Source: a virus | Taxonomy: Duplodnaviria; Caudoviricetes | Length of the DNA: 61,273 bases | IMG/VR virus record: IMGVR_UViG_3300032288_001098 | Span: 1-61,273 of that record | Direction: 5' to 3' (one strand) | Part shown: positions 1 through 61,273 of the stretch, one piece after another | How positions within the stretch are numbered: position 1 is the first letter of the stretch | Layout: the number at the start of each line of letters is the position of its first letter | Program-made: the position numbers and the translations under genes | Notes under the pieces: model-generated | Seen by the model: the letters and a program-made list of their open reading frames with translations, nothing else | Told to the model about the DNA's origin: nothing | The model's database searches: none

Positions 1-400
1 ACCCAGCTTGTGCGCGACACCATGAAGTTGGTATCTGATGGCGGCATCGATCCCACTGAGATGCACTGGTTTGACGCGACCGGATGCTTTATGGATCAAA
101 GCGAGGAGTCTCAGACACCTTTGCTCGACAGCAGGCCACCATTTCGCAAGTGCATGGTCTGTTGGGAGGGGCAGTCCAGAAACCACCAGAGGATGCGAAT
201 GTGGCTACTGGTGGCGGGGGATGATCCCGAAGAGGGCATCGTGTTGACTGTCTGGAGGCAGCCAGCCACCCAGCGCCCGGTGGCGTCGCCCATCATGGTT
301 TACCTCATCGACGATGGACAGATCCGCTACGGCCCGATGGATGAGGGGGTTACGATGGACAAGACCGAGGCCGAGATGATCCTTGGGTTTGTCTCGGCGT
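1..400. repeat. Left copy of imperfect 400-nt terminal direct repeat (circular overlap)
   Basis: Aligns without gaps to 60874-61273; about 18 mismatches by manual count; nt 328-400 identical. Confidence 0.95.
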
Positions 401-705
401 GGTACGAGTCCCTATCCCGGCGCAGTCAGGCGTACATCCCCAGTGTGGCCCAGACCTTCACAAACCGGCGCAAGATCGCGCAAGGCAAGCCGCCCTCATA
501 CGACTGGCGCACCGTCATCATCGAGCCTGTAGCGCCCCGCAAAGAGTCTCAGGGGGGTACTCATGCCTCGCCCCGCCTGCATGACCGCAGGGGGCACCTC
601 AGAAGGCTACGCAGCGGTAAGAACGTCTGGGTCAAAGCCTGCAAGGTTGGCGACCCCACAAAAGGTGTTGTGTTCCACGACTACAAGATTGCGGAGGCGG
701 CATGA
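1..705 (+). CDS. Conserved phage protein of unknown function; 5' end wraps round from ATG at 60868
   Basis: Frame 1 open from nt 1; the terminal copy supplies MTTQLVRD; C-terminal HASPRLHDRRGHLRR..VWV motif seen in phage proteins. Confidence 0.8.
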   Translation, partial: TQLVRDTMKLVSDGGIDPTEMHWFDATGCFMDQSEESQTPLLDSRPPFRKCMVCWEGQSRNHQRMRMWLLVAGDDPEEGIVLTVWRQPATQRPVASPIMVYLIDDGQIRYGPMDEGVTMDKTEAEMILGFVSAWYESLSRRSQAYIPSVAQTFTNRRKIAQGKPPSYDWRTVIIEPVAPRKESQGGTHASPRLHDRRGHLRRLRSGKNVWVKACKVGDPTKGVVFHDYKIAEAA

Positions 706-812
706 ACAAAGAAACTGAACTGTCGGTTAAAACCATTTTCTTGATCATCGCCGTTGCGCTGTTAGCGTTTTGGCACTTGGTCATCTACCTGATCTACTGG
801 GGACTGCTATGA
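702..812 (+). CDS. Small membrane protein (36 aa)
   Basis: ATGA overlaps at both ends, GGAGG upstream, single hydrophobic stretch. Confidence 0.5.
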   Translation: MNKETELSVKTIFLIIAVALLAFWHLVIYLIYWGLL

Positions 813-1000
813 CCGAAGAAGATGAAGCATTCAACTGGGTTGAGACTGAGTCCAAGCTCAGGCAGCAACTTATTCATCAACTGACTCACAAGGTGGATCC
901 GGTGGAAGACTTCCGGGCGAGGCTGGCGCAGGCTATCGAGGCCATGCCTTTTGGAGACACCGCAGCCAGCTTTGCAGCGTTTGTGAGAGCGTTTAAATGA
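809..1000 (+). CDS. Hypothetical protein
   Basis: ATG at 809 coupled to upstream stop; stop overlaps next start. Confidence 0.6.
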   Translation: MTEEDEAFNWVETESKLRQQLIHQLTHKVDPVEDFRARLAQAIEAMPFGDTAASFAAFVRAFK

Positions 1001-1437
1001 GGCCCCGGTACGAGACCGAGGAGCATCTTGAGGCCGAGGGCAAGACCGCCGCCGTTCTGGCAAAGGCTTGGAACTGTGAGTTCCACAAGATGCCCATACG
1101 CTACAACTTGGACTTCGTAGCCAAGAGGGGTGACATTGCATTGGCCTTCTGTGAGTTCAAAACCCGCAACTACACGATGTCCCAAATCGACAGCATGGGC
1201 GGCTACCTCCTGAGCATCGGTAAATGGGCGGCTGCAAAGACCATCTGCGAGGCGTCCGGCCTACCGTTTACACTGATCGTCAGTACCACCGATGGCATCT
1301 GGTACTACACCGTCAAAGACTTCAAGCCCGACAGCGTTCTTGTCAGAGGCAGGAAAGATCGCCACGACTGGCAGGACATTGAGCCGTGTGTGCTGCTCAA
1401 GACCAGCCGTTTTACAAAGTTCAATGTACCGCGATAA
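997..1437 (+). CDS. PD-(D/E)XK-type nuclease-like protein
   Basis: LDF...CEFK.R motif arrangement. Confidence 0.55.
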   Translation: MRPRYETEEHLEAEGKTAAVLAKAWNCEFHKMPIRYNLDFVAKRGDIALAFCEFKTRNYTMSQIDSMGGYLLSIGKWAAAKTICEASGLPFTLIVSTTDGIWYYTVKDFKPDSVLVRGRKDRHDWQDIEPCVLLKTSRFTKFNVPR

Positions 1438-1714
1438 GTATCTTTTGGAGGCCGTCAGGCTCTCTCCCTGTCAGCACTGCGGGATTCAGGACGGCACTGT
1501 GGTGGCCGCTCATTCAAACCAACTGCGCGATGGGAAGGGCAGGAGCATCAAGGCCCACGACTTCAGGATCGCCGCCCTGTGCTTTAAATGCCACTACGAG
1601 CTGGATCAAGGCAGCAAGCTCACAAAGGATGAGCGTTTAAACATGTGGGAAGACGCCCACCGGGCCACGGTAGGCTGGCTCTTCCTTAACGACCTCATTT
1701 CAGTGAAGCGATAG
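1424..1714 (+). CDS. Zinc-binding HNH-like protein (DUF1364/DUF968-like)
   Basis: CQHC...AAHSN...GKG..IKAHD...ALCFKCH. Confidence 0.7.
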   Translation: MYRDKYLLEAVRLSPCQHCGIQDGTVVAAHSNQLRDGKGRSIKAHDFRIAALCFKCHYELDQGSKLTKDERLNMWEDAHRATVGWLFLNDLISVKR

Positions 1715-4700
1715 CCTTCTTGACTTCCTGAATGTTCTTGGTCAGGTTGTTCTCTGCCTGATTGATGGTCAGCAGGCCGTCCCGCTTTTCCTCTGCGCTC
1801 ATGGTGGAGGACTGGATGACAACCCTCATCTCCCGCAGTTCCTTCATGGTCTTCTCAAGGTCTCGGATGTAATCCTTGACCGCCAGCGGACCCAAGTTAT
1901 CCTGCACATACTGAGCAAACTTCTCAGGCTCCATCGTCCGCTCAAGCAGGTTCATCGTTCGCACGGTGGTGTCAACCGAATCCTTCATCTCGTAGTAGGC
2001 GGTGACTGTGCCCCGGGCGGCAGGATCAACGGCAAACCTCTTGATGACTGGCATCTGTTCAAACCGCTTGGCCGCTTTGGGGCTGTCGCCAAACTGATCC
2101 ATGATGTAGTCGATGGTGTCGATTGCGTACATACCCATCGTGCCGGTATAGCCCTTGATGATGTGGTCAACCTTCATGGGCGACAGGCCGAGATTCTCCC
2201 CAATCGCTTTGGCGATCTTCGATGTACCCGGGCCAACCTGATACTCAGCCGCAACATCCTGCATGCCCTGACCAACGATCTGCCGCCAAGTGAAGGGGTT
2301 GAAGTTAAACGCCGTCTCAAGGACTGGCTTGACGACCTGCGGGATTGGGTTAAACGCAAAGGTACTCATGAAGTTGCGCTTCATCGACTCCGTGAAGTCT
2401 TTACCTGTGTCATTGCCAAATGAGTAGGCCATGATCCGCTCGGGGATGGTCTTGAAAAGAACACCCACCTCGAAAGGAATCGGGATGCGGATGCCCAAGC
2501 TGGGGATGATCCAGTTGTTGTCCTTGGTCTCCTGCTCTTGAGATTTGTAATCATCCTCGTCATGGACCATCATCCAGTAGTATGCAGAGATGGCCATCAT
2601 GGTAGAGCCACGCAGCCAGAACTTGCGCTGGATCGCCGCCTTATCAGCCATGTTCATGTTGCCGGTGGATGCTCTGTAGAACAGGTCAAGACCTTGCATA
2701 CGGGCGTTGAGGAAGGGAACCCCTGCGGTCAGGATACGGACCAGTGGGGAGTTGCCCTTGCGGTTGAAGTTCATCACCTCCAAAGCCCTGAAGAGCGCCT
2801 CGGCCTCGTTGCCTGTGTCGTTTAAAACACGCTCATAGACCAAAGCACGCGTAGCTGCGTCGGACGCCTCGGTTCCGCGTTCCAAAGCTCCCCACAGTGA
2901 TTTAAACGGGCGAAGGACCAGCGGTGCTTTTTTCCCGGCTTTTTCTGACAGGTCTTCCTCAAGCTGCCGCCCAGAGCGTTCGATGTTCTGGCTGAACTCG
3001 TAGCCGCCAATCACCCCGGCATCCAACAAAGCCTCGTAGCCTTTGGATTTCTTGGCGAGGGCCTTGCCAAAATTGATGACCGTACCTGCGATAGGGGTCA
3101 TTTTTTGGCCCGAAGTCACCCATGCGGACAGCGAATCACGCATCAGGTTGGCCATCATGAAGCCGGGGTCCTTGGTCACCAAGTTGCGCAGGGCGTTGGC
3201 GGGCGCAGCGATGATCCCAAGACCGGGTATCTCGTTTAAATGCAAGCTGCTGATGGCGTCAATGAGCAGTGCATCGGGTGTGCGGTATGAAACACGCTTG
3301 CCGTTCTCCAGAACATGGAACACATCCGGCCCGTTAGCATCGTGATCAAGCCTCTCTGCGCCCATGCCGGGGGCCTTGACCTTGGTCACAACCCCGACCG
3401 CTCTCTGAGCCGCAGCGTTCTTCACCCCCGCCTGAATCATCGACTGGGTGTTACGCACCGCAGTCTCAAGGAAGTCGGCCAATGGAGCTGTGCCACCCTT
3501 GAGCTTCTTGGGTGGTTTAACGCCAGCAATCGATTGGAAGATGTTCGGGCCAACAGTGGTCTCTCCGTCCATCTGGCGGTAGAAGGGCACGTAATCGGCA
3601 TACCGCATAAACGCTTCTGCGTTCTGCTCGGAGATCACCCCCGTATCCCGGGCGTACTTGACCAGACCATTGTTGAACTCGATGAACTCTTTCTGGACCG
3701 TCACAAACTCTGGAAACTTGTCCTGAAGATACTTGGCGTACTGGACATCGGTGTTGTCGATGCCGGTCTCCTTGCCTTCAGCGTTTAAACGCACTCCGCG
3801 CTTAACCATCGCCCAGTACTGGTAGTACTGATAAATCTTCGGATCACCGTAACGGGCCAGAGGCTGGAGGATCGCAATCAAGCCCTTCTTGCTGCGGTCG
3901 ATGGTGGTCACGCCGTTCTTGTAAACGGGGATGCCACCATTGCGATCTCCAAATCCCATAGCCGATGCCGCAACCCCTGCGCCAAGATCAGACATGAGTG
4001 CTGCTGCCTCTGCGCTTTGATCTGCGAGAAGCTCTTTGCCGCCCATCTGCTCGACCAGCTTTCTGTCGTAGACACCCAACTGGTTGTACTGGTTGAGGAC
4101 ACGCTGACGGAAATAGGAGAAGTTCTTGGGACTGATGGCCTCAGTCATGCGCTCAAAGAAGCCTTCGGGCTCTCTGCGGAAGGTTGTCTCCCCGATCCGG
4201 GTCTCCATCGCTTTCGGGATGGCGGGAAGGCTGTATTTGACCTTGCTGCTCATCCGAGTGAACTTCTCCATCGCCTTGTCTTTGTTGGCGTAGGAGAGCG
4301 GCTCAACCTCTGCCGCCATCAAAACCGATGACACTGAGTCAGGGTATTGGGCGGTCAGCATTTTTACCGGAATGGACTTCGCATCTTCAGCCCGAAGGTG
4401 AATGTAGATTGGTACTTCGTTATAACCAGCCCCGTGGAGAGCCAGCATGCGATGACGGCCCTCGTGACCCGTAATTTTCCACTCACCATTTTTTTCTGAC
4501 ACGGACAAAAATGGAACTTGGTCGTAGTTCCTCATCCTCTCAGGATCAAGTGGCTCTTGCTCTTGAAGCAGTCTTTCAAAAGTTTCAGGCGATGCTGTGG
4601 CACGGACGAAATCCATCGGATCAACAAACGCAAGGTAACCCTTGGTCTTGTTCTCCGCATCGTTCTGGGTGTACATGGATTCATTCCACAGCTTCTCAAA

Positions 4701-7700
4701 ACGATTATCGGAATAGCGCACATTCTTCAGGCTGTAGCGGATGTCCTTGGTCTCAAGGCCGTAGTCACCGAGGTTGCCGGTTACTGACTTGAGTTGCTCG
4801 GGCTTGTAAACGGCGTAGTTCTTCGGCGAGGCCCTGTTCTCCCTCACGGTAAACGCATCAAAGCCGAGGGCGCGAATGGCCTGCTGTACCCGCTTGTCCT
4901 CGATGGCTTGCCACAATCCTTGAGAGATGCGACCCTTCATCCCGGCCAACCACTTCTCGGGGAAATCCTGCGGGATTTGGGTGTTACGGGCAACCCAGTC
5001 CATGACCAGATTGACATGGTCCGAGTTCTCAAAATCAAACGGTGTCTCTGCCCGGGCGTACAGGGGCATGATTGACATGCGGGTGGGAGACAGATCAAGC
5101 AGGGCGGCGTAAACCTGCGCTTCAATGTCGCCAAAGTCCCCATAGTCAGGAACCTTGCGATTGGCTTGCTTGATGAAGTCGGTGCCCTCCCTCTCGGAGA
5201 TGGAGCCCTTCTTGACCTCCTCATCCACAACACGCTGGAAAAAATCCAGCTTCTCGGCCTTGTTTAAAGCCTTGTAGATTTCACGACGCAGCCTGTCTTC
5301 TGCGATGCTGCCAAATGTTTCTGCCTCTTCTGGAGTGTCAGCGAGGAAGATGGCTTGAGACTGGCCTGCCGGGGTGAACTCAAAAAACTCCCGGGCGGTG
5401 GCGTGGTAGAAAACCTTGGCCTTGCCATCCTTGTCCAACCACCTGTTAGCACCATTGAATAGCCTGAACTCCCGTGTGGTTGGGACTTCCGTCTTTGCTA
5501 CAGCCTCCTTGACCGCCTTGACGGAGGGGAATGCTACGCCTTTGAGGCTGTAGCGGGTGGCAGACTTAGATGTTTTTACATCATGCTTACCGACAAGAAC
5601 GGCATAACCGTTGTGTTGAAGCGGATCGTTGAGCAGGTAGCCGTCGAAGCCAGCTTCCTTTACGCCGCGCTCCCAATTGTTGCGGCGCTCCTCTGCCGTC
5701 TCACCGTTGGCTCGTTTAACAATTCCCAGTGGGTCTTTGAGAACATCGTACAGATTGTTGAGCTTGATAACATGAGGTACACCGCCGACCCCAGACTCAG
5801 GAATGATGCCACGGCCCTTATCAACATAGAAGTATGCGCGACTGCGGATATCCGAATTTTTTGGCTCCATGAGCCTGTCGCGCTCCATGCCGCGCAAACC
5901 AGAGCCGTAGAAGGCGGTGGAAATAATTGGGCGTTGTTGCTTGCTGAAATGAACGCCGACTGCGCTTACTGAGTTTGCTCTTGGCGTCCCGTATTCGGCT
6001 TGCGCATCGCCGACTCGTATCTCGTTACCGCGCTCTCCGCCTCGTTGGCGAGCCGCTCCTCTGGCGTCGATCCAACGATCTCGGAGGGCGATTGCGGATT
6101 CCGCAATGGCCTCCAAACGCTTACGCCCTTGCCCCCGAACAGTGTCTCGTTCGGCTTGTAAGTCCTGTGTATCACGTTCGCCATATCTCGTTCCCTCAAG
6201 GTAATCTTCTCTCTTGCTGGCCTCAACCAAATCGCTGTGGAACCGCATCGGCTCGTACACCTCGATGTCGCCAACATAATCAAACTCATTGATAGCATCA
6301 ACGATTGCTTGATGATATTGCTTATCCGTCAAGGTGTCAACTCTGTCATCGTAGGCAGAGAAGTTGCCGAAGAACAGAGAGCCGTTACGCAGCGTGTCGC
6401 CGCCAGCCTGAGGAACTGAGCGGGCAATGTGATTGCGAAGCTCGTTTACATCGCTTTCCTTCATCCCATTGGGGATCACAACTTGAACAAAACCAGCTTG
6501 ACTGCCCGATGTTTTATTGTTCTCGTCGAAGGTGACCATTGCCTTCTGGTCAAGCACATAGCCAAGCACCCGGGCAAGCTCGTCAAGCTCTTGAATGGTT
6601 GCGTCTTCGGGGGCTTCAACGATTATGTTGGGGTTAAGCTCACCCTCATACTTGCCAGAAGAGAATTGGTAGCTGTAACCCCTCAAGCCAAGCTCGGAAA
6701 ACACTCCGAGCATGATTTTGCTGGCAACAGCCTTGGTTGCATCAATTCTTTCCTGCGGCGTCATCTCTCGCCACAACTCTGCGGAGATGTGGTCTGGATT
6801 CGGCGCTACTTCTGCGACGATACCTTTTTTGAGGGATAACTTGCTTGCATCGACCCGACCAGATTCATCAGGTACTGCGCCCTTTCCTCTGGACTCATCC
6901 CTGCGGTCAGGTTGTTCATCGAAGACCACAGAGGGTCCCTCTCGTCGATCACTCTCTGTTGACTGGGCAATGATTGCTTCTTCATATCCGATGTCATCTG
7001 CTTCCCTTCCCGTCAGTTTGGCATACAAGCGTTTCTCATAGTACCAAAGAGCGGCCTGAATGTCTGCAAGAGACAGGTCGATGCCTTCGGAACGCAGGTT
7101 TTTCTGTGCCTTACGAGCAACGTCATACATGAACTTGCGGTCGCTGGAGTTGAAGGGGTCCTCCTTCAACATCTCGTATTCGTTCTTGTAAATGGTATTT
7201 CCAAGTTTCTCAAGCCTATGCTCCAACATTAACTGCTCGAAAGCAGGTCCGGCCTTTCGCTTGGCTTTAGCAAGCCATTTGGGATAACCAGCTTTGTTTG
7301 GCTCCTTGGCTCCAGCAAGAAACTCCAAATCCGTCACATACCCATGTTGCTCGTACTTCTTTTTAAATGGAACGGTTGCAGCAATTACCTCTTCACGGGT
7401 TGCCGAGGGCATCTCCATCAGCTCACGGAATGTATTGATGGAATTTGGGGTAGCTTGAGGCACCAGCAAACCGCGCATCCGGTTGATACTGCGGGTCCAC
7501 CAAAGGTCCATCGTCAAATAACCCTCTGATCCCGAGAGGTTGGCGTAGAACGCACCAAGTTTTGGTCCAAAGTAAATTGCAGCGGCTGGGATTTTGGTGT
7601 TGGCAAGGTAGTCACTGCTGGGCTCTTCGCCCACACTGCGCAGATAAGCGTTCATCTGTGAAACAGTGATTTCCTTGGTGAGTTCCTCTTCAAAGCCCTT

Positions 7701-10700
7701 GCCGTGCTTGTCAAGTAACGACTGAATCTGGACAAGATTGTTAGTGAGCGCATCTGCACGGCGAGAACTAACCGGAACAAGCGGCTTGCCCTGACGCAAG
7801 TCGGAATACAGCCGGATAGCATTCTTGATGTTTGCGGTTACATCTTCACCGTTTGAGGTGACAGCAACAAGCGCAGAGAACACAGACCGGGCGTGTTTGT
7901 TTTCTTTCAGCTCATTGAATCGATTGCCAAGACGTTTAACTGCGTTGGGGTAGTTGTTGGAATACCAGCCAAGGCCAGTGCCGGTTTTGGCGCTGGCGCG
8001 TAGCTGGTAGCCAACTTCGTCAGCAACAGCCTTGGCAAGGTCTTCGACATCTTGTGCGGTCGGGTTGGACTTGTCTATGGCACCAAAATGATCCGTGGTG
8101 TATTGGTTCAACGCTTTACCAACATCACGAACATTATTTGCGCCGGTTGCGCCCTTGACTTTGTCTGTCTTCAAGCCAAGGGCAATTTGTGCGAAACCCG
8201 CCGTCTGCTCCATAAGGTTGCGGGTAGAACGATTCACCCCAGCGCCTGCAAGGCTGTATTTTTGTTTGGCATCAATAACTTCTTCAGCCTTCTCTTCGGC
8301 CTCACGCCCCCTGCGGCTGGATTCCTCATTCATTTTGACCATGAGGTCGTTAGCTTTCTGCTCATCGCCGCCAACAAAATCCATCACCGCTTGATTTAAA
8401 CGGCGGAATGTCATGGTCTGATTGCGTTTTGCAGCCCCGGGAGAAATCCCTTGTGGCCGTCCAACTCTTCCAGACGCCTCGTCATCTGCCTTGATGACCT
8501 TCTCATGCAAGTCCCAAATCTTCTGGGGGATGCCTTTGGGCGCAAGGCTAAGTTTCTCTTCTGCTTCGGCAGGCTTACGACCTCTCAACTCGCCACGCTC
8601 AACCCTTTGGAAGATGTCATCCGCAGATTCAAACCCTGCGCCGCGCAGAGCTTGGCCGAAGTTCAGGAAGAAGTTCTTGAGCCGTTTAAACAGAGCAGCG
8701 ATCATGCCCGGTGGCGGCGTGGCTCCTCTGTCATAAGCGCCGAATGCGTCAGCAATTGCCTCCTCGTTGAGGGTTTCCCTGACGTAGTTCTGGAGTTGCT
8801 GGCCGGACAGGCCCTTGGCCTCGCCCTCTTGGGTGAACATCTCGACATACGCATCATGGCGAGACTTACCCTCGGAGAAGGGCACGTTCTTGAGTTCCTG
8901 AACCCACTGCTTTTCTGCTCTTTCGTTTAAAGCCTTCCACTGCTGCGGGGTGAAGAAGCCCAAGTCCTTGAGCGCATGAAGGGACTCATGCCGCATGGTC
9001 TGAAGCGGGTTGGCCTCGTCATACGCCACCCGGATCAGCTTGTTCAGATATGCGCCGCCCGCATTGTTTTCGATGCTCTCGACAACCTTCAGGCCGACAT
9101 CCTGCAAGCCAAACTGCTTGAGCTTGGGGACAAGCTGTTGCTCCAAAGCAACAATACGCTCATCCCTCTGCTTCTTCATCTCCGCCTGTTTAAAGGGTTC
9201 ATCGCCGATGATGCCCCGCACCGACGCCTCCGCCTCTCCTGCGGTTGCGAAGGTTCCAAGTGGCTCGTTGGTGGGCGACAGCACGTTGTACTGCTCCCTC
9301 ACCGTTTCCTTCTGGCCAATCGGGGCGAAGGTCAGGGGGGCTCCGAGTTGTTGGACTTGCTCCGCCAACTCTCTTGCTTTGGTTTCTGCGGCCAGTTCCT
9401 GATCGGGCAGGGCGGTCTTTAGCTTGGTGTACTCGGGGTCAGCGGTCTTGCCGGTGGCCTCAAGGTAGTCAATCCTGTCGCGGGTCTTCTGTATCCCGTC
9501 ATTGAGCTTTTCCATCTGCTCAACAAGGGTCTCCCGCTCGGACTCACGAATTTCCTTGAAAGACTCGATCTTTTGCAGGGCCTGTTGCTCGGACGCAACA
9601 GTTGTGAGCGGGGTCTCCTGACCCTCCACAAAGATGCCGTAGGACTCAGGCCCGACCTCCCGGCCCAACTCCTCGCGCATGACCTTGTAGCCTTGCGGCA
9701 ACTCGATGGGCTTTTCGGGCTCAGGGGGACGAGCGGCCATTTCGGCAAGCGCCCGGGCCTTCTCGGCCTCAAACTCAGCCTGTTGTTTCTTGATCGCCTC
9801 CTGACGCAGAGCCTCCACATCAGGGCCGCGAAGAGCGGCAACTGGAGCAGAACCGAGAAGACCAAGCAAGCCTTCCTGCGTGGCTTGACCGGCAACACCC
9901 TCAAAGGTGGGGACATCACGCCCCTCTCTCTGGAGGGCGAGGTTTGCAGCCAAGCGTTCCTGACCGCCTTGGAAGGCTTCTGTGGGCACATCGGTGGCCG
10001 CTGCTGTGGCTATCCTGCCTGCCACAGATTGGCTGGCCTTTGCCGCCGCCCCGGGGGTCAGAAGCCGTTCTGCACCGAACCTGCCAGCGACATAACCTGC
10101 GCCTGAACCCAGAAGAATCTGGTCAATGTTGTTGCCTGCGTAGCTTTGGGCGGCTTCAGCCTTTGCCCGGGCCTCCTCCTCGCCAACGCCGTCCTTGCGC
10201 TCTGCCTCATACACCGCATCGTAAATAGCGCCTTTGACAGCGCCAGCACCCTGCGCAGTACCAATGACGGCAGGAGCCGCTTTGGCTACGTTGGTTGCCG
10301 CCGCAGTTGCCCTTGCACCAAGTCCAAGAACGCCAGCGGCTGGCCCCAAGAACATGGTCGGGATATACGGAGCAAAGGAACCCAATGCCTGTGCGGCAGA
10401 CTGAAGCGGGGCCTCGGCAATGTTTTGAAGTACGGCCTTGGCTTCTTCAAGGGCACTGCCAGATGCTTCTGCACGCTTTAAACGCTCCTGCTGGCGGGCA
10501 AGCTCGGCTTGGCGGGCGACAGACATCCCGGCCTGAGAAGCCCGGACACGCTCTTCCAATGCCCGAGAAGCCACATTCCCAGCCCCAAAGACATCAGTCA
10601 GGGCTTGGGTACTGCCATATGCGCTCTGCGCAAAGGAGGCGGCAAGATCGCCGAGGTTGAAGCCAGCAGACTCAGGAGCCCTCTGGCGCATCGCCATCTG

Positions 10701-10802
10701 ACTGCCGACAAACCCAAAGATTTGCTCTTGGGTTGCACCCTCTGGAGCTTCAACCTTGTAAATGTTGCCGTCTGGAGCCTGTACCGTGTAGATCGGCATC
10801 AT
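1695..10802 (-). CDS. Giant polyvalent (DarB-like, probably injected) protein: zincin HExxH, HhH/glycosylase-like, ART-like x2, ParB-like and LPD38-like C-terminal domains
   Basis: 3035-aa ORF; RHESLHAL; GPKLGAFYANL..TMDLW; VFYHAT..AIFLAD..GFDAF..YAVYKPEQLKS; ITGHEGRHRM; C-terminal NFNRKG..PFLNARMQG..IPIPFEVG. Confidence 0.8.
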   Translation of the reverse strand: MMPIYTVQAPDGNIYKVEAPEGATQEQIFGFVGSQMAMRQRAPESAGFNLGDLAASFAQSAYGSTQALTDVFGAGNVASRALEERVRASQAGMSVARQAELARQQERLKRAEASGSALEEAKAVLQNIAEAPLQSAAQALGSFAPYIPTMFLGPAAGVLGLGARATAAATNVAKAAPAVIGTAQGAGAVKGAIYDAVYEAERKDGVGEEEARAKAEAAQSYAGNNIDQILLGSGAGYVAGRFGAERLLTPGAAAKASQSVAGRIATAAATDVPTEAFQGGQERLAANLALQREGRDVPTFEGVAGQATQEGLLGLLGSAPVAALRGPDVEALRQEAIKKQQAEFEAEKARALAEMAARPPEPEKPIELPQGYKVMREELGREVGPESYGIFVEGQETPLTTVASEQQALQKIESFKEIRESERETLVEQMEKLNDGIQKTRDRIDYLEATGKTADPEYTKLKTALPDQELAAETKARELAEQVQQLGAPLTFAPIGQKETVREQYNVLSPTNEPLGTFATAGEAEASVRGIIGDEPFKQAEMKKQRDERIVALEQQLVPKLKQFGLQDVGLKVVESIENNAGGAYLNKLIRVAYDEANPLQTMRHESLHALKDLGFFTPQQWKALNERAEKQWVQELKNVPFSEGKSRHDAYVEMFTQEGEAKGLSGQQLQNYVRETLNEEAIADAFGAYDRGATPPPGMIAALFKRLKNFFLNFGQALRGAGFESADDIFQRVERGELRGRKPAEAEEKLSLAPKGIPQKIWDLHEKVIKADDEASGRVGRPQGISPGAAKRNQTMTFRRLNQAVMDFVGGDEQKANDLMVKMNEESSRRGREAEEKAEEVIDAKQKYSLAGAGVNRSTRNLMEQTAGFAQIALGLKTDKVKGATGANNVRDVGKALNQYTTDHFGAIDKSNPTAQDVEDLAKAVADEVGYQLRASAKTGTGLGWYSNNYPNAVKRLGNRFNELKENKHARSVFSALVAVTSNGEDVTANIKNAIRLYSDLRQGKPLVPVSSRRADALTNNLVQIQSLLDKHGKGFEEELTKEITVSQMNAYLRSVGEEPSSDYLANTKIPAAAIYFGPKLGAFYANLSGSEGYLTMDLWWTRSINRMRGLLVPQATPNSINTFRELMEMPSATREEVIAATVPFKKKYEQHGYVTDLEFLAGAKEPNKAGYPKWLAKAKRKAGPAFEQLMLEHRLEKLGNTIYKNEYEMLKEDPFNSSDRKFMYDVARKAQKNLRSEGIDLSLADIQAALWYYEKRLYAKLTGREADDIGYEEAIIAQSTESDRREGPSVVFDEQPDRRDESRGKGAVPDESGRVDASKLSLKKGIVAEVAPNPDHISAELWREMTPQERIDATKAVASKIMLGVFSELGLRGYSYQFSSGKYEGELNPNIIVEAPEDATIQELDELARVLGYVLDQKAMVTFDENNKTSGSQAGFVQVVIPNGMKESDVNELRNHIARSVPQAGGDTLRNGSLFFGNFSAYDDRVDTLTDKQYHQAIVDAINEFDYVGDIEVYEPMRFHSDLVEASKREDYLEGTRYGERDTQDLQAERDTVRGQGRKRLEAIAESAIALRDRWIDARGAARQRGGERGNEIRVGDAQAEYGTPRANSVSAVGVHFSKQQRPIISTAFYGSGLRGMERDRLMEPKNSDIRSRAYFYVDKGRGIIPESGVGGVPHVIKLNNLYDVLKDPLGIVKRANGETAEERRNNWERGVKEAGFDGYLLNDPLQHNGYAVLVGKHDVKTSKSATRYSLKGVAFPSVKAVKEAVAKTEVPTTREFRLFNGANRWLDKDGKAKVFYHATAREFFEFTPAGQSQAIFLADTPEEAETFGSIAEDRLRREIYKALNKAEKLDFFQRVVDEEVKKGSISEREGTDFIKQANRKVPDYGDFGDIEAQVYAALLDLSPTRMSIMPLYARAETPFDFENSDHVNLVMDWVARNTQIPQDFPEKWLAGMKGRISQGLWQAIEDKRVQQAIRALGFDAFTVRENRASPKNYAVYKPEQLKSVTGNLGDYGLETKDIRYSLKNVRYSDNRFEKLWNESMYTQNDAENKTKGYLAFVDPMDFVRATASPETFERLLQEQEPLDPERMRNYDQVPFLSVSEKNGEWKITGHEGRHRMLALHGAGYNEVPIYIHLRAEDAKSIPVKMLTAQYPDSVSSVLMAAEVEPLSYANKDKAMEKFTRMSSKVKYSLPAIPKAMETRIGETTFRREPEGFFERMTEAISPKNFSYFRQRVLNQYNQLGVYDRKLVEQMGGKELLADQSAEAAALMSDLGAGVAASAMGFGDRNGGIPVYKNGVTTIDRSKKGLIAILQPLARYGDPKIYQYYQYWAMVKRGVRLNAEGKETGIDNTDVQYAKYLQDKFPEFVTVQKEFIEFNNGLVKYARDTGVISEQNAEAFMRYADYVPFYRQMDGETTVGPNIFQSIAGVKPPKKLKGGTAPLADFLETAVRNTQSMIQAGVKNAAAQRAVGVVTKVKAPGMGAERLDHDANGPDVFHVLENGKRVSYRTPDALLIDAISSLHLNEIPGLGIIAAPANALRNLVTKDPGFMMANLMRDSLSAWVTSGQKMTPIAGTVINFGKALAKKSKGYEALLDAGVIGGYEFSQNIERSGRQLEEDLSEKAGKKAPLVLRPFKSLWGALERGTEASDAATRALVYERVLNDTGNEAEALFRALEVMNFNRKGNSPLVRILTAGVPFLNARMQGLDLFYRASTGNMNMADKAAIQRKFWLRGSTMMAISAYYWMMVHDEDDYKSQEQETKDNNWIIPSLGIRIPIPFEVGVLFKTIPERIMAYSFGNDTGKDFTESMKRNFMSTFAFNPIPQVVKPVLETAFNFNPFTWRQIVGQGMQDVAAEYQVGPGTSKIAKAIGENLGLSPMKVDHIIKGYTGTMGMYAIDTIDYIMDQFGDSPKAAKRFEQMPVIKRFAVDPAARGTVTAYYEMKDSVDTTVRTMNLLERTMEPEKFAQYVQDNLGPLAVKDYIRDLEKTMKELREMRVVIQSSTMSAEEKRDGLLTINQAENNLTKNIQEVKKAIASLK

Positions 10803-10807
10803 TTACC

Positions 10808-13135
10808 TCATTGTGATGGTTGTACGCCCAACATCTTAAAACCAGTGTAGGGCTGCGCTGGTGGTGATGTTACCCCAGAGGGCTGACCTCCGCCAAGGGA
10901 GCCATACAAATCGCGGATCATTTGCTGGCGCTGGGCTTCCATCTGCGCAACCATCGGATCGTTGGGGTTTCCGGCCTTCAGTGCAGGAAGAATTTTGAAC
11001 TGCTCATCAATCTTGCGTAAGCCTTCTGCAAGTTTTACATTTCTTCCGGCCTCTGTCCGCATAGAAACGCCAGTATTTTGAATTTCTGCCGCCTTGGTCA
11101 ACAGCGACTCTGCACTTGCGCTTGGGGCCTCTTTGCGCAGCTGCTCGTAGATACCCATGATGCCGGTTTGAGAGCGACCCATAGATTCCCGATGCCGCCG
11201 CTCTTCAGAAGCCAGACGATCCTTCTGGAGCTGAATGTCTTGCATCTTCCCGGCAATGTTCATGGCCGCAGTGCGATCATCCTTGCGCAGAGCCATCTCG
11301 TACTTGGCCTGCTCGATTTGCAGCTGTGCGTTTAAACGATCCATTGCACGCTTCTCGGCCTCGTACTTCTCTTTGTGAGCCACAAGCTCAGGAGCTGCGG
11401 CAGAAATGGAACTCAGAAGATTTGCTCCCGGGCGGGATGCTGCTTGTGCCATCGCAAGACCAAACTTGATCATGGCATCGTTGCGGTCGTACTCAGGAAG
11501 TTTGTTCATCTTCCCGATTGCGTCCCTGATGCCTTTTAAAGCCTCGTTGTCCTCGTTTTTGAACTGGGCAAACAGACGCTGATAATCAGAGATTAGATCG
11601 CTGCGATTGACTTGAGTTTGTGAAGCCACCGCTGTTGCAACCTTGGTCGCCGCACTCTTCTCAGAGCGGGTGAGCTTGGGTTCTGGCTTTGCTTGAGCGG
11701 CCTCAAGCCTGCGCAGGTCGGCCTGCTCAAACCTCGGAGCGGGAGCTGCCGAGGGGCGTGGAGGGGCGGGCGGTGCTGGAGGCTCTTCAAAAGCCGCGCT
11801 AAATTCAGGGCCGACCCCACTTGGGTCTCCTCCGTTGGAAAAACGCATCACGCCGCCCTCTGCGGCAGACACTACCCGCTGCTGGGTTTGTTGGGGGAGA
11901 GCGTTAAACGCACTGCCCATCCCGCGACGCAGCGAGGCACGCTGTGCCAGCTCTTGCTCGATGAGCTGTAAACGGGCCATGTCCTGCTTGGCCATAGCTG
12001 CCTGACGAGCCTGCATCAATTGCTGATCAGACAGATCGTCAAGATAGCTCTCCACAGCCTCATCGCTGGTAACAGAGCCGCCCTCGGCAAACATCCTGCC
12101 AAATCCTGCAAGGGCAGTGCCAAGACCGGCCACCTGCCCGCTAAAACTTGGGGGCTGCTGATATGTATAAATGTTTGATTGCCCCAAGCCTTGGGTGCCG
12201 CGCAGCAGGTCGGACATGAATCCGAGCTGTTTAAATTTCATGTTTTGGGCGTTCAAGAAATCTTGATAGTCAGCATTAAGCATGTTTTGAACTTGCTGCT
12301 GCTGTTGCTGACCAAGCTGATTTTGTAAACCTATGGTTCCAACCTGTTGGCCGTAAATGTTTTGTCCAATGCCGCCAAGCTGACCAGCACCAGCGATTGC
12401 GGCCTGAAGACCCTGAAGCCCAAGACCTGCGCCATACTGGCGTGATTGCTCTCCAAGCTGGGCTGCTGCCTGTCTGGCCGCTTGCTCCGCATTGAACTGA
12501 CCTATCGCCTGCTGATAGGCTTCTTGCGAACCACGGGCTTGGATGTCGCCCAACTGGGTAGCAAGGTTGCGCTGTGCTTCGGCATTCTCTATGGCTTGGC
12601 GGGCACCCCCAAAGGCTCCTGCACGGGCAAACTCTGCGCCACGGCGGGTCTTGGCAATATCTGCGCCCCTCTGGGCCTCTCGCTTTTGAATGTCCACCAC
12701 ATTTTGCATGTAGGGAGACATGTACTGCTGCGCTGTACCGGGTTGAGTAAAACTCTGCGCCTGATACTGCAATGGGTCAAACCTTGTCTGCCCAGCCGCC
12801 ATAGCGGCATTTCTTGCAATAGTGGAAGCGTCATACATCTGCTGGGGACTGCCGAGCATTCCCGCTTGCTGAAAGGCGTATTGCTGTAGCGGGGTAAATT
12901 GAGCGAAGCGTTCGCCCAAGTACTGCTGATAAGGTTTAAACCCGGCGGGGGTAGGTGTACCTTGTCCAGCAGAAACGATTTCGCCCTTGTCATTTCGGTA
13001 AATGATGTTGCCCTGCGAGTCCTTTTCGTAGTCAAATATCTCGCCAGCACCGAGGCCCAGCAGGTCTTCAACATACCTTCGGGCGTACTCGGGGATGGAG
13101 GTTTGATATTGAACAACGCTTGACGGTTCAGCCAT
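10808..13135 (-). CDS. Internal virion / DNA ejection protein
   Basis: 775 aa, Q/A/G-rich helical, YMSPYMQNVV..AGAFGGARQAI motif, located next to the giant protein. Confidence 0.65.
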   Translation of the reverse strand: MAEPSSVVQYQTSIPEYARRYVEDLLGLGAGEIFDYEKDSQGNIIYRNDKGEIVSAGQGTPTPAGFKPYQQYLGERFAQFTPLQQYAFQQAGMLGSPQQMYDASTIARNAAMAAGQTRFDPLQYQAQSFTQPGTAQQYMSPYMQNVVDIQKREAQRGADIAKTRRGAEFARAGAFGGARQAIENAEAQRNLATQLGDIQARGSQEAYQQAIGQFNAEQAARQAAAQLGEQSRQYGAGLGLQGLQAAIAGAGQLGGIGQNIYGQQVGTIGLQNQLGQQQQQQVQNMLNADYQDFLNAQNMKFKQLGFMSDLLRGTQGLGQSNIYTYQQPPSFSGQVAGLGTALAGFGRMFAEGGSVTSDEAVESYLDDLSDQQLMQARQAAMAKQDMARLQLIEQELAQRASLRRGMGSAFNALPQQTQQRVVSAAEGGVMRFSNGGDPSGVGPEFSAAFEEPPAPPAPPRPSAAPAPRFEQADLRRLEAAQAKPEPKLTRSEKSAATKVATAVASQTQVNRSDLISDYQRLFAQFKNEDNEALKGIRDAIGKMNKLPEYDRNDAMIKFGLAMAQAASRPGANLLSSISAAAPELVAHKEKYEAEKRAMDRLNAQLQIEQAKYEMALRKDDRTAAMNIAGKMQDIQLQKDRLASEERRHRESMGRSQTGIMGIYEQLRKEAPSASAESLLTKAAEIQNTGVSMRTEAGRNVKLAEGLRKIDEQFKILPALKAGNPNDPMVAQMEAQRQQMIRDLYGSLGGGQPSGVTSPPAQPYTGFKMLGVQPSQ

Positions 13136-13145
13136 GTTTTTCCCC

Positions 13146-15917
13146 TTATGCCGGGAGGTGTTTATCTGCGCGGGAGTTCACGGCCACCCGACCTCTGCCT
13201 GTTGTTTTGCCACGAGCCTTTTGGACGCGATCCATCATGGCGTACAGCTTGCGTGCGCCAGCTTCTGTGGAGCCATTACCAAGCTCAGAAACGATCCGGG
13301 CAGGGACTACAAACTCACCATCGGCCAGACGGGCCGGACGGCGGTCAGCGATAGTGGCAGGGATGCTGTCAGATACACCATCACCGGGACCGCGCAGAAG
13401 CCTGCCGCCATCGGAGTAGCCGCCAAGGGAGCTGATGCCACCAAGAGCGTAGCGATGCAAGAGACCGCCATGTTTGGCCCCAGAGCTGGCCACGCCAGCA
13501 GAGTCACCAGCGCCCCCAGAAGCACTACCACCCGCAGATGGCCCACCTTCGCCTATCCCAACACCGGCTACACCGCCGCCACCCTCTACGGCTGTTAATC
13601 CCATGCTCTCGACAGGAGCCGCATCTTGCTGACCAATAATCGCGGAAATCAAGCCATTGGTTATGGAGTTTGAATCTCCCTGTACACCCGATGTTGTAGG
13701 ACTGAAACCATCAACGGTAGCCCCTGCATTGCCCGCAGCATCATAAAAATACTCTCCGCCCGTAGCGCCGCCACTTCCTGTTGCGGGAGCCTTCTCCCAC
13801 ATACCTTTTGAAGATTCCCATGCCCATCTCATTCCCGGGCCGGGGTCTTCTTTTGGCGGGTTGTAGGGGTCGGTGTACTTGGAAATATCGCCAACAGCAA
13901 TAATGTTGCCGTTGCGGTTGATAAAGTACGGGCCATCGCCAGTGCTGCCGCCATCTGCATATGAACGCATGATGCCGCCATTTGCAGCAAACTGATTGAT
14001 AAAGTTACCACCATCTGGGGTGAATATGTTTCCCGGCGGTGATGTGTTTGTCATGACGGGACGCGATTTCCACATCATGTTGACGGTGTCCCAGAACCAC
14101 TCCATACCCGGGCCGGGGTTGACTGTCGGCCTTTGATTTGGATTGGTAAAGGTGGTTGGGGTGCCGCCACCTTGCGTTGTGATAGTGCTGTCCCCACGGC
14201 GAATGTAATACTCACCGCGTCTTTCGGGGTAGTACGCCTGCATGGGCGATGTCTGCCACACTTTGGTGCCAGTGCTGCCTTTACCAAACAAAGCGTTATA
14301 CGCCTCCAAAGAGCGACCTGACATCAAATCCTCCGGCTTGCCCGGACCCGTTATGACCGGCGGCTGATATGGCGGCTGGCCCGGAGGGGGCGTAGTCGGC
14401 GGTCCCGAAGGAGGTGGCGACGGTGGAATTGGACCCGGAGGGCCAATTGGAGGACCACCCGGAGGAGGAGGCGGGGGCGCAACTGGAGGACCACCCGGAA
14501 TGGTTGGGCGAGGTGCGGGTGGTGTACCGCCCGGGCCAGTTACATAGCCTGCTTTAATGTCTCCCTCACCTCTTTTCCTCCAAAATTCCTCTGTTTCGGC
14601 TCTTTTTTGAGCCTGCTTTTCACGCCAATTGGGATCAAGCCATTCTGCAACCCCACGTTTTTTAGCGCCTTCCTGCATATCCTTGTATTCTTTGAATGTC
14701 TGATCAGAAATGTCAAACGGATTGAAGGTTGGGTCTTCTGGAAGCAAAGCGTTAGAAGTTCCGAGCAGTCCATACTGACCCCTGCGCCAATCAAGATACG
14801 CAGCGACTTCTGGGTCACGCTCATACATTCGTTTTCTTGCTTCGTCAATTTCTGACTGAGGAATCGCAGACACATTTGCCCTGTACTCAAGCGAGTCTTG
14901 TGATGCTCTCGGCAGTTGGCCTGCATAAACTCTTTTATTGACCTCGTTTTGGGCAACTCGCATGGCATTGTTCAGGTCAGAGACTTTAAACTGCGGAAGT
15001 GCCTGATTGATTTGCGCGGCAGAGTAGCCGGAAGTGACAAGAAAGTTTTGAAGGTCTTGCTCAGAAGCCTTGCCTTGGTTGGCCTCCCACCACTCTTGGA
15101 TTCTTTGGGCAGACCCGGCTTGACCGCCATCCGCAAAAGCAACCGCACCGCCATTTGCAAGAGCCGCAGTTAAACCACCAGCTTTGCCGCCGGGAGGTCT
15201 TGTACCAAGTTTGTACGGGGTAAGAGCCCTTGCTCGACCGTATGGGTCTACATCAAAAGTTCTCATGTATTGGTTGATCTCGGGCATACCTGTTATTGTT
15301 TTTGGCTGCTCCATTAAAGAAGGAACAGCCGCCATATAGGCTGCTCTTGCCAATCCTTTGCCGCCGCCCATGCTTTGCGCAAAAGCAGACGGATTATTCA
15401 TAGCCGCCGATACACTTTGCCCAAGACGGTCCATAAAAGGCTGGGCCGCAAAATCAGCAGCGCCCCTTCTTGCCGCTTCTTGCAAAATTTGACCCGTAGC
15501 CTCTTCCCCGCCTGTTTGAGCAAGAATTGCCGCATTCTCTGCCGCAGAGGAGCCCAAGGAACTCAAACCCGCTCCCAATGATGCGCCGCCATAAGCACCA
15601 AGACCTGCCATCAGGCCGCGACCCAGATCGCCGGTGCGAAGAGCCTCGACGCCGCCAACAGCCAAACCTGCTCCCATAGCACTTGAGAAAATGCCAAACC
15701 CAGCGGGGCCAAGCGCGAACCCAGCAATCATGGGCAGCAGCTTTTTCAGACTGAACGCTTCAGGTAACCCGGTCTCAGGGTTAATGGTCAGGGACATCCC
15801 ATGTTTTTCTGCCAGCTTTTGCAAGGCAGCAACCTCAACAGGGGACATGTGAACGAGGGTCGAGTCGCCAAAACGACCTTGATGCGAAAGGTGCTGGGCG
15901 GCAAGCTGTAGGCTCAT
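13146..15917 (-). CDS. Internal virion protein with proline-rich segment
   Basis: 923 aa; N-terminal GRFGDSTLVHM..INPETGLPEAF; C-terminal GPGDGVSDSIPA..LADGEFVVPA. Confidence 0.65.
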   Translation of the reverse strand: MSLQLAAQHLSHQGRFGDSTLVHMSPVEVAALQKLAEKHGMSLTINPETGLPEAFSLKKLLPMIAGFALGPAGFGIFSSAMGAGLAVGGVEALRTGDLGRGLMAGLGAYGGASLGAGLSSLGSSAAENAAILAQTGGEEATGQILQEAARRGAADFAAQPFMDRLGQSVSAAMNNPSAFAQSMGGGKGLARAAYMAAVPSLMEQPKTITGMPEINQYMRTFDVDPYGRARALTPYKLGTRPPGGKAGGLTAALANGGAVAFADGGQAGSAQRIQEWWEANQGKASEQDLQNFLVTSGYSAAQINQALPQFKVSDLNNAMRVAQNEVNKRVYAGQLPRASQDSLEYRANVSAIPQSEIDEARKRMYERDPEVAAYLDWRRGQYGLLGTSNALLPEDPTFNPFDISDQTFKEYKDMQEGAKKRGVAEWLDPNWREKQAQKRAETEEFWRKRGEGDIKAGYVTGPGGTPPAPRPTIPGGPPVAPPPPPPGGPPIGPPGPIPPSPPPSGPPTTPPPGQPPYQPPVITGPGKPEDLMSGRSLEAYNALFGKGSTGTKVWQTSPMQAYYPERRGEYYIRRGDSTITTQGGGTPTTFTNPNQRPTVNPGPGMEWFWDTVNMMWKSRPVMTNTSPPGNIFTPDGGNFINQFAANGGIMRSYADGGSTGDGPYFINRNGNIIAVGDISKYTDPYNPPKEDPGPGMRWAWESSKGMWEKAPATGSGGATGGEYFYDAAGNAGATVDGFSPTTSGVQGDSNSITNGLISAIIGQQDAAPVESMGLTAVEGGGGVAGVGIGEGGPSAGGSASGGAGDSAGVASSGAKHGGLLHRYALGGISSLGGYSDGGRLLRGPGDGVSDSIPATIADRRPARLADGEFVVPARIVSELGNGSTEAGARKLYAMMDRVQKARGKTTGRGRVAVNSRADKHLPA

Positions 15918-15945
15918 ATTTGCCTCTCAATACAGGGGTGTTTAA

Positions 15946-15974
15946 ATGGTATCACGGGGATGCTTTCGGGGCAA
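15946..15974 (-). promoter_or_regulatory. Sigma70-like promoter for the internal-protein genes
   Basis: TTGCCC-17 nt-TACCAT with TG extension in the gap before 15917. Confidence 0.5.
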
Positions 15975-17366
15975 TCACTGCGTCAGGTCGTAGAAGGTGA
16001 TGGAGCCAACGCCGTCGCCCGTTGTGGCACCAGAGATGGTTCTCACCCCCAAGGTGTAAATATCACTCACACCAGCCAGAGATACGCCAAGCTGCTGATC
16101 CCAGTTGAAGCCTGTCGGAGCCACGGTGTCTGCCTGTCCGCCGCCCCCGGAGCTTGAGATATAGCCGGTCTGAACAATCGTGCCTGCGGTGGCAATCGCC
16201 GTGGCGGCAACATCAAACTCCACATTGCTGTCGCTGGGTACTGTTGCGGCCCATGTGGCTCCCGTGAGGACTGGGTTTTTGATCAGCGCAATCTCGTAGT
16301 TTTGCAGCGTTGTTGGCTGAAACTGGATGCGGTTGGGAATCACCACAGCCCCCAGTGCAGAGGATGCCAGCCGGATTGAGACCACCGGCAGGAAGTTGGC
16401 CGCTGTGTTTATGGTCCCCAATACTGTGGTGCGCCGCGCCACATGCTCAATGGATATGGCTTCAAAGCCGCCTTCAGATATTACAGAAGAGCAAATTTGG
16501 GTGAGCGTGGCAGCAACTGCGGCGGTTGTTGTGGTGATTTCGTAGCGCACCGGCAGGATGGCGGTGGTCATGTACACCGTGGAGCCGTAGACGTTGGCCG
16601 TCTCAAAAGTGTGGCAGACAATGTACTGGCCATTGATGATGAAGCCGCAGCGCACCGAACCCACACCCAGCCACTCAAAGTCCATCCACAGAATCTGTGG
16701 GTGAGACAGATCAAGCGTTAGTCCAGAGGCCCCGGTCCCGTCGAGTTTGTCCCCGTTCCAGTCGGCTTGGTTGGCAAATCGCGCATCGCTTGCAGTTCCA
16801 GTAATGTACGAGCGCAGCACAAACGAGTTAACGCCGCTGGTGCGACGGAAAAACACCCCGTTTTGAGTATTGAAGTACCCGACCTTCTGGTCAAGGTTGG
16901 CAGATGTGCCGGTGTCCATCTTGAATGTGGCCAGCACCAGCAGCCCCTTACCCGGCTGGTAGAGCATGTTGCGGTATGACTGCCGCACCACAGAACCGAC
17001 ACCGCCACCCGTCACAGTCATGCTGACGCTGGACTGGTTGGTGTTGAATGTGGATGACCCGGTGCCCGATGTGGATGTATCAAACTGGTTGTCTGCGGCG
17101 TAACGGCTTTGGCTATCAAACAGGCTGTAGGGCTCACTGACCCGCAGCCGACCAAAGGCATCGACGTTAGTGCCGCCGATGGAGATTGGAAGGGTATCGA
17201 TGTTTGCCACAAGTTGCCCCAGAATGTTGCTCAGTTGGTTGAAGTACAGGCGCAGGACGTTGTTGAACTGTTCCTGATACCGCGAGTCATACTGATACGG
17301 TGCCAGCGGCAGGTTTGGAGGAGCAACCTTGTTGAGATCAAACTCGGTGGTGACAATAAAACTCAT
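15975..17366 (-). CDS. Virion structural/tail protein
   Basis: 463 aa beta-rich; DAFGRLRVS and QILWMDFEWLGVGSVRCGF motifs; structural context. Confidence 0.6.
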   Translation of the reverse strand: MSFIVTTEFDLNKVAPPNLPLAPYQYDSRYQEQFNNVLRLYFNQLSNILGQLVANIDTLPISIGGTNVDAFGRLRVSEPYSLFDSQSRYAADNQFDTSTSGTGSSTFNTNQSSVSMTVTGGGVGSVVRQSYRNMLYQPGKGLLVLATFKMDTGTSANLDQKVGYFNTQNGVFFRRTSGVNSFVLRSYITGTASDARFANQADWNGDKLDGTGASGLTLDLSHPQILWMDFEWLGVGSVRCGFIINGQYIVCHTFETANVYGSTVYMTTAILPVRYEITTTTAAVAATLTQICSSVISEGGFEAISIEHVARRTTVLGTINTAANFLPVVSIRLASSALGAVVIPNRIQFQPTTLQNYEIALIKNPVLTGATWAATVPSDSNVEFDVAATAIATAGTIVQTGYISSSGGGGQADTVAPTGFNWDQQLGVSLAGVSDIYTLGVRTISGATTGDGVGSITFYDLTQ

Positions 17367-19264
17367 CGTCTGCCATCCTGCCTGATGTCAATCCGGGGTG
17401 CGCCAAGCTGCCACGTAGTACCAAGTTGTGTTGATCCAATTCTGAAGATCATCTGCCGCCCGCGCACTCGCGTGTAAATCTGCCCGGTGAACTCCTCGGT
17501 GATCACGTATGTGGTGCCTTTGACCACGGCTTGGCTGGCATTATCAACAGAGCCACTGCCCGAGTTGTACAGGCCGTACAGGGTCATGTTGACCTGCGGC
17601 TGCTGGTTGGTGCTGCTCAGGGTTGAGTTGCTGAATGTCAGGTCGGGAAGAATTCTCCAAACAAAGCCAAAGTTGTGGCCATCACCAATATCAAACTCAG
17701 ACGACGAGATATATGACTCAATAGGAGTAGGAGTGGCTGTGGCATTGTCGTCAATACCGTCTTCATGTTGAACAATGTTGTTTAAATACGTTGCAGCAAT
17801 CGGGAAGTCCAGTAGGCCGGAGTCAAGCCATGCCGTGCGGGCTAAAGTTCCGTAGTACCAAGTGTTCTCCATGTAGTTGTACACCACATACTTGTCCACA
17901 GTGGTGGAGTTGGCCGAACAGTAGAACCACCATACTTCATTGAACCCTTCGTTTGTGCCCGAGAACACCTGAAGGTTCTGATCAAAATTGAAGTCGTTGA
18001 ACACATACCTGCGCAGATCGCAGTTGAGCGTTTGCACGCGACCGTCATACCGGTAGAACTTATCTACCCCCATCCAGAACAAAACACCAGATGCCAAGGC
18101 AACGGAGTTTGGGCTGGTGATCGAGATGTTGTCTCCAAGCAACTGTGAGCCCCAGACAACCGGTGGCCCAAGGTATTGAAGCGAATACACCGCAGAATCG
18201 GTGAATACCACAATCTCCTGACGGGTCTGGATGGCAGTAATGATCTCGGAGCCGTGGGACAGCCGCACACTGCCCGCCTGATTTGTGATGGCTGGTGTCC
18301 AAGTTCCATAATCTTCCTGATCCGACCAGCGAATTAGCATGGGGTCAAGCACCGCAGAGCCGTAATCGTTGGTGCCAAACACAATGACAAAGCGGGATGT
18401 GTCAGACACTGTGAAGTAGTTCTGCACCGATGGGGTATCTGCGTCCCCAACGGTGGTGATATTAAAGCCGGGTGTTCCTGTGCCGCCAGAGAAGTCCCAG
18501 TAGTACAAACCGCCGCCACGGGGGCCATAAAGCAGGTCTTCGCCGTAGTTGTATTGATTCCACAACCGCAGAGGGATTGGATCATTTGCGCTAGTTCCCC
18601 AAACCCCAGAACCCCAGCCACCTGCACCCCATCCAACCAAAGGAACCTGAATCGCGGGCCCCGTGTTGATTTGATAGTACGCTTGGACTGTTGCGCCGCC
18701 GTTGCCAGTGTCAGATGCGTTGGACAAAACCGGCAGGCCAGTGGTTGGGTCTTTCGCCTCAAATGTATAGGTGTTTGCGCTTACAACTGTAATTTGGTAT
18801 TCCTGCTCAAGCACCGCTTCGGTAATGTTTCCGCCCAAACCGCCGGGGCTGGTCACATTGGCAAACCGGACAAAGTCGCCCGTGATACGCCCATGCGCAG
18901 CATCGGTTACTGTGATGGTGGAACTAAATGGTGGAGTTGTAACCGCAGCAAATGGTCCGTTAAGGACAACAGGAGCGCCAGCCTCCAAAGGAGTAATGTC
19001 AAAGTACTGTCCACCCTGACACACATAAAACTTCAAATTGGTTCCAACCCCAACAAGATTGGCCCCGCCAAGGGTCACCCAGTTCCACAGGGAGCGGCAG
19101 ATACCAAGATATGTGTTTGGGTTAAAACGGGTCCATCCACCGATCTTTTCGGGGTTGCCCTGCCGAAAGCGAATCTTGTCGCACTCATACCACCCGCCTT
19201 CGGTGGTGTAGCGGGTGTTTTCTCGGTTGACACCGGGTTTAAACAGAGTTTTCTGGAGTGGCAT
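17363..19264 (-). CDS. Tail nozzle / stabilisation protein (P22 gp10-like role)
   Basis: 633 aa beta-propeller-like, IRWSDQED motif, podovirus gene order. Confidence 0.65.
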   Translation of the reverse strand: MPLQKTLFKPGVNRENTRYTTEGGWYECDKIRFRQGNPEKIGGWTRFNPNTYLGICRSLWNWVTLGGANLVGVGTNLKFYVCQGGQYFDITPLEAGAPVVLNGPFAAVTTPPFSSTITVTDAAHGRITGDFVRFANVTSPGGLGGNITEAVLEQEYQITVVSANTYTFEAKDPTTGLPVLSNASDTGNGGATVQAYYQINTGPAIQVPLVGWGAGGWGSGVWGTSANDPIPLRLWNQYNYGEDLLYGPRGGGLYYWDFSGGTGTPGFNITTVGDADTPSVQNYFTVSDTSRFVIVFGTNDYGSAVLDPMLIRWSDQEDYGTWTPAITNQAGSVRLSHGSEIITAIQTRQEIVVFTDSAVYSLQYLGPPVVWGSQLLGDNISITSPNSVALASGVLFWMGVDKFYRYDGRVQTLNCDLRRYVFNDFNFDQNLQVFSGTNEGFNEVWWFYCSANSTTVDKYVVYNYMENTWYYGTLARTAWLDSGLLDFPIAATYLNNIVQHEDGIDDNATATPTPIESYISSSEFDIGDGHNFGFVWRILPDLTFSNSTLSSTNQQPQVNMTLYGLYNSGSGSVDNASQAVVKGTTYVITEEFTGQIYTRVRGRQMIFRIGSTQLGTTWQLGAPRIDIRQDGRR

Positions 19265-19292
19265 GTGGTACCTCTGAGGTGTATTTTCGCAC

Positions 19293-19796
19293 TCAACTCA
19301 GAAAAAGGGAACGCTCTGCTTGGCGGCGTTTAACCAATCCGGGCAGAACCTTGCCCCCGCCCTTGGTCCAGTCCATCAGGGCGTCAGCCGCCCCCTCCCA
19401 GTCATCGCGGTTGGCCCGCATCCTGATCTGGCTGCGCTGGAGGTTGCCTAAACCGGCGTTGAATGCAAAACTGACCAAAGCGTCAAAGCTGCCTTGACGG
19501 CCAAGTACGCCGGGAACAAGTCGAAGAACACCACGTTCAAACAGCGCGACATCATCACGGAATAGCTTGTCGATCTCGTTTTTCGTCCAAACACGGTTGT
19601 CCTCCGGCTTGAGGGGGTACTCGTTGCGAATCTGGCCCGTGTAGCCTTCCTTGCGGATTACGGGCAGGCGAATCTGGTCTTGGTACAGCACATGGCCGTA
19701 GCCAATCGTCCAGATGTGGGCGGGGCAAAGATACGGCCTGCTACGGAAACCCTCGTAGCGGTGCATCAGGTCTTCCCCGGCTTTAGACAGCTTCAT
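19293..19796 (-). CDS. Endolysin, GH24 lysozyme
   Basis: YEG..PYLCPA..WTIGYGH, FDALVSFAFNAG, GLVKRRQAE. Confidence 0.92.
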   Translation of the reverse strand: MKLSKAGEDLMHRYEGFRSRPYLCPAHIWTIGYGHVLYQDQIRLPVIRKEGYTGQIRNEYPLKPEDNRVWTKNEIDKLFRDDVALFERGVLRLVPGVLGRQGSFDALVSFAFNAGLGNLQRSQIRMRANRDDWEGAADALMDWTKGGGKVLPGLVKRRQAERSLFLS

Positions 19797-19953
19797 CGTC
19801 TTCTCTGTCAAGACTTTCTTGAATCAACTGCTGCTTAACAAGCTCCAGCACGCCAATTACAGTTGCCATGTACAGCGATTCGTCGTACTTGTGAATGGCT
19901 TCAAGCAACTCATCAACCAGCCCGTCAGCAAGTTTTCCTTGGCTCAAGATCAT
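19783..19953 (-). CDS. Hypothetical protein
   Basis: Overlaps both neighbours in a tightly packed operon. Confidence 0.5.
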   Translation of the reverse strand: MILSQGKLADGLVDELLEAIHKYDESLYMATVIGVLELVKQQLIQESLDREDDEAV

Positions 19954-20453
19954 TTCTTGCCCCACTGCCTCGACCCAAACCAAAAGCCGATGATGCCCCC
20001 GAGCATCGCCATTTCGTCGTCGCTAAAGATCAGACTTGAATACTTTATGACATCATCAATGTTTTGGATCAGGCCGGAGTGCTGCCACAGATACCAAGCC
20101 ATGAAGGCGTTGATCGCCACAAGCTCGATTACGAAGATGTAGGTCACCGTGGGCCGGACAGTGCCGACGTAGTTGGCAACCCAACGGGAAGCCTTCTCCA
20201 GCACTTTCTCGTCGTGCTTGAGCGCGGCCTCAGTCATCCGGGCGTCAGTCTCCATCGCCACCTGATCGGTGCGGATTTCCTCCATCCGGGCCTGAGCCGC
20301 AAAGCCAGCCGCAGCCAGTTGCAGTTCCCGTTCCGTCTGGAGTTGCATCAGCGCCAGTTCATGCTTCTGGTCGGCCTTGGTCTGGAAGAACTCAAGGAGT
20401 TTGGGCAGGCCGCTGATCAGCAAGCCGCCGAGGGTAGAGAACAGGGATAGCAT
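19950..20453 (-). CDS. Holin-like membrane protein (3TM type)
   Basis: VRPTVTY, transmembrane segments, GFWFGSR end; near lysozyme. Confidence 0.7.
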   Translation of the reverse strand: MLSLFSTLGGLLISGLPKLLEFFQTKADQKHELALMQLQTERELQLAAAGFAAQARMEEIRTDQVAMETDARMTEAALKHDEKVLEKASRWVANYVGTVRPTVTYIFVIELVAINAFMAWYLWQHSGLIQNIDDVIKYSSLIFSDDEMAMLGGIIGFWFGSRQWGKK

Positions 20454-20454
20454 T

Positions 20455-20919
20455 TCACTTCTCCAGCATGAAAGAGAGGTTTTCGTGGCGAGGGTACGTC
20501 ACCACCCGTTCGCCTTCGGGGCATTTGTACTTGATGATAGCCGTCAGGGTGGCTTTACCGGGCGCTACGGTTTCTTTGTCAGACAGCTTCAGTTGGTACG
20601 CGAAGGTGTCAATTTGATCGCCCGCTGGGCCAGTGAACTTGCTGGTTGACGGCGTGGCATCGTGCATCATCCCTGCTGCGTCTCTTACCGTGGGGGTAAA
20701 AGCCTCCACGGAGCAATCGTCGCGCCTCTTGATGCGAGCCACAGTCACATTAATCGGCTGACCAATTTTGGCTGCGGGAATCTTAAAATGATCAGGTGCC
20801 CACTCAATAATGGGCCTTTGGAACCAGCCAAACTTGTCTCCAGCAGTGTAGCCGCCAACCAACAACGCAAATGTTGCGGTGACAAACTGCACAACAGGCG
20901 TCAGCTTTGGAAGTTCCAT
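20455..20919 (-). CDS. Membrane-anchored hypothetical protein in lysis region
   Basis: N-terminal TM segment, two Cys; operon packing. Confidence 0.55.
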   Translation of the reverse strand: MELPKLTPVVQFVTATFALLVGGYTAGDKFGWFQRPIIEWAPDHFKIPAAKIGQPINVTVARIKRRDDCSVEAFTPTVRDAAGMMHDATPSTSKFTGPAGDQIDTFAYQLKLSDKETVAPGKATLTAIIKYKCPEGERVVTYPRHENLSFMLEK

Positions 20920-21335
20920 TACCCTTCTTTCTTGGCGGTGACCACATCGTCACCCTTGCGAACCGTTACCCGATCACCCTCAACATCCACACGCATAGGC
21001 TGCTCGGGGCGGTCCAGCCGGTCAAGGCGCTCGATCAAGGACTTGATCACCTCAAACTCGGGCTTTTCTTCCTTGGTGGAAGCGCCTGCGATGCCGTTGA
21101 GCATGGAGATCAGGGCCGTCAAAGCGGCACCCAAAAGCCCCATGACAGCGGCAATCTTCTCATTCTCCAGCACGATGGAGGCCGTCACGCCGATGATGAC
21201 GATCAGGGTAATGTAGAACAACCCCTGCTTGCCGATAGCCTTGCCAGCCACATCTTTGGCGGAGGATTGGGACTCAAGCCGATTGAGTTCGGCTCGGGCT
21301 TTTTCCTTGAAGATTCTCAGTTCGTTGTCATCCAT
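20919..21335 (-). CDS. Two-TM membrane protein
   Basis: Two hydrophobic helices; operon packing. Confidence 0.6.
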   Translation of the reverse strand: MDDNELRIFKEKARAELNRLESQSSAKDVAGKAIGKQGLFYITLIVIIGVTASIVLENEKIAAVMGLLGAALTALISMLNGIAGASTKEEKPEFEVIKSLIERLDRLDRPEQPMRVDVEGDRVTVRKGDDVVTAKKEG

Positions 21336-21338
21336 GAT

Positions 21339-21752
21339 TTAAAAATCTGCGGGAGTTATTGGAACCCAAGATAGAGTGGGCTCACTCCATCTATAACCCA
21401 TAACACCTTGAGGCCAAGGCTTGGCTGGTTGAGGTATCGGCGCTTCCCACAAATAGGAAAAGCCGTTCATTACCCAAGAGGGGTAGGGCTTTTTAGGAGT
21501 AAAGCCCGGACCTCCCGGCCCGTTTGGTAACCATGTGTATCCAACGCCAGCAAAGTTCTTCCTAAATGCTTTGCTTTGATCAGGATCGGGCGTTATGGTA
21601 TTTGGGATGTAGTAAATGCCGCCACGAGTGTTGTAGCTTGTCTGTATCCACTTGGATGGATCACCCCAAATACCAGTGTTAATCTCGTCCTGATCTATTA
21701 CCAGAACCTGCAACACAGTATTGCTGTCATTGATTTGAGCAAAGTGAGCCAT
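21339..21752 (-). CDS. Tail-fibre-associated protein
   Basis: MAHFAQI..WIQTSYNT..RKNFAGVGY..PYPSW motif, typical partner of Gly-rich fibre genes. Confidence 0.65.
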   Translation of the reverse strand: MAHFAQINDSNTVLQVLVIDQDEINTGIWGDPSKWIQTSYNTRGGIYYIPNTITPDPDQSKAFRKNFAGVGYTWLPNGPGGPGFTPKKPYPSWVMNGFSYLWEAPIPQPAKPWPQGVMGYRWSEPTLSWVPITPADF

Positions 21753-21754
21753 GA

Positions 21755-22696
21755 TCAGGTAGTAAATGTGCCAGAAGAGTTAAACGTGTGGTATGTGTAA
21801 CCGCCGCTTTGAGTAATTGTTCCTCCGGTGGCTTGAGGGGTTCCTGCGTAGCGAATAACCACAACTCCAGAGCCGCCCGCATACCCGTTTACACCATCAC
21901 CGCCGCTGCCACCGCCACCCCTATTGGCTGTGCCTGACGATCCAGAACCTCCGCCGCCTGCGCCACCAGCCCCCTGTGAATAGGTTGTGGTCACGTAATA
22001 ATTGCCCGGAATGTAAAACAGGAGGTACAGACCAAGCCCACCACCACCGCCTGCGTAGGTTGTTCCGTTGCTCCACGTTGTTCCTGCGCCGCCAGCTCCA
22101 CCCACTGCGCCAGATACGGACTGACCCGCCGCATTTGCACCGCCACCACCTCCAGAGCCGCCAAAGGCTTCAATATAATCAGGTGGGTTGTTGCTGAGGT
22201 AATACCCTGTACCACCGGAATTTCCTTGACCAGAGGTGCCCGCACCTGCCGAGTTGTCCGCAGGAGAACCGCCAGCCCCAGAACCACCGCTTCGTGTTCC
22301 TGAACCACATCCGCCGCCAGATGAAGTCAGCGAGTTAAATGTAGAGTTTGAACCAACACTAAAACCATCAGCGCCACCAGCACCAACCGTGACTGTAAAT
22401 GCCTGCGATCTGGCCAGAGCTGCGCTTCCAGTTCTATAGCCGCCAGCCCCGCCTCCGCCACCATAAGAAAAAGTCTCAAAATTCTCCGCTCTTCCACCGC
22501 CGCCACCAGCAACAACAAGATATTCAACCGACAAAGTATTGGCTTTGCCACGCAGATTGTTCATGCTGATCGTGCCTGTGGGCACACCGGCAAGCGTCCT
22601 GACGTTAGTTTGGTTCAGGGAGATCGTGGTTGTTGACGCCAAGTTTAACTCGACGTTGACCTGCGACATTGATATGGTACCGGTTGGCAGTGCCAT
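21755..22696 (-). CDS. Glycine-rich tail/receptor-binding protein
   Basis: VEYLVVAGGGGG..GGSGVVVIRY glycine-rich domain. Confidence 0.7.
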   Translation of the reverse strand: MALPTGTISMSQVNVELNLASTTTISLNQTNVRTLAGVPTGTISMNNLRGKANTLSVEYLVVAGGGGGRAENFETFSYGGGGGAGGYRTGSAALARSQAFTVTVGAGGADGFSVGSNSTFNSLTSSGGGCGSGTRSGGSGAGGSPADNSAGAGTSGQGNSGGTGYYLSNNPPDYIEAFGGSGGGGGANAAGQSVSGAVGGAGGAGTTWSNGTTYAGGGGGLGLYLLFYIPGNYYVTTTYSQGAGGAGGGGSGSSGTANRGGGGSGGDGVNGYAGGSGVVVIRYAGTPQATGGTITQSGGYTYHTFNSSGTFTT

Positions 22697-22706
22697 GCTC
22701 TACCTC

Positions 22707-23588
22707 TTACGGCGTGCCGTATGCGGTTACGTTGTCTTTTGCTGTGATAGCACCTGCCGTGGTCACCGAGAAGATCGTTACGCCCCCCGACTTGATGACC
22801 AATTTACCGCTCTCCTCCAAAATGGTGAAGTTGGTTGTTGTTACTTGATTGACATTGCCAGAAAGCGTCAAATTGCCTGTGGAAGTTACCGTTCCGCCCA
22901 GCGTGAGGCCGCTTGTGGTGCCTGTGCCGCCGACAGATGTAACGGTTCCGCTACCAGTGCCAGCCCCGATGGCCGTCCTAAAATCTGCGGCATTGAGTGC
23001 GGTCACGGTGTTGTCTGCATTTAAACGAACAAACGTAACGGCGCTGGGATTGGTGAGTGTAAACAGGTTTGCGCCCACCGTGGTGGCACCGAGGTTTGTG
23101 CGGGCGGAAGAGGCTGTAGAAGCTCCTGTCCCGCCATCTGCTATTGCAAGGTCGGTATCCAACACCAAAGAGGACAGATAGTTGATGGGCAAGCCAACAT
23201 CTGTGGCGTCGTTGTAGACAAATGTGCGTTTTCCCGCAGGGACAGTAACGCCAGTCTGGCCCGTAACTTTGACCGTGATTGCGTAGCTTGAGTTATTGAG
23301 AATGATGTAAGGCTTCTCAATCGCTGGCACATTGAGTGTTCCGGCTGCGCTCAGTGCTGCCGAGTCAATCTTCAGGCACAGTGCCCGAGCGTCCTGCGCG
23401 GTGTTGACATTGGCAAGGGTCAGGGTACAGACGTTGGCGGTGAAGTCGCCGGAAACCAACGTGGCCATGCCCACAATGGCCTGCTCGATGGCCGTCCCAA
23501 TGTTGGTGTTGGTGGTGTTACCCCATGTGCCGGACTGTTCGCCCGTGCCGATGAGTTCAAACTTCAGACTTGAGAACGTGCTGGACAT
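22707..23588 (-). CDS. Tail fibre protein
   Basis: GEQSGTWG, LAIADGGTGA..ARTNLG, GTVTSVG motifs. Confidence 0.7.
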   Translation of the reverse strand: MSSTFSSLKFELIGTGEQSGTWGNTTNTNIGTAIEQAIVGMATLVSGDFTANVCTLTLANVNTAQDARALCLKIDSAALSAAGTLNVPAIEKPYIILNNSSYAITVKVTGQTGVTVPAGKRTFVYNDATDVGLPINYLSSLVLDTDLAIADGGTGASTASSARTNLGATTVGANLFTLTNPSAVTFVRLNADNTVTALNAADFRTAIGAGTGSGTVTSVGGTGTTSGLTLGGTVTSTGNLTLSGNVNQVTTTNFTILEESGKLVIKSGGVTIFSVTTAGAITAKDNVTAYGTP

Positions 23589-23622
23589 GCTGGCCCCTTT
23601 GGTGCTGGGTTAATTTTAAGAC

Positions 23623-24093
23623 TTATGGAGTCTCATTGCTAGTCGCTGGCGTGTTCAAAATGGCATCAGCCTCGGCCTGCGTCAGACGAAAAACATCTGG
23701 GAAAGCAGCATTGGTCATCATGGTCACATAGTCCACGGTTTCCTGCGCCTTGAGGTCCACATTGCTCACCACGCCCAGACGGTTGTTGGCCGTAATCAGC
23801 AGTGACCGCAGACTGTACAGGTCATCGCCAGTGACACCAAGAGAGGCCGCATAGCCCGAGTCAGTGAGGAATAGCGTTGCCAGATCGTACTTGGTGGAAA
23901 CGCCATTGGCCGTCAGCGGGAAGCGGTTTTGCATGGCATTGCGGGTAATGATCCAAGTTGGTGCTGGAGTTGGGGCCGGTGGCTCAGGAACCTCGCGGTA
24001 ATTACCATCCGGGTAGTTGGCCTGCATGAATTCGGGGTCAGCCACGATGGTATTCGTGACATCGCCCTGTGGATCAAGGATTTCGTAAATCAT
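23623..24093 (-). CDS. Hypothetical (fibre chaperone-like) protein
   Basis: RBS GAGG; follows a Gly-rich gene. Confidence 0.55.
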   Translation of the reverse strand: MIYEILDPQGDVTNTIVADPEFMQANYPDGNYREVPEPPAPTPAPTWIITRNAMQNRFPLTANGVSTKYDLATLFLTDSGYAASLGVTGDDLYSLRSLLITANNRLGVVSNVDLKAQETVDYVTMMTNAAFPDVFRLTQAEADAILNTPATSNETP

Positions 24094-24102
24094 GTTTGCC
24101 TC

Positions 24103-24912
24103 TTAACTGATGAACCACTCAATGATGACGCCACCAACACCACCAGCGCCGCCAGCTCCGGTTGTTATAATGCCCCCACCACCGCCGCCACCAAAAGTTC
24201 CACCTGCACCGCCACTTGCGGTAGTGGCAGTGCCGCCAGCCCCGCCAGAAAAAAAGCCAGCTGCGTTACCAGCAATATCGCCTGTGCCACCCTGACCGTT
24301 TAAGGGCCTGTAGACAAGCGCAGTTCCATCCCAATACACATAAAACCCACCAAGAGGCAACAAAAGCCGACCATTTAAATTAGAAAGATTGCCGCTAGAT
24401 AACGGTATAAGCGAGGAATCAGGAAAAAGCCCAACACTACGAGTGCCGGTTGCAGGGGTAGTGCCGTACACGCCAACTGCGCCCCCTCCACTTGAGTTTG
24501 CGTTAGAAGCAGAGCCGCCGGTAACGTTCCATATAGTACCGCCCGAGGCTGTACCGCCAGCCGTTGTTCCGGTTGTTGTACCGCCCGATCCACCATTTGC
24601 GGTCATGGTAGTCAACCCTGTACCGCTGACGGATGTGTTGCCCCCAGCACCGCCGTTGGTGCTATTAGTTCCAGCAGCACCAGCAGCCCCAACAGTGATT
24701 GTCAAAGCCACGCCAGACGATAGCGTTACAAGCGTTTGCGCCAGCCCACCAGCGCCGCCACCCCTGCGTGTCCCACCACCGCCGCCACCACCACCACCAA
24801 TAGCAGTAATGAGGTATTTTGTTGCAAGCGGCGTAGTAAACGTGGTTGATGCCGTAAAAGCCTGCTGCATCGGAATGCCGTCAGTATTGAAAAACTGCGT
24901 CAAATTACTCAT
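24103..24912 (-). CDS. Glycine-rich tail/receptor-binding protein
   Basis: AIGGGGGGG..GGVGGVIIEW. Confidence 0.7.
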   Translation of the reverse strand: MSNLTQFFNTDGIPMQQAFTASTTFTTPLATKYLITAIGGGGGGGGGTRRGGGAGGLAQTLVTLSSGVALTITVGAAGAAGTNSTNGGAGGNTSVSGTGLTTMTANGGSGGTTTGTTAGGTASGGTIWNVTGGSASNANSSGGGAVGVYGTTPATGTRSVGLFPDSSLIPLSSGNLSNLNGRLLLPLGGFYVYWDGTALVYRPLNGQGGTGDIAGNAAGFFSGGAGGTATTASGGAGGTFGGGGGGGIITTGAGGAGGVGGVIIEWFIS

Positions 24913-24923
24913 TCAAATTCTCC

Positions 24924-25742
24924 TTAACCAAACACCCAGCCGCGAGTTGCGTCTGCGTAGACCAGCGTAACGGCGACGTTGGTTGTATTGAGGGTCATAT
25001 CTTCAGCCAACGACATGATGTTGCTGCCGTTGCGCCCGATAACCGCAGTAACGGTTCCGCTGCTGTTTTGAACCATCACAGTGTCGCCAGCAGTGGGTGT
25101 GGCTGGGAGTGTAAGAGTCAACGATGCGGTAAGTACATAGAACGTGCCAGCCGCAGCATTAGCGTTGCCACTGATAACGCTGACTGTTTGCCGGATGGTT
25201 TTGTTGGTCAAGGTCTGTGTGGCGCTATCGAGCACCACAGTGCCTGTGGCATCTGGAAGTGTGGCCGTTCGGGATAAAGACAGCGTGGTTGGAGTAATTG
25301 TTACCGCATAACCACTTGTTCCACCGGCCCGACCGGCAACAACTACAGCATCTTGCGTTGCCGCTGCTTGAGAACGGATGGCGTTAACAGCTTGAAATGT
25401 CTGCGCTGTGGTAAACGTATTTGCAGTACTTGTGGCTACTGAACGACTAGATGGGTATGTAACGAATACATCTTTTGTACCAACACTGAAGTTTACAAGG
25501 TTATTAAAATTGCTGGAAGAAAGAATCGTATCCCGCGACAAAGTAGTACCGGACGAAGTATATGTGCCGATCCCAACCTCCCATTCACTTGTAGTCTGCC
25601 CCGCAATACAGTAAAACGTATTGTTAGAGTCGCCAATCGCTGAAAACGACTGATACCCAATTGACGCTCCCAAGAGCGTGACTGTGCCCGTACCCGCCGT
25701 AGTGGTGGTTTCTTTTACCCGGTCTGCTACGACAAATGCCAT
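24924..25742 (-). CDS. Tail fibre protein
   Basis: DRVKETTTT..WEVGIGTY; TLTNKT; LVYADATRGW end. Confidence 0.7.
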   Translation of the reverse strand: MAFVVADRVKETTTTAGTGTVTLLGASIGYQSFSAIGDSNNTFYCIAGQTTSEWEVGIGTYTSSGTTLSRDTILSSSNFNNLVNFSVGTKDVFVTYPSSRSVATSTANTFTTAQTFQAVNAIRSQAAATQDAVVVAGRAGGTSGYAVTITPTTLSLSRTATLPDATGTVVLDSATQTLTNKTIRQTVSVISGNANAAAGTFYVLTASLTLTLPATPTAGDTVMVQNSSGTVTAVIGRNGSNIMSLAEDMTLNTTNVAVTLVYADATRGWVFG

Positions 25743-25751
25743 GATCTATCC

Positions 25752-26729
25752 TTACGTTGACATTTCCACATCAGTCCAATTCGGCGTTTGTGCGTTATCC
25801 ACATTTTGCCAAGTTGAAGACTGGCTGTCATCAATTAAAACCCAATTTGGATTCTGGCCATCATCAATCAAGGACCAGTAAAACGCCGCAAAACTTCCAA
25901 CTTGTCCTACCGCCTGCACACCCGTGATTGTCACAGTCCTTACCGAACTTACAGAACCCACCTCTGCACCGGCCTGCACCCCACTGATAGCGACGAGATA
26001 TGAGTAATTGACCGACCCAACTGCACCAACTGCCTGCGTGCCGGTAATCCCAATCTCTCGCAAACTGCCAACTGAGCCAACTGAGCCATATTCAATAACG
26101 CCAGTAACCGGCAGCAGCCTCGGTCCGACGGCCAAATTGCCAGCCTGACCTGCGGCCTCAACACCAACAAGCGTAGGTGAGGATTGAGTACCAACACTCC
26201 CAACCGTCCCAGTCGCTCCAACACCAGATATGGATACCGTATGAACCGGAGTTACCGTACCGGCATACAGATCGGCATGGTCACCAGAAATAGTGTTGCT
26301 TGGCGCAATACTAACCAGCCCCACAAAGCCCTCTGCCGATACGCTCGACAGCGTGGGCGATATGGTGACCGCCGCGATAGAACCAACTGCGCCGTTGGCT
26401 TGGACCCCGGAGCTTGCAAGCTGATGGTCTGGGGTTGCCGTCCCAAGCAGCCCGGATGCCGCAACGCCGGACAGGGCAATCGTTATGGAACCGCTGACAG
26501 AACCAACTGCCCCGCTGGCCTCAACCCCAGTGATGCCGTATGACTCTCCACCATTGACCGTTCCAACTTGCCCTTCGGCGGCTACACCCGTGAGTGCAAC
26601 TGTTAAAGAAACGCCAACATTACCGGTAGCGCCAGACGCCTGTACGCCCGTCAGAGCGACAGTAACATTTGCTCCCTCAACAAGCGAGGAAAACGGTGCG
26701 CCTGAGAATGGGGCTATTCCAAACGTCAT
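25752..26729 (-). CDS. Virion structural protein with ~21-aa G/V/S repeats
   Basis: Repeated (L/I)xGVxAxGxVGxV units. Confidence 0.65.
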   Translation of the reverse strand: MTFGIAPFSGAPFSSLVEGANVTVALTGVQASGATGNVGVSLTVALTGVAAEGQVGTVNGGESYGITGVEASGAVGSVSGSITIALSGVAASGLLGTATPDHQLASSGVQANGAVGSIAAVTISPTLSSVSAEGFVGLVSIAPSNTISGDHADLYAGTVTPVHTVSISGVGATGTVGSVGTQSSPTLVGVEAAGQAGNLAVGPRLLPVTGVIEYGSVGSVGSLREIGITGTQAVGAVGSVNYSYLVAISGVQAGAEVGSVSSVRTVTITGVQAVGQVGSFAAFYWSLIDDGQNPNWVLIDDSQSSTWQNVDNAQTPNWTDVEMST

Positions 26730-26760
26730 GGCTACTCAGCGGGTTTGTCCCGCCGCCCTA

Positions 26761-27219
26761 TCAGGTTGTAGCCAGACGCAGCAAAGCGTTCGTCGTGTTG
26801 TTAGTCGGCATCGTCAGGGTAAACGTACCCGCCGTCACCGTCTGCGAACCAAACGTGTGGACGCTAACCGCCTTGTTCGACTTGGTGGAGTTATAGATCA
26901 GCACCGCATCAAACGCAGTTGTCAGCGTGACGTTGGTGTAGGTAATCGAAGCAGATGGAGTCCAGTACGCAACGCCCGCTGTGGCCGTAGAGTTTGTTGA
27001 TGCTGGAGAAGTTCCGTTAGTAACTGCCACGCCGCCGGGGGTGTAGTTTGTACCAGTAACTTCCCCGGAGGTTGAGTAGGCCGTAGTCGAAGCGTTGTAA
27101 GTGGCAGAAGCCTCATACAAAGCGGCCTTGAATGTATCACCAGTGCCGGTTGTGAAATCGTGCGTTGCCGTCAGGAGTTCTCGCATGAACGACGTACACA
27201 TACTTTGGGTGTTTGCCAT
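26761..27219 (-). CDS. Virion structural protein (paralog of 27436-27882)
   Basis: Shared SF..ELL..HDF..FK.ALY..GG..LIYNST..NK.V.V..FG. Confidence 0.7.
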   Translation of the reverse strand: MANTQSMCTSFMRELLTATHDFTTGTGDTFKAALYEASATYNASTTAYSTSGEVTGTNYTPGGVAVTNGTSPASTNSTATAGVAYWTPSASITYTNVTLTTAFDAVLIYNSTKSNKAVSVHTFGSQTVTAGTFTLTMPTNNTTNALLRLATT

Positions 27220-27230
27220 GTTTGGCTCCT

Positions 27231-27425
27231 TTAATTAAATGACGCAGCTTCTGCACCCATCGGGGGCATCTTCTTCAGTTGCACATGCACAGATCGGTGG
27301 ACAATCTCACCGCCCAACCAATACTCGACCCATGTCGTGTACTCGTTGTCATTATCGACGAAGCCATCCTTTTTCTCAAGCAAGGATTCGTCCATATCGC
27401 CTTTGGTCGTGGTGATCAGTGCCAT
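27231..27425 (-). CDS. Small conserved phage protein
   Basis: MALITTTKGDMD..WVEYW..VHRSVHV. Confidence 0.6.
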   Translation of the reverse strand: MALITTTKGDMDESLLEKKDGFVDNDNEYTTWVEYWLGGEIVHRSVHVQLKKMPPMGAEAASFN

Positions 27426-27435
27426 GTTTGTGTCT

Positions 27436-27882
27436 TTATGAAATACGGACAATTGCGCTGTTGGGATCGGCTGTCGGGAATGTGATCTGGAACGTGTCGT
27501 TTGCAACCGTCTTGTCGGAACCAAAATCCAGCACCGCCACCGATTTATTTCCCTGCGTGGAGTTGTAAATCAACGCCGCCCGGGCTGTGAAAGAAGCTCC
27601 CGCCCACGATGTATTGGCAAACGAAATGTATGCCGTTGGCACGCCAGAGTTGTTGTTCGCTGCGGTCGGGCTGATACTGATTGTCAGTGTGTTACCGCCT
27701 GCGGAATACCCAGTGCCCACCACTTCGTTTGTTGCCGTGTAAACGGTTGTGTCATACCCAAGATTTGCGTCAGCCGTATACAGCGCAACCTTGAATGTGT
27801 TGGGCGAAGTCGGGCCAAAGTTGTGAACGCCTTGCAGCAGCTCAACCTTGAAAGAGGTGGTTGCAGTTTGAAGAATCGACAT
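27436..27882 (-). CDS. Virion structural protein (paralog of 26761-27219)
   Basis: Motifs shared with 26761-27219. Confidence 0.7.
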   Translation of the reverse strand: MSILQTATTSFKVELLQGVHNFGPTSPNTFKVALYTADANLGYDTTVYTATNEVVGTGYSAGGNTLTISISPTAANNNSGVPTAYISFANTSWAGASFTARAALIYNSTQGNKSVAVLDFGSDKTVANDTFQITFPTADPNSAIVRIS

Positions 27883-27883
27883 A

Positions 27884-28573
27884 TCAAGTCACTGGCTGGC
27901 GGTACTGTCCAGACCTGTACGCATCCTGACGCTCCATACCATCTCCCAGACGTTTTGCCAAAGCCAAGGCTTCCATGTACTTTGTGTTGTACAACTGAAG
28001 CATGTCGGCCTCACCCTTCATGTAGGTGTAGGCTTCCATCAATGAGCCATATAGCAGCACGCTGTCAAAGTTGTCGCCAAGCCATGTTGTGTTGGCGGTG
28101 ACAATTGATTCTGGGTAATAGTAGTAATGAAGTTCCAACTTGTAGTTGGCGTCTGGTGTTGGCCCAATAATAAAAGTCAATTCCGGCGTGATGGTTGTTG
28201 CGCCGGATATGGTCGGGCCAAACAGTGCGTAATATCGAGGCGTTCCGGTGTCGTTTGGTGTTGGATAGGCTTGCCGGATGAAGTTTACATCCTTGTTGAG
28301 CAGATACTCATACGTGCCTGTGTTGATGTCGCCGCCAACAACGTCCGTAACAACAGCAAGTGAATACACCGCAAGAAAATCATTTGGCGCGGCCACATAC
28401 TTATTGTTTGCGGATGTATTGCCCACCATATTCTTGCGCAGCGAGGGGAACTGCACCGAGTTGTAGATGCGCTGCTCCGCTTGCTGAACAAACGTAGGAA
28501 TCTGCGCCACGAAGTCCGCACTCGGGTTCTCCGTGTACGCCTGTATGGCCGCGCTCAACTGGCTGTAGTTCAT
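27884..28573 (-). CDS. Head-tail adaptor / tail tubular-like protein
   Basis: MNYSQL..FVQQAEQRI..GPTPD..LLYGSL pattern. Confidence 0.65.
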   Translation of the reverse strand: MNYSQLSAAIQAYTENPSADFVAQIPTFVQQAEQRIYNSVQFPSLRKNMVGNTSANNKYVAAPNDFLAVYSLAVVTDVVGGDINTGTYEYLLNKDVNFIRQAYPTPNDTGTPRYYALFGPTISGATTITPELTFIIGPTPDANYKLELHYYYYPESIVTANTTWLGDNFDSVLLYGSLMEAYTYMKGEADMLQLYNTKYMEALALAKRLGDGMERQDAYRSGQYRQPVT

Positions 28574-28580
28574 TTAAACC

Positions 28581-28781
28581 TCAAGCCATCGGGCCCCGGG
28601 CCATCAAGCCCTTGGTGGCTGCGCCAGTGCCGCGAATCTTGATGCCGCTGGTTTTGACCGGCGGGTAATCTTGGCTTCGCACATTGGCAACAGACACATT
28701 GGCCTTGCGCATGGTCTCTTTGGCAGGCTCTTCACCCACCACCACGTTCGGGACAACCTTGGGAACTTTGTAGGTAGCCAT
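28581..28781 (-). CDS. Small basic protein
   Basis: GIKIRGTGAATKG motif; GGAGG RBS. Confidence 0.65.
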   Translation of the reverse strand: MATYKVPKVVPNVVVGEEPAKETMRKANVSVANVRSQDYPPVKTSGIKIRGTGAATKGLMARGPMA

Positions 28782-28782
28782 A

Positions 28783-28947
28783 TCAGCCTCCCTTGCGACC
28801 GGGGTTACGCTGGTTCACCACCTTGGCCATGTTGCGACCGTACTTGAGCATGTCGGCATTGGTTTTGCCGCCAGCACGCAGTTTGGTCGGCTTCTGGCCG
28901 GGGTGCATGTTTTTCTCGTGCTTGCGCACAGCAGTTTTTGCGTCCAT
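28783..28947 (-). CDS. Small basic protein (54 aa, absent from ORF track)
   Basis: Manual translation MDAKTAVRKHEKNMHPG..LRAGGK..; AGGAG RBS. Confidence 0.6.
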   Translation of the reverse strand: MDAKTAVRKHEKNMHPGQKPTKLRAGGKTNADMLKYGRNMAKVVNQRNPGRKGG

Positions 28948-28948
28948 G

Positions 28949-29341
28949 TCAGACTCCTATCTGTACCGTTACTGTACCAACAACTGCCTGCATTACCAAG
29001 TAATTTGGCGTCAAGGCAGCATCAAAAAATCTGGAGCCCCCAACGGGATTCCAGCCCCACTGAATGTCCCGGGAGCCGCCCGAGGGGTTCCCATTTGCGT
29101 TCACCCCGGAGGTCACGTAGGTGGTGTCCTTGCGAGGATTGCGCACGGCCTGCGGATCGTCCACCGGGTACATGCCAAGTTGAAGCTGCGGGTGGTCTGG
29201 GTCCCAGCACTCCGGGCAGACCATGAGGTCGTAGAGCTTCGTCTTGATGACTTCCCGCTTGAGCAGCTTGAGCTTGAACTGCTGACCGCACCGGTCGCAC
29301 TCCGCAATACTGTTCTTGCCAGAAGCAAACCTGTTTCCCAT
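28949..29341 (-). CDS. Zinc-ribbon protein
   Basis: CDRCG..VCPECWD.DHPQL. Confidence 0.7.
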   Translation of the reverse strand: MGNRFASGKNSIAECDRCGQQFKLKLLKREVIKTKLYDLMVCPECWDPDHPQLQLGMYPVDDPQAVRNPRKDTTYVTSGVNANGNPSGGSRDIQWGWNPVGGSRFFDAALTPNYLVMQAVVGTVTVQIGV

Positions 29342-30282
29342 CAGTAGGCCCCGCTACCCAAGAACTGCTGCCGGGGCACAAACCTGACCGCCGCCTTCTC
29401 ACGATCTTCCTCGGAAGCAAGCTGCCAAGCCTCGTCATACTGCTGTTTAAGCACCGGCAGGCGCTCGGCTCCGTTGGGCAGCTTCAGGGCAAGGTAGTAC
29501 GCCAGCCCCGCCGCAAGGCAGGGGATGAACCGAAACGGCACATCCATTACGTTTACACCACCACCGGCATCTTGCGTCCTGCGCAGCCTCCAGTAAACAA
29601 ACTGGTAGGTGGTGGAATCATCAGGGGTTGGCCACACGGTAATTGCAGGAACTTGCGCCCAGTACACAGCCGTGGAGTCGGCATGGGACGCCGCAGTTGT
29701 GTTTTGCTGCCCCCGTGCGCAGTTATATAGGGAATTCCCTGATATATACCCGTAGTTGATGATCTCGTTGTCAATCTTTACAAACCCGGATGCTGGCAAT
29801 CCAATTGTGGAATTCAGGGGAATGGTGGTTACCGAGGAGTTGATGCCTCCAACCTGATTGATGGTCAAACCTGTCGGGCTGTTTTGGGCGTTAAACCTCT
29901 GAATCCAGACCTGAATCGGACGACCCGAGATCAGCTTATTTGGGATCGTGGCGTAGGTGCTGACGCTGATCCGGGTGATGGTCAGGTCTGCCTGCGTGGT
30001 TGGGGTGTTCCCGCCCGTGCGGATGACATGCTCCAGCAGGTCAATTGTGTCGTTGGGCAGGGCGTAGGTATTCTGACCGGCAACAAGAGGGATCGTGCCG
30101 GTCTCGATGCTCCACATGTTGATGCCACGGTTGGCCCAGTCAGCAAACATGATGTTTAAACTGCGACGAGCTGTACGCAGGTCATAACCGGTGCGCAGCT
30201 CACTCCCGGCGCGTTCAAACGCCTCCTCGACCAGCTCATTGAGGTCAAGGTTGAATGCACTTACGCCGGATGTGTTTGCCAT
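29341..30282 (-). CDS. Adaptor / tail tubular-like structural protein
   Basis: EEAFER.G..ARRSLN..WANRG..VPFRFIPCLAAGLAYY. Confidence 0.65.
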   Translation of the reverse strand: MANTSGVSAFNLDLNELVEEAFERAGSELRTGYDLRTARRSLNIMFADWANRGINMWSIETGTIPLVAGQNTYALPNDTIDLLEHVIRTGGNTPTTQADLTITRISVSTYATIPNKLISGRPIQVWIQRFNAQNSPTGLTINQVGGINSSVTTIPLNSTIGLPASGFVKIDNEIINYGYISGNSLYNCARGQQNTTAASHADSTAVYWAQVPAITVWPTPDDSTTYQFVYWRLRRTQDAGGGVNVMDVPFRFIPCLAAGLAYYLALKLPNGAERLPVLKQQYDEAWQLASEEDREKAAVRFVPRQQFLGSGAY

Positions 30283-31202
30283 CAGAAGCCCCCTAAGCCG
30301 CCACCCATGTTGCCATAGCCGCCGCCCATATTTCCACCGCCAAAGCCGCCGCCAAAGCCGCCGCCCATAAACGGATTCATTTGGCGACCAAAACCGCCGC
30401 CCATAAACGGATTGAAGCCGCCACCACCCATAAACGGATTGAAGCCGCCACCGCCCATGAACGGATTGAAACCACCACCATAACCGCCGCCCATGAATGG
30501 GTTAAATCCTCCACCGCCCATAAAAGGATTCTGTAGCGGGCCTAATCCTCCGCCCATAAATGGGTTGTAGCCCAAAGAAGGGTTTCTGGACGGTCTTTGC
30601 TGCATACCCTGATTGCCGCCCACAGAAATGTCTGAACGAGGCTGCGGTCTTCCAAAGTCATACTGAGGCGCAAGCGTGGGCATCACGGCGGGCTTGACAG
30701 GAGACGGATACATTCCACTGTCGTCTGCAATCGGCGGAACATAATTTGGATCCCCCGGTCCGTCTGCAATCGGCGGAACATAATTTGGATCCCCCGGTGG
30801 GCGCATGACGCCGCCCGTCATGCCGCCACTCACAGCGAACGGCTCAGAAGAATCTTGCCCATACCCCGGCGGGAGCTTATTGGTAGGGCGCATACCGCCA
30901 CCCAATGCAGCCAATGCATTCAATGCACCCAATGCATCCAATGCACCCGGCACACGTTGGCCATACCGAGGATCATCAGGCGACAAAGGTCGTATGTCGC
31001 GGGACTCCGCACCGGTTGCAGGGTTGTAGTTTGAGCCGCCGAAGATTTGGCCAAAAAGGTTTGTGTATGGGTCTCGCCCGGGTTGACGGCTGGTCAGGTT
31101 AGTCTGATCAGGCGACAAACGGCGTATATCACGAGACTCCGCACCGGTTGATGGGTTGTAAACAGAACCGCCGTAAACTGGGCCAAAAGGATATGGAAAC
31201 AT
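30282..31202 (-). CDS. Low-complexity G/P/F-rich disordered protein with NPFMGGG repeats
   Basis: 306-aa ORF coupled to both neighbours; internal repeats. Confidence 0.6.
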   Translation of the reverse strand: MFPYPFGPVYGGSVYNPSTGAESRDIRRLSPDQTNLTSRQPGRDPYTNLFGQIFGGSNYNPATGAESRDIRPLSPDDPRYGQRVPGALDALGALNALAALGGGMRPTNKLPPGYGQDSSEPFAVSGGMTGGVMRPPGDPNYVPPIADGPGDPNYVPPIADDSGMYPSPVKPAVMPTLAPQYDFGRPQPRSDISVGGNQGMQQRPSRNPSLGYNPFMGGGLGPLQNPFMGGGGFNPFMGGGYGGGFNPFMGGGGFNPFMGGGGFNPFMGGGFGRQMNPFMGGGFGGGFGGGNMGGGYGNMGGGLGGF

Positions 31203-31435
31203 TATCTAAACCTCGCTGTTTTTGCTGCCACTTTGAGCGGCTGTTTCACGAACTGCTTCCCCGCAGCTTTGCCAGCACGTTTCGCACGTGTTGTCGCAGC
31301 GTACTCAGCAGGGCTGAGACTTTTGATCGCAGCACTTGGAAGGTATCTTTCACCCGTGTCAGAAGAGCGTTTGCCACTTTTCGTCCTCCATTTTTGGGCC
31401 GTCCAAGCCTTCAAAGACTGCTGGGGAGCCTTCAT
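31202..31435 (-). CDS. Small basic protein (DUF5872-like part)
   Basis: QQSLKAWTAQKWRT..ERYLP. Confidence 0.65.
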   Translation of the reverse strand: MKAPQQSLKAWTAQKWRTKSGKRSSDTGERYLPSAAIKSLSPAEYAATTRAKRAGKAAGKQFVKQPLKVAAKTARFR

Positions 31436-31716
31436 GACTTATACCCGCCGCCTTTTGCCTTGTACTGCTTGGCCAGAAGCTGGGCCTTCCTTGCGGACCA
31501 TTGCCCTGCCGCTGTACCCTGCACCGCCCGAGACTTGATGGACTCAAACAGCGACTTGCGCATACCCGGTTTGGTGTAATTGCCAGCCTCGTTGACCTTG
31601 GAGACTTTGCCGCCTTCAGCGTACTGCGTGAAGTCGGTGTCATCCCGGCGAGCCTTACGCTTGCCTTTAGGCATCTTGGAGGGGGAGATGGCCCCCATCC
31701 CACGGCTGGGCATCAT
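31432..31716 (-). CDS. Small basic protein (DUF5872-like part)
   Basis: NYTKP..GQWSARKAQLLAKQYK..GGGY. Confidence 0.65.
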   Translation of the reverse strand: MMPSRGMGAISPSKMPKGKRKARRDDTDFTQYAEGGKVSKVNEAGNYTKPGMRKSLFESIKSRAVQGTAAGQWSARKAQLLAKQYKAKGGGYKS

Positions 31717-31718
31717 GT

Positions 31719-31934
31719 TTAAACCATTCGGCCTTTGGTCTTGCCACGCTGGCAGCAGCCATCTGCGGCCTTTACATAGCCGCCTTTGGCATAACCCTTC
31801 TGACCCCGCACAGCATCACGAGGATCAGCCGGGGGCTCAGTCTTGGTCAGGGAGCGGTTGTATGCCTTCTCAGCCGCATCGCGCATTTTGCGGTCAGCTT
31901 GCTCTTGACGGGCTTCTTTCTCTGCTGGACTCAT
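31719..31934 (-). CDS. Small basic protein
   Basis: YAKGG..ADG..RGKTKGRMV; GAGG RBS. Confidence 0.65.
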   Translation of the reverse strand: MSPAEKEARQEQADRKMRDAAEKAYNRSLTKTEPPADPRDAVRGQKGYAKGGYVKAADGCCQRGKTKGRMV

Positions 31935-31942
31935 GATTCACC

Positions 31943-32734
31943 TCAATAGTATTTGGCTTGGCGGGCACCACGGGCCTTGCCCCAACCTTTTGCTGCGGGT
32001 TTGGACGACGCTTTGCCACCCCGTTTAAACTCAACGCCGGACTCATCTTCCTTGTATCGGGTGGACTTGGTGGGGTTACGATCAACTGCGCTGCGGGTGG
32101 ATGAGAAGCTGGTGGGCTGCTGTGAAGAACGAAGTTCTTCTGCCAGCTTTGCGGAACGCTCAGACTTGGCCAACGCCGCTTTCCTTGCTGCTGCGGCTCC
32201 ACGCATTTCCATGCCAATAGCGCCAATACCAGCCAACTTGCCGGGGCCAAACGCAGCCATAGTGTTGGCCACGTTCCTATCCAACTCACTCTCAGAAACA
32301 CGCTCTCCACCCGTAACCGTTGGAGTGCCTCCAGCCGGAATTTGAGAAATCAGCGCATCTCTGGTGGTAGGCGCAGCATATCTGCGGGTAAGCCTTGCTG
32401 TTTCATCACCAGTGTCAGGCACAGAATACTTCTTCGCCAATGACACCTGCTCCGGCTTTTGCCGAGGGGTAGATGTTTTTACAGGAGAAGGCGCAGGCCC
32501 ATCCGGGCGGATGGCAGGGCCTGACATAGCGGCGATCTCACCCGGAGACAGCTTCTCCCCCTCCTCCTCGGCACGCCTACGCATATCGGAGGTGATGGTT
32601 GGCTCTGAAGACGGAGTTTCAGCGGCAGCGGGTTTCTTTCGCGCCTCTTCTTCCTTCTTCTTGCTGTTGTACAACCCATAGCCAAGCGCCGCCAGAGCGG
32701 CGAGGCCAGCAATATCACTGCGTCTGCGTGCCAT
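31943..32734 (-). CDS. Basic low-complexity protein
   Basis: 263 aa; GGAG RBS; ends FKRGG..GWGKARG. Confidence 0.6.
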   Translation of the reverse strand: MARRRSDIAGLAALAALGYGLYNSKKKEEEARKKPAAAETPSSEPTITSDMRRRAEEEGEKLSPGEIAAMSGPAIRPDGPAPSPVKTSTPRQKPEQVSLAKKYSVPDTGDETARLTRRYAAPTTRDALISQIPAGGTPTVTGGERVSESELDRNVANTMAAFGPGKLAGIGAIGMEMRGAAAARKAALAKSERSAKLAEELRSSQQPTSFSSTRSAVDRNPTKSTRYKEDESGVEFKRGGKASSKPAAKGWGKARGARQAKYY

Positions 32735-32743
32735 GACTGCTCC

Positions 32744-33199
32744 TTAGCAGGCTTTACCGCCGTAGGCCATCTTGACCATAGTGGCGCGGGTCTTGCCCTT
32801 CTTGGCAATACCATCCGCAGCCTTGTGGCCAGCAGCCAAACCGCCGCCTGCATAGGCTTTGCCGCCATGCTTCATACCCTTCATCTCGGCCATCTCATGC
32901 TTGACCATCGACTTGGGAGCGCCCTTCTTCTTCATGAAGGACACTTCTTTCTTCATCATTGCTTTGGACTCTTTCACTTCGCCACCTCTTGCCATAATGC
33001 CCGACTTACCATGATCGGTTTTGGGGCGGTTGATTTTCTGAAGATCGGCCCGGGTTCCGGTGCCCTTGAACTTCAGTCCTTCGTCCGCTTTTGCGAACTC
33101 TTTGCCAACAGATTGTGGCACTCCAGCCTTCTTGGCGAAAGCCGGGTTATGTGCAACAGCCTGCATGAAGTTGTGCTGTTTTTCACTCTTGCTGGGCAT
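32744..33199 (-). CDS. Small basic K/M-rich protein
   Basis: MPSKSEKQHNFM start; several xxGG motifs. Confidence 0.65.
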   Translation of the reverse strand: MPSKSEKQHNFMQAVAHNPAFAKKAGVPQSVGKEFAKADEGLKFKGTGTRADLQKINRPKTDHGKSGIMARGGEVKESKAMMKKEVSFMKKKGAPKSMVKHEMAEMKGMKHGGKAYAGGGLAAGHKAADGIAKKGKTRATMVKMAYGGKAC

Positions 33200-33386
33200 C
33201 TGGTTTCTTCCTGCGGATGAGTTCCGCAAATGGTTTGCCAGTGACCATCTCAGCAATCCGCATGAGCGTCCACACGGCACCAATCAGGCCGAATACAGGT
33301 GTAAGAAGTTCCAAGAATGCTCCTATTGCCGCTATGGCAGAGGCAACATCCAGCACGTTCTTAACGGTGTCGTGGTTCTGTCCCAT
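33183..33386 (-). CDS. Small membrane protein
   Basis: Hydrophobic core; operon packing. Confidence 0.55.
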   Translation of the reverse strand: MGQNHDTVKNVLDVASAIAAIGAFLELLTPVFGLIGAVWTLMRIAEMVTGKPFAELIRRKKPDAQQE

Positions 33387-33387
33387 T

Positions 33388-33642
33388 TCAGCAGTTCCAA
33401 GCCCGCAGGCTCTTGTTAATTCTCGAATTCGGGTCTTTTGCGGTTTTGGCGCTCGTCAACTTCTTTTTCATCCCTTCCATACGGGCGCAAAAAGAGTCGC
33501 GGCGTGGACCGCCCTCGGGCTGCGGGGCCTTGAGCCCCGGCTTGCCCGGGTTCGCCTTGTTGTAGGAAGCCCGTCCTTTGGCGTTCAAACCGCCTTTGGG
33601 GTTCTTCCCTTCTTTTCGTTGCCATGCTGGAGTCTTAGCCAT
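33388..33642 (-). CDS. Small basic conserved phage protein
   Basis: AWQRKEGKNPKGGLNAKGRASY..SFCARM..SLRAWNC. Confidence 0.7.
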   Translation of the reverse strand: MAKTPAWQRKEGKNPKGGLNAKGRASYNKANPGKPGLKAPQPEGGPRRDSFCARMEGMKKKLTSAKTAKDPNSRINKSLRAWNC

Positions 33643-33913
33643 AAAACACCGTTATCTGCGCATTGGACAGCGCAACATAAACATCGGTTTGGAAAAGAAT
33701 GCCGTTGGCCGGGATCACCACACTGAAGGTTTCCCCGTTTGCGGTTGTGTTGATGGTCATGATAGTGGTGCCGCTGGCCCCGCCGTCTTTAAACACCACA
33801 CTTCCAGCACTGCCGCCCGGAGCAATCAATGCGCCGCGAACACGGGTTCTGCCCGCAACCGCAGTGCCTGACACCGCAAGCGATGAGGCAAGAATGTCTG
33901 TTTGCATCGTCAT
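33635..33913 (-). CDS. Small structural protein
   Basis: 92 aa beta-rich; AGGAG RBS. Confidence 0.6.
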   Translation of the reverse strand: MTMQTDILASSLAVSGTAVAGRTRVRGALIAPGGSAGSVVFKDGGASGTTIMTINTTANGETFSVVIPANGILFQTDVYVALSNAQITVFYG

Positions 33914-33925
33914 GATGCGCTCCTA

Positions 33926-34345
33926 TTAAGCGGTACGTGTAAACACGTATGCGGTCGGGCTGGAGAACATGATTGTGAAACGAGCAAGACCTGTGGCACC
34001 TGCGGCGACTGTCAAATCACCAAAAGAACCAGCAGAATCAACACCTGCGGTCGAGAGAACTGCGTTGGTGTTTGCAACAACGGCAACAGCACTTGCGCCA
34101 GCAGTGTTGTCAATGAACAGATCAAGGGTGGTGCCTTGGGTTGCGCCAAGGAATGAACCAAGCGCCGTCCCGGTGGGCAGCGTAATGTTGGTGCCAGCAA
34201 CCGAAGTTGAAGTGATGTAGCCAGAGGCAACCTGCGCTGCGGTAGCAGTGGCGGTGGCGTTGACAGCGTTGGCAGCGGTGACTTGGTGGCCATCGATAAA
34301 GCCGTTTTGAGATACGACTGGGCCATTGAAGGTGGTACGAGCCAT
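33926..34345 (-). CDS. Structural (head fibre/decoration-like) protein
   Basis: MARTTFNGPV.S.NGF start; follows the capsid gene. Confidence 0.6.
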   Translation of the reverse strand: MARTTFNGPVVSQNGFIDGHQVTAANAVNATATATAAQVASGYITSTSVAGTNITLPTGTALGSFLGATQGTTLDLFIDNTAGASAVAVVANTNAVLSTAGVDSAGSFGDLTVAAGATGLARFTIMFSSPTAYVFTRTA

Positions 34346-34434
34346 GATTCCTCACATGCGAGTTACGTTTGGGCGCTCTGTCTGCATGTCGTCAGCCGGG
34401 ACTGTCAGAAACGCCGGGGACCCCGGGATGACCC

Positions 34435-34463
34435 AATATATCTCATTTAAACGGGGCATGCAA
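34435..34463 (-). promoter_or_regulatory. Sigma70-like promoter downstream of the capsid terminator
   Basis: TTGCAT-17 nt-TATATT. Confidence 0.6.
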
Positions 34464-34473
34464 GCGTTTAAAT

Positions 34474-34497
34474 AAAAAGGGGGCCGAAGCCCCCTTT
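34474..34497 (-). terminator. Rho-independent terminator after the major capsid gene
   Basis: GGGGGC-TTCG-GCCCCC followed by a T-run on the minus strand. Confidence 0.85.
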
Positions 34498-34514
34498 CAG
34501 TCGGTAGACCCTTA

Positions 34515-35426
34515 TCAGGTCGAACCAGACGAACCCCACATGCCGAGGGGGTCAGACCAGCCAAAGCTGTAACGCTCACGGGCCTTGTAACGGACGTTGC
34601 CGGTATCGAAATCGCCGTCCATGCTGTTTTGCAGCGGAGTACGAACGAAGTGCTTCATACCATTGGGAACGTCTGTGGTCAGGAACCAAGCGTTGCTGTC
34701 GGTCAAGAAGTGGTTAACGGTGTAACCCTCGGGGATTGCGCCCATCTGCTTGATAGCGTTGATGTCGTTATCAGCAGTAGCCACACGCAGCTCGGTGTCA
34801 AGCAGACGCTTGGCAACGAACATGAGGCTCGGGGGAACAATCAGCTTCTTGGGCTTGGCAGCGATCAGCAGACCACGTTCGTCAGTCCAAGCGGCGATCT
34901 GAATAACGGCGGCTTCAAGAGAAGTCTCGTTCAAATCGACTTGGGTGCCGGGGGTGTTGCTGTTGACGCCACCAGAGACCAGCGGGTGGTTTGCGTTGAA
35001 CAGGGAAACGCCATCACCACCGGGGTAGGTGCTGGAGAAACCGTTGTTCAAAACCGCAGCGGCCTTAACCTGCTTGGTGTAAGCCATAGCCCGGGCCAGA
35101 GCCTTGGTGTAGCGGGCAGACAGACTGTCGTACAGGTTGTCTTCCACAGCTTCTTCAGTGATGCTGAAGCCAAGAGCAATGGTTTCGTGCGTATAGCGAG
35201 TGGACCATGCTTCCTGCGCATTGTCATATGCAATGGCAGCGCCTTCGTTCTTCACCGGAGCGGCGGAGAAGCCAGACAGCTTGGTTTCCTCTTCAAAAGA
35301 ACGCTCGGAAGTCTCGGTTTCGTAGATTTCCTTGTGCTCTTCACCATAGCGCGAATACTCCATACCGAACAGGGCGTTCAGGCCGGGGAGCAGTTCTTTC
35401 AGCAGTTGTGCGCGACTAATTGCCAT
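34515..35426 (-). CDS. Major capsid protein
   Basis: MAISRAQLLKELLPGLNALFG..DFDTGNVRYKARERYSFG; size and position. Confidence 0.88.
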   Translation of the reverse strand: MAISRAQLLKELLPGLNALFGMEYSRYGEEHKEIYETETSERSFEEETKLSGFSAAPVKNEGAAIAYDNAQEAWSTRYTHETIALGFSITEEAVEDNLYDSLSARYTKALARAMAYTKQVKAAAVLNNGFSSTYPGGDGVSLFNANHPLVSGGVNSNTPGTQVDLNETSLEAAVIQIAAWTDERGLLIAAKPKKLIVPPSLMFVAKRLLDTELRVATADNDINAIKQMGAIPEGYTVNHFLTDSNAWFLTTDVPNGMKHFVRTPLQNSMDGDFDTGNVRYKARERYSFGWSDPLGMWGSSGST

Positions 35427-35439
35427 GATCTACTCCTTA

Positions 35440-36132
35440 TCAGACGCCAACAGGGTTGAGGTATTGGTGCCCGCCGGTAACGGTGCTGACGGTTGCGAAG
35501 ACGCCAGTAGACGGCTCGGTGGTGGTCGAAACCACGTAAGGAGCATTCCACTTGCAAATTACTTCCACAAAATCGCCAGAAGAGTTAGCGGTATCAGGAA
35601 CCACATCAATGATGCGGATCGGCAGGGTAGCGGTGGTAGTGCCAACCGTGGTGTACAGACCGATACGGCTGTCGCCAGTAGCAGTCACACCTGCGTTTTG
35701 CACCAACTCAGCGTTAGTACCAATCACGCTACGACCCAGATAGGTCGGGGTGAGGCCGTTGCCGCCTTCAGTCTGACCGGCAACCAGAACTGCTTTAAAC
35801 AGCAGATCGGGGTCGTCCTGAATGTACGCCGTGATCACGGTGCCGGTGGGGGCAGCGTAGCCAGTCGGGTAGTACTGGGCAAAGATGACTTGTCCTTGCG
35901 CGTTAACGTAAGAACAGCCTTGGAAGACACCCAGAGGCGTAGCCGTAGCTTGGCCGGTATCTTTTTCAATGTAGCCCGTCGAAACAAGTTTCACCACATC
36001 TCCGTAGAAGATGTTGCCAGCGAACCCCGCAGGGTCAATCTGGTATTGGCGAGTTTGTCCGGCGAACACCTGACCACCGATCAGATTGATCGGCTTCAAG
36101 CCGTAAGGCTTGTCAATGGTGGGGTAAGCCAT
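35440..36132 (-). CDS. Capsid-associated (decoration/cement-like) protein
   Basis: PYGLKP..IFYGD.V..DDPD.LF; immediately upstream of capsid gene. Confidence 0.6.
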   Translation of the reverse strand: MAYPTIDKPYGLKPINLIGGQVFAGQTRQYQIDPAGFAGNIFYGDVVKLVSTGYIEKDTGQATATPLGVFQGCSYVNAQGQVIFAQYYPTGYAAPTGTVITAYIQDDPDLLFKAVLVAGQTEGGNGLTPTYLGRSVIGTNAELVQNAGVTATGDSRIGLYTTVGTTTATLPIRIIDVVPDTANSSGDFVEVICKWNAPYVVSTTTEPSTGVFATVSTVTGGHQYLNPVGV

Positions 36133-36146
36133 TTGAGACTCCTAAT

Positions 36147-36611
36147 TTATGAACCAGAACCGAAAGTTACCTTGGTCTTCTTCTCAGAGAAAAGAGGCAT
36201 CCGAGGATCACTCTCACGAAGGAAATTGTTGTCTACAGAATCCATTTGAGCCTTGTTTTGCTTATCGTAGTATTCCATACGTTGGGCCAAGAACTCGTCC
36301 GGGATACGGCAGAGCAACAGACCGCCCACTTCGATGTTTCCCTTGAAACGACCTTCAGTGGATGCGTGCATCATCATCTCGGGATACTCCTCTGCTTTGC
36401 AGGGCTCATATCCCTCGCGTAGCTTGGAGGATACGTTAGACGGATCGGCAACTCCCATCGAGGCGGTACGAATCCACCGATGTTTCCACCCCGGACGTTC
36501 ATCCGGCGAAGGTAGAGCCTCGGGCGGACGCCATGCCTCCGCACGTTTAAACACTACTTCGCGGGCATCAGCCTCACGGGTGCGACGATTCTGTTGAACC
36601 TGTTCCATCAT
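36147..36611 (-). CDS. Conserved head-module protein
   Basis: HRWIR..LREGYEP..VGGLLLCRIP. Confidence 0.7.
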   Translation of the reverse strand: MMEQVQQNRRTREADAREVVFKRAEAWRPPEALPSPDERPGWKHRWIRTASMGVADPSNVSSKLREGYEPCKAEEYPEMMMHASTEGRFKGNIEVGGLLLCRIPDEFLAQRMEYYDKQNKAQMDSVDNNFLRESDPRMPLFSEKKTKVTFGSGS

Positions 36612-37582
36612 TCATTCCTTCCAAGTAAAGCAACCTGTTTAGCGTACTGCTCTGGGGTGATCCCAAGTCTCCTCGCAAGGTTGACCTGAGAAGCCTTCAG
36701 CTTGACGCGAGTCGGCGGGGTGCTGCGTGTAGCCGGGGCCACAACAGCTGATTTTGAAGCACGGCGTTGAGGCGTTTCCTCTTCGACCGGTTCTGACTCA
36801 TATGCAGGAGAGTCGTCATCCTCACGGCTCCCGAAGTACTCGGGGAATCTTTTGCGCATGATACTGTCAACCTTCTTGAAGTATTCTTCAGTACCAATGT
36901 AGTCAGGACCATATTCCCTTTGGAGCTTTCTGTCAAGCCCCATCGCAGACATAGTCATTTCGTCGTCTTTACCAAACCAGTCGCTGTTGCGGTCTACCCA
37001 TTTCTGGGTCCGGGCGTCAAGCTGCGGCTTTTGTGGCTGAGTTGGCGGCGGTCGGAATTCTTCTTGCTGAGGAACCGAAACTGGCTGCATCTCATATGTA
37101 CGCTGCATATTGAGGGTTGCCCGGGCAAGTTCCTCCTGAGCTGCTGCCATGCCATCTGCATCGCCGCTTTCAAAGGCTTCTTTAACCTTTCGTTTTGCTT
37201 TTTCAAGCTCTGAGCCTGCCACACCCTTGACAGTCTCTATATACGCATTACTGCCGTGGGCAAGCTGTTGCTGGAGCCGCTTATTCTCCTCAAACACCTT
37301 GCGGGCAAAATCTTCAGCCGCCAGACGCTCACGCTCTGCCTGTTCTTTAGCTCTGCGTTCGTCGTGATAGCCACGGGTGAACTTCTTGATCCGCGCCTGA
37401 ACTTTCTCGTCATAGGTGGCGAGTTCTTCGTCGGTCGGGTCTTCCGGGGGAGGGGCTGATTTACGGCCCCTGTCTTCAGGCGGGGTATCGTCTTCGATCT
37501 CCAACTGAATCTCTTGTTCCTCTTTGGCTTTCGCCTTGGCTTCCTTTTCGTCAGGAAACTCGTAATCGTCGTCAAACTTCAT
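36608..37582 (-). CDS. Scaffolding protein
   Basis: Acidic coiled-coil; C-terminal LARRLGITPEQYAK; GAGGAG RBS before ATG at 37582. Confidence 0.7.
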   Translation of the reverse strand: MKFDDDYEFPDEKEAKAKAKEEQEIQLEIEDDTPPEDRGRKSAPPPEDPTDEELATYDEKVQARIKKFTRGYHDERRAKEQAERERLAAEDFARKVFEENKRLQQQLAHGSNAYIETVKGVAGSELEKAKRKVKEAFESGDADGMAAAQEELARATLNMQRTYEMQPVSVPQQEEFRPPPTQPQKPQLDARTQKWVDRNSDWFGKDDEMTMSAMGLDRKLQREYGPDYIGTEEYFKKVDSIMRKRFPEYFGSREDDDSPAYESEPVEEETPQRRASKSAVVAPATRSTPPTRVKLKASQVNLARRLGITPEQYAKQVALLGRNE

Positions 37583-37593
37583 GTTTAAACTCC

Positions 37594-38010
37594 TCAAGCA
37601 GCGCGGGTAATACCGCGCGGATCTTCAACAACAGCCTCGACCGAATCATCATTGATGATCCTGAACTCTCGACCGTGAATCTTCAGGCGGGTGCCTGAAT
37701 TGGGGCGCACGATGATGAAATCACCTTCTGCGCATGACGGGCCACTCGGGAATCGGGTGGTGTCTTTGTAGCAATCCGGGCCAAGTTTGACCACAAAAAG
37801 CACTGGGGTCAGCACCTCTTCGTAGTACATGGTCTTGTCCGCTTTGACCAGTCCAACCTCACTGTCGGCATATTCCTCCATTGCCTCGGGGACAACGCAA
37901 AGAAGATGGAAGGTTTTAGGGTCAGGCAGTTGCTTTGCCTTTTGCTCGGCGGTCCTGTTCATGATCGAGGAAAGATCAACGGCCAGCGCCGGATTTATGA
38001 CTTCAGTCAT
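37594..38010 (-). CDS. groES: GroES-like co-chaperonin
   Basis: LPDP..VVKLGPD..EGDFII..GTRLKIHGREFRIINDDSVEAVV. Confidence 0.8.
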   Translation of the reverse strand: MTEVINPALAVDLSSIMNRTAEQKAKQLPDPKTFHLLCVVPEAMEEYADSEVGLVKADKTMYYEEVLTPVLFVVKLGPDCYKDTTRFPSGPSCAEGDFIIVRPNSGTRLKIHGREFRIINDDSVEAVVEDPRGITRAA

Positions 38011-38200
38011 CTGAATGCTCCATTTTTTGCACGAGGTCGTTGATGATGTTCTCTGCAAGGCTCAGACCCCGGATGACCCCGCAGATTTTCTTGTACTCGT
38101 CATACGTGTCAGCTCTGCTTGCGGCCACGTAGGCCACCTGCTCCTGACGCAGTTTGTCGATCTCCTTGACTACTAAAGCGAGAGCTTTGTACTCATTCAT
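38003..38200 (-). CDS. Hypothetical protein
   Basis: EYKKICGVIRGL; located between portal and GroES. Confidence 0.65.
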   Translation of the reverse strand: MNEYKALALVVKEIDKLRQEQVAYVAASRADTYDEYKKICGVIRGLSLAENIINDLVQKMEHSDD

Positions 38201-40668
38201 TTACTTCCTTTCCTTGCAGCCTTTTGGGCGTCGAGTTGCATTGCCACTTGCGCCTTGTGCTTGGCGATTTCCACGCCGAGCTTGGCTCCTTCTGCCTGCT
38301 GGGACTTGGCAAGTTTGTCCCGAGCGGCGGCGGCATTTGCCGCAACCTGCATGGCCGCGATTTCTTTTTGCGCGGCGATTCGTGCCATCTCGATTTCGAT
38401 CTGGTCTGACTTGGCAGCGGCCTCCATAGCCTGCTTCTGGGCCTTGAGCTCCAAGTCCTTTTGTTTGAGCTGGAGCTCCTGCATCTGCATTTGGACCACG
38501 GGGTCCTGCATCTGCTGCATTGCCGCCGCCTGTTGGGCTTGGGCTTGGTTGCCGCTGACAATCTGCTGAGTCGCCTGCGCGGCCATCATGGCAATCTGGT
38601 TGGCCATCTCTGGCGGCAGGTTCTTCTGCTGCTCTTCGGACGGCAGCGGGGCACCCATGAGTTGCTCAACTTGCAGGCGGAACTTGAATCCAACGTGTTC
38701 GTTGATATGAGCCATGACGGCCCCAACAATCTGCTGGGCCATCGGGTTTTGCTGCAACAGCTGCTGCATGGCCGGGTCCTGCATAAACATCATGTGGACC
38801 GCAATATGGGCGTCATGGTTTTGCTCCACAAACGCCTTATTCTTCTTTCCATTCAAGAAGTTCTGGTTCTCCTGCACCGGATCAACCGGGGTTGCATCAT
38901 CCTCAATCGGCACCAGCTTGGCAGCGTTCTTGATGCCCAGCACCTCAATCATCTGCCGGTGCAGCAGGGGCAGGTCATACAACTGCGGGGCAGATTGGGC
39001 AAGTTGGAGAACTGCCTGATACTGCACGATCTTCTGCGCCATTGTGGCGGCGTTCGGGTCGGACACGGGGATGACATCCACCATGTCGTAGTCCATCCTG
39101 CGTGCCCTGCGGCTACCCTCGTAAGGCTGGTACTCGTACTCCTCGGGGCAGAAGTCGGCAATGATGGCCTTGAGCAGTTTAAACTCCTGCTTCATGGCGA
39201 AATGCAGGCGCGACTGAACGGCTGTCATCACCTTCAGGGTGCGCTCAAGAATGGCCAGCGTTGTACCCACCGGGGCCTGACTGGACATGTCAGAGACCTT
39301 CATGTCGCCCGACGAAGCAAAGGCGCGGCCCTCCTGAACAATCTGGTTAAACAGGGCGTAGAGAACTTGGCTGGGCTCTTTGTACGGCAGCGGCAGGATG
39401 TTGTCGCGTATCGAACCGGACGGAACATCCACATCTCTGAACTCTCCCGGAGCAATCGGGGTGTCATCTCCCTTGATGCGCAGACCCCGGCTTTTTAAAC
39501 CACCGGGCAGGTTTGACAGGGTTCCGGCATCCACCAATTGGCGGATAAGCATGGTTGCGCTCTTGGCGTAGCCACCAATCAGGTGGATCAAGCCGTAACC
39601 ATAGAAGCCAAAGCCCGGGATGTACTGGTAATGCACGAAGTGCTGACGCTTCATGTGAAGTTTGTCACCCTCGTACCAGTTGCGGCGGATCGCCAGAATT
39701 TTGCTGGTCCCCTTCTCAATGGTGACCACATACGGCAGGGCAATGCCCGTTTCTTCTCCTGCCTTGTTTGTATGCTCGTATCCCTTGAGGTCAAGGTTTA
39801 CATGCATTTCAAGGATGCGGAAGCGATCATCCTGAATGGCGGTCATGCCGGTTTCTTCGGCCTTTTGCTTCTCGATGTCATCGAGTTCGTATGTAGGCTC
39901 CCCCAAGTCCACATCCATATAGAAGCCAGCTTCTTGGAGCTTGAGAATCTCGTTGGGGGTCTTGCGCATAACATGCGTCACACGCTCTGCGGTCTCCAGA
40001 TTAGAGGCTCCATAAGGAACCACAATGTCTTCTGCGGGGATGAATACCGCAACCTGCCTGCCTTTGCTGGGGTCGTAGTAGACCTTTTTAAACGCTGAAC
40101 CTGTGATTGGCAGAGCCCACAGGAGTTTTTCATGCTCCGCCCGGTACTCAGTCATAACCTCCGTCAATTGGAAGTTCATGTCCTCCCGAACCCGGGTGGC
40201 AGCTTCTTCGCGCATTTTGTCGATGGCCCCAACAATCTGGGTCTTGACCGGCCCCATCGCGGGGAAGGTTTCCATCATGGACTCCGACTGGAATCGGACA
40301 ACGGACTCGGTGAGCATGGGGTGAAAGACCCCGCAGGCTCCGTTCCACGGCTCTGTGCGCTCTTCATATTTGAGGCCCAGCAGCTTTAAACCATCAACGT
40401 AGGTACGAACCCAATCGCGGCGGTCGCCAATATCTTGAGTGAAATCATCAATCAGCTCGGAACCCAGTGAGTCCAAGTCGCTGGGATTCATGTACTCCGC
40501 CAAGTTGGCATCAAAATCCTCGGCGGTTTCCGGGGCTGGCATCAGATCAATCTCCATGCCGTCAATCCCAATACTCACTGCGTCGGGATTCTCGATCTCA
40601 ATTTCAACCGCCGGGGCGACATCCATAATCCCAACGGGTGCGCCGTACAGAGCTTTATCAATTGCCAT
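38197..40668 (-). CDS. Portal protein
   Basis: 823 aa; GSAFKKVYYD, GFYGYGLIHLIG, Q-rich barrel C-terminus; near TerL. Confidence 0.88.
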   Translation of the reverse strand: MAIDKALYGAPVGIMDVAPAVEIEIENPDAVSIGIDGMEIDLMPAPETAEDFDANLAEYMNPSDLDSLGSELIDDFTQDIGDRRDWVRTYVDGLKLLGLKYEERTEPWNGACGVFHPMLTESVVRFQSESMMETFPAMGPVKTQIVGAIDKMREEAATRVREDMNFQLTEVMTEYRAEHEKLLWALPITGSAFKKVYYDPSKGRQVAVFIPAEDIVVPYGASNLETAERVTHVMRKTPNEILKLQEAGFYMDVDLGEPTYELDDIEKQKAEETGMTAIQDDRFRILEMHVNLDLKGYEHTNKAGEETGIALPYVVTIEKGTSKILAIRRNWYEGDKLHMKRQHFVHYQYIPGFGFYGYGLIHLIGGYAKSATMLIRQLVDAGTLSNLPGGLKSRGLRIKGDDTPIAPGEFRDVDVPSGSIRDNILPLPYKEPSQVLYALFNQIVQEGRAFASSGDMKVSDMSSQAPVGTTLAILERTLKVMTAVQSRLHFAMKQEFKLLKAIIADFCPEEYEYQPYEGSRRARRMDYDMVDVIPVSDPNAATMAQKIVQYQAVLQLAQSAPQLYDLPLLHRQMIEVLGIKNAAKLVPIEDDATPVDPVQENQNFLNGKKNKAFVEQNHDAHIAVHMMFMQDPAMQQLLQQNPMAQQIVGAVMAHINEHVGFKFRLQVEQLMGAPLPSEEQQKNLPPEMANQIAMMAAQATQQIVSGNQAQAQQAAAMQQMQDPVVQMQMQELQLKQKDLELKAQKQAMEAAAKSDQIEIEMARIAAQKEIAAMQVAANAAAARDKLAKSQQAEGAKLGVEIAKHKAQVAMQLDAQKAARKGSK

Positions 40669-40678
40669 GATGTGTCCT

Positions 40679-41098
40679 TTAAATAAGTTTTACGCGACCG
40701 CCTTTGCGGTACCCCTCGGGCATCTCCGAGGTTGGGAGGAATATGTCTTTGTCTTTGAGCCCCATGTCGCGGGCCGACTCCACAATTTGTAGGTATTTGT
40801 GCGCCCCAATGTCATGGGGTCTACTTGTAAGCAACTCTTTGAGGATGGGCAGGAACTTGGGGTTGTCCTTCCACTTTTTTGTGCCGCCACCTTGCCCAAC
40901 TGCGTCGTTGTAGCCAGAGACAATTGAAAACCCGCTGTCGGGGTTTGGGTCATATGAGCCGTCTTCCAAACCCTTATGGGTAACACGCACGGCTCCGATC
41001 TTGAGCAAGGCATCAAAGTTCAAAGGCCTGTAATCAACCTTCAGGTCTTGGTTGTCACTTGTCAAAGCCTTGTACTTCTCAAAATCTTTTATCGGCAT
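40679..41098 (-). CDS. Hypothetical protein inserted between TerL and portal
   Basis: GAGG RBS; ends YRKGGRVKLI. Confidence 0.6.
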   Translation of the reverse strand: MPIKDFEKYKALTSDNQDLKVDYRPLNFDALLKIGAVRVTHKGLEDGSYDPNPDSGFSIVSGYNDAVGQGGGTKKWKDNPKFLPILKELLTSRPHDIGAHKYLQIVESARDMGLKDKDIFLPTSEMPEGYRKGGRVKLI

Positions 41099-41105
41099 CA
41101 CAACC

Positions 41106-42620
41106 TCAAACTGTGTAAAACCGCTCTCTTGCGCGGCGACCTTTGAAATAAACCGGCTCATCCGGCTCATCGGTATCAATCGGGATGAATCCCCCCTGTC
41201 TGAAACGAAGCAGGGCCTGACTGGTCGAGTCAACAAGGTCATCATGGTCCCCGTTGGGGAAAGAGGCCAGTTCTTCCATCAGTTCATCAGCCCAGCGGGT
41301 CGCAGGACACCACACCACTCCAGAAGCAAACAGGTCAGAAATTGCGTTTACACGCGCAATCTTATCGCTTCCTTTGCTCGGTGTATATTCCGAAAGAGGG
41401 ATGCCCATCTGCCGCAACTCATAGATCAAAGGAGCGCCAGCGGCCTTCTTTTCCACAATCAGGGTGTCCGGGTTCCACTCCTTGAACATCTCAAACGCCT
41501 TTGATTTGAGTTCAGGGAACTCCAAACGGGCCTTGAAGCTGTCCAAAACGATGATGTTGGACTTGTAATTGCCCTTCTCATCAGGATGTTTAAACACCCC
41601 CCACGTTGTACAGGCGGAGTAGTCTGCGCGGTTGGATTTCTCAAAGGCGGTGTCCCAGCTTTGGATGATGTACTCACAAGAGGGGGGTGACTCATGGTCC
41701 CAAATGCGCCATTGGTCCCTCTTGATGATGGCCCCTTCCTCGGAGGTTGGGTTTTGCTGGTACTGGGCCTCCCACTTGGCCACTGGAAGTTCAGCTTTGA
41801 GGGCTTCCAGCTCCTCTTTCTTCCAAAATCCGGGCCAGAGGGGGTTGCCGGAGGGCAAAATGGCGGGAAATTCAATCACTTCCCACTCATCTGTGCCCCC
41901 TTTTTGACTGTTTTTGAGTATTTGGCCGGTCAGATCACGCTTTGCCCAGCGGGTCATCACAATGATGATCGCTCCCCCGGGCTGTAAACGCTGGCGCGGG
42001 CCGGATGTGTACCACTCATACACATTGTCATACACCGCAGGATTGCCCTGCTTGGCCTCTTGCTCCGAATGGGGGTCATCGATGATCAAAACATCGGCAC
42101 CCTTACCCGTAACGGCACCCCCAACACCGATAGCGAAGTAGTCGCCGCCCTTGTCGGTATTCCATCTGCCCGCCGCCTTTGAATCTGTGGACAACTTGGT
42201 CTCAAAAACCCGCCCGTAGGCTTCTGACTGCACCAGATTCCTCACCTTACGACCAAATCCAACAGCCAATTCTGCGGTGTGAGCGGTCTGAATGATCTTC
42301 TTTTCCGGGTACAAACCCAAAAACCAAGCCGGGAGGAGGTAGGAAGCAAACTCGGACTTGGTATGCCGGGGCGGCATATTGATGATCAACCGCTTCAACT
42401 CCCCACGGGCAACCCTCTCAAAGGCGTCAGCCATGATCTGGTGATGTTTACCCGAGATAAACCCCGGCCACATGTGAGAGACAAAGTAAATAAACGAACT
42501 TTTGCACCTCTCTACCCGGTCCATCTCCAAGAGCATCATGATCTTGGCCCGCTTGTCCTCATCCACCAGCGGGATCAGAGCCTTGTAGTTCTCTATCTCA
42601 TCACGGGTCAGTAACGTCAC
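41106..42620 (-). CDS. terL: Terminase large subunit
   Basis: NMPPRHTKS, LIIDDPH, MTRW, SWDTA, HDDLVDS; GTG start overlaps upstream stop. Confidence 0.95.
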   Translation of the reverse strand: MTLLTRDEIENYKALIPLVDEDKRAKIMMLLEMDRVERCKSSFIYFVSHMWPGFISGKHHQIMADAFERVARGELKRLIINMPPRHTKSEFASYLLPAWFLGLYPEKKIIQTAHTAELAVGFGRKVRNLVQSEAYGRVFETKLSTDSKAAGRWNTDKGGDYFAIGVGGAVTGKGADVLIIDDPHSEQEAKQGNPAVYDNVYEWYTSGPRQRLQPGGAIIIVMTRWAKRDLTGQILKNSQKGGTDEWEVIEFPAILPSGNPLWPGFWKKEELEALKAELPVAKWEAQYQQNPTSEEGAIIKRDQWRIWDHESPPSCEYIIQSWDTAFEKSNRADYSACTTWGVFKHPDEKGNYKSNIIVLDSFKARLEFPELKSKAFEMFKEWNPDTLIVEKKAAGAPLIYELRQMGIPLSEYTPSKGSDKIARVNAISDLFASGVVWCPATRWADELMEELASFPNGDHDDLVDSTSQALLRFRQGGFIPIDTDEPDEPVYFKGRRARERFYTV

Positions 42621-42853
42621 AAAGCAGCCACTTCCCTTACAGACCTGTCCACAACCTTGATCCCATTCCACCGAGTAGTTTTGACCGCCAAGTGGCCATC
42701 CTCCTCCAGCTTATGGACAATCCTGTGAATATTCGCCTTGGACTTCATCCCCAATCCCTTGGCAATCACCAAATACGACGGCGATACACCATGAATACGG
42801 ATGTACGCCTTGATGAAGTCATACACCAGCTTGTGCTTTTCTTGCATGCTCAT
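42617..42853 (-). CDS. LexA-type winged-HTH DNA-binding protein
   Basis: VYDFIK.YI..HGVSPSY..IAKGLGMKS..IHRIVHKLEE.G. Confidence 0.75.
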   Translation of the reverse strand: MSMQEKHKLVYDFIKAYIRIHGVSPSYLVIAKGLGMKSKANIHRIVHKLEEDGHLAVKTTRWNGIKVVDRSVREVAAL

Positions 42854-43013
42854 CCCTCATGTGAGTAATTGCAAACATCACAGCCTCAACATGCGCAACA
42901 CAATCCTGCGCCCTCTCTAAAGCCTCTTCATAGCTGCGTCCAAGCATGCACCGATGGACATCCTTCAAAGCCTTCTCGGCCATCATGCACGGGTATGCGT
43001 AGTCAATCAACAT
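42819..43013 (-). CDS. Hypothetical protein
   Basis: GGAGG RBS; DYAYPCMMAEKALK. Confidence 0.6.
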   Translation of the reverse strand: MLIDYAYPCMMAEKALKDVHRCMLGRSYEEALERAQDCVAHVEAVMFAITHMRDEHARKAQAGV

Positions 43014-43299
43014 GATCCACCTCCTAGCGAACGAAGTTTAAACGTGAAAGCGAACATTCGCAAGAGGGTCTCCAAAAAATATACACCCCCCGGGGTAGGC
43101 GATTTGGAAGCGATGGGGGTGCTTTATGGGGAAGGGGTAATCGTTTGTGTGGATTACAGCGTAAGCGTGGGCGGGGGGCCCCTTCGGCAAAATGGGGGGG
43201 TGGGGGGTCGCTCTGCCGCTCCTGCCGCCACGCTGATGCCACCTGCCCCCCTGCCGATAGCAGGCATCCCCTGATGACCGTTCCCCTCTGCGGATAGAG

Positions 43300-43962
43300 T
43301 CAGCCTGCCTTGATTGATTCGCGTCTGATAGGCTTGACGTTGTCCAGCAGGCGTAGGTGTCCAGACAGTTCCCGCTTCAGGTCTTCAGCCGACACCTTCT
43401 CACCCTTGGCATCATCCTCATGTTTAAACAACCCTGATGCCTTGCCGAGGAGTTCCAGTGCTTTGATTTTCGAGCCCTCTTGTTTGGCCTTTGCACTATG
43501 TTCAATCAACCCCCTGAGTACATACCGTCTTGTGGCAACCATGTCTTCCAGCAAGTGTTCCGTTGTCTGCTCGATGGCTTCCTTGACCACCGCTTGAACC
43601 TTCGGGTTCCGCGATAGCGACCATGCCGCCGCCTTAATTGATCTTTCATCTCCCTTGGCATCTGGGTACGCTTCTTTGTACGCTTGCAGTTGGGTTTTCC
43701 CCTCTATCAGACCCTGTGCGTACTTGAGTTGTTTTGCCGTTATTGGTCTCTCCCTCTGGCTCCCTACTGGTTGTCCGTCTGTTCTCCTCTTTGGTGCTTC
43801 TGCGTGGGCGGCTAACCGTTCCGCTTCGCTCAGTTCCGGGCCGCTGTCGGGGCCATCATCGACCGGCTCCATCAGTTCCCGCTCCGCTTCTTCCAGCGCC
43901 GCCATGTACTGTTCTTTGCTGATCTTCCCGGGCCTTGACCCATTGCCTGCCTGCTTGTCCAT
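43300..43962 (-). CDS. terS: Terminase small subunit
   Basis: TAKQ..Y..G..AYKEAY..A..L..NPKV..ALELLGK. Confidence 0.8.
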   Translation of the reverse strand: MDKQAGNGSRPGKISKEQYMAALEEAERELMEPVDDGPDSGPELSEAERLAAHAEAPKRRTDGQPVGSQRERPITAKQLKYAQGLIEGKTQLQAYKEAYPDAKGDERSIKAAAWSLSRNPKVQAVVKEAIEQTTEHLLEDMVATRRYVLRGLIEHSAKAKQEGSKIKALELLGKASGLFKHEDDAKGEKVSAEDLKRELSGHLRLLDNVKPIRRESIKAG

Positions 43963-44110
43963 GTGATTTCCTCCAGTACTGATGCTCCATACAGCATCGT
44001 TCGCCGTGCAGTCTATCTGAGCGGTTTAAACCCGTCAACCATACCTACCCCTTACCCTCTCCCCGATCTCGCCCCCTACGCAGGTCTGCAATGAATAAGT
44101 ACTACATAAC

Positions 44111-44204
44111 TTATCCACACAATTCACCGCCGCCTGTGGACAAGTCCCCATATCCACACTTGCCTGTGATCTGCCGTGGATAACTTAGTAAAACTTTTTT
44201 ATTG
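44111..44204. promoter_or_regulatory. Cluster of four DnaA-box-like motifs plus AT-rich tract (candidate origin)
   Basis: TTATCCACA 44111, TGTGGACAA 44135, ATATCCACA 44150, CGTGGATAA 44175, then an AT-rich run. Confidence 0.6.
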
Positions 44205-44389
44205 CAGACCATCCTCCCTGCCGTTTAAATATCCCCCATGCACCCTACCCCTACCCTGACCCCTTCAGCGCCTTGTAGACCCCTTTTCCCAGAACATGAC
44301 CCCCTCTAATAAGAGCGCCGAATCCACCCGGAGTGCTACGCACCCAGAACCCCCCGATCCAATAACCCTACGGTTTAGTCGGGAATGTA

Positions 44390-44419
44390 TTGACCCTGTT
44401 TACACGCTAGTGCTATGAT
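44390..44419 (+). promoter_or_regulatory. Early sigma70 promoter
   Basis: TTGACC-18 nt-TATGAT with TG extension. Confidence 0.65.
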
Positions 44420-44565
44420 GCGGCCATGCACTAGTGATAGTGCTTATGTGAACGGCCCACGATACGGTCGGTCTGAGGCGAAACCCGGAGGAAGTCCGGG
44501 AGCAAGTCAGACAGGGTTCAGCCCTGTACCAGTCCACCGTGACGGTAGATAAAACATCTCCCAAT

Positions 44566-44615
44566 AGATGCCAACGTGATGCCCTTTCCGAGGGCATTGC
44601 AGTGCCATCTGCACT
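44566..44615 (+). repeat. Intergenic hairpin element copy A
   Basis: AGATG..GTGATGCCCT-loop-AGGGCATTGC AGTGC CATCT GCACT. Confidence 0.8.
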
Positions 44616-44631
44616 TAACCCGGAGAAAACC

Positions 44632-44814
44632 ATGTACAACGTCCTTTTGATCAACGCCAGTGGCTACATCGTTGACCGCAACCACTTTGAAACAGTCACC
44701 GAGGCCCTAGCCCTTGCCGATGAATGGTCTACCGACTATCCCGGCCATGCAATTGACATCAAGTTTGTCCTGCCTGCCCGTGCGCCGACATGGACTGAAT
44801 TGACCCTCGCGTGA
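44632..44814 (+). CDS. Early hypothetical protein
   Basis: CCGGAG RBS and ATG. Confidence 0.65.
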   Translation: MYNVLLINASGYIVDRNHFETVTEALALADEWSTDYPGHAIDIKFVLPARAPTWTELTLA

Positions 44815-44864
44815 TTGCAGTCTGATGCCCTGCTTGTCTGGGCATTGGAGTGCCATCTTGCACT
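44812..44864 (+). repeat. Intergenic hairpin element copy B
   Basis: TGATTGCAG TCTGATGCCC-loop-GGGCATTGGA GTGCCATCTTGCACT. Confidence 0.75.
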
Positions 44865-44880
44865 GACCCGGAGAAACAAC

Positions 44881-45036
44881 ATGGAAACCCTGCTCAATAA
44901 ATACCGCGCCAACCCCACCGCCATCCGTCATGCCGCCGTGCTGACGTATCACCGCAAACACCCATTCGCTGAGTGCTTGCTTGGTGATGATGACCTTGCC
45001 CTGTTGCGCCGCCTGTGTGCATTCAAGCATGACTGA
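44881..45036 (+). CDS. Early hypothetical protein
   Basis: CCGGAG RBS; stop codon lies inside the hammerhead core. Confidence 0.65.
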   Translation: METLLNKYRANPTAIRHAAVLTYHRKHPFAECLLGDDDLALLRRLCAFKHD

Positions 45037-45078
45037 TGAGGCTTAAATAGCCGAAACCCCCGCGAGGGGGTCTCATGC
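45027..45078 (+). ncRNA. Type I hammerhead ribozyme (predicted cleavage 3' of C45072)
   Basis: GCAUGA-CUGAUGA-GGCU/UAAAU/AGCC-GAA-ACCCCC/GCGA/GGGGGU-C-UCAUGC: complete core and three stems. Confidence 0.93.
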
Positions 45079-45096
45079 AACCACCGGAGAGAAACC

Positions 45097-45384
45097 ATGA
45101 CCATCGAATTGACAACCCTCGCCGATGTACTGAAAACATGGGCATTGCCCGAATTGAAGGATGCCCAGAAAGCATTCAACAAACACCCCAATGGGGTGAA
45201 TTGGAACCGCTGTTTGAGGGCAATGCTGACCTATCAGCAACTGGAATTTGCCCTGCGGTCTTCCACCGTGGACAGGGAAAAACTGATGTTTGATCTTGAG
45301 TCAAACTCCCTCGGGCATTGGCAAGATGCTGTTTGCCGAGCAACCATGCGCATGACCTGCGCCCATGCCCTGCGGAACATTTAA
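45097..45384 (+). CDS. Early hypothetical protein (paralog of 45728-46033)
   Basis: RBS; shared K.F.K.P..W..YQQ..W.D..C..ALR pattern. Confidence 0.7.
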   Translation: MTIELTTLADVLKTWALPELKDAQKAFNKHPNGVNWNRCLRAMLTYQQLEFALRSSTVDREKLMFDLESNSLGHWQDAVCRATMRMTCAHALRNI

Positions 45385-45406
45385 ACCAACTGAGAGGAAA
45401 ACCACC

Positions 45407-45661
45407 ATGAAAATCACCGTTTACACAGACCCCGGTCACGGTTGGGGTGCAGTCAAACGTCAACTGCTTGCCGATCTGGGGATCGCCGACAAGGTCTCCA
45501 CGTATTCATACCAGCGGGGCCAGACGGTCTACCTTGAGGAGGACTGCGACCTGTCCCTGCTGATCGGGGCACTGCGTGACCGGGGCATAACCCCCGTGTT
45601 TGCCGAGCGGCACACAGACCGCCGCAGTCCGATCCGATCCTATGACACCTATCACGCCTGA
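45407..45661 (+). CDS. Conserved early phage protein
   Basis: TDPGHGW..S.YSY..YLEEDCD motif. Confidence 0.75.
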   Translation: MKITVYTDPGHGWGAVKRQLLADLGIADKVSTYSYQRGQTVYLEEDCDLSLLIGALRDRGITPVFAERHTDRRSPIRSYDTYHA

Positions 45662-45711
45662 TTCCACCGTGATGCACCCTGCCCCGGGTGCATTGCAGTG
45701 CAATCCGCACT
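45659..45711 (+). repeat. Intergenic hairpin element copy C
   Basis: TGATTCCACC GTGATGCACCC-loop-GGGTGCATTGC AGTGC AATCC GCACT. Confidence 0.85.
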
Positions 45712-45727
45712 TAACCGGAGACCTTCC

Positions 45728-46033
45728 ATGCAAACCACTGACCTCGACTCTGCCGCTGTCATTGCAACCCTCAAGGCTGAAGCCCGAAAGGCCAGCAAGA
45801 ACTTCATCAAGACCCCCCACGCAAATCGGTGGTTCGATATGACCGGAACCGCCTTTGTGTATCAGCAAGCCTACCTCTTCTTCAACAGTTTTACCCGTAG
45901 TCCCCGCGACAAGTTCGCCCTGCTTGCCCTGTTGGCGACCGAGCCGATTGACAACTGGGGTGATGTAATTTGCAACTTCGTGCTTGGCGTGTCTCTCGCC
46001 GAGGCCCTGCGTGAGTTTGCAACCTTCCCCTGA
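45728..46033 (+). CDS. Early hypothetical protein (paralog of 45097-45384)
   Basis: CCGGAG RBS; pattern shared with 45097-45384. Confidence 0.7.
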   Translation: MQTTDLDSAAVIATLKAEARKASKNFIKTPHANRWFDMTGTAFVYQQAYLFFNSFTRSPRDKFALLALLATEPIDNWGDVICNFVLGVSLAEALREFATFP

Positions 46034-46080
46034 TTCCACCGTGATGCCCATTCTGTGGGCATTGCAGTGCAATCCGCACT
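46031..46080 (+). repeat. Intergenic hairpin element copy D
   Basis: TGATTCCACC GTGATGCCCA-TTCTG-TGGGCATTGC AGTGC AATCC GCACT. Confidence 0.85.
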
Positions 46081-46096
46081 TCACTGGAGAAGACAA

Positions 46097-46453
46097 ATGA
46101 ACTACAAGACACAAGCACAAGCCGCCCTCTCAGGCATCAAGCAACTTGGCATTCTGGGCGATGCCATCCGGGCCAAGGAAACTGGCGACATGGGCGGTTT
46201 GGCCTACATCGTTGGCATGGCTCTCAACACCGGTGACTCCGTCAAGTGGGGCCTGCTGTTCGCCGTTGGGGATGAACTCGATGCCATCAAGTTGCAGGCA
46301 GAGATCGATGCCATCGATGCCATGCGTGAGCGAATCGCCTACCTCGAAAGAAAAAGCGAGGCAATGTGGCTTGAAGATCAAGACAACGATGCGTGGGAGC
46401 GAGAGCAAGCCCATGTCCGGTACGCCGAGGCTGGCGGTCGCAAGCACAACTGA
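46097..46453 (+). CDS. Early hypothetical protein
   Basis: GGAG RBS; stop codon inside the second hammerhead core. Confidence 0.7.
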   Translation: MNYKTQAQAALSGIKQLGILGDAIRAKETGDMGGLAYIVGMALNTGDSVKWGLLFAVGDELDAIKLQAEIDAIDAMRERIAYLERKSEAMWLEDQDNDAWEREQAHVRYAEAGGRKHN

Positions 46454-46493
46454 TGAGACCTGAATGGTCGAAACCCCTTCGGGGGTCTTGTGC
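46444..46493 (+). ncRNA. Type I hammerhead ribozyme (predicted cleavage 3' of C46487)
   Basis: GCACAA-CUGAUGA-GACC/UGAAU/GGUC-GAA-ACCCC/UUCG/GGGGU-C-UUGUGC. Confidence 0.93.
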
Positions 46494-46512
46494 AACTAAC
46501 CGGAGACCAACC

Positions 46513-46674
46513 ATGCCAACGAAAACCGAGATTTATGAATACCTGTGCGCCCTGCGCGATTCGGGCGAGGTCAACATGTTCTTAGCCTCGCCCTACCTTG
46601 AATATGAATTCGGCATGACCCGTGCCGAGGCCAAGCAAGCCTTGCTTGATTGGATAAGATCATTTAAACGATGA
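46513..46674 (+). CDS. Small conserved phage protein
   Basis: YL..LRDSG.VNMF.A.PYL..F motif; RBS. Confidence 0.7.
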   Translation: MPTKTEIYEYLCALRDSGEVNMFLASPYLEYEFGMTRAEAKQALLDWIRSFKR

Positions 46675-46830
46675 TGACTTGGCCCTTCCCACCCCCGGGT
46701 GGGCCTGTCCCGTGGACACCCGCGCAGGAGAGGGCCTACCGGCTCAAGCACAAACCCGCGCCACCTGACGGGCCTGATGCCCCCTTCTGATGACCGTACC
46801 TTTCCCGTTGTTTAAATGCAACATGGGTAC

Positions 46831-46857
46831 TTGCACTAGCACCATCGGTGCTACAAT
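46831..46857 (+). promoter_or_regulatory. Extended -10 promoter overlapped by palindrome TAGCAC-N5-GTGCTA
   Basis: TG-C-TACAAT; TTGCAC only 15 nt upstream, so spacing is suboptimal. Confidence 0.5.
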
Positions 46858-46882
46858 CACAATCACCAACCGGAGAAACAAA

Positions 46883-47464
46883 ATGTCTATGTCCTACAGC
46901 ACCCGTGAAGAATGGCTGACCGCCGCCGTTGAGGAACTTCGCCCCGTTTTCGGGGCAGTCAACAAACCCATCCCCGCCAAAATCCGGGTCGCCTGTGGCT
47001 TCCCGTTGGATGCCAAGCGTAGCAAGGCCATCGGCCAATGTTGGGCCGACACCGCCAGCGGGGACAAGACCATCGAGATTCTGATCTCGCCGGTGCTGGA
47101 CAAACCCTCCGAGGTTTTCGAGGTGCTGGTGCATGAGTTGTGCCATGCCACGGCAGGTGCGTTTAACCACGGCGTGAATTTTCAAAAGGTCGCCGCCATG
47201 ATGGGTCTGGTTGCCTGCGGGGGTGGAAAGCAATCATGGAAGTCCACCAAGGGCAATGCCGACTTCCTCCAGACCTATGGAGCGATTATCGATTCGCTCC
47301 AAGACTACCCGCATGCCGCCCTGACGTACCGGGACAAAAAGACGCAGGGAACCCGCCTGCTGAAGGCTATGTGCCCGTCCTGCGGGTACACCATTCGATT
47401 GACCCAGAAATGGGCCGACCAAGGCCTGCCTACCTGCCCCTGCGGCGACCAGTTGTCACTTTAA
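46883..47464 (+). CDS. SprT-like zinc metalloprotease
   Basis: LVHELCH..HG..F plus C-terminal CPSC/CPC ribbon. Confidence 0.85.
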   Translation: MSMSYSTREEWLTAAVEELRPVFGAVNKPIPAKIRVACGFPLDAKRSKAIGQCWADTASGDKTIEILISPVLDKPSEVFEVLVHELCHATAGAFNHGVNFQKVAAMMGLVACGGGKQSWKSTKGNADFLQTYGAIIDSLQDYPHAALTYRDKKTQGTRLLKAMCPSCGYTIRLTQKWADQGLPTCPCGDQLSL

Positions 47465-47478
47465 ACCGGAGAATCACC

Positions 47479-48903
47479 ATGATCATCAAAGAAGTCGAAA
47501 TCGCCCGTCTGCCCCTGAGCAAGGTCTATGGGGCCTATCAGCAATACCATCACAAGCCTTCATCGTGGAAGAACAAGGCAGATGCAGTCGGCTGGCTTGC
47601 TCTTCAGGTCGAGGCCGGGGCATTGTCGATGGACAGCATCCGGAGCGCCCCGGATGCAATGCCCTCTGCCGCCCCTGCCGGGGTCGACCCCGCGCTGGTT
47701 GCCGCTCTTGAAAAGAAGATCGCCGACCAGAAGGCTATCTCCCTTCAGGCCCTGCAACGGGCAGACCATGTTGCCGACCGGCTGATCAATGAGGTCAACA
47801 CCCTGACCGACACCCTCGTTGAGACCGAGCGCCGCCTGCATAATTCGATTACATCCAGCAAACCCGACCTGTCGAACGTGCAGTATGAGGTCGCCCGTGC
47901 GGTGCGTGATGCGTTCGCGCCCTTCCAAAAGGCAGTGCAGGATGCCGGGGCCGAGGTCGCGGTGGCGCAGGCATCCTCAGTTGTTCCGGTCGGGCGCAAG
48001 CCTGTGTCCGAGGTGTTTGGTGTTGCCGTGCATGACATGCGCGGGGCCGAGTTGACGGTCGAGGTCTGGGATCACCCGGAGGCCCCCGCCGTTGACCCGG
48101 ATTTCATCTGGACAGAGTCGATTCTGCGCTACCTGACACTAGCAGACCGCACCGGCGACAACCTGTGGTTTGGCGGGGAAAAGGGTACAGGAAAGTCCGA
48201 GACCGCCAGACAGTTTGCCGCGCGTACAGGTCGCGCGTTTAAACGCATCAACTTCCACAAGCACACCTCTGCCGAGGAATATGTGGGTGCGGTGGGTCTG
48301 GTTGACGGGCAAACCGTGTTTCAGCCCAAGGATTTTTTGCAGGCCTACACCTCGCCCTCCACCGTGATCCTGCTCGATGAGGTGACCAACGCAGACCCGG
48401 GGGAACTGGCCCCGCTCAATGGCTTTCTTGAACCCAACGCCGCTGTTTCATTCGGGGGCCAGACGCACCGCCGTGCGCCCGGGGTGCTGGTCTTCGCCGC
48501 CGACAATACCTTCGGTTCCGGTGATGATTCAGGTCGCCATGTTGGGACGCGAGTCCAAAATTCTGCTCTGATTGACCGGTTCGCCCACGTTGTACCGTTC
48601 ACGTTTCTCCCCGAGGCTCAGGAGATCGATGCCATCGTGCGCCGCACGGGTTGTGCCCGGGAACTTGCAGAGCATGTCATGGCATGCATCACGGTCGCCC
48701 GTCAGAAAGTCACCAGTGGGGACATTGTGGACGCACCGTCCATCCGCTCTGCAATGGCCTTCGTCCGCGCCGTGAGCGTCCTGCCGGTTGACCAAGCATG
48801 GCGCACCGCTGTTGTCGCCCGTCAGCCGAGTGAATCTCATGCTGAGTTGAACCTGATCTTCACCGCCTGCATCAACGCAGACACCATCAAAAAATATTTG
48901 TGA
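47479..48903 (+). CDS. MoxR/CbbQ/CobS-like AAA+ ATPase
   Basis: GEKGTGKS, LLDEV, AADNT.G.G, ALIDRF, SIR. Confidence 0.9.
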   Translation: MIIKEVEIARLPLSKVYGAYQQYHHKPSSWKNKADAVGWLALQVEAGALSMDSIRSAPDAMPSAAPAGVDPALVAALEKKIADQKAISLQALQRADHVADRLINEVNTLTDTLVETERRLHNSITSSKPDLSNVQYEVARAVRDAFAPFQKAVQDAGAEVAVAQASSVVPVGRKPVSEVFGVAVHDMRGAELTVEVWDHPEAPAVDPDFIWTESILRYLTLADRTGDNLWFGGEKGTGKSETARQFAARTGRAFKRINFHKHTSAEEYVGAVGLVDGQTVFQPKDFLQAYTSPSTVILLDEVTNADPGELAPLNGFLEPNAAVSFGGQTHRRAPGVLVFAADNTFGSGDDSGRHVGTRVQNSALIDRFAHVVPFTFLPEAQEIDAIVRRTGCARELAEHVMACITVARQKVTSGDIVDAPSIRSAMAFVRAVSVLPVDQAWRTAVVARQPSESHAELNLIFTACINADTIKKYL

Positions 48904-48914
48904 GGAGTTTAAAC

Positions 48915-50522
48915 ATGAAACGCTATAAGGGTTATGAATTCCGCGCCGGGGTTGAAGCCTTCGCCAGCAAGGCCACCAAGGCCCTCGGGCTGACTGGTGT
49001 CAACATCGTCTGGTCTCGCGGCATCAGCACCGCAGGCATCGACAATCGCGGGACACTGTACCTGTCTGACGTTGACGATGCGTCCACGCTGACCGAGACC
49101 GACCTGCACAAGTATTGCGGCTTCGTCCTGCATGAGTTGTGCCACCATGCCTACACCAACTTTAATGTTCGCGGCTCGACCGATTACATCCGCACCCTGC
49201 ATAATGCAGTGGAGGATGCATGGATCGAACACCGCGCCATCGACCGCTCCTTGATGGGCAATGTCGCACAGGTTTTTGAGGTGCTGATCGCCGGGATGGT
49301 GGCTGATGCCCTCGGCTCTGTGACTGATTGGGCTGACCCCCGTCAGTACCCCTTCGCCCTCGCCGTATACCTGCGCAAGCATGCCGCCCGTAAAGTGCCC
49401 CTTGCCAACGGTCTGGAACCGATCTTCCGCGAGGCAGGTCTGCGTCTGGAGAGTGCGCAGAGCAGTGTGGACACCCTTGCAATTGCAGAGTGGGTCATGT
49501 CCCAACTCAAGGCCCTGCAACCGGAGCAAAAGCCCAACGAACCCAACAAACCCAACGATAAGCCAAAGCAAGGCCCTAAGGGTGACGCTGGTGACGCTGA
49601 CGGTGATGACGCTGGTGATGACGCTGGTGACGCTGATGACGCTGACGCTGGTGACGATGCTGGCAACCCCGGCGATCCCGGGCAAGGTGGCAAGCCTGTC
49701 GGTGATGCGACCGCACCCGCTGATGATTGTTCCCCCGCAGAGGTCGAACCCTCCATCGAGGGCAACAGTGTGACGCGAACATATTATGATCGCACTGACA
49801 TCATCGATCCAGCCAAGTGCCTTGAGGCCAAGTGGCAGGAGATCAAGACCACCGTCCCGGGTCGCCTGCGCTACAACCTTCGCCGCCTGTTTGACAACAG
49901 CGACCGCACTGATTTTCAACTCGGTCGCAAGTACGGGTCTGTGAATTCGTCCGCTCTGCCGACCTACCAGCACAATGCCAATGTGTTTAAACTTCGCCGC
50001 GAGATTGACGGGATCGAATCTGCGGTGGTGATCTGCCTCGATGTCTCATCATCTATGTACCGGGATGAGGCAGACAGGCGGCGCATCCGGCTGGCAAGCG
50101 AATGCACCGCCGCCCTGCTTGAGACACTCAAGCATGCGCAGGTCTCCACCTCGCTGATTGCCTACGGGTCAAAGGTCTCTGTGATCAAACGCTGGACGGA
50201 CGGTCTACCAGTTACACGGGATCGCCTGAGCAAGATCGCCTCGCAGGGATCGACCCATACCTTTATAGCCATGCGTCATGCGCATGAACTGCTGATGGCC
50301 CGACCGGAGGCCCGGAAGGTCTGCATCGTGCTGACGGACGGTGAGTGCAACGCACCCTTCGACAGTAAGCATCAGGTTCAAGTGGGCAAGGCTCTTGGGA
50401 TCACCACCATTGGCATCGGCATCAGTCTTGATGTCAGTCGTGTATTCCCTGAGCATATCAACGTCAGGGATGTTAAAGACCTCGCCGAGGCCACATTTAA
50501 GCAGATCAAACTGGCGGCATGA
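48915..50522 (+). CDS. CobT-like VWA protein with N-terminal HExxH domain and acidic linker
   Basis: LHELCH..NAVED..IE; MIDAS LDVSSSM, T, LTDG. Confidence 0.88.
   Translation: MKRYKGYEFRAGVEAFASKATKALGLTGVNIVWSRGISTAGIDNRGTLYLSDVDDASTLTETDLHKYCGFVLHELCHHAYTNFNVRGSTDYIRTLHNAVEDAWIEHRAIDRSLMGNVAQVFEVLIAGMVADALGSVTDWADPRQYPFALAVYLRKHAARKVPLANGLEPIFREAGLRLESAQSSVDTLAIAEWVMSQLKALQPEQKPNEPNKPNDKPKQGPKGDAGDADGDDAGDDAGDADDADAGDDAGNPGDPGQGGKPVGDATAPADDCSPAEVEPSIEGNSVTRTYYDRTDIIDPAKCLEAKWQEIKTTVPGRLRYNLRRLFDNSDRTDFQLGRKYGSVNSSALPTYQHNANVFKLRREIDGIESAVVICLDVSSSMYRDEADRRRIRLASECTAALLETLKHAQVSTSLIAYGSKVSVIKRWTDGLPVTRDRLSKIASQGSTHTFIAMRHAHELLMARPEARKVCIVLTDGECNAPFDSKHQVQVGKALGITTIGIGISLDVSRVFPEHINVRDVKDLAEATFKQIKLAA
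49581..49662 (+). repeat. Degenerate GGTGACGCT / GATGAC tandem repeat encoding a G/D/A linker
   Basis: Direct reading. Confidence 0.8.
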
Positions 50523-50535
50523 TGCCGCCTTTTTT
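50513..50535 (+). terminator. Rho-independent terminator
   Basis: GGCGGCA-TGA-TGCCGCC-TTTTTT. Confidence 0.75.
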
Positions 50536-50548
50536 AAGGAGAGACAAA

Positions 50549-50764
50549 GTGATTGATTGGAAAAACTGGAGACCGAATGTCGATGGAGCATTGGCTCTTT
50601 TGGCAGAGGGTGGCAACAGCAATAACGGCACTCTGACGATGGAGACGGGTGTCTGTAAGCCTTGGTCTGTGGCCACGATAAGGGCACTCAGGCGCAGGGG
50701 TTATCGAGTTGACAACCTTACAACCGGCGTGTTTTTGCTTCACAAAAAAGGAGAAAGCAAATGA
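50549..50764 (+). CDS. Hypothetical protein
   Basis: AAGGAG RBS and GTG start. Confidence 0.5.
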   Translation: MIDWKNWRPNVDGALALLAEGGNSNNGTLTMETGVCKPWSVATIRALRRRGYRVDNLTTGVFLLHKKGESK

Positions 50765-50991
50765 AATGGAATCATCGAGTAATGAATTGCCCCTCCGAGA
50801 ACGGAGGAGATGACTACATCACCTTCAAGGAAGTCTTCTATGACGATGACGGTGAGCCATACGCTTACAGCGAACCCTTCATTGGTGGCGACAACTTGGA
50901 GGAGTTGGAAACATTGGTGGCCAGTTTAAATGCCGCCCTGAAACAGCCAATGCTCCATGAAAAAACCTTTGAAAAAGGAGAAAGCAAATGA
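50761..50991 (+). CDS. Conserved phage protein
   Basis: MKWNHRV..EVFYD..G.P motif. Confidence 0.7.
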   Translation: MKWNHRVMNCPSENGGDDYITFKEVFYDDDGEPYAYSEPFIGGDNLEELETLVASLNAALKQPMLHEKTFEKGESK

Positions 50992-51164
50992 CTGAAGAAC
51001 ATCCTTGGCACATCGAACTCGACTACATGAGAGCGCACCTGCGCTATGTGCTAAACAACCTTGATGCCATCAGCAAACGCAACGATGTGAAAGGCAAGAT
51101 CGAGAGTGTGTACTTCATGCTCGATGATCTGTGTGAGCAAACCAAAGGTGAAAGCAATGAATGA
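50988..51164 (+). CDS. Hypothetical protein (58 aa)
   Basis: AAGGAG RBS, ATGA coupling; manual translation. Confidence 0.55.
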   Translation: MTEEHPWHIELDYMRAHLRYVLNNLDAISKRNDVKGKIESVYFMLDDLCEQTKGESNE

Positions 51165-51387
51165 AGAAACAGGCAAGTGGGTGATTCTGAGTTACTTCCC
51201 GAATTCACCAGTGGATGTTTATGGGTTGTTTGACTCGGAACGGGAAGCCCGTGACTACGCAGACAAGCATGGCTTCGCAATTGGGCAGGGGGCATACGAT
51301 GTCAAGTCGGTGCTCAATGCCCACTACCATGAAGACCCGAGCGACTACGTTGGCATGGGTTGGATTGGCGCAGACGGCAGACCATAA
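51157..51387 (+). CDS. Hypothetical protein
   Basis: YGLFDS..EA..YA motif; RBS. Confidence 0.6.
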   Translation: MNEETGKWVILSYFPNSPVDVYGLFDSEREARDYADKHGFAIGQGAYDVKSVLNAHYHEDPSDYVGMGWIGADGRP

Positions 51388-51409
51388 CAGTTTAAACAGG
51401 AGAACTGAA

Positions 51410-51562
51410 ATGACCTACAACCTGCGATCTGATGAGTCATACGAAGACGAAATGTACGACCTCTACCTTGAGCGTCAGGCCCGTCTGCGCTACGAGCGCA
51501 CCTTGGCCCGACACCCAGACCCGCAAGACCCAGACTACCCGGAGATCGATGATGAAGCATGA
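51410..51562 (+). CDS. Small acidic protein
   Basis: AGGAG RBS; HPDPQDPDYP. Confidence 0.55.
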   Translation: MTYNLRSDESYEDEMYDLYLERQARLRYERTLARHPDPQDPDYPEIDDEA

Positions 51563-51663
51563 CCCCTTCGACTACTGGTCTGCGCCCGGGAGGGGGTGGC
51601 GTATCGCCCTCTTGCTGGTGCTGGTTGCTATCTGTATGCTTGACCTGTTCTTCTGGAGGCCGC

Positions 51664-51885
51664 ATGGATAAGGAACAACTGGAGAAAATACTCGACACCC
51701 ACAACAAGGTCATGGACGTTGTCTCGGAATCGGGCCTTGATGGGTTCGACATAGTCGCGGTTCTGAGCAAGTGCCTGATCAACTACGCCGTGCATATCGA
51801 GGATCGTGATGAATTCAACATCCGCATGGCAATGACCTACGACTTCGTCAAGTCGCAGACCCCTCCTCTGGAGGAGATGCACTGA
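51664..51885 (+). CDS. Hypothetical protein
   Basis: GGAGG RBS. Confidence 0.55.
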   Translation: MDKEQLEKILDTHNKVMDVVSESGLDGFDIVAVLSKCLINYAVHIEDRDEFNIRMAMTYDFVKSQTPPLEEMH

Positions 51886-52130
51886 TGCGCAAGATCAAGG
51901 TCATCAACCAAGGTGGCGACTACTTCAGGGAGCAACTGGAGAAGTACGCCCACCTGCTGGAACCAGTCCCCGACCATTCACACATTAAACGCCGAGAAAG
52001 GTATATCAACTATCTGCCGCGACAGAAATGTTGGGCTGTCTTCACCATGCCATCAAACATCAATGATTCACCGATGATGCGCAGTCGATACGACAACGTG
52101 ATCAGCGCAGTACACAGCGCACTTAATTAG
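51885..52130 (+). CDS. Hypothetical protein
   Basis: TGATG coupling; GGAG RBS. Confidence 0.55.
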   Translation: MRKIKVINQGGDYFREQLEKYAHLLEPVPDHSHIKRRERYINYLPRQKCWAVFTMPSNINDSPMMRSRYDNVISAVHSALN

Positions 52131-52159
52131 TTTAAACGGGGGCCTTGTGCCCCCGCTTT

Positions 52160-53845
52160 TCAAAACGCATCCAAGTTTTCCGAGTAAGTACCCGCCACCT
52201 TGTTGTACAGCAATGTGGTTTCACCCTGCGTCCCCACCCATCTATAGCGGCACTTCCAGACCGCAATCTCAACGACAGGCCCATCACCTCGATGAACGGT
52301 GATGCCGCAGTCTGTCTTCGCCCACCATGACATTGACCCCGCAATGGACATCCCATCAGGCCGGGGCTGATCATTCCCGCTCCTCTGCATTTTCGAGGGG
52401 TGAGCGATGAACCACGTATGCACATCATGCGCCTTGCAGAACTTCTGCACCCGGGTCAGCATCTGACTGATTGCATCCGTTTCCGTCATGTCCCTCCGAT
52501 CCAGTTGAATGTAGTTGTACGGGTCAATCACCAGACCCCGCACCCCCATCCTTGTCACCGCCGCCCTCGCCCTGTCGAGGATCGAGTCCAACGTGCTTGG
52601 CTCTTCGCCGTTGGTGTCGATAAACAGGAAATGATCCTGAACGAATTTAAACGCATCCTCCCTCTCGCTGTCTCCCATCCGGTCGCGCCCCTCAAAAAAC
52701 CTTTTGTGGGTGTATATCTCCATCAGACGGGTGATGTGAATTTCAGGTTGATTCTCAAAGGAGCAGATCGCAAACTTCCAGTGCATCGACCGCGCAAGAT
52801 TGACCATGATCTGGTCGAGGAAGTTGCTCTTACCGCTCGATGGATAGCCGGTGATGACCGTAAGTTGGGAGGGGGCGATCGTGTAGATTTCATCGACCGA
52901 TGGGTAGCCGGTGCTAAACCCTCTCCCCGTGCCTTTGGTGTAAAGGTCTTTGACCTTCTCGGCAAATGTGTTTGCATCCGAGAGCCCGTTGACCGGATAT
53001 GGTTCTGCGCCGCTGATGATCCCCTCAATGTCCACCTTGGGATCGTCAGACGCCAGAAGGACATCGTTTAAATCCTTCTTGCCAAACTTGGCCAAGCGGC
53101 ACTTGTCTTTTCCGATCCTCCGCGCCAACTCCTCCGCAAGCGCCTGACCGGGGATGTCCTGATCTGTGGCCAGAACCACATACGGGGCAGCATCGATGAT
53201 CTCCCGGGCGTTCCAGACATACGCAAAACGCTTGTCTTCAGAGGGGAGAACCTTGCCATCTGCGACCTTGACAGGAGCGCCGCCGGGTACGCTGACGACA
53301 TTGTTTAAACCGATCTCCACCGCAGACAGGGCATCGAACTCGCCCTCCACGATGATCAGAGGCTCACCCTTCTTTACATGTTCAAGGCCATAGAAATCAT
53401 GTGCGCCGCCTGCGTCTTGAGTGAAGTCCTTGTCCTCGATGGACCGGTACTTCGCGGCAATCAAATTTCCATCACGGTAGTACGGGAAGCCGATGGCCTC
53501 TGTCTTGCGCCCGAGTCGTGAGAAGAACTTCTGGGCTGAGAATAGCCGCATCTTGTCTGCGGTCTGAGGGGAGATACCCCGGGAAATCAGATAGGCGTAA
53601 TGCTCATCTTTGAGGCTGTTGCTCACGATGGCGGGGGCGGGAACTGCTTGCAATCGCTTCTCCTTGGGCGGCTGGACAGCCCCCTCTGCGTAGCAGTGAT
53701 GGCAGTGATAGACCACCGCACCATCTGCCTTGCGGCTGAGGGTCATGTCCTTGATTTTTTTCTTTTTTCTCTCCGGGGTGCAGAACGGGCAGATTACCCG
53801 TGTCGTGTCACCAAATCTTGTTTCTTCTACGAGGGCCTCGATCAT
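52160..53845 (-). CDS. Bifunctional primase-helicase (T7 gp4/Twinkle-like)
   Basis: Zn finger CPFC..CHHC, TOPRIM EGEFD..DQD, Walker A GYPSSGKS, IDPYN, AHP.K. Confidence 0.93.
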   Translation of the reverse strand: MIEALVEETRFGDTTRVICPFCTPERKKKKIKDMTLSRKADGAVVYHCHHCYAEGAVQPPKEKRLQAVPAPAIVSNSLKDEHYAYLISRGISPQTADKMRLFSAQKFFSRLGRKTEAIGFPYYRDGNLIAAKYRSIEDKDFTQDAGGAHDFYGLEHVKKGEPLIIVEGEFDALSAVEIGLNNVVSVPGGAPVKVADGKVLPSEDKRFAYVWNAREIIDAAPYVVLATDQDIPGQALAEELARRIGKDKCRLAKFGKKDLNDVLLASDDPKVDIEGIISGAEPYPVNGLSDANTFAEKVKDLYTKGTGRGFSTGYPSVDEIYTIAPSQLTVITGYPSSGKSNFLDQIMVNLARSMHWKFAICSFENQPEIHITRLMEIYTHKRFFEGRDRMGDSEREDAFKFVQDHFLFIDTNGEEPSTLDSILDRARAAVTRMGVRGLVIDPYNYIQLDRRDMTETDAISQMLTRVQKFCKAHDVHTWFIAHPSKMQRSGNDQPRPDGMSIAGSMSWWAKTDCGITVHRGDGPVVEIAVWKCRYRWVGTQGETTLLYNKVAGTYSENLDAF

Positions 53846-54090
53846 TTCATGCTTCCGTCTGCCTTACGTTTAAAACTGCGGTTGGACGAAGAGGGACGGG
53901 CGACCAGATTGCTTCGGGTTGTTGTGCCGCCTTTGCTCAGGGGCTTCTTGTGATCAACATCTTTCCCATCTCCCTTGTGGACGATGCCTTCTCTCTCCAA
54001 CATCCTTCGGGCCTTGTTGCGTTGCGCCCGTTTCTTTTTGACTGCGGGTGTTCCGTCATAGTTGCGATACTCTGCGGCGTAGTCTCTCAT
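53842..54090 (-). CDS. HNH endonuclease
   Basis: DVDHKKPLSKGG..NL..NR. Confidence 0.85.
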   Translation of the reverse strand: MRDYAAEYRNYDGTPAVKKKRAQRNKARRMLEREGIVHKGDGKDVDHKKPLSKGGTTTRSNLVARPSSSNRSFKRKADGSMK

Positions 54091-54212
54091 GTTTAAACTC
54101 CTGAAGGAGGGGGCCGGTTTGCTACTGGTGAGAGGGGCGACAGTGACATGTATGAAGCCTCTGTTCCCAGCAAGGTTCCCGTGCAAGGGTTAACGAGCCA
54201 GCCCCCGAAACC

Positions 54213-54491
54213 TCATTTTGCCGCAGATCCAGTGTCCATGTTGTCCACAAAACGCTGGATGATGCCACCAAGAACATCCATGCGGCTGATGTTTTTCAAC
54301 TCTGCGACAGATGTGATGAAACAATAATGTTGATGGCTAACGGTGATGGCGTGTGCCTCCGCTTTTTTACTCTGAACTGCCGCCTTTTGAGGCTTTGCCT
54401 TCAAACTCTTGGGCCTGCCCACCTTCCGCTTGGAGATGGTGATCTCGGGGATTGACTCTACTACTGACTTCTCAAGCATATTGCTCTCCAT
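54213..54491 (-). CDS. Hypothetical DNA-binding-like protein
   Basis: GRPK motif followed by RHH-like C-terminus. Confidence 0.5.
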   Translation of the reverse strand: MESNMLEKSVVESIPEITISKRKVGRPKSLKAKPQKAAVQSKKAEAHAITVSHQHYCFITSVAELKNISRMDVLGGIIQRFVDNMDTGSAAK

Positions 54492-54515
54492 TGGTTAAGA
54501 TCCCTGTGGCCGTTG

Positions 54516-54716
54516 TTACGGCTCTTGGTCTGAATCACTTTGTGAGCCGTAGAGTTCCTCTGGACTCCGCTTGGCTCTCACATGTAGCCACTGATGATAA
54601 TCTGCGACTGTTGGCATGCAGGTGGCCACCAATGTCCTGAGCCAGACTTCCCAGATCAGGTCTTGACGATCACACCATTCCTCAAACTCCCTCATCATCT
54701 TGTCTTCATCTTCCAT
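54516..54716 (-). CDS. Hypothetical protein
   Basis: AAGGAG RBS. Confidence 0.5.
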   Translation of the reverse strand: MEDEDKMMREFEEWCDRQDLIWEVWLRTLVATCMPTVADYHQWLHVRAKRSPEELYGSQSDSDQEP

Positions 54717-54737
54717 CTGGCGCTCCTTTAAGATTTT

Positions 54738-55050
54738 TCACCCAAAGGCCCCCCTTCCCCAGAGGAGACAATGGGTGGCTTTCACCGCCTTGCGGCATCT
54801 GCATGTTTCTTTCGAAACCCCTCGGCTTGCAGATTCGGCCAGCCGTCCGGACTGTAGGGTAGTTGCCCTTGCTTGCGCTACCGGATAACCCTTTTCTTCC
54901 ACGCAGTCAGGTTGAACTCTTGCTGTCGTGCGGAGTACGGTTATCGTAGGCAACAAAAAAGCCGCTTGCAACTGCGATCCGGTAGCAACCTTGCCTGATG
55001 GCTCTCCCACTGAAAGCATCGGGTAAGGCGGATCGCATGCACAAGCGGCC
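54738..55050 (-). ncRNA. Candidate structured leader RNA of the replication operon
   Basis: Long GCCGCTTG/CAAGCGGC stem with U-run, then a multi-branch region with four GNRA-capped hairpins. Confidence 0.5.
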
Positions 55051-55082
55051 TACATTTGTTGTTTGCTACGACAACACTGCGG

Positions 55083-55110
55083 ATTCTGCCAGAACTTTTT
55101 TATCTGTCAA
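55083..55110 (-). promoter_or_regulatory. Sigma70 promoter for the replication operon
   Basis: TTGACA-16 nt-CAGAAT with TG extension. Confidence 0.6.
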
Positions 55111-55235
55111 TACACCTGTTACAAATTTTTTCTGAGCGGATGCGGATTGACTTCAGCGGCAACCTTGGCATTGGTGTTTAAACAATCAGGCGGAGGCTCA
55201 TGTGGTGAGCCTGCTGCGTGCGGGCCGAAAACCGT

Positions 55236-55730
55236 TTACACTACACCTGCATGCTTCTCCGGTGTGCCTGCTTCACAGCAGTTGCTTCTCTCCTTTCCCC
55301 GCCCCGCGCGGGGTTTCTTTTTGGGAGCGACATCGTCCATCTTCTCGATGATGATCTCTGCCCGGGGGCGCTCAGGGTCAAGACCCCAGTACAGGTGGCG
55401 CTCCTTAACCTGACGGTCGTTCTCATAGACCAGCCCCTGCATCAGGTCGAGGATCAGGGAGTCATCCAGATCAGGCCTTCTGGAGGCGTAGTAAATCCAC
55501 ATGGTCACCTTCAGGTCGCCCGACATGAGAGGGGCGATCTCTTTGCACTGTTGTTTAAATACAACAGCATAGCCTCGTGCTTTGTCAGACTTGATAAGTC
55601 TTGGCATGTTGCCGAAGCGAACCATCTTCCTACTGTTGGCCTTGCTTGCGGGCTCACCAAAAATAATCATTGATAGTGATTGCAATTCGTTTGGAGTATC
55701 GCTATCATTCGTAACCATAGACGCTTTCAA
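55236..55730 (-). CDS. rusA: RusA-like Holliday junction resolvase (start uncertain)
   Basis: GEPASKAN..RPDLD..ILD..NDRQV. Confidence 0.8.
   Translation of the reverse strand: MKASMVTNDSDTPNELQSLSMIIFGEPASKANSRKMVRFGNMPRLIKSDKARGYAVVFKQQCKEIAPLMSGDLKVTMWIYYASRRPDLDDSLILDLMQGLVYENDRQVKERHLYWGLDPERPRAEIIIEKMDDVAPKKKPRAGRGKERSNCCEAGTPEKHAGVV
55680..55708 (+). promoter_or_regulatory. Sigma70 promoter for the recombination operon
   Basis: TTGCAA-17 nt-TATCAT, bracketed by an inverted repeat. Confidence 0.55.
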
Positions 55731-55738
55731 GGATGTTT

Positions 55739-56611
55739 ATGAAGATCACCAACAAGTTTGATGTGCCACTGCCATTGGTAACTCTGGCCTCCAAGGAATA
55801 CTACACCAAGGGGGCCGCGCAGTACAGCGTGACTGAGTTGATCAGCCCTCCAAAGATCAGGAGGTTGCGCGAACGTCACAACGAAGACATTGAGCAGGAT
55901 GTCGCTGACATGCTCTGGCAACTGCTGGGTTCAGCCCTGCATGTGGTTATGGAGAGAGGGGAGACCGCTGGGTGGAAGAAGGAGGAGCGCCTCTTTGCAA
56001 AGATCAACGGCGTCACCCTGTCTGGTCAGATCGACCTCCAGCAGGAGACCGACAAGGGCATCGTGATCTGGGACTACAAGTTTACCTCCGCATGGGCGGT
56101 GATGAACGACAAGGTTGAGTGGGAACAGCAGTTGAACATCTACAAGTGGCTGGTGGAGCAGACCGGCAAGAAGGTTGTGGGCCTGAAGATTTGCTCCTTC
56201 ATCCGCGACTTCAGCCGCCACGAGACCAAGGAGAACTACCCCAAGGCTCCCATCCATGTCATGGACTTTCCGATGTGGGACAGCCAGCAGACGCAGGCCT
56301 ATATCGAGGAGCGGCTGGAGTTGCACCGCGATGCGAAGGTTGATTCAGATTTGGGGGAAGACCTGCGGGACTGCACCCCAGAGGAAAGGTGGATGTCGGA
56401 CACGACATACGCCGTCAGGAGGGAAGGCAGGAAGACTGCCATCCGTGTGTTTAAAACTATCGAAGAGGCCAATGAACTGGCCGAGAAGGAGAAAGGCTAT
56501 GTCGAAACAAGACTCGGAGAACCCAGACGTTGTGTCGGTGACTATTGCGGGGTCAGCCGTTGGTGCAAACAGCATCAACTCTGGAAGGCAGGATTCCATG
56601 AGTCAGATTGA
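55739..56611 (+). CDS. PD-(D/E)XK exonuclease (Cas4/RecB-like)
   Basis: SVTELI..G.ALH..GQIDL..DYK..QLNIY; C-terminal Cys cluster. Confidence 0.85.
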   Translation: MKITNKFDVPLPLVTLASKEYYTKGAAQYSVTELISPPKIRRLRERHNEDIEQDVADMLWQLLGSALHVVMERGETAGWKKEERLFAKINGVTLSGQIDLQQETDKGIVIWDYKFTSAWAVMNDKVEWEQQLNIYKWLVEQTGKKVVGLKICSFIRDFSRHETKENYPKAPIHVMDFPMWDSQQTQAYIEERLELHRDAKVDSDLGEDLRDCTPEERWMSDTTYAVRREGRKTAIRVFKTIEEANELAEKEKGYVETRLGEPRRCVGDYCGVSRWCKQHQLWKAGFHESD

Positions 56612-57278
56612 TCTTCTCAAGGTCAATGTCAACGAACATACCGAGAACAAGCAGGGGCTGACCTACCTGTCTTGGGCGTGGGCTTGGGCTGAGGCTCTGA
56701 AGGCCGACCCCCATGCAAACTTCCAGATTCAGATGTTTGATGGCAAACCGTATCTGGAGATCAACGACACCGCGATGGTGTTCGTGACTGTGTGTATGTT
56801 CGGCAAGCCGGTGACCTGCTTCCTGCCTGTAATGAACGGGGGTAACAAGCCCATCACATTCTCCGGGCGGGAGGTTCAGACCCGCAACGGCAGGATCATC
56901 GAGAAGATTGACTCCTTCAACGTCAACACCGCCATCATGCGTTGTCTGACTAAAGGTCTGGCCCTGCATGGTCTGGGCCTGTACATCTACGCTGGTGAGG
57001 ATTTGCCCGAGGGCGATGCAGAGCCTGCCCCCACGGTGGCAGAGAAAAAGGCTCCACCAGCTATCAGTGAGCAGGACGATGCCAACGCCCGTCTGTTCGC
57101 CGAGGGTATCGAGCAGTACATGTTCGTGGCCACAACCGAGAAGGGCCTGCGTTCGTACTGGAAGGAGAACGAGGTAGCCCTCAACAAACTCAAGGAAACC
57201 CATCCCGCCCTCTACGAGGGCATTCTCGCCGCATTCAAGAAGACTGCGGCACAACTCAAGGAGAAGGCAAATGCCTAA
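56598..57278 (+). CDS. Single-strand annealing protein (Sak3/DUF1071-like)
   Basis: LTYLSWAWAW..NTAIMRCLTK..GLGLYIYAGEDLP. Confidence 0.85.
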   Translation: MSQIDLLKVNVNEHTENKQGLTYLSWAWAWAEALKADPHANFQIQMFDGKPYLEINDTAMVFVTVCMFGKPVTCFLPVMNGGNKPITFSGREVQTRNGRIIEKIDSFNVNTAIMRCLTKGLALHGLGLYIYAGEDLPEGDAEPAPTVAEKKAPPAISEQDDANARLFAEGIEQYMFVATTEKGLRSYWKENEVALNKLKETHPALYEGILAAFKKTAAQLKEKANA

Positions 57279-57579
57279 CTACCCACAAAAAACTTTCAAG
57301 CCCCACAAGGACTCGGGAAGCCTCAAGGCCTCCACGATCAAGAAGACAGAGAAATCTGCCGACTACTGGGGTGACATTGCCATTGACCTGAACGACAAGA
57401 CCGCACTGAAGGTCGTAGACGGGCTGACCATTGTCAGACTGTCTGGCTGGAAGCGCAAAGGCAATGACGGCAAGATGTACCTGTCTTTGGCCGTGAACCG
57501 CTATGTGCCCGAGGAAGGCGGAGCAACGGGCCGTCCGCAGAAGGCCGAGGACTTCGGCGATGATGACATCCCCTTCTGA
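57271..57579 (+). CDS. ssDNA-binding-like protein
   Basis: DYWG..LSGWK..YLSL and acidic DDDIPF tail. Confidence 0.7.
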   Translation: MPNYPQKTFKPHKDSGSLKASTIKKTEKSADYWGDIAIDLNDKTALKVVDGLTIVRLSGWKRKGNDGKMYLSLAVNRYVPEEGGATGRPQKAEDFGDDDIPF

Positions 57580-57581
57580 TC

Positions 57582-57974
57582 ATGGCCCTACAGTTTGAAT
57601 GCCGCAAGGTCGCCCTCAAGCAGGATCGAACAGGCTTCATCCTGACGGTGGCCATACACCCTGACGAAATCCCGGAGGAACTCTTGCGGGACTTTGTCGG
57701 CTCCAGATACGGGTGTGCGCTGGTTCGCATCCAAGATGATGAATCTGCCACCCAATACAACAACCGTGTCCAAAAGGCAGGGATGTTGTGCCGAGACCAC
57801 AAGTTTTGGGAATTCCTTGAATGCTCATCGGAGGAGGAGGCCGCAACGGAACTCTGCGCCCGATGTGGCATCAATTCAAGAACCGAACTTCATGGTAATG
57901 AGGAGGCCAAGGCCCACTTCGATGGGCTTTTGAAAGACTACGAAAACTGGCGGTATGACAACCTGCCATTCTGA
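57582..57974 (+). CDS. Conserved phage protein
   Basis: QFE..KVALKQ..G..L..HPD; CGINSRTEL. Confidence 0.65.
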   Translation: MALQFECRKVALKQDRTGFILTVAIHPDEIPEELLRDFVGSRYGCALVRIQDDESATQYNNRVQKAGMLCRDHKFWEFLECSSEEEAATELCARCGINSRTELHGNEEAKAHFDGLLKDYENWRYDNLPF

Positions 57975-57983
57975 GGAACAACA

Positions 57984-58301
57984 ATGACAGCATCGACGTT
58001 TAAACCATTCATGGCTTACCTGTCACAGAAGGACTTGATCAAACTCAGGCGCTTCTCAAAACAGTCCAAGACCCCGATGGCGCAGATCATTCGGGAGGCG
58101 GTCGCCGCAAGGATGGCCTCTGGTGACCCATTCACCGCAGGATTCAACTCGGGGGTTGCCAAGTGCATCGAAACCGTGCAAAACATGAGTGTGGCGCAGA
58201 TGAGGTTCCCCTCCGGCAAATCGTTCGCAGAGGTGGTCAAGGACGAACTTGAAAACCAACTCATTGCGGAGGCAGAGCATGAAACTGAGGGGGCAACGTA
58301 A
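57984..58301 (+). CDS. Ribbon-helix-helix DNA-binding protein
   Basis: YLS..KL...S......MAQIIREAV. Confidence 0.65.
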   Translation: MTASTFKPFMAYLSQKDLIKLRRFSKQSKTPMAQIIREAVAARMASGDPFTAGFNSGVAKCIETVQNMSVAQMRFPSGKSFAEVVKDELENQLIAEAEHETEGAT

Positions 58302-58554
58302 CCAGTGCCAAGGGTGCAAGGAATACTTCAACAGCAACTATGCGTTCGATAAACACAGAACCGGAAAGCACGGCGTTAACCGCCGTTGTCGGAGTCCTGA
58401 AGAGATGCTGGAACTCGGCATGCTCAAGAATCAGGCAGGGTTCTGGATATCGAGCGCAGGAATTTACCGAGGAGAAGACGATGCAAGTGACGAAACCGAA
58501 GATGGTGCAGAAGGCGGAGAAACTCAAAGCGCCGCTGCTCGACCCCACGTTTAA
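58279..58554 (+). CDS. Zinc-binding protein (FDxHR type)
   Basis: CQGC..F.S..AFDKHR.G..RRC. Confidence 0.7.
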   Translation: MKLRGQRNQCQGCKEYFNSNYAFDKHRTGKHGVNRRCRSPEEMLELGMLKNQAGFWISSAGIYRGEDDASDETEDGAEGGETQSAAARPHV

Positions 58555-58651
58555 ATACATCAACGCAGCCGCCACGGACGTTCAGTCAACGTGGCGCAAG
58601 TTCGGGTGGACCCCGCCAAGTGCGGTCAAGGAACGCCATGAAGCAAGGTGA
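58481..58651 (+). CDS. Hypothetical protein
   Basis: FKY..AAATDVQSTWRKFGW.PPS; GAGGAG RBS. Confidence 0.6.
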   Translation: MQVTKPKMVQKAEKLKAPLLDPTFKYINAAATDVQSTWRKFGWTPPSAVKERHEAR

Positions 58652-58776
58652 GTCCATTCAAGACATCAGGATGATTGACTGGTACGCCGCCTTCATCCTG
58701 ATGAAACTCAGCACACTGGACAACACCGCAGACTGGACTGCGTCTGAGGTGTTTGACAGGGCACAAGCAATGATGG

Positions 58777-59049
58777 ATGAAAGAGAGAAGCGAATTGATC
58801 AAGTCAAACCAACCCGAGGCCAGAAGAATACTCAGGGATAACCCTGATGGCCTGACTATCAATGAGATGGTGCGCATGATGCCTCAGATACCCAATGAGA
58901 ATGCGCTCAGACGCTGTCTGTCGAGAATGCCAGATACCTACATCGACAGGTGGGTTGGGCCGGTTCGTGGGCAGTACGAGGCCGTGTGGTGCGTGGTCAT
59001 CCCGCCGCCAGACTGCCCAAAACCAACGAGACCGCTGCGGAGGCGATGA
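58777..59049 (+). CDS. HTH-like hypothetical protein (start uncertain)
   Basis: DGLT..MPDTYIDRW..AVWCVV.PP.DCP.P. Confidence 0.6.
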   Translation: MKERSELIKSNQPEARRILRDNPDGLTINEMVRMMPQIPNENALRRCLSRMPDTYIDRWVGPVRGQYEAVWCVVIPPPDCPKPTRPLRRR

Positions 59050-59375
59050 TGTTTAAACATATTTTGTTGTGCGCTCTATTTGCTAGTCCTGCCTACGCAA
59101 GCCAGTTCTGGGACGGCAACAAGTTATTCAATGCCATGAATGGCAATCAGTTTGAAAAAATGCATGCGCTTGGCTATGTGATGGGTGTAATTGACAATGA
59201 TGCAAACAAATCATTCTGCGCACCGAGCACGGCCACTCTGGGCCAGATGCACGACATCGTGAAGGTGCAGTTAGAAGGGCGACCAGAACTTCGCCATTTC
59301 AATGCTGATGTAATTGTGCGTGTATCGCTGGCCCGTGTGTGGCCGTGTGACTCCAAAAAGGGCAGTTCTTTGTAA
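59046..59375 (+). CDS. Rap1a-like secreted immunity protein
   Basis: Signal peptide; GN.L..GYVMGV.D..C.P..Q..V..P..RH..A..V..L..WPC. Confidence 0.75.
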   Translation: MMFKHILLCALFASPAYASQFWDGNKLFNAMNGNQFEKMHALGYVMGVIDNDANKSFCAPSTATLGQMHDIVKVQLEGRPELRHFNADVIVRVSLARVWPCDSKKGSSL

Positions 59376-59419
59376 CCCGATACGGTGGCGGGATTTCCAC
59401 CGGATTTCAGGAGAAAACG

Positions 59420-59650
59420 ATGAGTGAAGCAATCAGGGCACAGGTCTATGAAATGACCACCTACGTGAAGGACGGGATAAAGTATGTCCCGCATTATCGA
59501 AACAGCAACATCTTTGTTGGGCCGGGGTATCCAAGACGTACCCAGAGGAGATACACAGAGATTGAATTGCAAGAGGCCGGGGCGGTCAGAACCCCATCTT
59601 TCCTTTGGTCAAGAGGCTTCGTTGGTGAAGTTTCTGACAAAAACCCTTAA
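59420..59650 (+). CDS. Hypothetical protein
   Basis: AGGAG RBS; YVPHY..FVGPG. Confidence 0.6.
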   Translation: MSEAIRAQVYEMTTYVKDGIKYVPHYRNSNIFVGPGYPRRTQRRYTEIELQEAGAVRTPSFLWSRGFVGEVSDKNP

Positions 59651-59665
59651 ACACTGGAGATTGAA

Positions 59666-59866
59666 ATGAGAAAACTGTTTATTGCACTGATCCTTGCCGC
59701 CAACTTGGCCCCCAGCATTGCGTTTGCACGGGCCGGTACGCTTGTCCGGTGTGACTATGTAAGCACATCACAGGGCGGCAGGTACATTGGGACGTATTGT
59801 GTGGACTATCAGTGCAGCTACACCACCACCCGGATGTTCACCAGCTATTGCCCGTTCAGCATATGA
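59666..59866 (+). CDS. Small secreted four-Cys protein
   Basis: Signal peptide ending AFA; four Cys. Confidence 0.65.
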   Translation: MRKLFIALILAANLAPSIAFARAGTLVRCDYVSTSQGGRYIGTYCVDYQCSYTTTRMFTSYCPFSI

Positions 59867-60099
59867 GTATCAACACAGGTGGGTCAGCGTTTCCAAATTG
59901 GCCGGAATCGGCTTTCCCCAGCACATTTAAGTCATTCGATCCTGAGACTGGGCAAATACATCGTTGGGGCATGACCCTGCGCGACTACTTTGCGGCAAAA
60001 GCACTTCCGATGTTTAACGGCTCAGGCGACTTCAATTGGTCGGCTGAACAGGCATACAAAATGGCAGACGCCATGCTCAAAGCAAGGGAGCAGCCATGA
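59863..60099 (+). CDS. Conserved phage protein
   Basis: GGSAFP..GMTLRDYFAAKA..AY.MADAML.AR. Confidence 0.75.
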   Translation: MSINTGGSAFPNWPESAFPSTFKSFDPETGQIHRWGMTLRDYFAAKALPMFNGSGDFNWSAEQAYKMADAMLKAREQP

Positions 60100-60509
60100 A
60101 CAAGCCGATGACAAAACAAGAATGGCTTTCTTACATTGAGAAGACATGGGATACCGCTCAGAGGGAAGCATGGGGTGAGACTCCGCGCAAGGGAGCAGGC
60201 ATGAGTGACAGAGAAGCACTGGCCGAGCAGCCAGCACAACAGGACAACCCGCACCCGGAGTATTGCAAAGGCTATGCCGCCGGATTGGAAGCTGGGGCAA
60301 TCAGCGAGAAAAAGTCAGTACAGCAGCAGGAGCCGGTGGCGATCTGCGAATACTGCGAGAAAGAGCGCCAAGTCATCCAAGCAGAAGGCAAGCCGTGGGT
60401 GGGGCTGACGGATGAGGAGCTTCATGGAGTTATTCGCGCTGGTGGATACGACAGCATGGAGGAATTCGCCCGCGCCATCGAAGCCAAACTCAAGGAGAAG
60501 AACACATGA
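60096..60509 (+). CDS. Mosaic hypothetical protein
   Basis: QEPVA, WVGLTDEE, FARAIEAKLKEKNT. Confidence 0.6.
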   Translation: MNKPMTKQEWLSYIEKTWDTAQREAWGETPRKGAGMSDREALAEQPAQQDNPHPEYCKGYAAGLEAGAISEKKSVQQQEPVAICEYCEKERQVIQAEGKPWVGLTDEELHGVIRAGGYDSMEEFARAIEAKLKEKNT

Positions 60510-60871
60510 ACAGAAAAAGTTGCCCCAAGGGAATGGTTGACACTTGCTGTGAAGACTACGACAACTGCCCCACTAAGCATGACAAAGACGCCGAAATAAA
60601 ACGCCTCAACGAAAAGATCGAGTTTCTTGCGCGAACCAATATGCTGTACAGCGATTGGGAACACCGCGAGACACAAGTTACAAGCGACCTTATTCGTAAA
60701 GGCATTGAGGCTACAAAAATCAAAGCAAGCGATGAAGCGTTGATGGAAGTTGCGCTTGAAGCCATCGAAGGTTTTATTCCATACCTTCCACTTGATGACA
60801 CTGTTCAGATGGCCCGCTACGATCAAGCAATCAAAAGGCTGACGAAAAGACTCAAGGAGAAGAATGGATGA
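60506..60871 (+). CDS. Hypothetical protein
   Basis: ATGA coupling at both ends; ends LKEKNG. Confidence 0.6.
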   Translation: MNRKSCPKGMVDTCCEDYDNCPTKHDKDAEIKRLNEKIEFLARTNMLYSDWEHRETQVTSDLIRKGIEATKIKASDEALMEVALEAIEGFIPYLPLDDTVQMARYDQAIKRLTKRLKEKNG

Positions 60872-61273
60872 CCACCCAGCTTGTGCGCGACATTATGAAG
60901 CTGGTGTCTGATGGCGGCATTGATCCCACTGAGATGCACTGGTTTGATGCGACCGGATGCTTTATGGATCAAAGCGAGGAGTCTCAGACACCTTTGCACG
61001 ACAGCAGGCCACCTTTTCGCAAGTGCATGGTCTGCTGGGAAGGGCAGTCCAGAAGCCATCAGCGGATGAGAATGTGGCTACTGGTGGCGGGGGATGATCC
61101 AGAAGAGGGCATCGTGCTGACTGTCTGGAGGCAGCCAGCCACCCAGCGCCCGGTGGCGTCGCCCATCATGGTTTACCTCATCGACGATGGACAGATCAGA
61201 TACGGCCCGATGGATGAGGGGGTTACGATGGACAAGACCGAGGCCGAGATGATCCTTGGGTTTGTCTCGGCGT
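60868..61273 (+). CDS. 5' part of the gene completed at 1-705 (variant allele)
   Basis: AAGGAG RBS, ATG at 60868, open to window end. Confidence 0.8.
   Translation, partial: MTTQLVRDIMKLVSDGGIDPTEMHWFDATGCFMDQSEESQTPLHDSRPPFRKCMVCWEGQSRSHQRMRMWLLVAGDDPEEGIVLTVWRQPATQRPVASPIMVYLIDDGQIRYGPMDEGVTMDKTEAEMILGFVSA
60874..61273. repeat. Right copy of the imperfect terminal repeat
   Basis: Matches 1-400. Confidence 0.95.

Follow-up and report, generated by a model that had tools for sequence, protein, structure and literature searches.

To our knowledge, short words iterated throughout a genome are rare, and each understood case, such as Chi, uptake sequences or stoperators, has revealed a machine that reads DNA. 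Chi and DNA uptake sequences are kept dense because a protein machine reads them, and in Cluster A mycobacteriophages the L5 gp71 repressor binds the stoperators, a 13-bp site present in about 30 copies. HIP1, as far as we know, is still unexplained after three decades. Excerpts of two reports describe HIP1 (GCGATCGC) as an 8-nt palindrome of cyanobacterial chromosomes that is many-fold over-represented, occurs about once per kb and has an unproven function; it occupies the permissible frames of coding DNA independently of codon preference, is conserved above control palindromes and has one-off variants at its outer bases (PMC5861425, PMC4390886).

Here we analysed a 61,273-bp phage record that is 98% complete, referred to as the window, in which the palindrome GTTTAAAC is iterated. 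Like HIP1, it is an over-represented 8-nt palindrome in permissible coding frames at ~1 copy per kb, its sites are conserved above control palindromes, and its variants differ at the outer bases. Unlike HIP1, it is AT-cored, occurs in phages of many host phyla and is missing from other phages of the same host strain; it is tied to a phage protein gene, c1, with no methyltransferase found, whereas HIP1 is tied to orphan methylases. Chi and uptake words lack symmetry, favour one strand and abound in the host chromosome, while GTTTAAAC is palindromic and not enriched in the sampled bacterial genomes. If c1 reads the sites, they would resemble stoperators in being iterated genome-wide with a copy at the reader's own promoter. 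The window's site is nevertheless palindromic, shorter and mostly intragenic, and the candidate reader is a SprT-like zinc-ribbon protein rather than a helix-turn-helix repressor. In the window, neither an integrase nor an immunity function was seen.

Enrichment and conservation of the motif

All 26 exact copies reported by the initial annotation lie where it placed them (Table 1), compared with a mean of 0.59 and a maximum of 3 in 100 dinucleotide-preserving shuffles. GTTTAAAC also tops the 8-mers of the window under an order-3 Markov model (26 versus 2.58 expected). The one-mismatch variants are real as well: the core TTTAAA occurs 66 times, 41 in 1-42899 and 25 in 42900-61273, versus five copies of the reversed control AAATTT. 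G precedes the core at 44 of the 66 sites and C directly follows it at 42, and the left and right flanks vary independently. In a k-mer test, TTTAAA ranks first for enrichment among the hexamers of the window and of genome G002, and in G001 and G003 it is among the top-ranked hexamers, alongside the overlapping GTTTAA/TTAAAC. In the G002 lineage, and there alone, the exact octamer is avoided (0 of 40 TTTAAA).

Table 1. Motif sites and the c1 gene in the window
Feature	Position	Strand	Remark
GTTTAAAC	1635..1642		ATG immediately after
GTTTAAAC	3783..3790		within gene for 3035-aa polyvalent protein
GTTTAAAC	8684..8691		exact match
GTTTAAAC	11330..11337		exact match
GTTTAAAC	12934..12941		exact match
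GTTTAAAC	19237..19244		exact match
GTTTAAAC	30154..30161		kept in G001
GTTTAAAC	31717..31724		exact match
GTTTAAAC	32023..32030		exact match
GTTTAAAC	36545..36552		G002 counterpart is GTTTAAAT
GTTTAAAC	37583..37590		between Shine-Dalgarno-like GAGGAG and ATG of minus-strand gene
GTTTAAAC	39177..39184		portal gene; kept in G001; G002 counterpart is GTTTAAAT
GTTTAAAC	41588..41595		large terminase gene; kept in G001
GTTTAAAC	43036..43043		kept in G003
GTTTAAAC	43422..43429		small terminase gene; kept in G001
GTTTAAAC	44024..44031		exact match
GTTTAAAC	48237..48244		MoxR ATPase gene; kept in G001 and G003; G002 counterpart is ATTTAAAC
GTTTAAAC	48907..48914		VWA gene start, between GAGGAG and ATG
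GTTTAAAC	49985..49992		exact match
GTTTAAAC	51390..51397		exact match
GTTTAAAC	52130..52137		intergenic
GTTTAAAC	53303..53310		primase-helicase gene
GTTTAAAC	54091..54098		between AGGAG and ATG of minus-strand gene
GTTTAAAC	55176..55183		intergenic
GTTTAAAC	57998..58005		exact match
GTTTAAAC	59051..59058		exact match
40 TTTAAA cores with other flanks	992..58555		12 GTTTAAAT, 8 ATTTAAAC, 6 CTTTAAAC, 1 ATTTAAAT, others
c1, SprT-like metalloprotease with C-terminal zinc ribbon	46790..47464	+	profile search, E = 2e-50

The initial annotation had let its claim of enrichment depend on a hexamer-preserving null. Under a maximal-order Markov model, 28 GTTTAAAC are expected in the window and 26 seen; the octamer excess is thus absorbed, because the hexamer core itself is the enriched unit, and the enrichment of TTTAAA is taken as given by this null. 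Phages usually avoid palindromes, and the window does so elsewhere: GGCGCC, GCCGGC, CGGCCG and CTGCAG are all at zero versus 51-78 expected (both strands counted). In the same restriction-site avoidance test TTTAAA, unlike these four, is not depleted, so that the enrichment does run against the usual avoidance.

Protein sequence does not account for the copies. When the codons of 55 window ORFs, each of at least 100 aa, were shuffled synonymously 1000 times, the 21 GTTTAAAC observed compared with a mean of 1.95 and a maximum of 7, and the 48 TTTAAA with a mean of 10.25 and a maximum of 19. By rough ORF calls, 56 of the 66 cores lie inside ORFs and 10 are intergenic. The two stop-free frames are used equally and on both coding strands, with 27 cores read as TTT AAA (Phe-Lys) and 29 as xxT TTA AAx (Leu-Asn/Lys); the third frame would make a TAA stop. 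The motif holds 25 of the 61 TTA codons in the window, and TTTAAA spells 23 of its 46 Phe-Lys pairs. In relatives with 65-77% nucleotide identity to the window, TTTAAA is kept at 27 of 71 aligned positions, 2.6 times the rate of other hexamer palindromes (37 of 249; Fisher p = 7e-5).

These results support GTTTAAAC as a selected mark at the level of DNA that protein sequence does not explain, and bear out the initial annotation on the varied frames and the use of TTA codons; the checks by codon shuffling and by conservation in related phages that it proposed come out in favour of the mark. Its proposal of a selected DNA mark holds for the selection; among the roles that it listed, that of a modification target is the least supported. 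A library or assembly artefact, which it had also considered, is excluded because the sites preserve open frames and turn up again in cultured phages and in hundreds of contigs that were assembled independently. Overall, the motif looks like a putative selected binding site rather than a product of chance, codon usage or host signature.

Three other explanations were set aside. As stop codons, 29 of the 66 cores end open frames of at least 60 codons versus ~19-20 expected from all TAA (129 of 799), which is too weak. Against a hairpin or cruciform, the sequences on either side of the octamer show no further complementarity, whether in the window, in its clade or in the WhiB phages. A drive that depletes one-mismatch variants left no clear signal. 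In the cultured phage Pan1, a few motif copies do sit within longer inverted repeats.

Spread across phages and relation to hosts

The motif spans many phage lineages. In 80 TerL-related loci (846 kb), 481 GTTTAAAC were counted versus 13 CAAATTTG. A two-site pattern scan found 54 of 79 loci motif-enriched, of which 22 have no homologue of any window ORF (first ORF set, minus the plus-strand c1 ORF). WhiB-encoding actinophages reach 2-4 copies per kb; no WhiB was found in the window. Among cultured phages, Pan1 has 16 copies and R5C 17.

In soil actinophages carrying c1, a variant word, GTTTACAC, is iterated instead (27 copies in Tweety19, 18 in VroomVroom, 22 in Zeta1847 and 39 in Bogota), and TTTAAA is absent from the three checked among these four. 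GTTTACAC is not palindromic. It is stoperator-like in its asymmetry and in its orientation bias in three soil phages (50 plus-strand versus 17 minus-strand copies), but in Bogota the ratio is 17:22. The literature searched holds no account of iterated GTTTAAAC or GTTTACAC in phages. Neither word is mentioned in the excerpts of the Pan1 paper (PMC9837993) or of the Cluster AZ preprint, the latter referring to 'repeat sequences (data not shown)'.

Across the phages and bacterial genomes compared, the motif is not host-imposed. Pan2, Pan3 and Pan4, from the same isolation strain as Pan1, have TTTAAA/AAATTT counts of 2/0, 1/1 and 0/2, compared with 16/0 in Pan1; Pam1, of a separate Pseudanabaena isolation series, has 4/8. 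The motif is thus absent from four of the five other Pseudanabaena phages tested, three of them from Pan1's strain. The initial annotation had cited HIP1 as a chromosomal precedent and proposed a check of candidate hosts; a host-type signature of this kind is not supported by the phages of Pan1's strain or by the bacterial genomes sampled. None of 401 genomes of one bacterial class comes near the phage density, the maximum being 152 copies in 1.9 Mb; this class is that of one MAG with a TerL-like contig, and four of the genomes are flagged unpublished (G046, G148, G303 and G315). Four MAGs contain TerL-like contigs; their phyla are unrelated, which suggests binning noise, and none of the four is enriched in the motif. 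In a triple-site scan of metagenome contigs, the matches listed comprise tandem arrays and phage-like contigs only. No tRNA genes were found in the window. The absence of a cognate methyltransferase, noted initially, was confirmed within the searches made: Pfam scans of window ORFs gave no methyltransferase domain, and six-frame searches of five motif-rich genomes (G000, G001, G003, G408 and G409) gave no match to PF01555 or PF02086.

The c1 gene, its product and its link to the motif

The c1 gene probably starts at the ATG at 46883. A GTTTAAAT lies 67 nt upstream of it (46810-46817), and the stop codon TAA (47462-47464) falls inside a CTTTAAAC (47459-47466). Genes for MoxR and VWA proteins lie directly downstream. 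The window protein matches the SprT-like family PF10263 just above the cut-off (26.2 versus 25.6 bits; E 7.8e-6), as do 18 of 26 aligned members (best E 1.4e-9), and it keeps the zinc-binding HExxH as HELCH. In these respects it resembles the DNA-dependent metalloproteases SprT, Spartan and Wss1 and the ArdC-type anti-restriction proteins. Within the c1 family, however, one large subgroup, the main WhiB-phage group (5 of 26 aligned rows), has lost HExxH; therefore proteolysis cannot be the common function of c1. For a minimal zincin fold, the best Foldseek match of the AF2 model (pLDDT 86.7) is proabylysin (4jiu; E 0.04, probability 0.94), followed by selecase and Wss1 (5xbv), all of them weak, with none at E <= 0.001. 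Searched against sequences of solved structures, the c1 profile matches proabylysin alone (E 0.99).

Modelling of the protein yields a symmetric dimer. With 0.73, the homodimer model attains a score that 20 of 30 proteins solved as pairs, and 1 of 23 solved as single chains, also attained, and the best control scores 0.00. Contacts agree to at least 98% among three runs, with partner pLDDT of at least 88. The dimer model says nothing on DNA binding. A symmetric dimer is a poor fit to the non-palindromic GTTTACAC. In the literature searched, no sequence-specific DNA site is reported for the SprT/ArdC-type family. At least 164 cultured phages carry a c1-type gene annotated as 'SprT-like protease', and the homologue in Bordetella phage CN1 is annotated as an 'antirestriction protein'. 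The c1 proteins of cultured phages include Pan1 gp68, R5C gp103 and Tweety19 gp45.

The c1 profile matches every motif-rich lineage, but co-occurrence counts that combine this profile with the two-site scan are biased since the lineages were partly found by motif search. Counts from loci fetched by c1, from the Pan phages and from cultured carriers are free of this bias; the c1 status of Pan2-Pan5 and Pam1 comes from an organism tally only. Among loci fetched via c1 alone, GTTTAAAC is the top 8-mer palindrome in 74 of 77. Three motif-poor kin (Pag-Yong1, DSL-LC04 and 023Pt_psg01) gave no match to the profile at E <= 10 (39/60 kb searched). Of the Tweety19 ORFs, c1 alone is common to the window's clade, family 2, the L138 group and Pan1.

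The position of the copies follows the gene as well. Ahead of c1, at a distance of 17-85 nt upstream, a copy is present in the window and in Tweety19, VroomVroom, Bogota, Pan1, Alexa, Mano and ep3. In GC-rich c1 contigs, three of the 3-4 copies are in the c1 gene or at its end, at fixed offsets in eight of nine contigs; GC-rich contigs such as L412 and L417 carry no copy beyond the region of the c1 gene across 18-20 kb. The type of motif shifts with the c1 clade, GTTTACAC replacing GTTTAAAC in soil actinophages. Carriage of c1 is not sufficient for an iterated motif. Among 12 cultured carriers, three have none (Bordetella CN1, Microbacterium Dismas and Franklin22) and three have just 4-8 copies (ep3, Mano and Alexa). 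Motif-rich and motif-less carriers are not separated by the c1 tree, whose backbone is poorly supported. The link between motif and c1 is thus strong, and the three carriers without an iterated motif keep it from being proven.

Possible readers of the motif

We propose that the motif is read by a c1 homodimer and is a phage-intrinsic site kept at ~1 per kb by selection, a reading to which we assign a probability of about 0.45. YGTTTAAACR, with its core TTTAAA, would be a short double-stranded DNA recognition site maintained by selection on the phage rather than through proteins or the host chromosome. Its likeliest reader would be the phage's own c1, a SprT-like zinc metalloprotease fold with a zinc ribbon, which we infer to bind the palindrome as a symmetric homodimer. 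Close to the promoter or 5' leader of c1, one copy could serve autoregulation, and the many copies in and between genes, denser in the early/replication half, could load c1 genome-wide. Such loading may act as stoperator-like control of transcription, or may provide a protease or shield, scaffolded on DNA, that counters DNA-bound defence proteins of the host. A role of this latter kind has been proposed for ArdC-type and SprT-type proteins.

It is unlikely that the reader is instead a host protein associated with the nucleoid or with RNA polymerase, or else a small phage protein that has escaped recognition, with c1 merely travelling along in an early-gene cassette. Such a reader would suit the very large size of the c1 family (4447 representatives at E <= 0.001) and the cultured carriers that lack the motif. 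In Tweety19, six copies directly follow promoter-like TTGCGT-N17-TTAGACT elements and one copy in ep3 follows a TATAAT, so the motif could be a promoter-proximal element for the transcription machinery. However, no gene other than c1 is common to the five lineages (phmmer E <= 1e-3), and most copies are intragenic and on both strands. The carriers' hosts are Actinobacteria, one cyanobacterium, and Alpha- and Gammaproteobacteria; together with the motif-free phages of Pan1's host strain, this makes a single host factor unlikely.

A main role as a recombination or module-junction signal, by which diverged co-infecting phages would swap cassettes at gene-border sites, is quite unlikely, although the window encodes a PD-(D/E)XK exonuclease, a Sak annealing protein and RusA that could assist such exchange. 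Of 1814 internal homology breakpoints in 78 c1-fetched contigs, 14.7% are no more than 15 nt away from a TTTAAA, compared with 4.8% for random breakpoints (maximum 6.2% in 200 draws), and 66 of 1295 right-hand breakpoints fall 1-3 nt past the motif. This test is confounded, because sites and mosaic junctions are both enriched at gene ends and alignments extend through any conserved 8-mer. Moreover, the window copies are mostly deep within conserved genes, and a cleavage hotspot would be expected to vanish by gene conversion rather than to build up.

We regard as very unlikely that, in the manner of HIP1, a TTTAAA-specific methyltransferase and a methyl-directed repair nuclease, of host or phage, maintain the sites. 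The Elhai model for HIP1 predicts roughly one site per 1000 nt, according to excerpts of its report (PMC4390886), and the window has ~1.08 TTTAAA per kb; deviations cluster at the first and last base of the octamer, as in HIP1. Against it stand the empty methyltransferase searches and the lack of enrichment in Pan1-strain phages and sampled bacteria, and one-mismatch variants are just mildly depleted relative to a null that is itself inflated by the motif. We give a negligible probability to an origin of the excess in codon usage, amino-acid motifs, an assembly artefact or mere chance, since the Markov model that reproduces the octamer count presupposes the enriched hexamer, and the excess survives dinucleotide shuffles, synonymous shuffles and reversed-word controls and is seen in cultured phages.

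The motif offers a phage-sized, genetically tractable counterpart of HIP1, present in cultured Arthrobacter, Microbacterium and Streptomyces phages, Dinoroseobacter phage R5C and Pseudanabaena phage Pan1, with one candidate protein, and the A to C change at the motif centre provides a natural switch of specificity. In metagenomes, the motif could also help to recognise phages of this group. Were c1 the reader, a gene annotated in so many cultured phages would gain a function, and the tolerance of one palindrome while others are purged would be explained; if c1 is not the reader, another reader common to phages of very different hosts must exist. It is tempting, if doubtful, to extend the proposal to the whole phage SprT-like zinc-ribbon family, whose members would be sequence-specific and whose carriers would seed their own genomes with tens of cognate 8-10-bp sites, coding regions included: GTTTAAAC for aquatic phages, whose hosts belong to several phyla, and GTTTACAC for the actinophages of soil. 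If true, this would be a portable, phage-encoded 'self-marking', in which a DNA-dependent protease or shield decorates the viral chromosome and codon choice is shaped genome-wide.

A selected palindromic word in the phage window

All 26 copies of GTTTAAAC reported by the initial annotation were found in place in the window, and their excess is real, since dinucleotide shuffles gave a mean of 0.59 and a maximum of 3. It is the core TTTAAA that is enriched, with 66 copies versus 5 for the reversed-word control AAATTT. The core is flanked by a 5' G in 44/66 cases and a 3' C in 42/66, preferences that are strong but mutually independent, which is why the "expected" number of octamers under a maximal-order Markov model is 28. 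The related DNA, pooled to 1.0 Mb, contains 1042 cores and 554 complete octamers. In this pool Y/R is favoured at the second flanking position and nothing is conserved farther out, so the site is an 8-10-bp palindrome, YGTTTAAACR.

Codon use is not the cause of the excess, nor is protein sequence, as had been argued from copies in different frames. The 55 ORFs with a length of 100 aa or more contain 21 octamers versus 1.95 after synonymous shuffling (maximum 7 of 1000 shuffles), and 48 cores versus 10.25 (maximum 19). This null is conservative because the retained codon counts are themselves motif-inflated; motif copies supply 25 of the 61 TTA codons and 23 of the 46 Phe-Lys pairs in the window ORFs. 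By rough ORF calls, one of them on the wrong strand, the cores are near-equal in the two TAA-free frames (27 and 29), occur in genes of both strands, and are intergenic in 10 cases.

The 29 cores read as xxT TTA AAx spell, with a flanking C, the canonical -1 frameshift heptamer T TTA AAC in the zero frame. Frameshifting was rejected as their purpose, as the copies are too many and spread across too many genes. A hairpin tip was likewise rejected as the general nature of the site, because the flanks beyond the 10-mer have no complementarity. Pan1 (L426), a cultured Pseudanabaena phage, is an exception: its copies at 29576-29599, 1830-1853 and 38641-38666 centre longer inverted repeats, one of them a perfect 24-bp palindrome within a gene. 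The other lineages showed none such.

Conservation of the sites in relatives, a prediction of selection, was observed. Between the window and three relatives (65-77% nucleotide identity in alignable parts), 27 of 71 aligned window cores remain TTTAAA versus 37 of 249 other hexamer palindromes (Fisher p = 7e-5). Lost window cores are mostly swapped for synonymous spellings, and the relatives own sites absent from the window. Two tail-fibre-like stretches with atypical third-position G+C (13146-15917 and 21339-26729) are almost site-free, which would fit a gradual accumulation of sites after gene acquisition.

GGCGCC, GCCGGC, CGGCCG, CTGCAG and words that include CCWGG are absent from the window, versus 50-78 expected with both strands counted (51-78 for the four hexamers). 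The purged palindromes vary by relative, G003 lacking CAGCTG and G001 lacking CCATGG, and such lineage-specific absence is a well-known sign of restriction pressure. The complete purge of other palindromes, in lineage-specific sets, therefore indicates that these phages face restriction and that TTTAAA is a deliberate exception. In a sub-lineage comprising the relative G002 (L095+L096), L008 and L011, none of the 40, 13 and 14 TTTAAA cores is part of GTTTAAAC; GTTTAAAT, ATTTAAAC and ATTTAAAT stand where the window has GTTTAAAC. It looks as if an octamer-specific (PmeI-type) enzyme had been avoided there and the core retained.

The phage, its hosts and the spread of the word

The window is a 98% complete viral record of 61,273 bp with a G+C content of 54.8%. 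DNA polymerase, integrase and tRNA genes were not found among its genes. Domains are assigned to about 10% of the length of the polyvalent protein, which probably enters with the DNA by injection. The large terminase (TerL) is 55-59% identical to those of Pelagibacter phage HTVC027P, the metagenome-assembled DSL-LC04 and 023Pt_psg01, and the primase-helicase is 33% identical in Planktothrix phage Pag-Yong1 and near-identical records, which are alike in overall architecture. These nearest cultured or named phages are distant.

Features of the phage window
Feature	Position	Strand	Remark
PDDEXK_14 phage endonuclease	997-1437	+	E 2e-30
Polyvalent protein	1695-10802	-	3035 aa; LPD38 and ART-PolyVal (ADP-ribosyltransferase) domains
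Virion structural protein	15975-17366	-	
Portal	38197-40668	-	
Large terminase (TerL)	41106-42671	-	
Small terminase	43300-43962	-	
c1, SprT-like metalloprotease	46790-47464	+	C-terminal zinc ribbon
MoxR ATPase and VWA protein	within 47236-50522	+	directly 3' of c1 in the window's clade
Toprim-DnaB primase-helicase	52160-53845	-	
Rap1a-like type VI secretion immunity protein	58950-59375	+	
Adaptor, lysozyme, glycine-rich tail proteins			
PD-(D/E)XK exonuclease, Sak annealing protein, RusA			

The virion structural protein shares 90% identity over 406 aa with a DSL-LC04 protein, while protein identity between the two phages is otherwise at most about 60%. This looks like a recent swap of a tail or receptor-side module. 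The Rap1a-like immunity protein also has a DSL-LC04 homologue (40% over 104 aa); together with the P22-type lysozyme, it hints at a Gram-negative host.

Enrichment in candidate hosts, which the initial annotation had put forward for checking, did not materialise: four MAGs with TerL-like contigs are not enriched. Across 401 genomes (four flagged unpublished) from the class of one such MAG, the highest count was 152 copies in 1.9 Mb. A three-copy scan of metagenomes returned, among the matches listed, just tandem arrays and phage-like contigs akin to the motif-rich loci. All 16 TTTAAA cores of Pan1 are GTTTAAAC, and AAATTT is absent from this phage. Pan2, Pan3 and Pan4 share the isolation strain of Pan1, according to the text of PMC9837993. 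Their TTTAAA/AAATTT counts are 2/0, 1/1 and 0/2, and Pam1, from a separate Pseudanabaena isolation series, has 4/8; within Pan2-Pan5 and Pam1, a mild excess occurs only in the more AT-rich Pan5 (28/12). As far as tested, the motif is not a host signature.

Among phages, 80 loci fetched by TerL (79-86% identical) hold 481 GTTTAAAC and 887 TTTAAA in 846 kb, with 13 copies of the control CAAATTTG and 155 of AAATTT. The distant kin are not enriched, with TTTAAA/AAATTT counts of 19/18 in DSL-LC04 and 96/74 in 023Pt_psg01, and zero TTTAAA within the 50 kb counted of Pag-Yong1. A search of viral contigs for pairs of copies spaced 200-230 nt yielded 79 new loci, 54 of them enriched; in 22 of these 54, nothing homologous to the window ORFs compared, a set excluding c1, was present. 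Copy density is highest in a second family (G408, 43 copies in 34 kb; G411, 42 in 20 kb; G412, 37 in 17 kb; L109, 37 in 12 kb), whose genes include WhiB, a sigma-like protein, a dNMP kinase, an amidoligase and a glutamine amidotransferase. The 49% identity of its TerL to Streptomyces podophage terminases marks this WhiB family as actinophages. Its copies, strongly flanked by Y/R, are again divided over the two frames (103 and 115), and 117 more are outside ORF calls. In G410 (57% G+C), a third lineage, 37 copies occur within 30 kb.

Tandem GTTTAAAC arrays form another class: L228, L237, L239, L283, L285 and other metagenome loci have periods of 35-37 nt, or of 53, 62, 82 or 92 nt, some with CRISPR-like spacing. 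They have no relation to the dispersed phage motif.

c1, a gene shared by motif-rich phages

When motif-rich contigs were compared with one another, a ~190-aa protein stood out whose profile matches 46778-47461 (+) of the window (E = 2e-50), the gene c1. The window's clade has c1 in 40 loci or more; the gene also occurs in an intermediate lineage (L106, L116, L176, L234), in the WhiB phages, and in the L138/L139/L162/L230/L250 group, L275/L278, L233, L262, L295, L112 and L174/L178. The profile has no match at E <= 10 in Pag-Yong1, DSL-LC04 and 39 kb of 023Pt_psg01. Six-frame searches revealed no equally widespread window ORF besides c1, and when all ORFs of the Arthrobacter soil phage Tweety19 were compared, c1 alone was common to four other motif-rich groups. 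The PDDEXK_14 endonuclease was ruled out as a shared motif reader, being limited among the compared relatives to the window and G002.

A Pfam SprT-like match was obtained for 18 of 26 aligned c1 members, and the C-terminal end is a CxxC...CPxC zinc ribbon. HExxH is present except in the main WhiB-phage subgroup. SprT/ArdC-type proteins have been proposed to act against host proteins; because one large subgroup lost HExxH, the shared function of c1 is not proteolysis. The AF2 model (mean pLDDT 86.7) is nearest, weakly, to minimal zincins (proabylysin at E 0.04, selecase and Wss1). A symmetric dimer model of two window c1 chains (residues 36-224) scored 0.73 versus 0.00 for the best control, with contact agreement of at least 98% between runs and partner pLDDT of at least 88. 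Among proteins solved as pairs, 20 of 30 attained this mark; among those solved as single chains, 1 of 23 did. The model supports dimerisation of c1 and gives no support for DNA binding. The family is very large, with 4447 representatives at E <= 0.001; in a word-indexed search, the best 120 of 699 matches lie on contigs of at most about 71 kb. Among cultured phages, 164-165 carry a homologue, for which 'SprT-like protease' is the usual annotation. The c1 protein is gp68 in Pan1, gp103 in R5C, gp45 in Tweety19 and gp75 in Bogota.

The partner enzymes downstream of c1 differ: MoxR/VWA in the window's clade versus Amidoligase_2 and class-II glutamine amidotransferase in the WhiB actinophages (L337 12242-14260).

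The link between c1 and the word was assessed in samples chosen without selecting on the motif. In 74 of 77 loci fetched by the L138 c1 alone, GTTTAAAC is the commonest 8-mer palindrome, with 507 copies in 758 kb versus 19 of the control. In the G+C-rich c1 contigs L380, L387, L397, L409-L413 and L417, three of the 3-4 copies fall within c1 or at its end. Their offsets are +290, +356 and +561 in L397 and +47, +287 and +558 in the other eight contigs, and the last copy provides the stop codon (...GTT TAA AC). L412 has its fourth copy 1.6 kb downstream, and L420 has the +287 copy only. In several contigs the 10 kb preceding c1 are free of copies, which are numerous in the 2-3 kb that follow it; enrichment can thus be a regional feature, centred on the early-gene block that holds c1. 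In the window, 25 cores lie in 42.9-61.3 kb versus 41 in the remaining 42.9 kb.

Twelve cultured c1 carriers were then compared. Six show strong iteration, either of GTTTAAAC (Pan1, 16; Dinoroseobacter R5C, 17) or of GTTTACAC (Tweety19, 27; VroomVroom, 18; Zeta1847, 22; Streptomyces Bogota, 39), with controls at 0-1 and TTTAAA absent from the three soil phages checked. GTTTAAAC is modest in three (Acinetobacter Alexa, 8; Achromobacter Mano, 4; E. coli ep3, 4), and no iterated word was seen in Bordetella CN1, Microbacterium Dismas and Franklin22. The motif prediction made beforehand for the last eight carriers held fully in two, partially in three and failed in three. GTTTACAC differs from GTTTAAAC by one central base, with alike Y/R flanks. 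In the c1 tree, which includes three of the four GTTTACAC phages (Tweety19, VroomVroom and Zeta1847), the proteins of these three form one clade (support 97/99); elsewhere the tree lacks resolution, and the motif-less carriers are not separated from the others.

A copy lies 17-85 nt 5' of the c1 start in Tweety19 (two copies), VroomVroom, Bogota, Pan1, Alexa, Mano and ep3, directly after a -10-like hexamer in Tweety19 and ep3. In the window, GTTTAAAT occupies 46810-46817, 67 nt upstream of the probable true c1 start at 46883, and the c1 stop codon lies inside CTTTAAAC. Tweety19 (L432) carries at 31800-37900 six near-identical promoter-like units, TTGCGT-17 nt-TTAGACT, each immediately followed by GTTTACAC, upstream of c1 and small downstream genes.

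A candidate reader and its alternatives

Together, our results show that the word is selected and phage-intrinsic, in line with the selected DNA mark suggested by the initial annotation. A phage-encoded reader is the simplest account of its distribution. It is tempting to propose that c1 reads the word, a tentative assignment to which we give a probability of about 0.45. The c1 gene bears and adjoins the word even in genomes otherwise without it, the protein has a zinc ribbon and a predicted symmetric dimer, and the word shifts with the c1 clade; the motif-less carriers, the limited resolution of the c1 tree and the asymmetry of the soil variant GTTTACAC argue against it. We regard a reader other than c1 as unlikely. 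By gene content, c1 is the only compatible candidate.

A primarily recombinational role is rather improbable. In related contigs of the c1-fetched set, 14.7% of homology breakpoints lie within 15 nt of a core versus 4.8% at random, a threefold excess confounded by the preference of both motif sites and breakpoints for gene ends, and among 1295 breakpoints on the right-hand side, 66 come 1-3 nt past the octamer. The sites thus often mark module borders. A methylation-driven origin is very improbable; no cognate methyltransferase was found in the window, in agreement with the initial annotation.

Once occupied, the sites might exert stoperator-like transcriptional control, keep on the DNA a protease or shield that acts against host proteins, or mark module borders. 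The stoperators of Cluster A mycobacteriophages are among the nearest known systems. Another is HIP1 of cyanobacteria, as presented in PMC5861425 and PMC4390886. In the main texts searched, no description of iterated GTTTAAAC or GTTTACAC in phages was found, nor any tie between a DNA word and phage SprT-like proteins; near the gene, the text of bioRxiv 10.1101/2025.05.26.655371 mentions merely 'repeat sequences (data not shown)'. We class the phage motif with the genome-wide iterated recognition sites, and its practical merit is that the word is carried by cultured, tractable phages.

Follow-up and report, generated by a model that had tools for sequence, protein, structure and literature searches.

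The early region of this phage raises the question of why one short RNA motif recurs in slots between genes that are otherwise occupied by hammerhead ribozymes. The original prediction, made from the sequence, had described four covarying copies with two alternative folds and had proposed either a substrate of RNase III or a new self-cleaving ribozyme. We analysed the whole stretch of DNA (61,273 nt, hereafter the window) together with related phage loci.

Motif copies and hammerheads in an early operon

All four copies were recovered where they had been placed, on the plus strand, with both a sequence pattern and a covariance model, R1 (Table 1). The pattern GCATTGSAGTGCN{4,8}GCAC had 4 matches in the window and 0 in 100 dinucleotide shuffles, and R1 scored the four copies at 53.3-74.8 bits. 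When all 61,273 nt were searched with filters off, the best match other than a copy reached 14.9 bits and corresponded to the reverse strand of copy C; by strand, the R1 scores in the window are 53-75 bits on the plus and at most 15 bits on the minus strand. Each copy is located after the upstream stop codon and before the next Shine-Dalgarno site.

The copies lie among seven small early ORFs, for none of which we found a PHROG family match. The leader slot and all but one of the six junctions before these ORFs carry a motif copy or a hammerhead, which makes six of seven slots; the junction 45384/45407 carries neither. Both hammerheads of the window are real in sequence, with CUGAUGAG, CGAAAC, GUC and three stems identified by regular expression, and score below the Rfam gathering thresholds: hammerhead 1 matches the RAGATH-1 hammerhead (26.1 bits, E 0.33; gathering score 56.3) and hammerhead 2 matches Hammerhead_HH9 (28.3 bits, E 5e-4; gathering score 52). 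In the same operons, hammerheads and motif share an identical slot geometry, with the upstream stop in the 5′ part and a Shine-Dalgarno site and ATG directly after. The motif itself lacks the hammerhead core (CUGANGA, GAAA and the three-way junction are all absent), and no Rfam hammerhead model hits it. It is an RNA distinct from the hammerhead and, at most, analogous to it in function. Seven sequencing runs share sequence with the window, six of them only in small part; all are Logan contigs and none is on record as RNA. In the four runs that were aligned, contigs of relatives (probably DNA) match mostly at both hammerheads and at three of the motif copies (A, C and D), and their cover is patchy outside these places.

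Table 1. Coordinates of motif copies, hammerheads, promoter and early ORFs in the window
Feature	Position	Strand	R1 score or predicted cut	Parts	Upstream stop	Next ATG
Sigma-70-like promoter of operon	44390-44419	+		TTGACC, 18 nt, TATGAT; TG before -10
Copy A (leader copy)	44566-44615	+	74.8 bits	X AGAUG 44566-44570; core hairpin 44576-44600; hairpin 2 44601-44615 (AGUGC, CAUCU = X′, GCACU)		44632
Copy B	44809-44864	+	53.3 bits	outer GCG/UGC, GAU/AUC; core UCUGAUGCCC/GGGCAUUGGA, closing pair C-G; hairpin 2 44849-44864	TGA 44812-44814, in 5′ arm	44881
Hammerhead 1	45027-45078	+	cut after GUC at 45072 (regex with stem check)	stem I open	TGA 45034-45036, within hammerhead	45097
Copy C	45660-45711	+	66.5 bits	X GAUU 45660-45663; core 45669-45696; hairpin 2 45697-45711	TGA 45659-45661, overlapping X	45728
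Copy D	46032-46080	+	72.6 bits	X GAUU 46032-46035; core 46041-46065; hairpin 2 46066-46080	TGA 46031-46033, overlapping X	46097
Hammerhead 2	46444-46493	+	cut after GUC at 46487 (regex)		TGA 46451-46453 = UGA of CUGAUGA core	46513
Small early ORF	44632-44814	+
Small early ORF	44881-45036	+
Small early ORF	45097-45384	+
Small early ORF	45407-45661	+
Small early ORF	45728-46033	+
Small early ORF	46097-46453	+
Small early ORF	46513-46674	+

The sigma-70-like promoter is the sole promoter-like site in 44200-47000, with 10 of 12 positions matching. By itself the site is not significant, since shuffles average 1.5 such sites; the element is kept in related loci. We also considered several known types of element and set them aside. 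An N4-like hairpin promoter was rejected, since the LPD38 and ART domains of the 3035-aa ORF show it to be a polyvalent protein and not a virion RNA polymerase. An intrinsic terminator was rejected because the plus strand of 44200-47000 contains no terminator-like site, there is no U-run, and a Shine-Dalgarno site and start codon follow. Variable loops, the lack of sheared G.A pairs and the presence of four copies per operon argue against boxB/nut-like elements and K-turns (C/D box). Finally, a resemblance of the leader hairpin GGAGGAAGUCCGGG to the RNase P CR-I element was discounted, as this hairpin adopts other sequences by covariation in relatives.

Two alternative folds

Folding returned both of the structures that had been claimed. 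Fold 1 is one long irregular hairpin of about 21 positions, composed of a lower stem of 6 pairs, a mismatch, 3 pairs, a second mismatch and a core of 9-11 bp; its lower stem joins the 5′ flank X to X′, the segment that serves as the "loop" of hairpin 2. It is the minimum-energy structure of copies A (-26.7 kcal/mol, z -4.65; -25.7 with hairpin 2 forced), B (-28.1 kcal/mol, z -2.35) and C (-28.6, z -4.81; -26.4 with hairpin 2 forced). For copy D, the minimum-energy structure is the core plus hairpin 2, that is, fold 2 (-26.4, z -3.26).

In agreement with the covariation described between the 5′ and 3′ flanks, the pairing partners are AGAUG and CAUCU in copy A and, in both C and D, GAUU and AAUC; flank pairing in copy B is limited to GAU/AUC and the outer GCG/UGC. 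The U.G/G.U tandem in GUGAUGC/GCAUUGC is present as well, and the closing pair changes as claimed, with C-G in copy B where the other three copies have G-C (44 GC and 33 CG across the family). Apical loops are indeed variable, with 3-7 nt across the family. The invariance of the core stem was overstated, as other helices replace it in diverged copies of other phages (GGUAUGC/GCAUAUC, GGUCAGCC/GGUUGACC and CUGUAGCC/GGCUACGG). The uninterrupted core helix has 11 bp in 44 of 87 copies and 9 bp in 25 of 87, and the length of the upper stem is under constraint although loops and sequences vary. Below it, the internal loop is 1x1 or 2x2 and is flanked by near-invariant CA..C / AGUG.

Fold 1 is strongly supported by covariation. 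In a MAFFT alignment of 43 distinct copies, fitted to no structure, its pairing holds in 90.4% of cells, compared with 75.5 ± 0.9% after column shuffles (0 of 500 reaching the observed value) and 33-40% in slid registers. Four lower-stem pairs show 3-5 pair types each in this alignment. In a second alignment, fitted to the model and made of 79 distinct hits, all six lower-stem pairs and 9 of 13 other pairs change on both sides. For fold 2, support comes from the conservation of hairpin 2 and from a few compensatory changes. A both-sided change occurs in one of its five pairs (alignment A3, in which 10-15 of 79 rows are gapped there, depending on the pair), and by eye we found the compensatory variants AGUGG/CCACU (2 copies), AGUGGU/GCCAC (4 copies) and AGUAGG/CCUACU (2 copies), as well as CGGGC/GCCCG in a weak match in Sphaerotilus phage vB_SnaP-R1. 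Since about 11 of 87 copies are devoid of hairpin 2, it is not essential for the core function of the element.

The suggestion that the loop of hairpin 2 could form a pseudoknot with the 5′ end did not stand, because X′ fills this loop with 0-2 spare nucleotides across the family. Pairing with X uses 5 of 5 loop bases in copy A and 4 of 5 in copies C and D. With this geometry a pseudoknot appears sterically improbable, and X/X′ and hairpin 2 would be alternative rather than simultaneous pairings. In the uncut RNA, the median predicted difference between the two folds is 0.2 kcal/mol (79 copies, without a shuffled control); 57 of 79 copies are within 3 kcal/mol, and fold 1 is favoured in 40 of 79. 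Fold 1 thus has no clear predominance, and these energies would be equally compatible with a switch that involves no cleavage.

The position of the element relative to the flanking genes is similarly regular. From the first base of hairpin 2 to the start codon, the median distance is 32 nt (range 28-60) for the 83 of 87 copies that could be scored. The few rows in which hairpin 2 was mis-anchored automatically (3 for these distances and about 5 for the reading of hairpin 2) were judged by eye. In 66 of 87 copies, an upstream frame with 40 or more open codons stops close by, 51 of them with TGA. The end of this frame falls within the 5′ arm, 31-44 nt ahead of hairpin 2, in 48 of these 66.

These features could be explained by a bistable element that regulates or stabilises without being cleaved, a reading that we consider rather unlikely. 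Sequestration of X would set its state, through a terminating ribosome where the stop codon lies in X and through an upstream CAUC in leader copies, and its output could be translation of the next gene, protein binding (as a translational operator) or protection from nucleases. Consistent with this, besides the near-equal energies, most non-leader copies have a stop codon inside X, an upstream CAUC(U) of leader copies is able to pair with X (A/G)GAUG, and no more than about 10 nt separate the element from the Shine-Dalgarno site. However, this site is predicted to be single-stranded in both folds, so that no simple on/off mechanism is visible, and the upstream CAUC is backed by conservation only and missing from several leader-type copies. 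The exchange with hammerheads, which are capable only of cutting, also argues for cleavage.

Exchange with hammerheads and distribution among phages

The sharing of slots with hammerheads, noted in the original prediction, extends to homologous genes of other phages. Three protein families have members behind a hammerhead in one phage and behind the motif in another. Within the window, the paralogues 45097-45384 and 45728-46033 stand behind a hammerhead and the motif, respectively, and among 16 loci fetched via their family 13 have the motif before the gene and 2 a hammerhead; the remaining locus has a promoter-like sequence in place of either. Relatives were fetched by early-protein profile, for which a 5-member alignment worked; a single protein gave no relatives, and a 9-member alignment was too variable. 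This exchange before homologous genes points to RNA cleavage as the function of the motif.

We also ran the covariance model on IMG/VR loci of uncultured phages. The motif was found in 54 of 121 IMG/VR loci, which had been chosen by sequence pattern before the search, and usually in multiple copies. All hits are on the gene strand, including 33 of 33 in protein-anchored loci, and the motif acts on the RNA strand. Among isolated phages, Sphaerotilus phage vB_SnaP-R1 (T7-like, Autographiviridae) carries the motif at 1809-1880 (23 bits) and a second, weaker copy at 1232-1301 (11 bits); both precede early genes and lie downstream of repeated sequences that by eye resemble sigma-70 promoters. Of the phages that carry the motif, one type is a polyvalent-protein podovirus and another, unrelated to it, is phiKMV-like. 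Searches of deposited phages by blastn with the 2.3-kb region gave no match at E 1e-5, and the leader plus copy A as query returned chance-level hits alone (E 0.7). In bacterial genome contigs, a 21-base pattern matched at 32 places, two of which reached E ≤ 0.001 with R1 (25.3 and 23.1 bits). Inspection by eye showed that all of these matches lack both the 5′ arm and a downstream Shine-Dalgarno site with ATG, and that several represent one conserved coding region. We rejected them, and this search yielded neither a prophage copy nor a clue to the host.

That otherwise unrelated phages share the motif, that the same protein families stand behind different element subtypes, and that the same elements precede different genes might also be expected of a DNA-level module boundary, namely a recombination site that shuffles small early genes and whose RNA structure is incidental. 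Arbiol et al. reportedly proposed in 2010 that the promoter-stem-loop (PeSL) modules of T4-type phages serve as recombination sites. We consider this very improbable for the present motif, since a mere recombination site would be expected to show neither compensatory changes that keep helices nor the strand specificity that conserved G.U pairs confer on the element; any recombination there may simply follow from its conservation.

Searches with Rfam 15 gave no family match to the motif, whether run over the window with gathering thresholds, on 43500-48500 and 44415-44640 with E ≤ 10, or on 17 related loci (64,884 nt in total) with E ≤ 0.1. This agrees with the earlier judgement by eye that it resembles no known ribozyme: the models of twister, twister-sister, pistol, hatchet, HDV-like and hairpin ribozymes gave no hit on the motif in these searches, and those of hammerhead, VS and glmS likewise. 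Full-text literature searches found no description of the motif. It is a real, widespread, covariation-supported phage RNA family that is missing from Rfam 15. As a conserved structured RNA beside hammerheads in phage-like DNA, it is reminiscent of the RAGATH motifs, the RNAs associated with genes associated with twister and hammerhead ribozymes that Weinberg et al. reportedly described in 2017; unlike these, it matches no Rfam 15 RAGATH family (E ≤ 10 in the window, E ≤ 0.1 on the 17 loci).

The motif could thus represent a new class of very small self-cleaving ribozymes, in which the irregular hairpin would cut near the CA..C / AGUG internal loop, the product would be locked by refolding into hairpin 2, and phages would interchange it with hammerheads. 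Shared slots down to homologous genes, strong conservation of the flanks of the internal loop and of the tandem G.U pairs, and the absence of matches to known families are all consistent with this, and occurrence in two unrelated phage types fits a function without a phage-encoded partner. Twister-sister, pistol and hatchet were also reportedly found by searching near ribozymes (Weinberg et al., 2015). We nevertheless consider a ribozyme improbable. Many motifs discovered near ribozymes are reported to have shown no cleavage in tests. The motif has no multi-helix junction, no feasible pseudoknot (given the 0-2 spare loop nucleotides) and no conserved loop, and we found none of the conserved unpaired nucleotides or junctions typical of ribozyme cores, as both apical and internal loops vary. 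The internal loop varies between 2x2 and complete pairing, with C or U opposite A immediately 5′ of the core and A, C or G opposite G at the next position, and diverged copies exchange the G.U tandem for Watson-Crick pairs. Moreover, all conserved bases are explained by pairing in fold 1 and/or fold 2.

A candidate processing signal

Our preferred reading, to which we assign a probability of about one half, is that the motif is a signal for RNase III-type processing by the host, with a 3′ product that would refold into a 5′ hairpin. Fold 1 would form during transcription of the host-transcribed early mRNA, its X arm usually including the stop codon of the upstream gene, and a host double-strand-specific endonuclease, most likely RNase III, would cut near the internal loop, with a predicted cut immediately 5′ of the A of AGUGC. 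Once the 5′ arm is gone, AGUGC in the 3′ product could pair with the downstream GCACU, with X′ as the loop. The refolded hairpin would then lie at or beside the new 5′ end and leave the Shine-Dalgarno site free, with the start codon about 15 nt downstream; there it may hide the 5′-monophosphate left by RNase III and shield the cistron from 5′-end-dependent decay. Hammerheads in equivalent slots would reach the same outcome via a 5′-OH, and the long early message would be divided into single-gene pieces. We infer here the cleavage, the enzyme, the exact cut site and the stabilising role. A Pfam scan of 59 ORFs revealed no RNase III, dsRBD or RNA polymerase domain, so that the enzyme would have to be that of the host.

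For comparison, we folded the five early intercistronic regions of T7, reportedly the RNase III sites of Dunn and Studier (1983), which are unannotated in the T7 record used. These regions share sequence among themselves, and in their folds an internal loop separates a lower stem from an upper one of 9-13 bp. The stop UGA of the 0.4/0.5 junction falls within the 5′ arm of its lower stem. Like the T7 early sites (R0.3, R0.5, R1, R1.1 and R1.3), the motif occurs in several copies per phage that share sequence, lies in the leader of, or between, early genes of a host-transcribed polycistronic mRNA, combines an upper stem, internal loop and lower stem into an irregular stem of about two helical turns, and can hold the upstream stop codon in its 5′ arm, with a ribosome-binding site close after. 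In contrast, it has no sequence similarity to the T7 sites and alternates with hammerheads, and its 3′ arm and GCACU can form an alternative hairpin, with the 3′ strand of the lower stem as loop, that the five T7 folds lack. Its internal loop is also much smaller than in most T7 sites, which counts against the RNase III reading.

Two further points weigh against this reading. RNase III leaves a 5′-phosphate and a 3′-OH, with 2-nt 3′ overhangs if both strands are cut (PMC6212723). Cuts on both sides of the invariant CA/UG pairs would be predicted to remove the 5′ arm of hairpin 2. In addition, the three nearest deposited phages by large terminase (DSL-LC04, 023Pt_psg01 and Pelagibacter phage HTVC027P; 55-59% identity) are devoid of the motif, with no R1 hits at E ≤ 0.01. 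As to the proposed product, 5′-terminal stem-loops reportedly stabilise mRNAs, an example being the E. coli ompA 5′ UTR (Emory, Bouvet and Belasco, 1992). Hairpin 2 would resemble this stabiliser in lying at or near a processed 5′ end, before a free ribosome-binding site, and would differ from it in forming only after an upstream cut, its 5′-terminal position being itself part of the proposal.

The main value of the motif lies in the light that it sheds on hammerheads, since the same junctions before homologous genes carry either a hammerhead or the motif hairpin. The role of genomically encoded bacterial and phage ribozymes is considered to be largely unresolved, with processing of polycistronic transcripts only suggested (PMC6765202). 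If the hairpin is an RNase III site, the exchange would count as direct evidence, from comparison, that the hammerheads of phages serve to process mRNA between cistrons and that phages can replace a protein-dependent cutter by a protein-free one. The refolding design, from precursor hairpin to 5′-terminal product hairpin, would be a compact natural module for insulating or stabilising cistrons, and as such of interest for the design of synthetic operons. With vB_SnaP-R1 and Sphaerotilus natans DSM 6575, an isolated pair makes the question open to bench work.

Occurrence of the motif in the window and in related phages

Copies A–D, proposed in the original prediction as a four-copy structured RNA motif, were confirmed by evidence far stronger than four copies could provide. 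A pattern derived from them matched four times in the window and never in 100 shuffles, and the covariance model of the motif (R1) scored them at 53–75 bits in a search of the whole window with filters off; no further match in the window exceeded 15 bits, the best others being the reverse strands of the same four copies. The motif occupies intergenic space in the early operon, a rightward series of small ORFs without family assignment downstream of a sigma-70-like promoter. Seven slots precede its seven early ORFs (the leader and six junctions), and these hold the motif in four cases and a hammerhead in two.

Scanning IMG/VR with the exact pattern yielded at least 121 stretches, and R1 matched at E ≤ 0.01 in 54 of the 121 listed loci. 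In 34 of these 54, between two and five copies cluster within some 4 kb. Many R1 matches do not fit the original pattern, so the family extends beyond what that pattern captures. The window and the R1-positive loci together gave 87 distinct copies (97 when protein-anchored loci were added). With a stricter pattern, we found no convincing copy in 185,579 representative bacterial and archaeal genomes, and the three deposited phages with the closest terminases lacked the motif. It was present before early genes of an isolated phage, the T7-like Sphaerotilus phage vB_SnaP-R1 (L161, MN844877.1; Autographiviridae, Krylovirinae). The annotated start of its gp3 (1842–2123), at 1842, falls within the RNA element, and the ATG at 1899, with GGAGA ahead of it, is the likelier start. 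Neither in the window nor in 17 related loci did the motif match any Rfam 15 family, in agreement with the original by-eye judgement that it does not fit the twister, twister-sister, pistol, hatchet or HDV consensus.

Features of the window and of phage vB_SnaP-R1, with predicted energies (kcal/mol) for motif copies
Feature	Positions	Strand	Remarks
Polyvalent protein, 3035 aa	1695–10802	−	LPD38 and ADP-ribosyltransferase domains (domain scan)
Portal	38197–40668	−	
Large terminase	41106–42671	−	
SU10-type adaptors, lysozyme		−	Structural genes
Sigma-70-like promoter	44390–44419	+	Precedes small-ORF operon
Motif copy A	44566–44615	+	Minimum −26.7 (fold 1); hairpin 2 forced −25.7
Motif copy B	44809–44864	+	Minimum −28.1 (fold 1); hairpin 2 forced −23.0
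Hammerhead 1	45027–45078		Slot equivalent to motif's; below Rfam gathering threshold
Motif copy C	45660–45711	+	Minimum −28.6 (fold 1); hairpin 2 forced −26.4
Motif copy D	46032–46080	+	Minimum −26.4 (hairpin 2 already present); hairpin 2 forced −26.4
Hammerhead 2	46444–46493		Slot equivalent to motif's; below Rfam gathering threshold
Weaker motif copy, vB_SnaP-R1	1232–1301		Before early gene
Motif copy, vB_SnaP-R1	1809–1880		Before early gene

Covariation and alternative folds

Fold 1 is a long irregular hairpin, in which an internal loop separates the core (upper) stem from a lower stem formed by the 5′ flank X and a 3′ segment X′. We aligned 43 distinct copies with MAFFT, fitting the alignment to no structure, and found that 90.4% of the fold 1 cells pair; column shuffles give 75.5%, with none of 500 as high, and slid registers give 33–40%. 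Each of the four central lower-stem pairs shows three to five pair types. As the pairing exceeds both controls and several pair types occur per lower-stem pair, we consider the X/X′ pairing, and with it the originally noted covariation of the two segments, to be real. Both-sided changes were seen in all six lower-stem pairs of a larger alignment, which is model-fitted and hence leans towards the model, and the upper helix shows them in nine of ten pairs. The predicted core stem stood as a covarying helix with a common G.U tandem, seen in 66 and 64 of the 77 rows scored, but its sequence is not invariant and Watson–Crick pairs take the place of the tandem in others. This helix is uninterrupted for 11 bp in 44 of the 87 copies and for 9 bp in 25. 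The internal loop is small and variable, and the pairs flanking it are near-invariant (C-G in 64 of 75 and A-U in 77 of 77 scored rows).

Fold 2 combines the core with a second hairpin, hairpin 2, whose loop is X′; since both folds need X′ and the GUG, they are mutually exclusive. About 65 of the 87 distinct copies have hairpin 2 as AGUGC/GCACN and about 11 have none, and compensatory variants were found in others: AGUGG/CCACU (two copies), AGUGGU/GCCAC (four), and AGUAGG/CCUACU (two). In the weak vB_SnaP-R1 copy it is CGGGC/GCCCG, and here too the loop, AGUGUC, is the complement of the 5′ flank, GACACU. The closing C of hairpin 2 is mismatched in fold 1 yet covaries with its hairpin 2 partner, a pattern that would be difficult to account for unless hairpin 2 forms; a formal count on A3, the model-fitted alignment of 79 distinct hits, gave only one hairpin 2 pair with both-sided changes. 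In energy predictions made with no shuffled control, the two states of the uncut RNA lie close together (median difference 0.2 kcal/mol), within 3 kcal/mol in 57 of 79 copies, and fold 1 is favoured in 40 of 79. Both of the alternative folds originally proposed were recovered. The suggested pseudoknot version of fold 2 is unlikely: 0–2 connecting nt would have to span a helix of 4–6 bp, which we judge infeasible.

Near 66 of the 87 copies lies the end of an upstream frame with 40 or more open codons; the stop is TGA in 51 of these, and in 48 of the 66 it lies 31–44 nt before hairpin 2, within the 5′ arm. The stops of the ORFs preceding copies B, C, and D in the window overlap X. The other 21 copies, which have no such frame, are mostly leader copies. 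The next start codon follows the first base of hairpin 2 by a median of 32 nt, and its Shine–Dalgarno site is predicted to be unpaired in both folds.

Exchange with hammerheads and the putative cutting enzyme

Both window hammerheads have a full core and three stems. Like those of related loci L054, L060, L068, L076, L077, L109, L163, and L168, they have an open stem I and short stems II and III, and all would be missed by standard annotation because they score below Rfam gathering thresholds. The stop codon of the upstream gene lies within these ribozymes (in hammerhead 2, the UGA within the CUGAUGA core serves as this stop), and a Shine–Dalgarno site and ATG follow directly, as with the motif. 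Clustering of the 99 ORFs preceded by a motif copy or a hammerhead gave three families with members of both kinds. In family 1, window ORF 45097–45384 follows a hammerhead and eleven homologues, window paralogue 45728–46033 among them, follow the motif; family 2 has a hammerhead in L054 and L068 and the motif in L112, and family 3 a hammerhead in L076 and the motif in L060. Among 16 loci fetched via protein family 1 rather than the RNA pattern, the element directly upstream of the gene was the motif in 13 and a hammerhead in two, and one had promoter-like sequence without an element; the two samples overlap, five of the 16 contigs having also been selected by the pattern. The predicted sharing of one slot by motif and hammerheads therefore extends to homologous genes in different phages. 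As cutting is the sole ability of hammerheads, the element that replaces them in place most likely leads to an RNA cut too.

The motif resembles the early RNase III sites of T7 in architecture. Five T7 intercistronic regions, which we take to be the RNase III sites of Dunn and Studier (1983), the T7 record annotating promoters and coding sequences only, folded into an upper stem of 9–13 bp separated by an internal loop from a lower stem. These regions share sequence among themselves, as motif copies do, and the 5′ arm contains the stop UGA at the 0.4/0.5 junction. The motif is also found in the host-transcribed early region of vB_SnaP-R1, and none of the 59 window ORFs scanned had an RNase III, dsRBD, or RNA polymerase domain. 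Much less probably, the motif could itself be a ribozyme, like the hammerheads with which it exchanges; it differs from known small ribozymes in that its conserved bases are all explained by fold 1 or fold 2 and its loops are variable. The T7-like architecture, the T7-like phage, the lack of an RNase III domain in the window, and the variable loops together favour a cut by a host RNase III-type enzyme. The original reading, an RNase III substrate whose 3′ product refolds, fits this evidence but is unproven. We file the motif as a candidate member of the phage RNase III-type processing signals, with two unusual features, its built-in product hairpin and its interchangeability with hammerheads.

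If the enzyme cut immediately 5′ of the A of AGUGC, the site would be about 10–12 positions from the apical loop, beside a closing pair that is always G-C or C-G, and hairpin 2 would begin exactly at the new 5′ end. RNase III leaves a 5′-monophosphate, which invites 5′-end-dependent decay, whereas a hammerhead leaves a 5′-OH; a 5′-terminal hairpin 2 would offset this difference, which may be its rationale. The proposed position agrees with the in vivo RNase III rule (PMC6212723), under which both positions between the two cuts are paired, usually with a G-C pair among them. Cutting around the invariant CA/UG pairs would be equally compatible with this rule, but would destroy hairpin 2.

Leader RNA and genome context

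Between the promoter and copy A (44440–44560), the leader constitutes a further conserved structured RNA, about 110 nt long, which aligns across 12 leader-type sequences (the window and 11 loci). RNAalifold predicted four helices with 29 pairs, eight of which stay paired through both-sided changes, and one hairpin gives way altogether to different sequences. A 226-nt search returned no Rfam family at E ≤ 10, and deposited phages gave no match. Given its position near the promoter, this RNA may act in antitermination, as HK022 put does, or may be a riboswitch or a further ribozyme. Leader copies also have an upstream CAUC(U) able to pair with X, (A/G)GAUG (44556–44570 in the window; also L006, L034, and L047). 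Identical in sequence to X′, it offers X a third possible partner, suggested solely by its conservation and lacking in leader-type L025, L027, and L043.

The window record is linear, 61,273 nt long, and nearly complete (98%) according to IMG/VR, with its structural genes on the minus strand. The polyvalent protein is probably an injected multi-domain protein. The products of 45097–45384 and 45728–46033 are paralogous small early proteins (28% identity in alignment) of a family without a PHROG match, the first gene being preceded by a hammerhead and the second by the motif.

Follow-up and report, generated by a model that had tools for sequence, protein, structure and literature searches.

Two Type I Hammerhead Motifs between Small Early Genes of a Tailed Phage and Their Probable Role in mRNA Processing

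Organization of the Early Operon

The window, i.e., the whole 61,273-nt stretch of DNA analyzed here, is a tailed phage genome (IMG/VR record IMGVR_UViG_3300032288_001098), which is 98% complete and carries terminase genes. The early operon on its + strand opens with a sigma-70-like promoter, whose block is kept in relatives, and continues through a structured leader RNA into the small ORFs g0–g6 (Table 1). None of these ORFs receives a name from Pfam or PHROGs. Two hammerhead motifs, HH1 and HH2, are situated between the small early genes on the same strand, 1.4 kb apart, and flank four of the ORFs. Four other slots of the operon are occupied by an uncatalogued two-hairpin pseudoknot, referred to as motif X. 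No terminator-like site was found on the + strand in 43900–47300.

Homologues of g1 were found by tblastn in related loci (25 in total), and their C-terminal tail varies with the type of junction that follows. For g5, a protein-pattern search of IMG/VR returned no relatives, and tblastn on related loci returned one partial homologue. The leader RNA is folded by RNAalifold into 26 pairs, six of them with compensatory changes (24 aligned copies); it gave no Rfam match at E ≤ 10.

Table 1. Features of the early operon in the window.
Feature	Coordinates	Strand	Remarks
Sigma-70-like promoter of early operon	44390..44419	+	TTGACC, 18 nt, TG-n-TATGAT; 10/12 matches plus TG extension
Structured leader RNA, ~115 nt, uncatalogued	44444..44560	+	27 copies, 24 aligned
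Motif X copy D, first in operon, directly 3' of leader	44562..44617	+	70.7 bits
ORF g0, 60 aa	44632..44814	+	GGAG before ATG
Motif X copy A	44808..44866	+	59.5 bits; upstream UGA 44812–44814; homologous to L159 copy
ORF g1, 51 aa	44881..45036	+	Last three sense codons and stop coincide with HH1 stem I and core
HH1 ribozyme motif (type I)	45027..45078	+	Descriptor, covariance model, fold; predicted cut 3' of C45072
ORF g2, 95 aa, first gene past predicted HH1 cut	45097..45384	+	Many homologues
ORF g3, 84 aa	45407..45661	+	Translation
Motif X copy B	45655..45713	+	65.8 bits; GA of UGA 45659–45661 opens pseudoknot
ORF g4, 101 aa	45728..46033	+	Translation
Motif X copy C	46027..46082	+	69.2 bits; GA of UGA 46031–46033 opens pseudoknot
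ORF g5, 118 aa	46097..46453	+	Last codons and stop coincide with HH2 stem I and core
HH2 ribozyme motif (type I)	46444..46493	+	Descriptor, covariance model, fold; predicted cut 3' of C46487
ORF g6, 53 aa, first gene past predicted HH2 cut	46513..46674	+	Translation

Sequence and Fold of the Two Hammerheads

Both motifs are complete, with CUGAUGA, GAAA and the GUC triplet correctly placed. Stem I of HH1 (6 bp) is formed by GCAUGA (45027–45032) and UCAUGC (45073–45078). The core CUGAUGA occupies 45033–45039, GAAA occupies 45053–45056, and C17 corresponds to C45072. Stem II (45040–45052) consists of GGCU/AGCC with the loop UAAAU, and stem III (45056–45071) of A-CCCCC/GGGGG-U with the tetraloop GCGA. 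In HH2, stem I pairs GCACAA (46444–46449) with UUGUGC (46488–46493), the core lies at 46450–46456, GAAA at 46470–46473, and C17 is C46487; stem II (GACC/GGUC) carries the loop UGAAU, and stem III carries the tetraloop UUCG. Four double, compensatory changes distinguish the two motifs, divided equally between stems I and II. An earlier note on this DNA had described two hammerheads with an intact core, a GUC triplet and these tetraloops, and that description holds in full.

The minimum free energy fold of each sequence is the hammerhead (HH1, −22.4 kcal/mol, z −3.6; HH2, −18.6 kcal/mol, z −3.3), and it persists within a context of 106–111 nt. A descriptor of our own (hammerhead core and three stems, each of 3 bp or more), applied to both strands of the 61-kb genome, matched exactly HH1 and HH2, compared with a mean of 0.07 and a maximum of 2 matches in 100 shuffles. 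With filters off, the family covariance model scored the two sites at 76.4 and 71.8 bits, and no other site in the genome scored above 12.3 bits. That score belongs to a third candidate (51419–51497), which is read as a chance match: stem I is missing from it, and it lies within an ORF starting at 51411. As sequence motifs, HH1 and HH2 are thus confirmed and well supported as genuine hammerheads of the self-cutting type. By eye, no obvious loop–loop or pseudoknot contact between stems I and II is seen in either motif; should such a tertiary contact be absent, cleavage could be slow at physiological Mg2+.

At gathering score, Rfam gave no match for HH1 or HH2, and the curated thresholds of its hammerhead families (RF02275, RF03152, clan CL00010) were not reached. 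Below the thresholds, Hammerhead_HH9 (RF02275) reached 28.3 bits (cut-off 52) and RAGATH-1-hammerhead (RF03152) reached 26.1 and 20.3 bits (cut-off 56.3). The likeness to these two models consists in the type I topology and in the alignment of the core and stems II and III, whereas the outer stem of HH9 and the upstream hairpin of RAGATH-1 are lacking in HH1 and HH2.

The Hammerhead Family in IMG/VR

One narrow search pattern recovered at least 129 IMG/VR loci. This large family of phage hammerheads goes undetected at the curated thresholds of Rfam. Among the matches listed, stem I has at least 4 bp in 117 of 123 distinct sequences and exactly 6 bp in 72 of them. The alignment of 93 members from the matches listed, all pre-selected to have 5 bp or more in stem I and 4 bp or more in stem II, contains double changes at all six stem I pairs and at three of the four stem II pairs. 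Paired cells amount to 98.4% in this alignment, against 74.4% in shuffles and 32–46% with slid partners. Because the search pattern itself dictates stem III, the covariation test covers stems I and II. The minimum free energy fold and the covariation of stems I and II together describe a three-helix junction.

The catalytic core is intact in all matches, an invariance that the search pattern also imposes. Within the same 93 members, the stem III loop is GNRA or UNCG in 74, A occupies position −7 in 81, and AA follows stem I in 68. A U-N-A-N-U-like loop II on a 4-bp stem II, possibly a docking site, also recurs in the family. The 6-bp stem I, the 4-bp stem II and these conserved features may represent the docking geometry of natural hammerheads. 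A Shine-Dalgarno site with a start codon is found within 80 nt past the cut position in 101 of 122 members among the matches listed (median 27 nt), and 73 of these 101 cases fall at 18–34 nt. Searched against cultured phages, the 3.4-kb region yielded two short unrelated matches only, and HH2 with its leader yielded none.

Overlap with the Upstream Gene

The g1 product ends in ..AFKHD* and the g5 product in ..GGRKHN*. As the earlier note had stated, the 5' strands of stem I are coding sequence and the core supplies the stop codon; in both ORFs it is the first UGA of C-UGA-UGA. In the family, this register is one of several. Among the matches listed, 99 members have a callable upstream ORF, and the core UGA is its stop in 22; other frequent positions of the stop are loop II (+11; 13 members), the final triplet of stem I (−3; 9 members), and −8 and −9 (11 members each). 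In 69 of these 99 members the stop falls within −9 to +14 relative to the core, and the three reading frames are represented nearly evenly (43/29/27). Since stops occur at five preferred places and frames are near even, the overlap can be ascribed to tight packing together with reading-frame chance, and the ending of an upstream ORF on the core UGA looks like a by-product of packing. An upstream gene would run into the cassette, which has stops in several frames, and would terminate at the first one in frame.

The same arrangement leaves a trace in proteins. A K-H-N/D tail is found on unrelated products, namely those of g1, g5 and a g2 homologue in the related locus L071. The closest g1 homologue (81% identity) departs from g1 precisely over the final three codons, a stretch in which it has a different cassette. 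Judging from these sequences, the K/Q/E-H-N/D tails of small phage proteins can be dictated by stem I and not by protein function. Among the literature matches listed (titles and abstract starts), no paper dealt with the natural use of a core UGA to end a gene. In the accessible part of a bioRxiv preprint (10.64898/2026.03.05.709948), the two UGAs of the hammerhead core figure only in a speculation on the origin of the code.

Motif X and Exchangeable Junctions

Motif X shows a similar relation to stop codons: of the 24 copies that have both an upstream ORF and a pseudoknot of 4 bp or more, 14 have a stop that starts 1 nt ahead of the pseudoknot. Its identification as twister, twister-sister, pistol, hatchet or HDV-like RNA was set aside on the grounds of topology and of the Rfam result, as searches at E ≤ 10 on 2.1 kb and on 91 nt returned no small-ribozyme match, only spurious miRNA hairpins. 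The put-type antiterminator RNA of phage HK022 consists of two hairpins with one unpaired base between them, lies downstream of an early promoter and acts on RNA polymerase. By description, motif X presumably resembles this RNA, with a single A between its two hairpins and with its first copy after the promoter. A motif X pattern run over genome contigs gave at least 120 matches; none of those listed passes the structural filter, and they appear chance-like.

At one orthologous junction with homologous flanks, the window carries a hammerhead where the relative L159 carries a motif X-like element. What follows the homologues of g1–g4 varies: a hammerhead, motif X, a variant, or no cassette at all. 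A cassette appears to be dispensable, because many homologous junctions in relatives have none. In contigs from four public runs (contigs only), matches cover the cassettes alone and then continue into dissimilar sequence, the share continuing being 0.54–0.91; contig depth from the same runs is highest in the bins that hold the hammerheads and motif X. A speculative reading, to which only a low probability can be given, is that exchangeable stop-carrying cassettes punctuate the operon, with motif X representing a new self-cleaving class or a protein-independent mRNA boundary, and that the folding of both kinds is gated by the terminating ribosome.

Proposed Function and Alternatives

We infer, with a probability of about 0.7, that HH1 and HH2 are type I hammerheads of the active type, which divide a single + strand early-operon transcript of this phage. 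Most likely they process the polycistronic early mRNA, the role that Perreault et al. put forward in 2011 (PMC3088659). Once transcribed and free of ribosomes, each 50–52-nt motif would fold and cut 3' of its C17. The upstream message would retain its stop codon and terminate in stem III, a GC-rich hairpin of high stability with a GNRA or UUCG loop, which would bear a 2',3'-cyclic phosphate, and the downstream message would begin with a 5'-OH and a constant leader containing a Shine-Dalgarno site. The leaders of 24 nt (HH1) and 25 nt (HH2), each with GGAG, agree with the cut position about 25 nt before the next ATG given in the earlier note. The cuts would thus split the transcript into g0–g1, g2–g5 and g6 onward, units with defined, partly protected ends, in which the ribosome binding site could be insulated from upstream sequence.

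Cleavage in this phage is suggested by analogy with the prophage hammerheads that were tested: three tandem arrangements were cleaved during in vitro transcription and one in E. coli (PMC3088659). In D. vulgaris, type II hammerheads undergo cleavage in vivo (PMC8782182). Effects on mRNA stability and translation are probable consequences of the predicted cuts. The earlier note regarded the 5'-OH as a poor substrate for RNase E; the low efficiency of cleavage at such ends stands, but protection would be limited, because 5'-end-independent "direct entry" is a major RNase E pathway (PMC4191395).

The earlier note also suggested that cleavage is coupled to translation of the upstream gene. Its premise, a terminating ribosome over the 5' part of the ribozyme, is reasonable, since nearly any placement of the stop would produce it, and on sequence grounds coupling is plausible as a mechanism. 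In its full form this reading states that the ribosome translating and terminating the upstream gene keeps stem I and the core unfolded and so sets the extent or timing of the cut, and that the overlap has been selected on account of this coupling. It agrees with the coding stem I, with a stop inside the core, with the clustering of stops around the core, which would place a ribosome over the 5' part, and with the position of motif X on stop codons. A precedent is provided by the group I introns of T4, which need translation of the upstream exon (PMC3984707). However, none of the comparisons made here supports the coupling: no register is preferred in the family, where the core UGA serves as the stop in a minority of the members listed and the frames are about even. 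The proximity of stop and cassette does not discriminate by itself, because compact phage genomes put almost everything beside stop codons. A ribosome might hinder folding, or help it by keeping the coding sequence from mispairing, and one cut per molecule would be enough, possibly after the last ribosome. As the selected reason for the overlap, coupling is considered rather unlikely.

Another explanation regards the cassettes chiefly as junction modules open to exchange, which act between phage genes as recombination linkers or as selfish passengers; RNA cleavage would then be incidental and would matter little to the phage. The swap between the window and L159, the varied sequences that follow g1–g4 homologues, and the run contigs that share only the cassettes could all be accounted for in this way. 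Yet the compensatory changes preserve RNA helices, which argues for selection on the RNA fold and not on DNA identity alone; the core is intact throughout the matches (to which the pattern contributes), and placement just 5' of the ribosome binding site is constant. This explanation is accordingly held to be improbable. It is very improbable that the motifs are structural only, serving as 3'-end-like hairpins or insulators of the ribosome binding site with no useful cleavage rate in the cell. A short open stem I, the lack of an identified tertiary contact and the sub-threshold Rfam scores would suit such a role, but all 13 core positions are at consensus, CUGAUGA...GAAA would be needless in a plain hairpin, and the conserved A at −7, the AA after stem I, the stem lengths and the U-N-A-N-U-like loop speak against it. 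Processing of the early mRNA is the preferred reading.

Significance

Hammerheads of this kind have been known since 2011, and HH1 and HH2 are a well-supported instance. The role of genomic hammerheads in bacteria and phages is described as largely elusive (PMC6765202). The operon does not answer that question and represents a compact natural test bed for it, with two hammerheads whose 5' halves are translated, four motif X copies in equivalent slots, and a relative in which the two cassette kinds are swapped at one junction. The locus also indicates that a ribozyme helix can set the short C-terminal tails of small phage proteins.

Comparison with Known Systems

In the early genes of T7, RNase III sites in intercistronic slots split one transcript and leave protective hairpins; T7 processing uses a host enzyme, whereas a hammerhead RNA cuts itself. 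In RiboJ insulators, a hammerhead just 5' of the ribosome binding site reportedly removes upstream RNA and raises or standardizes expression. RiboJ is said to be an engineered element of the 5' UTR, in contrast to HH1 and HH2, which lie between natural genes.

In the group I introns of T4, as in the present operon, a ribozyme directly follows translated phage mRNA, and a stop in its 5' part would hold ribosomes off the catalytic fold, whose formation the ribosome may influence; the early in-frame stop is seen there as aiding ribozyme folding (PMC3984707). The introns belong to another ribozyme class and perform splicing instead of cleavage, and translation dependence was shown for them and not for hammerheads.

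The closest known systems are the prophage clusters of Perreault et al. (PMC3088659), in which hammerheads flank single genes or short blocks. The subfamily considered here differs from them in being type I and in having an open stem I of exactly 6 bp, into which the upstream ORF extends at its end. Neither "stop codon" nor "overlap" occurs in the main text of Perreault et al., and the supplementary alignments of that work may already include the subfamily with a 6-bp stem I. The likenesses are extensive. In both cases several hammerheads of one orientation are placed between small phage genes and share the same core consensus, the two hammerheads of the window flanking a few genes of phage DNA in gene orientation, and in both cases the proposed role is the cutting of a long phage transcript into mRNAs of gene or operon length.

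Hammerhead Motifs HH1 and HH2

In both type I hammerhead motifs of the early operon, HH1 and HH2, stem I pairs perfectly over 6 bp, stem II has 4 bp and a 5-nt loop, and a GC-rich stem III is capped by GCGA or UUCG; CUGAUGA, GAAA and GUC are all present. The two motifs differ from each other by four double changes, with pairing retained. The next ATG lies 24 and 25 nt downstream of the predicted cut sites, with GGAG between. The hammerhead features, positions, stops at the core UGA and spacing of about 25 nt from cut to ATG all read in the sequence as claimed in the earlier note.

A structural descriptor applied to both strands of the window returned exactly these two motifs (mean of 0.07 in 100 shuffles). 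With the filters off, the family covariance model scored them at 76.4 and 71.8 bits. The runner-up (12.3 bits), considered as a third hammerhead, was rejected, as it lacks stem I and falls within an ORF. The hammerhead fold is the minimum-energy structure in RNAfold and survives the addition of about 30 nt of flanking sequence at either end. Rfam reported nothing for HH1 and HH2 at curated thresholds; by E-value thresholds, HH9 reached 28.3 bits (cut-off 52) and RAGATH-1-hammerhead 26.1 and 20.3 bits (cut-off 56.3). HH1 and HH2 are new members of an already known kind of hammerhead.

Features of the early region and its surroundings
Feature	Position	Strand	Remark
Large terminase	41106-42671	-	
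Small terminase	43300-43962	-	
Sigma-70-like promoter	44390-44419	+	upstream of operon
Structured leader RNA	44444-44560	+	about 115 nt, conserved
Motif X, copy D	44562-44617	+	conserved RNA unlike hammerhead
Motif X, copy A	44808-44866	+	as copy D
ORF g1 (..AFKHD*)	44881-45036	+	stop is first UGA of HH1 core
HH1 hammerhead	45027-45078	+	predicted cut site C45072
ORF g2	45097-45384	+	
Motif X, copy B	45655-45713	+	as copy D
ORF g4	45728-46033	+	
Motif X, copy C	46027-46082	+	as copy D
ORF g5 (..GGRKHN*)	46097-46453	+	stop is first UGA of HH2 core
HH2 hammerhead	46444-46493	+	predicted cut site C46487
SprT-like, AAA_5/MoxR-like and VWA genes	46790-50522	+	after small-ORF block

Related Hammerheads in IMG/VR

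A search pattern in which the core, GAAA and a CCCC/GGGG stem III were the sole fixed parts matched at least 129 IMG/VR stretches. Stem I was at least 4 bp long in 117, and exactly 6 bp in 72, of the 123 distinct members among the matches listed. Covariation was examined in 93 members, comprising the window's two and 91 rows selected to have 5 bp or more in stem I and 4 bp or more in stem II; stem III, being fixed by the search pattern, lay outside the test. Changes on both sides occurred at every stem I pair and at three of the four stem II pairs. Paired cells amounted to 98.4%, vs 74.4% with shuffled and 32-46% with slid partners, the row pre-selection inflating the percentage paired but leaving the range of pair types unaffected. 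Stem III loops were GNRA (44) or UNCG (30) in 74 of 93 members, A stood at position -7 in 81, and AA followed directly 3' of stem I in 68.

A Shine-Dalgarno-like site and a start codon follow within 80 nt of the cut in 101 of 122 members (among the matches listed), at a median distance from cut to start of 27 nt (18-34 nt in 73/101). The leaders of HH1 and HH2 are typical of this family.

Stop Codons and Proposed Coupling to Translation

Stops were scanned in 103 members (among the matches listed) whose stems I and II reach at least 4 and 2 bp, respectively. The upstream ORF was the longest of at least 45 codons that stops close to the motif, and 99 members had one. The offset, taken from the C of CUGAUGA to the first base of the stop, was +1 (core UGA) in 22 of the 99, +11 (start of loop II) in 13, -9 (immediately 5' of stem I) in 11, -8 (UAG, its G shared with stem I) in 11 and -3 (last triplet of stem I) in nine; 69 stops lay between -9 and +14. 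The three reading frames are used roughly equally (43/29/27), by loci that are not independent of one another. The last triplet of stem I holds a stop in 36/103 members, and a third-frame stop lies within stem II or loop II in 58/103. These offsets and frame counts indicate that the hammerhead cassette supplies stops in several frames, and the abutting gene ends at whichever is in frame. The stop in the core is real, yet ordinary for the family. HH1 (45030-45046, + strand) packs stops of all three frames into 17 nt: UGA at 45030-32 (offset -3), UGA UGA at 45034-39 (core) and UAA at 45044-46 (loop II).

Stem I is read as AAG CAU GAC UGA (K-H-D) in HH1 and AAG CAC AAC UGA (K-H-N) in HH2. The same kind of tail occurs on unrelated proteins, namely g1, g5 and the g2 homologue of the related locus L071 (..IKHN*); these tails derive from the ribozyme.

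The earlier note had suggested that cleavage is coupled to translation of the upstream gene. Physically the premise is sound: because stem I is translated up to a stop in the core, a ribosome that terminates there has to keep the ribozyme open. Phage T4 group I introns provide a precedent for translation affecting ribozyme folding, since an early in-frame intron stop and upstream exon translation matter there (PMC3984707). The stop register shows no preference in the comparative data, which separate neither coupling from compaction nor hindering from helping ribosomes. Selected coupling is unlikely, and the supply of stops in several frames by the cassette is the preferred reading.

Operon Setting

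The IMG/VR virus record, with completeness estimated at 98%, is covered whole by the window (61,273 bases). Small orphan ORFs form a + strand operon that starts at about 44.4 kb; g0-g6 had no Pfam or PHROG matches, and no terminator-like site was found on the + strand within 43900-47300. SprT-like, AAA_5/MoxR-like and VWA genes are among the kinds of gene families reported near bacterial hammerhead and twister ribozymes. The ORFs g2 and g4 may be distant paralogues, because the sets of related loci matched by tblastn largely coincide.

The leader RNA, which follows the early promoter and precedes the first motif X copy, is represented by 27 copies in related loci. For 24 of these, RNAalifold gave 26 pairs, six with compensatory changes; Rfam gave no match at E<=10.

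Motif X

The pattern of motif X, a two-hairpin pseudoknot RNA, gave five matches in the window, corresponding to four elements (0 in 100 shuffles), and the R2 model scored the four copies at 59.5-70.7 bits, on the + strand only. No Rfam family matched at E<=10. In IMG/VR, 78 loci contain the exact pattern. The alignment (n=53, the window's four included) was drawn from 62 distinct copies; 12 loci (L152, L153, L157, L165, L169, L171, L172, L185, L193, L196, L206 and L208), in coding sequence and lacking the fold, were left out.

Stem 1 (11 bp) contains tandem U.G/G.U and is followed by a single unpaired A and the 4-bp stem 2 (GUGC/GCAC), whose loop forms a pseudoknot with a stretch 11-13 nt 5' of stem 1. 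Covariation is seen at positions that the pattern does not fix: stem 1 is closed by GC in 39 rows and by CG in 14, and its closing pair is unpaired in none. In the pseudoknot 84% of cells are paired, with double changes at four pairs, and its mean length is 4.61 bp vs 3.77 with loops permuted among loci (maximum 4.02 in 200 permutations). The stop begins exactly one base 5' of the pseudoknot in 14 of the 24 copies that have an upstream ORF and whose pseudoknot is 4 bp or longer, the window's B and C among those that fit. In copies A, B and C the 5' strand begins on the GA of the upstream UGA, and 17 nt separate the 3' end from the next ATG in all four copies.

The nearest g1 homologue belongs to the related locus L159 (81% identity), whose alignment spans motif X copy A and all of g1 as far as ..CAF. 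The two diverge exactly at HH1 in the window and at a motif X-like element in L159, and are alike again from CAACCA.CGGAGA..ATGACC. Since either element stands between homologous flanks, the cassettes are exchangeable at an orthologous junction. More generally, the same slots are used by motif X and hammerheads, the L159 element standing in for HH1.

Of the 78 motif X loci, 14 also carry hammerheads of this family on the same strand, downstream of motif X, and motif X-like matches occur in six of 129 hammerhead loci (among the matches listed); motif X is thus confined to a sub-lineage. Two cultured Autographiviridae carry diverged or minimal forms in their early regions: Sphaerotilus phage vB_SnaP-R1 has a diverged copy (L330:1766-1828) and Xylella phage Paz a short form without stem 1 (L331:1496-1528). 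The annotated start of vB_SnaP-R1 gp3 (locus 1789) is probably miscalled, because it falls within the element.

Motif X may act as a ribozyme, nuclease signal, end protector or put-like antiterminator. This interchangeable, stop-codon-anchored element, together with the conserved leader RNA before it, is the more unusual content of the locus.

Predicted Cleavage and Comparison with Known Hammerheads

By analogy with prophage hammerheads, cleavage would give an upstream mRNA that retains its stop codon and ends in a very stable hairpin, and a downstream mRNA that begins with a 5'-OH and a short, constant leader. The protection from RNase E proposed for this 5'-OH is only partial: 5'-hydroxylated substrates are indeed cut with low efficiency, but direct entry is a major pathway (PMC4191395).

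Prophage hammerheads flanking single genes or short blocks are described in Perreault et al. 2011 (PMC3088659), where three tandem arrangements were cleaved during in vitro transcription and one in E. coli, and where processing of long phage transcripts was proposed as their role. A 2019 review (PMC6765202) describes the bacterial roles of hammerheads as still largely elusive and again puts forward transcript processing.
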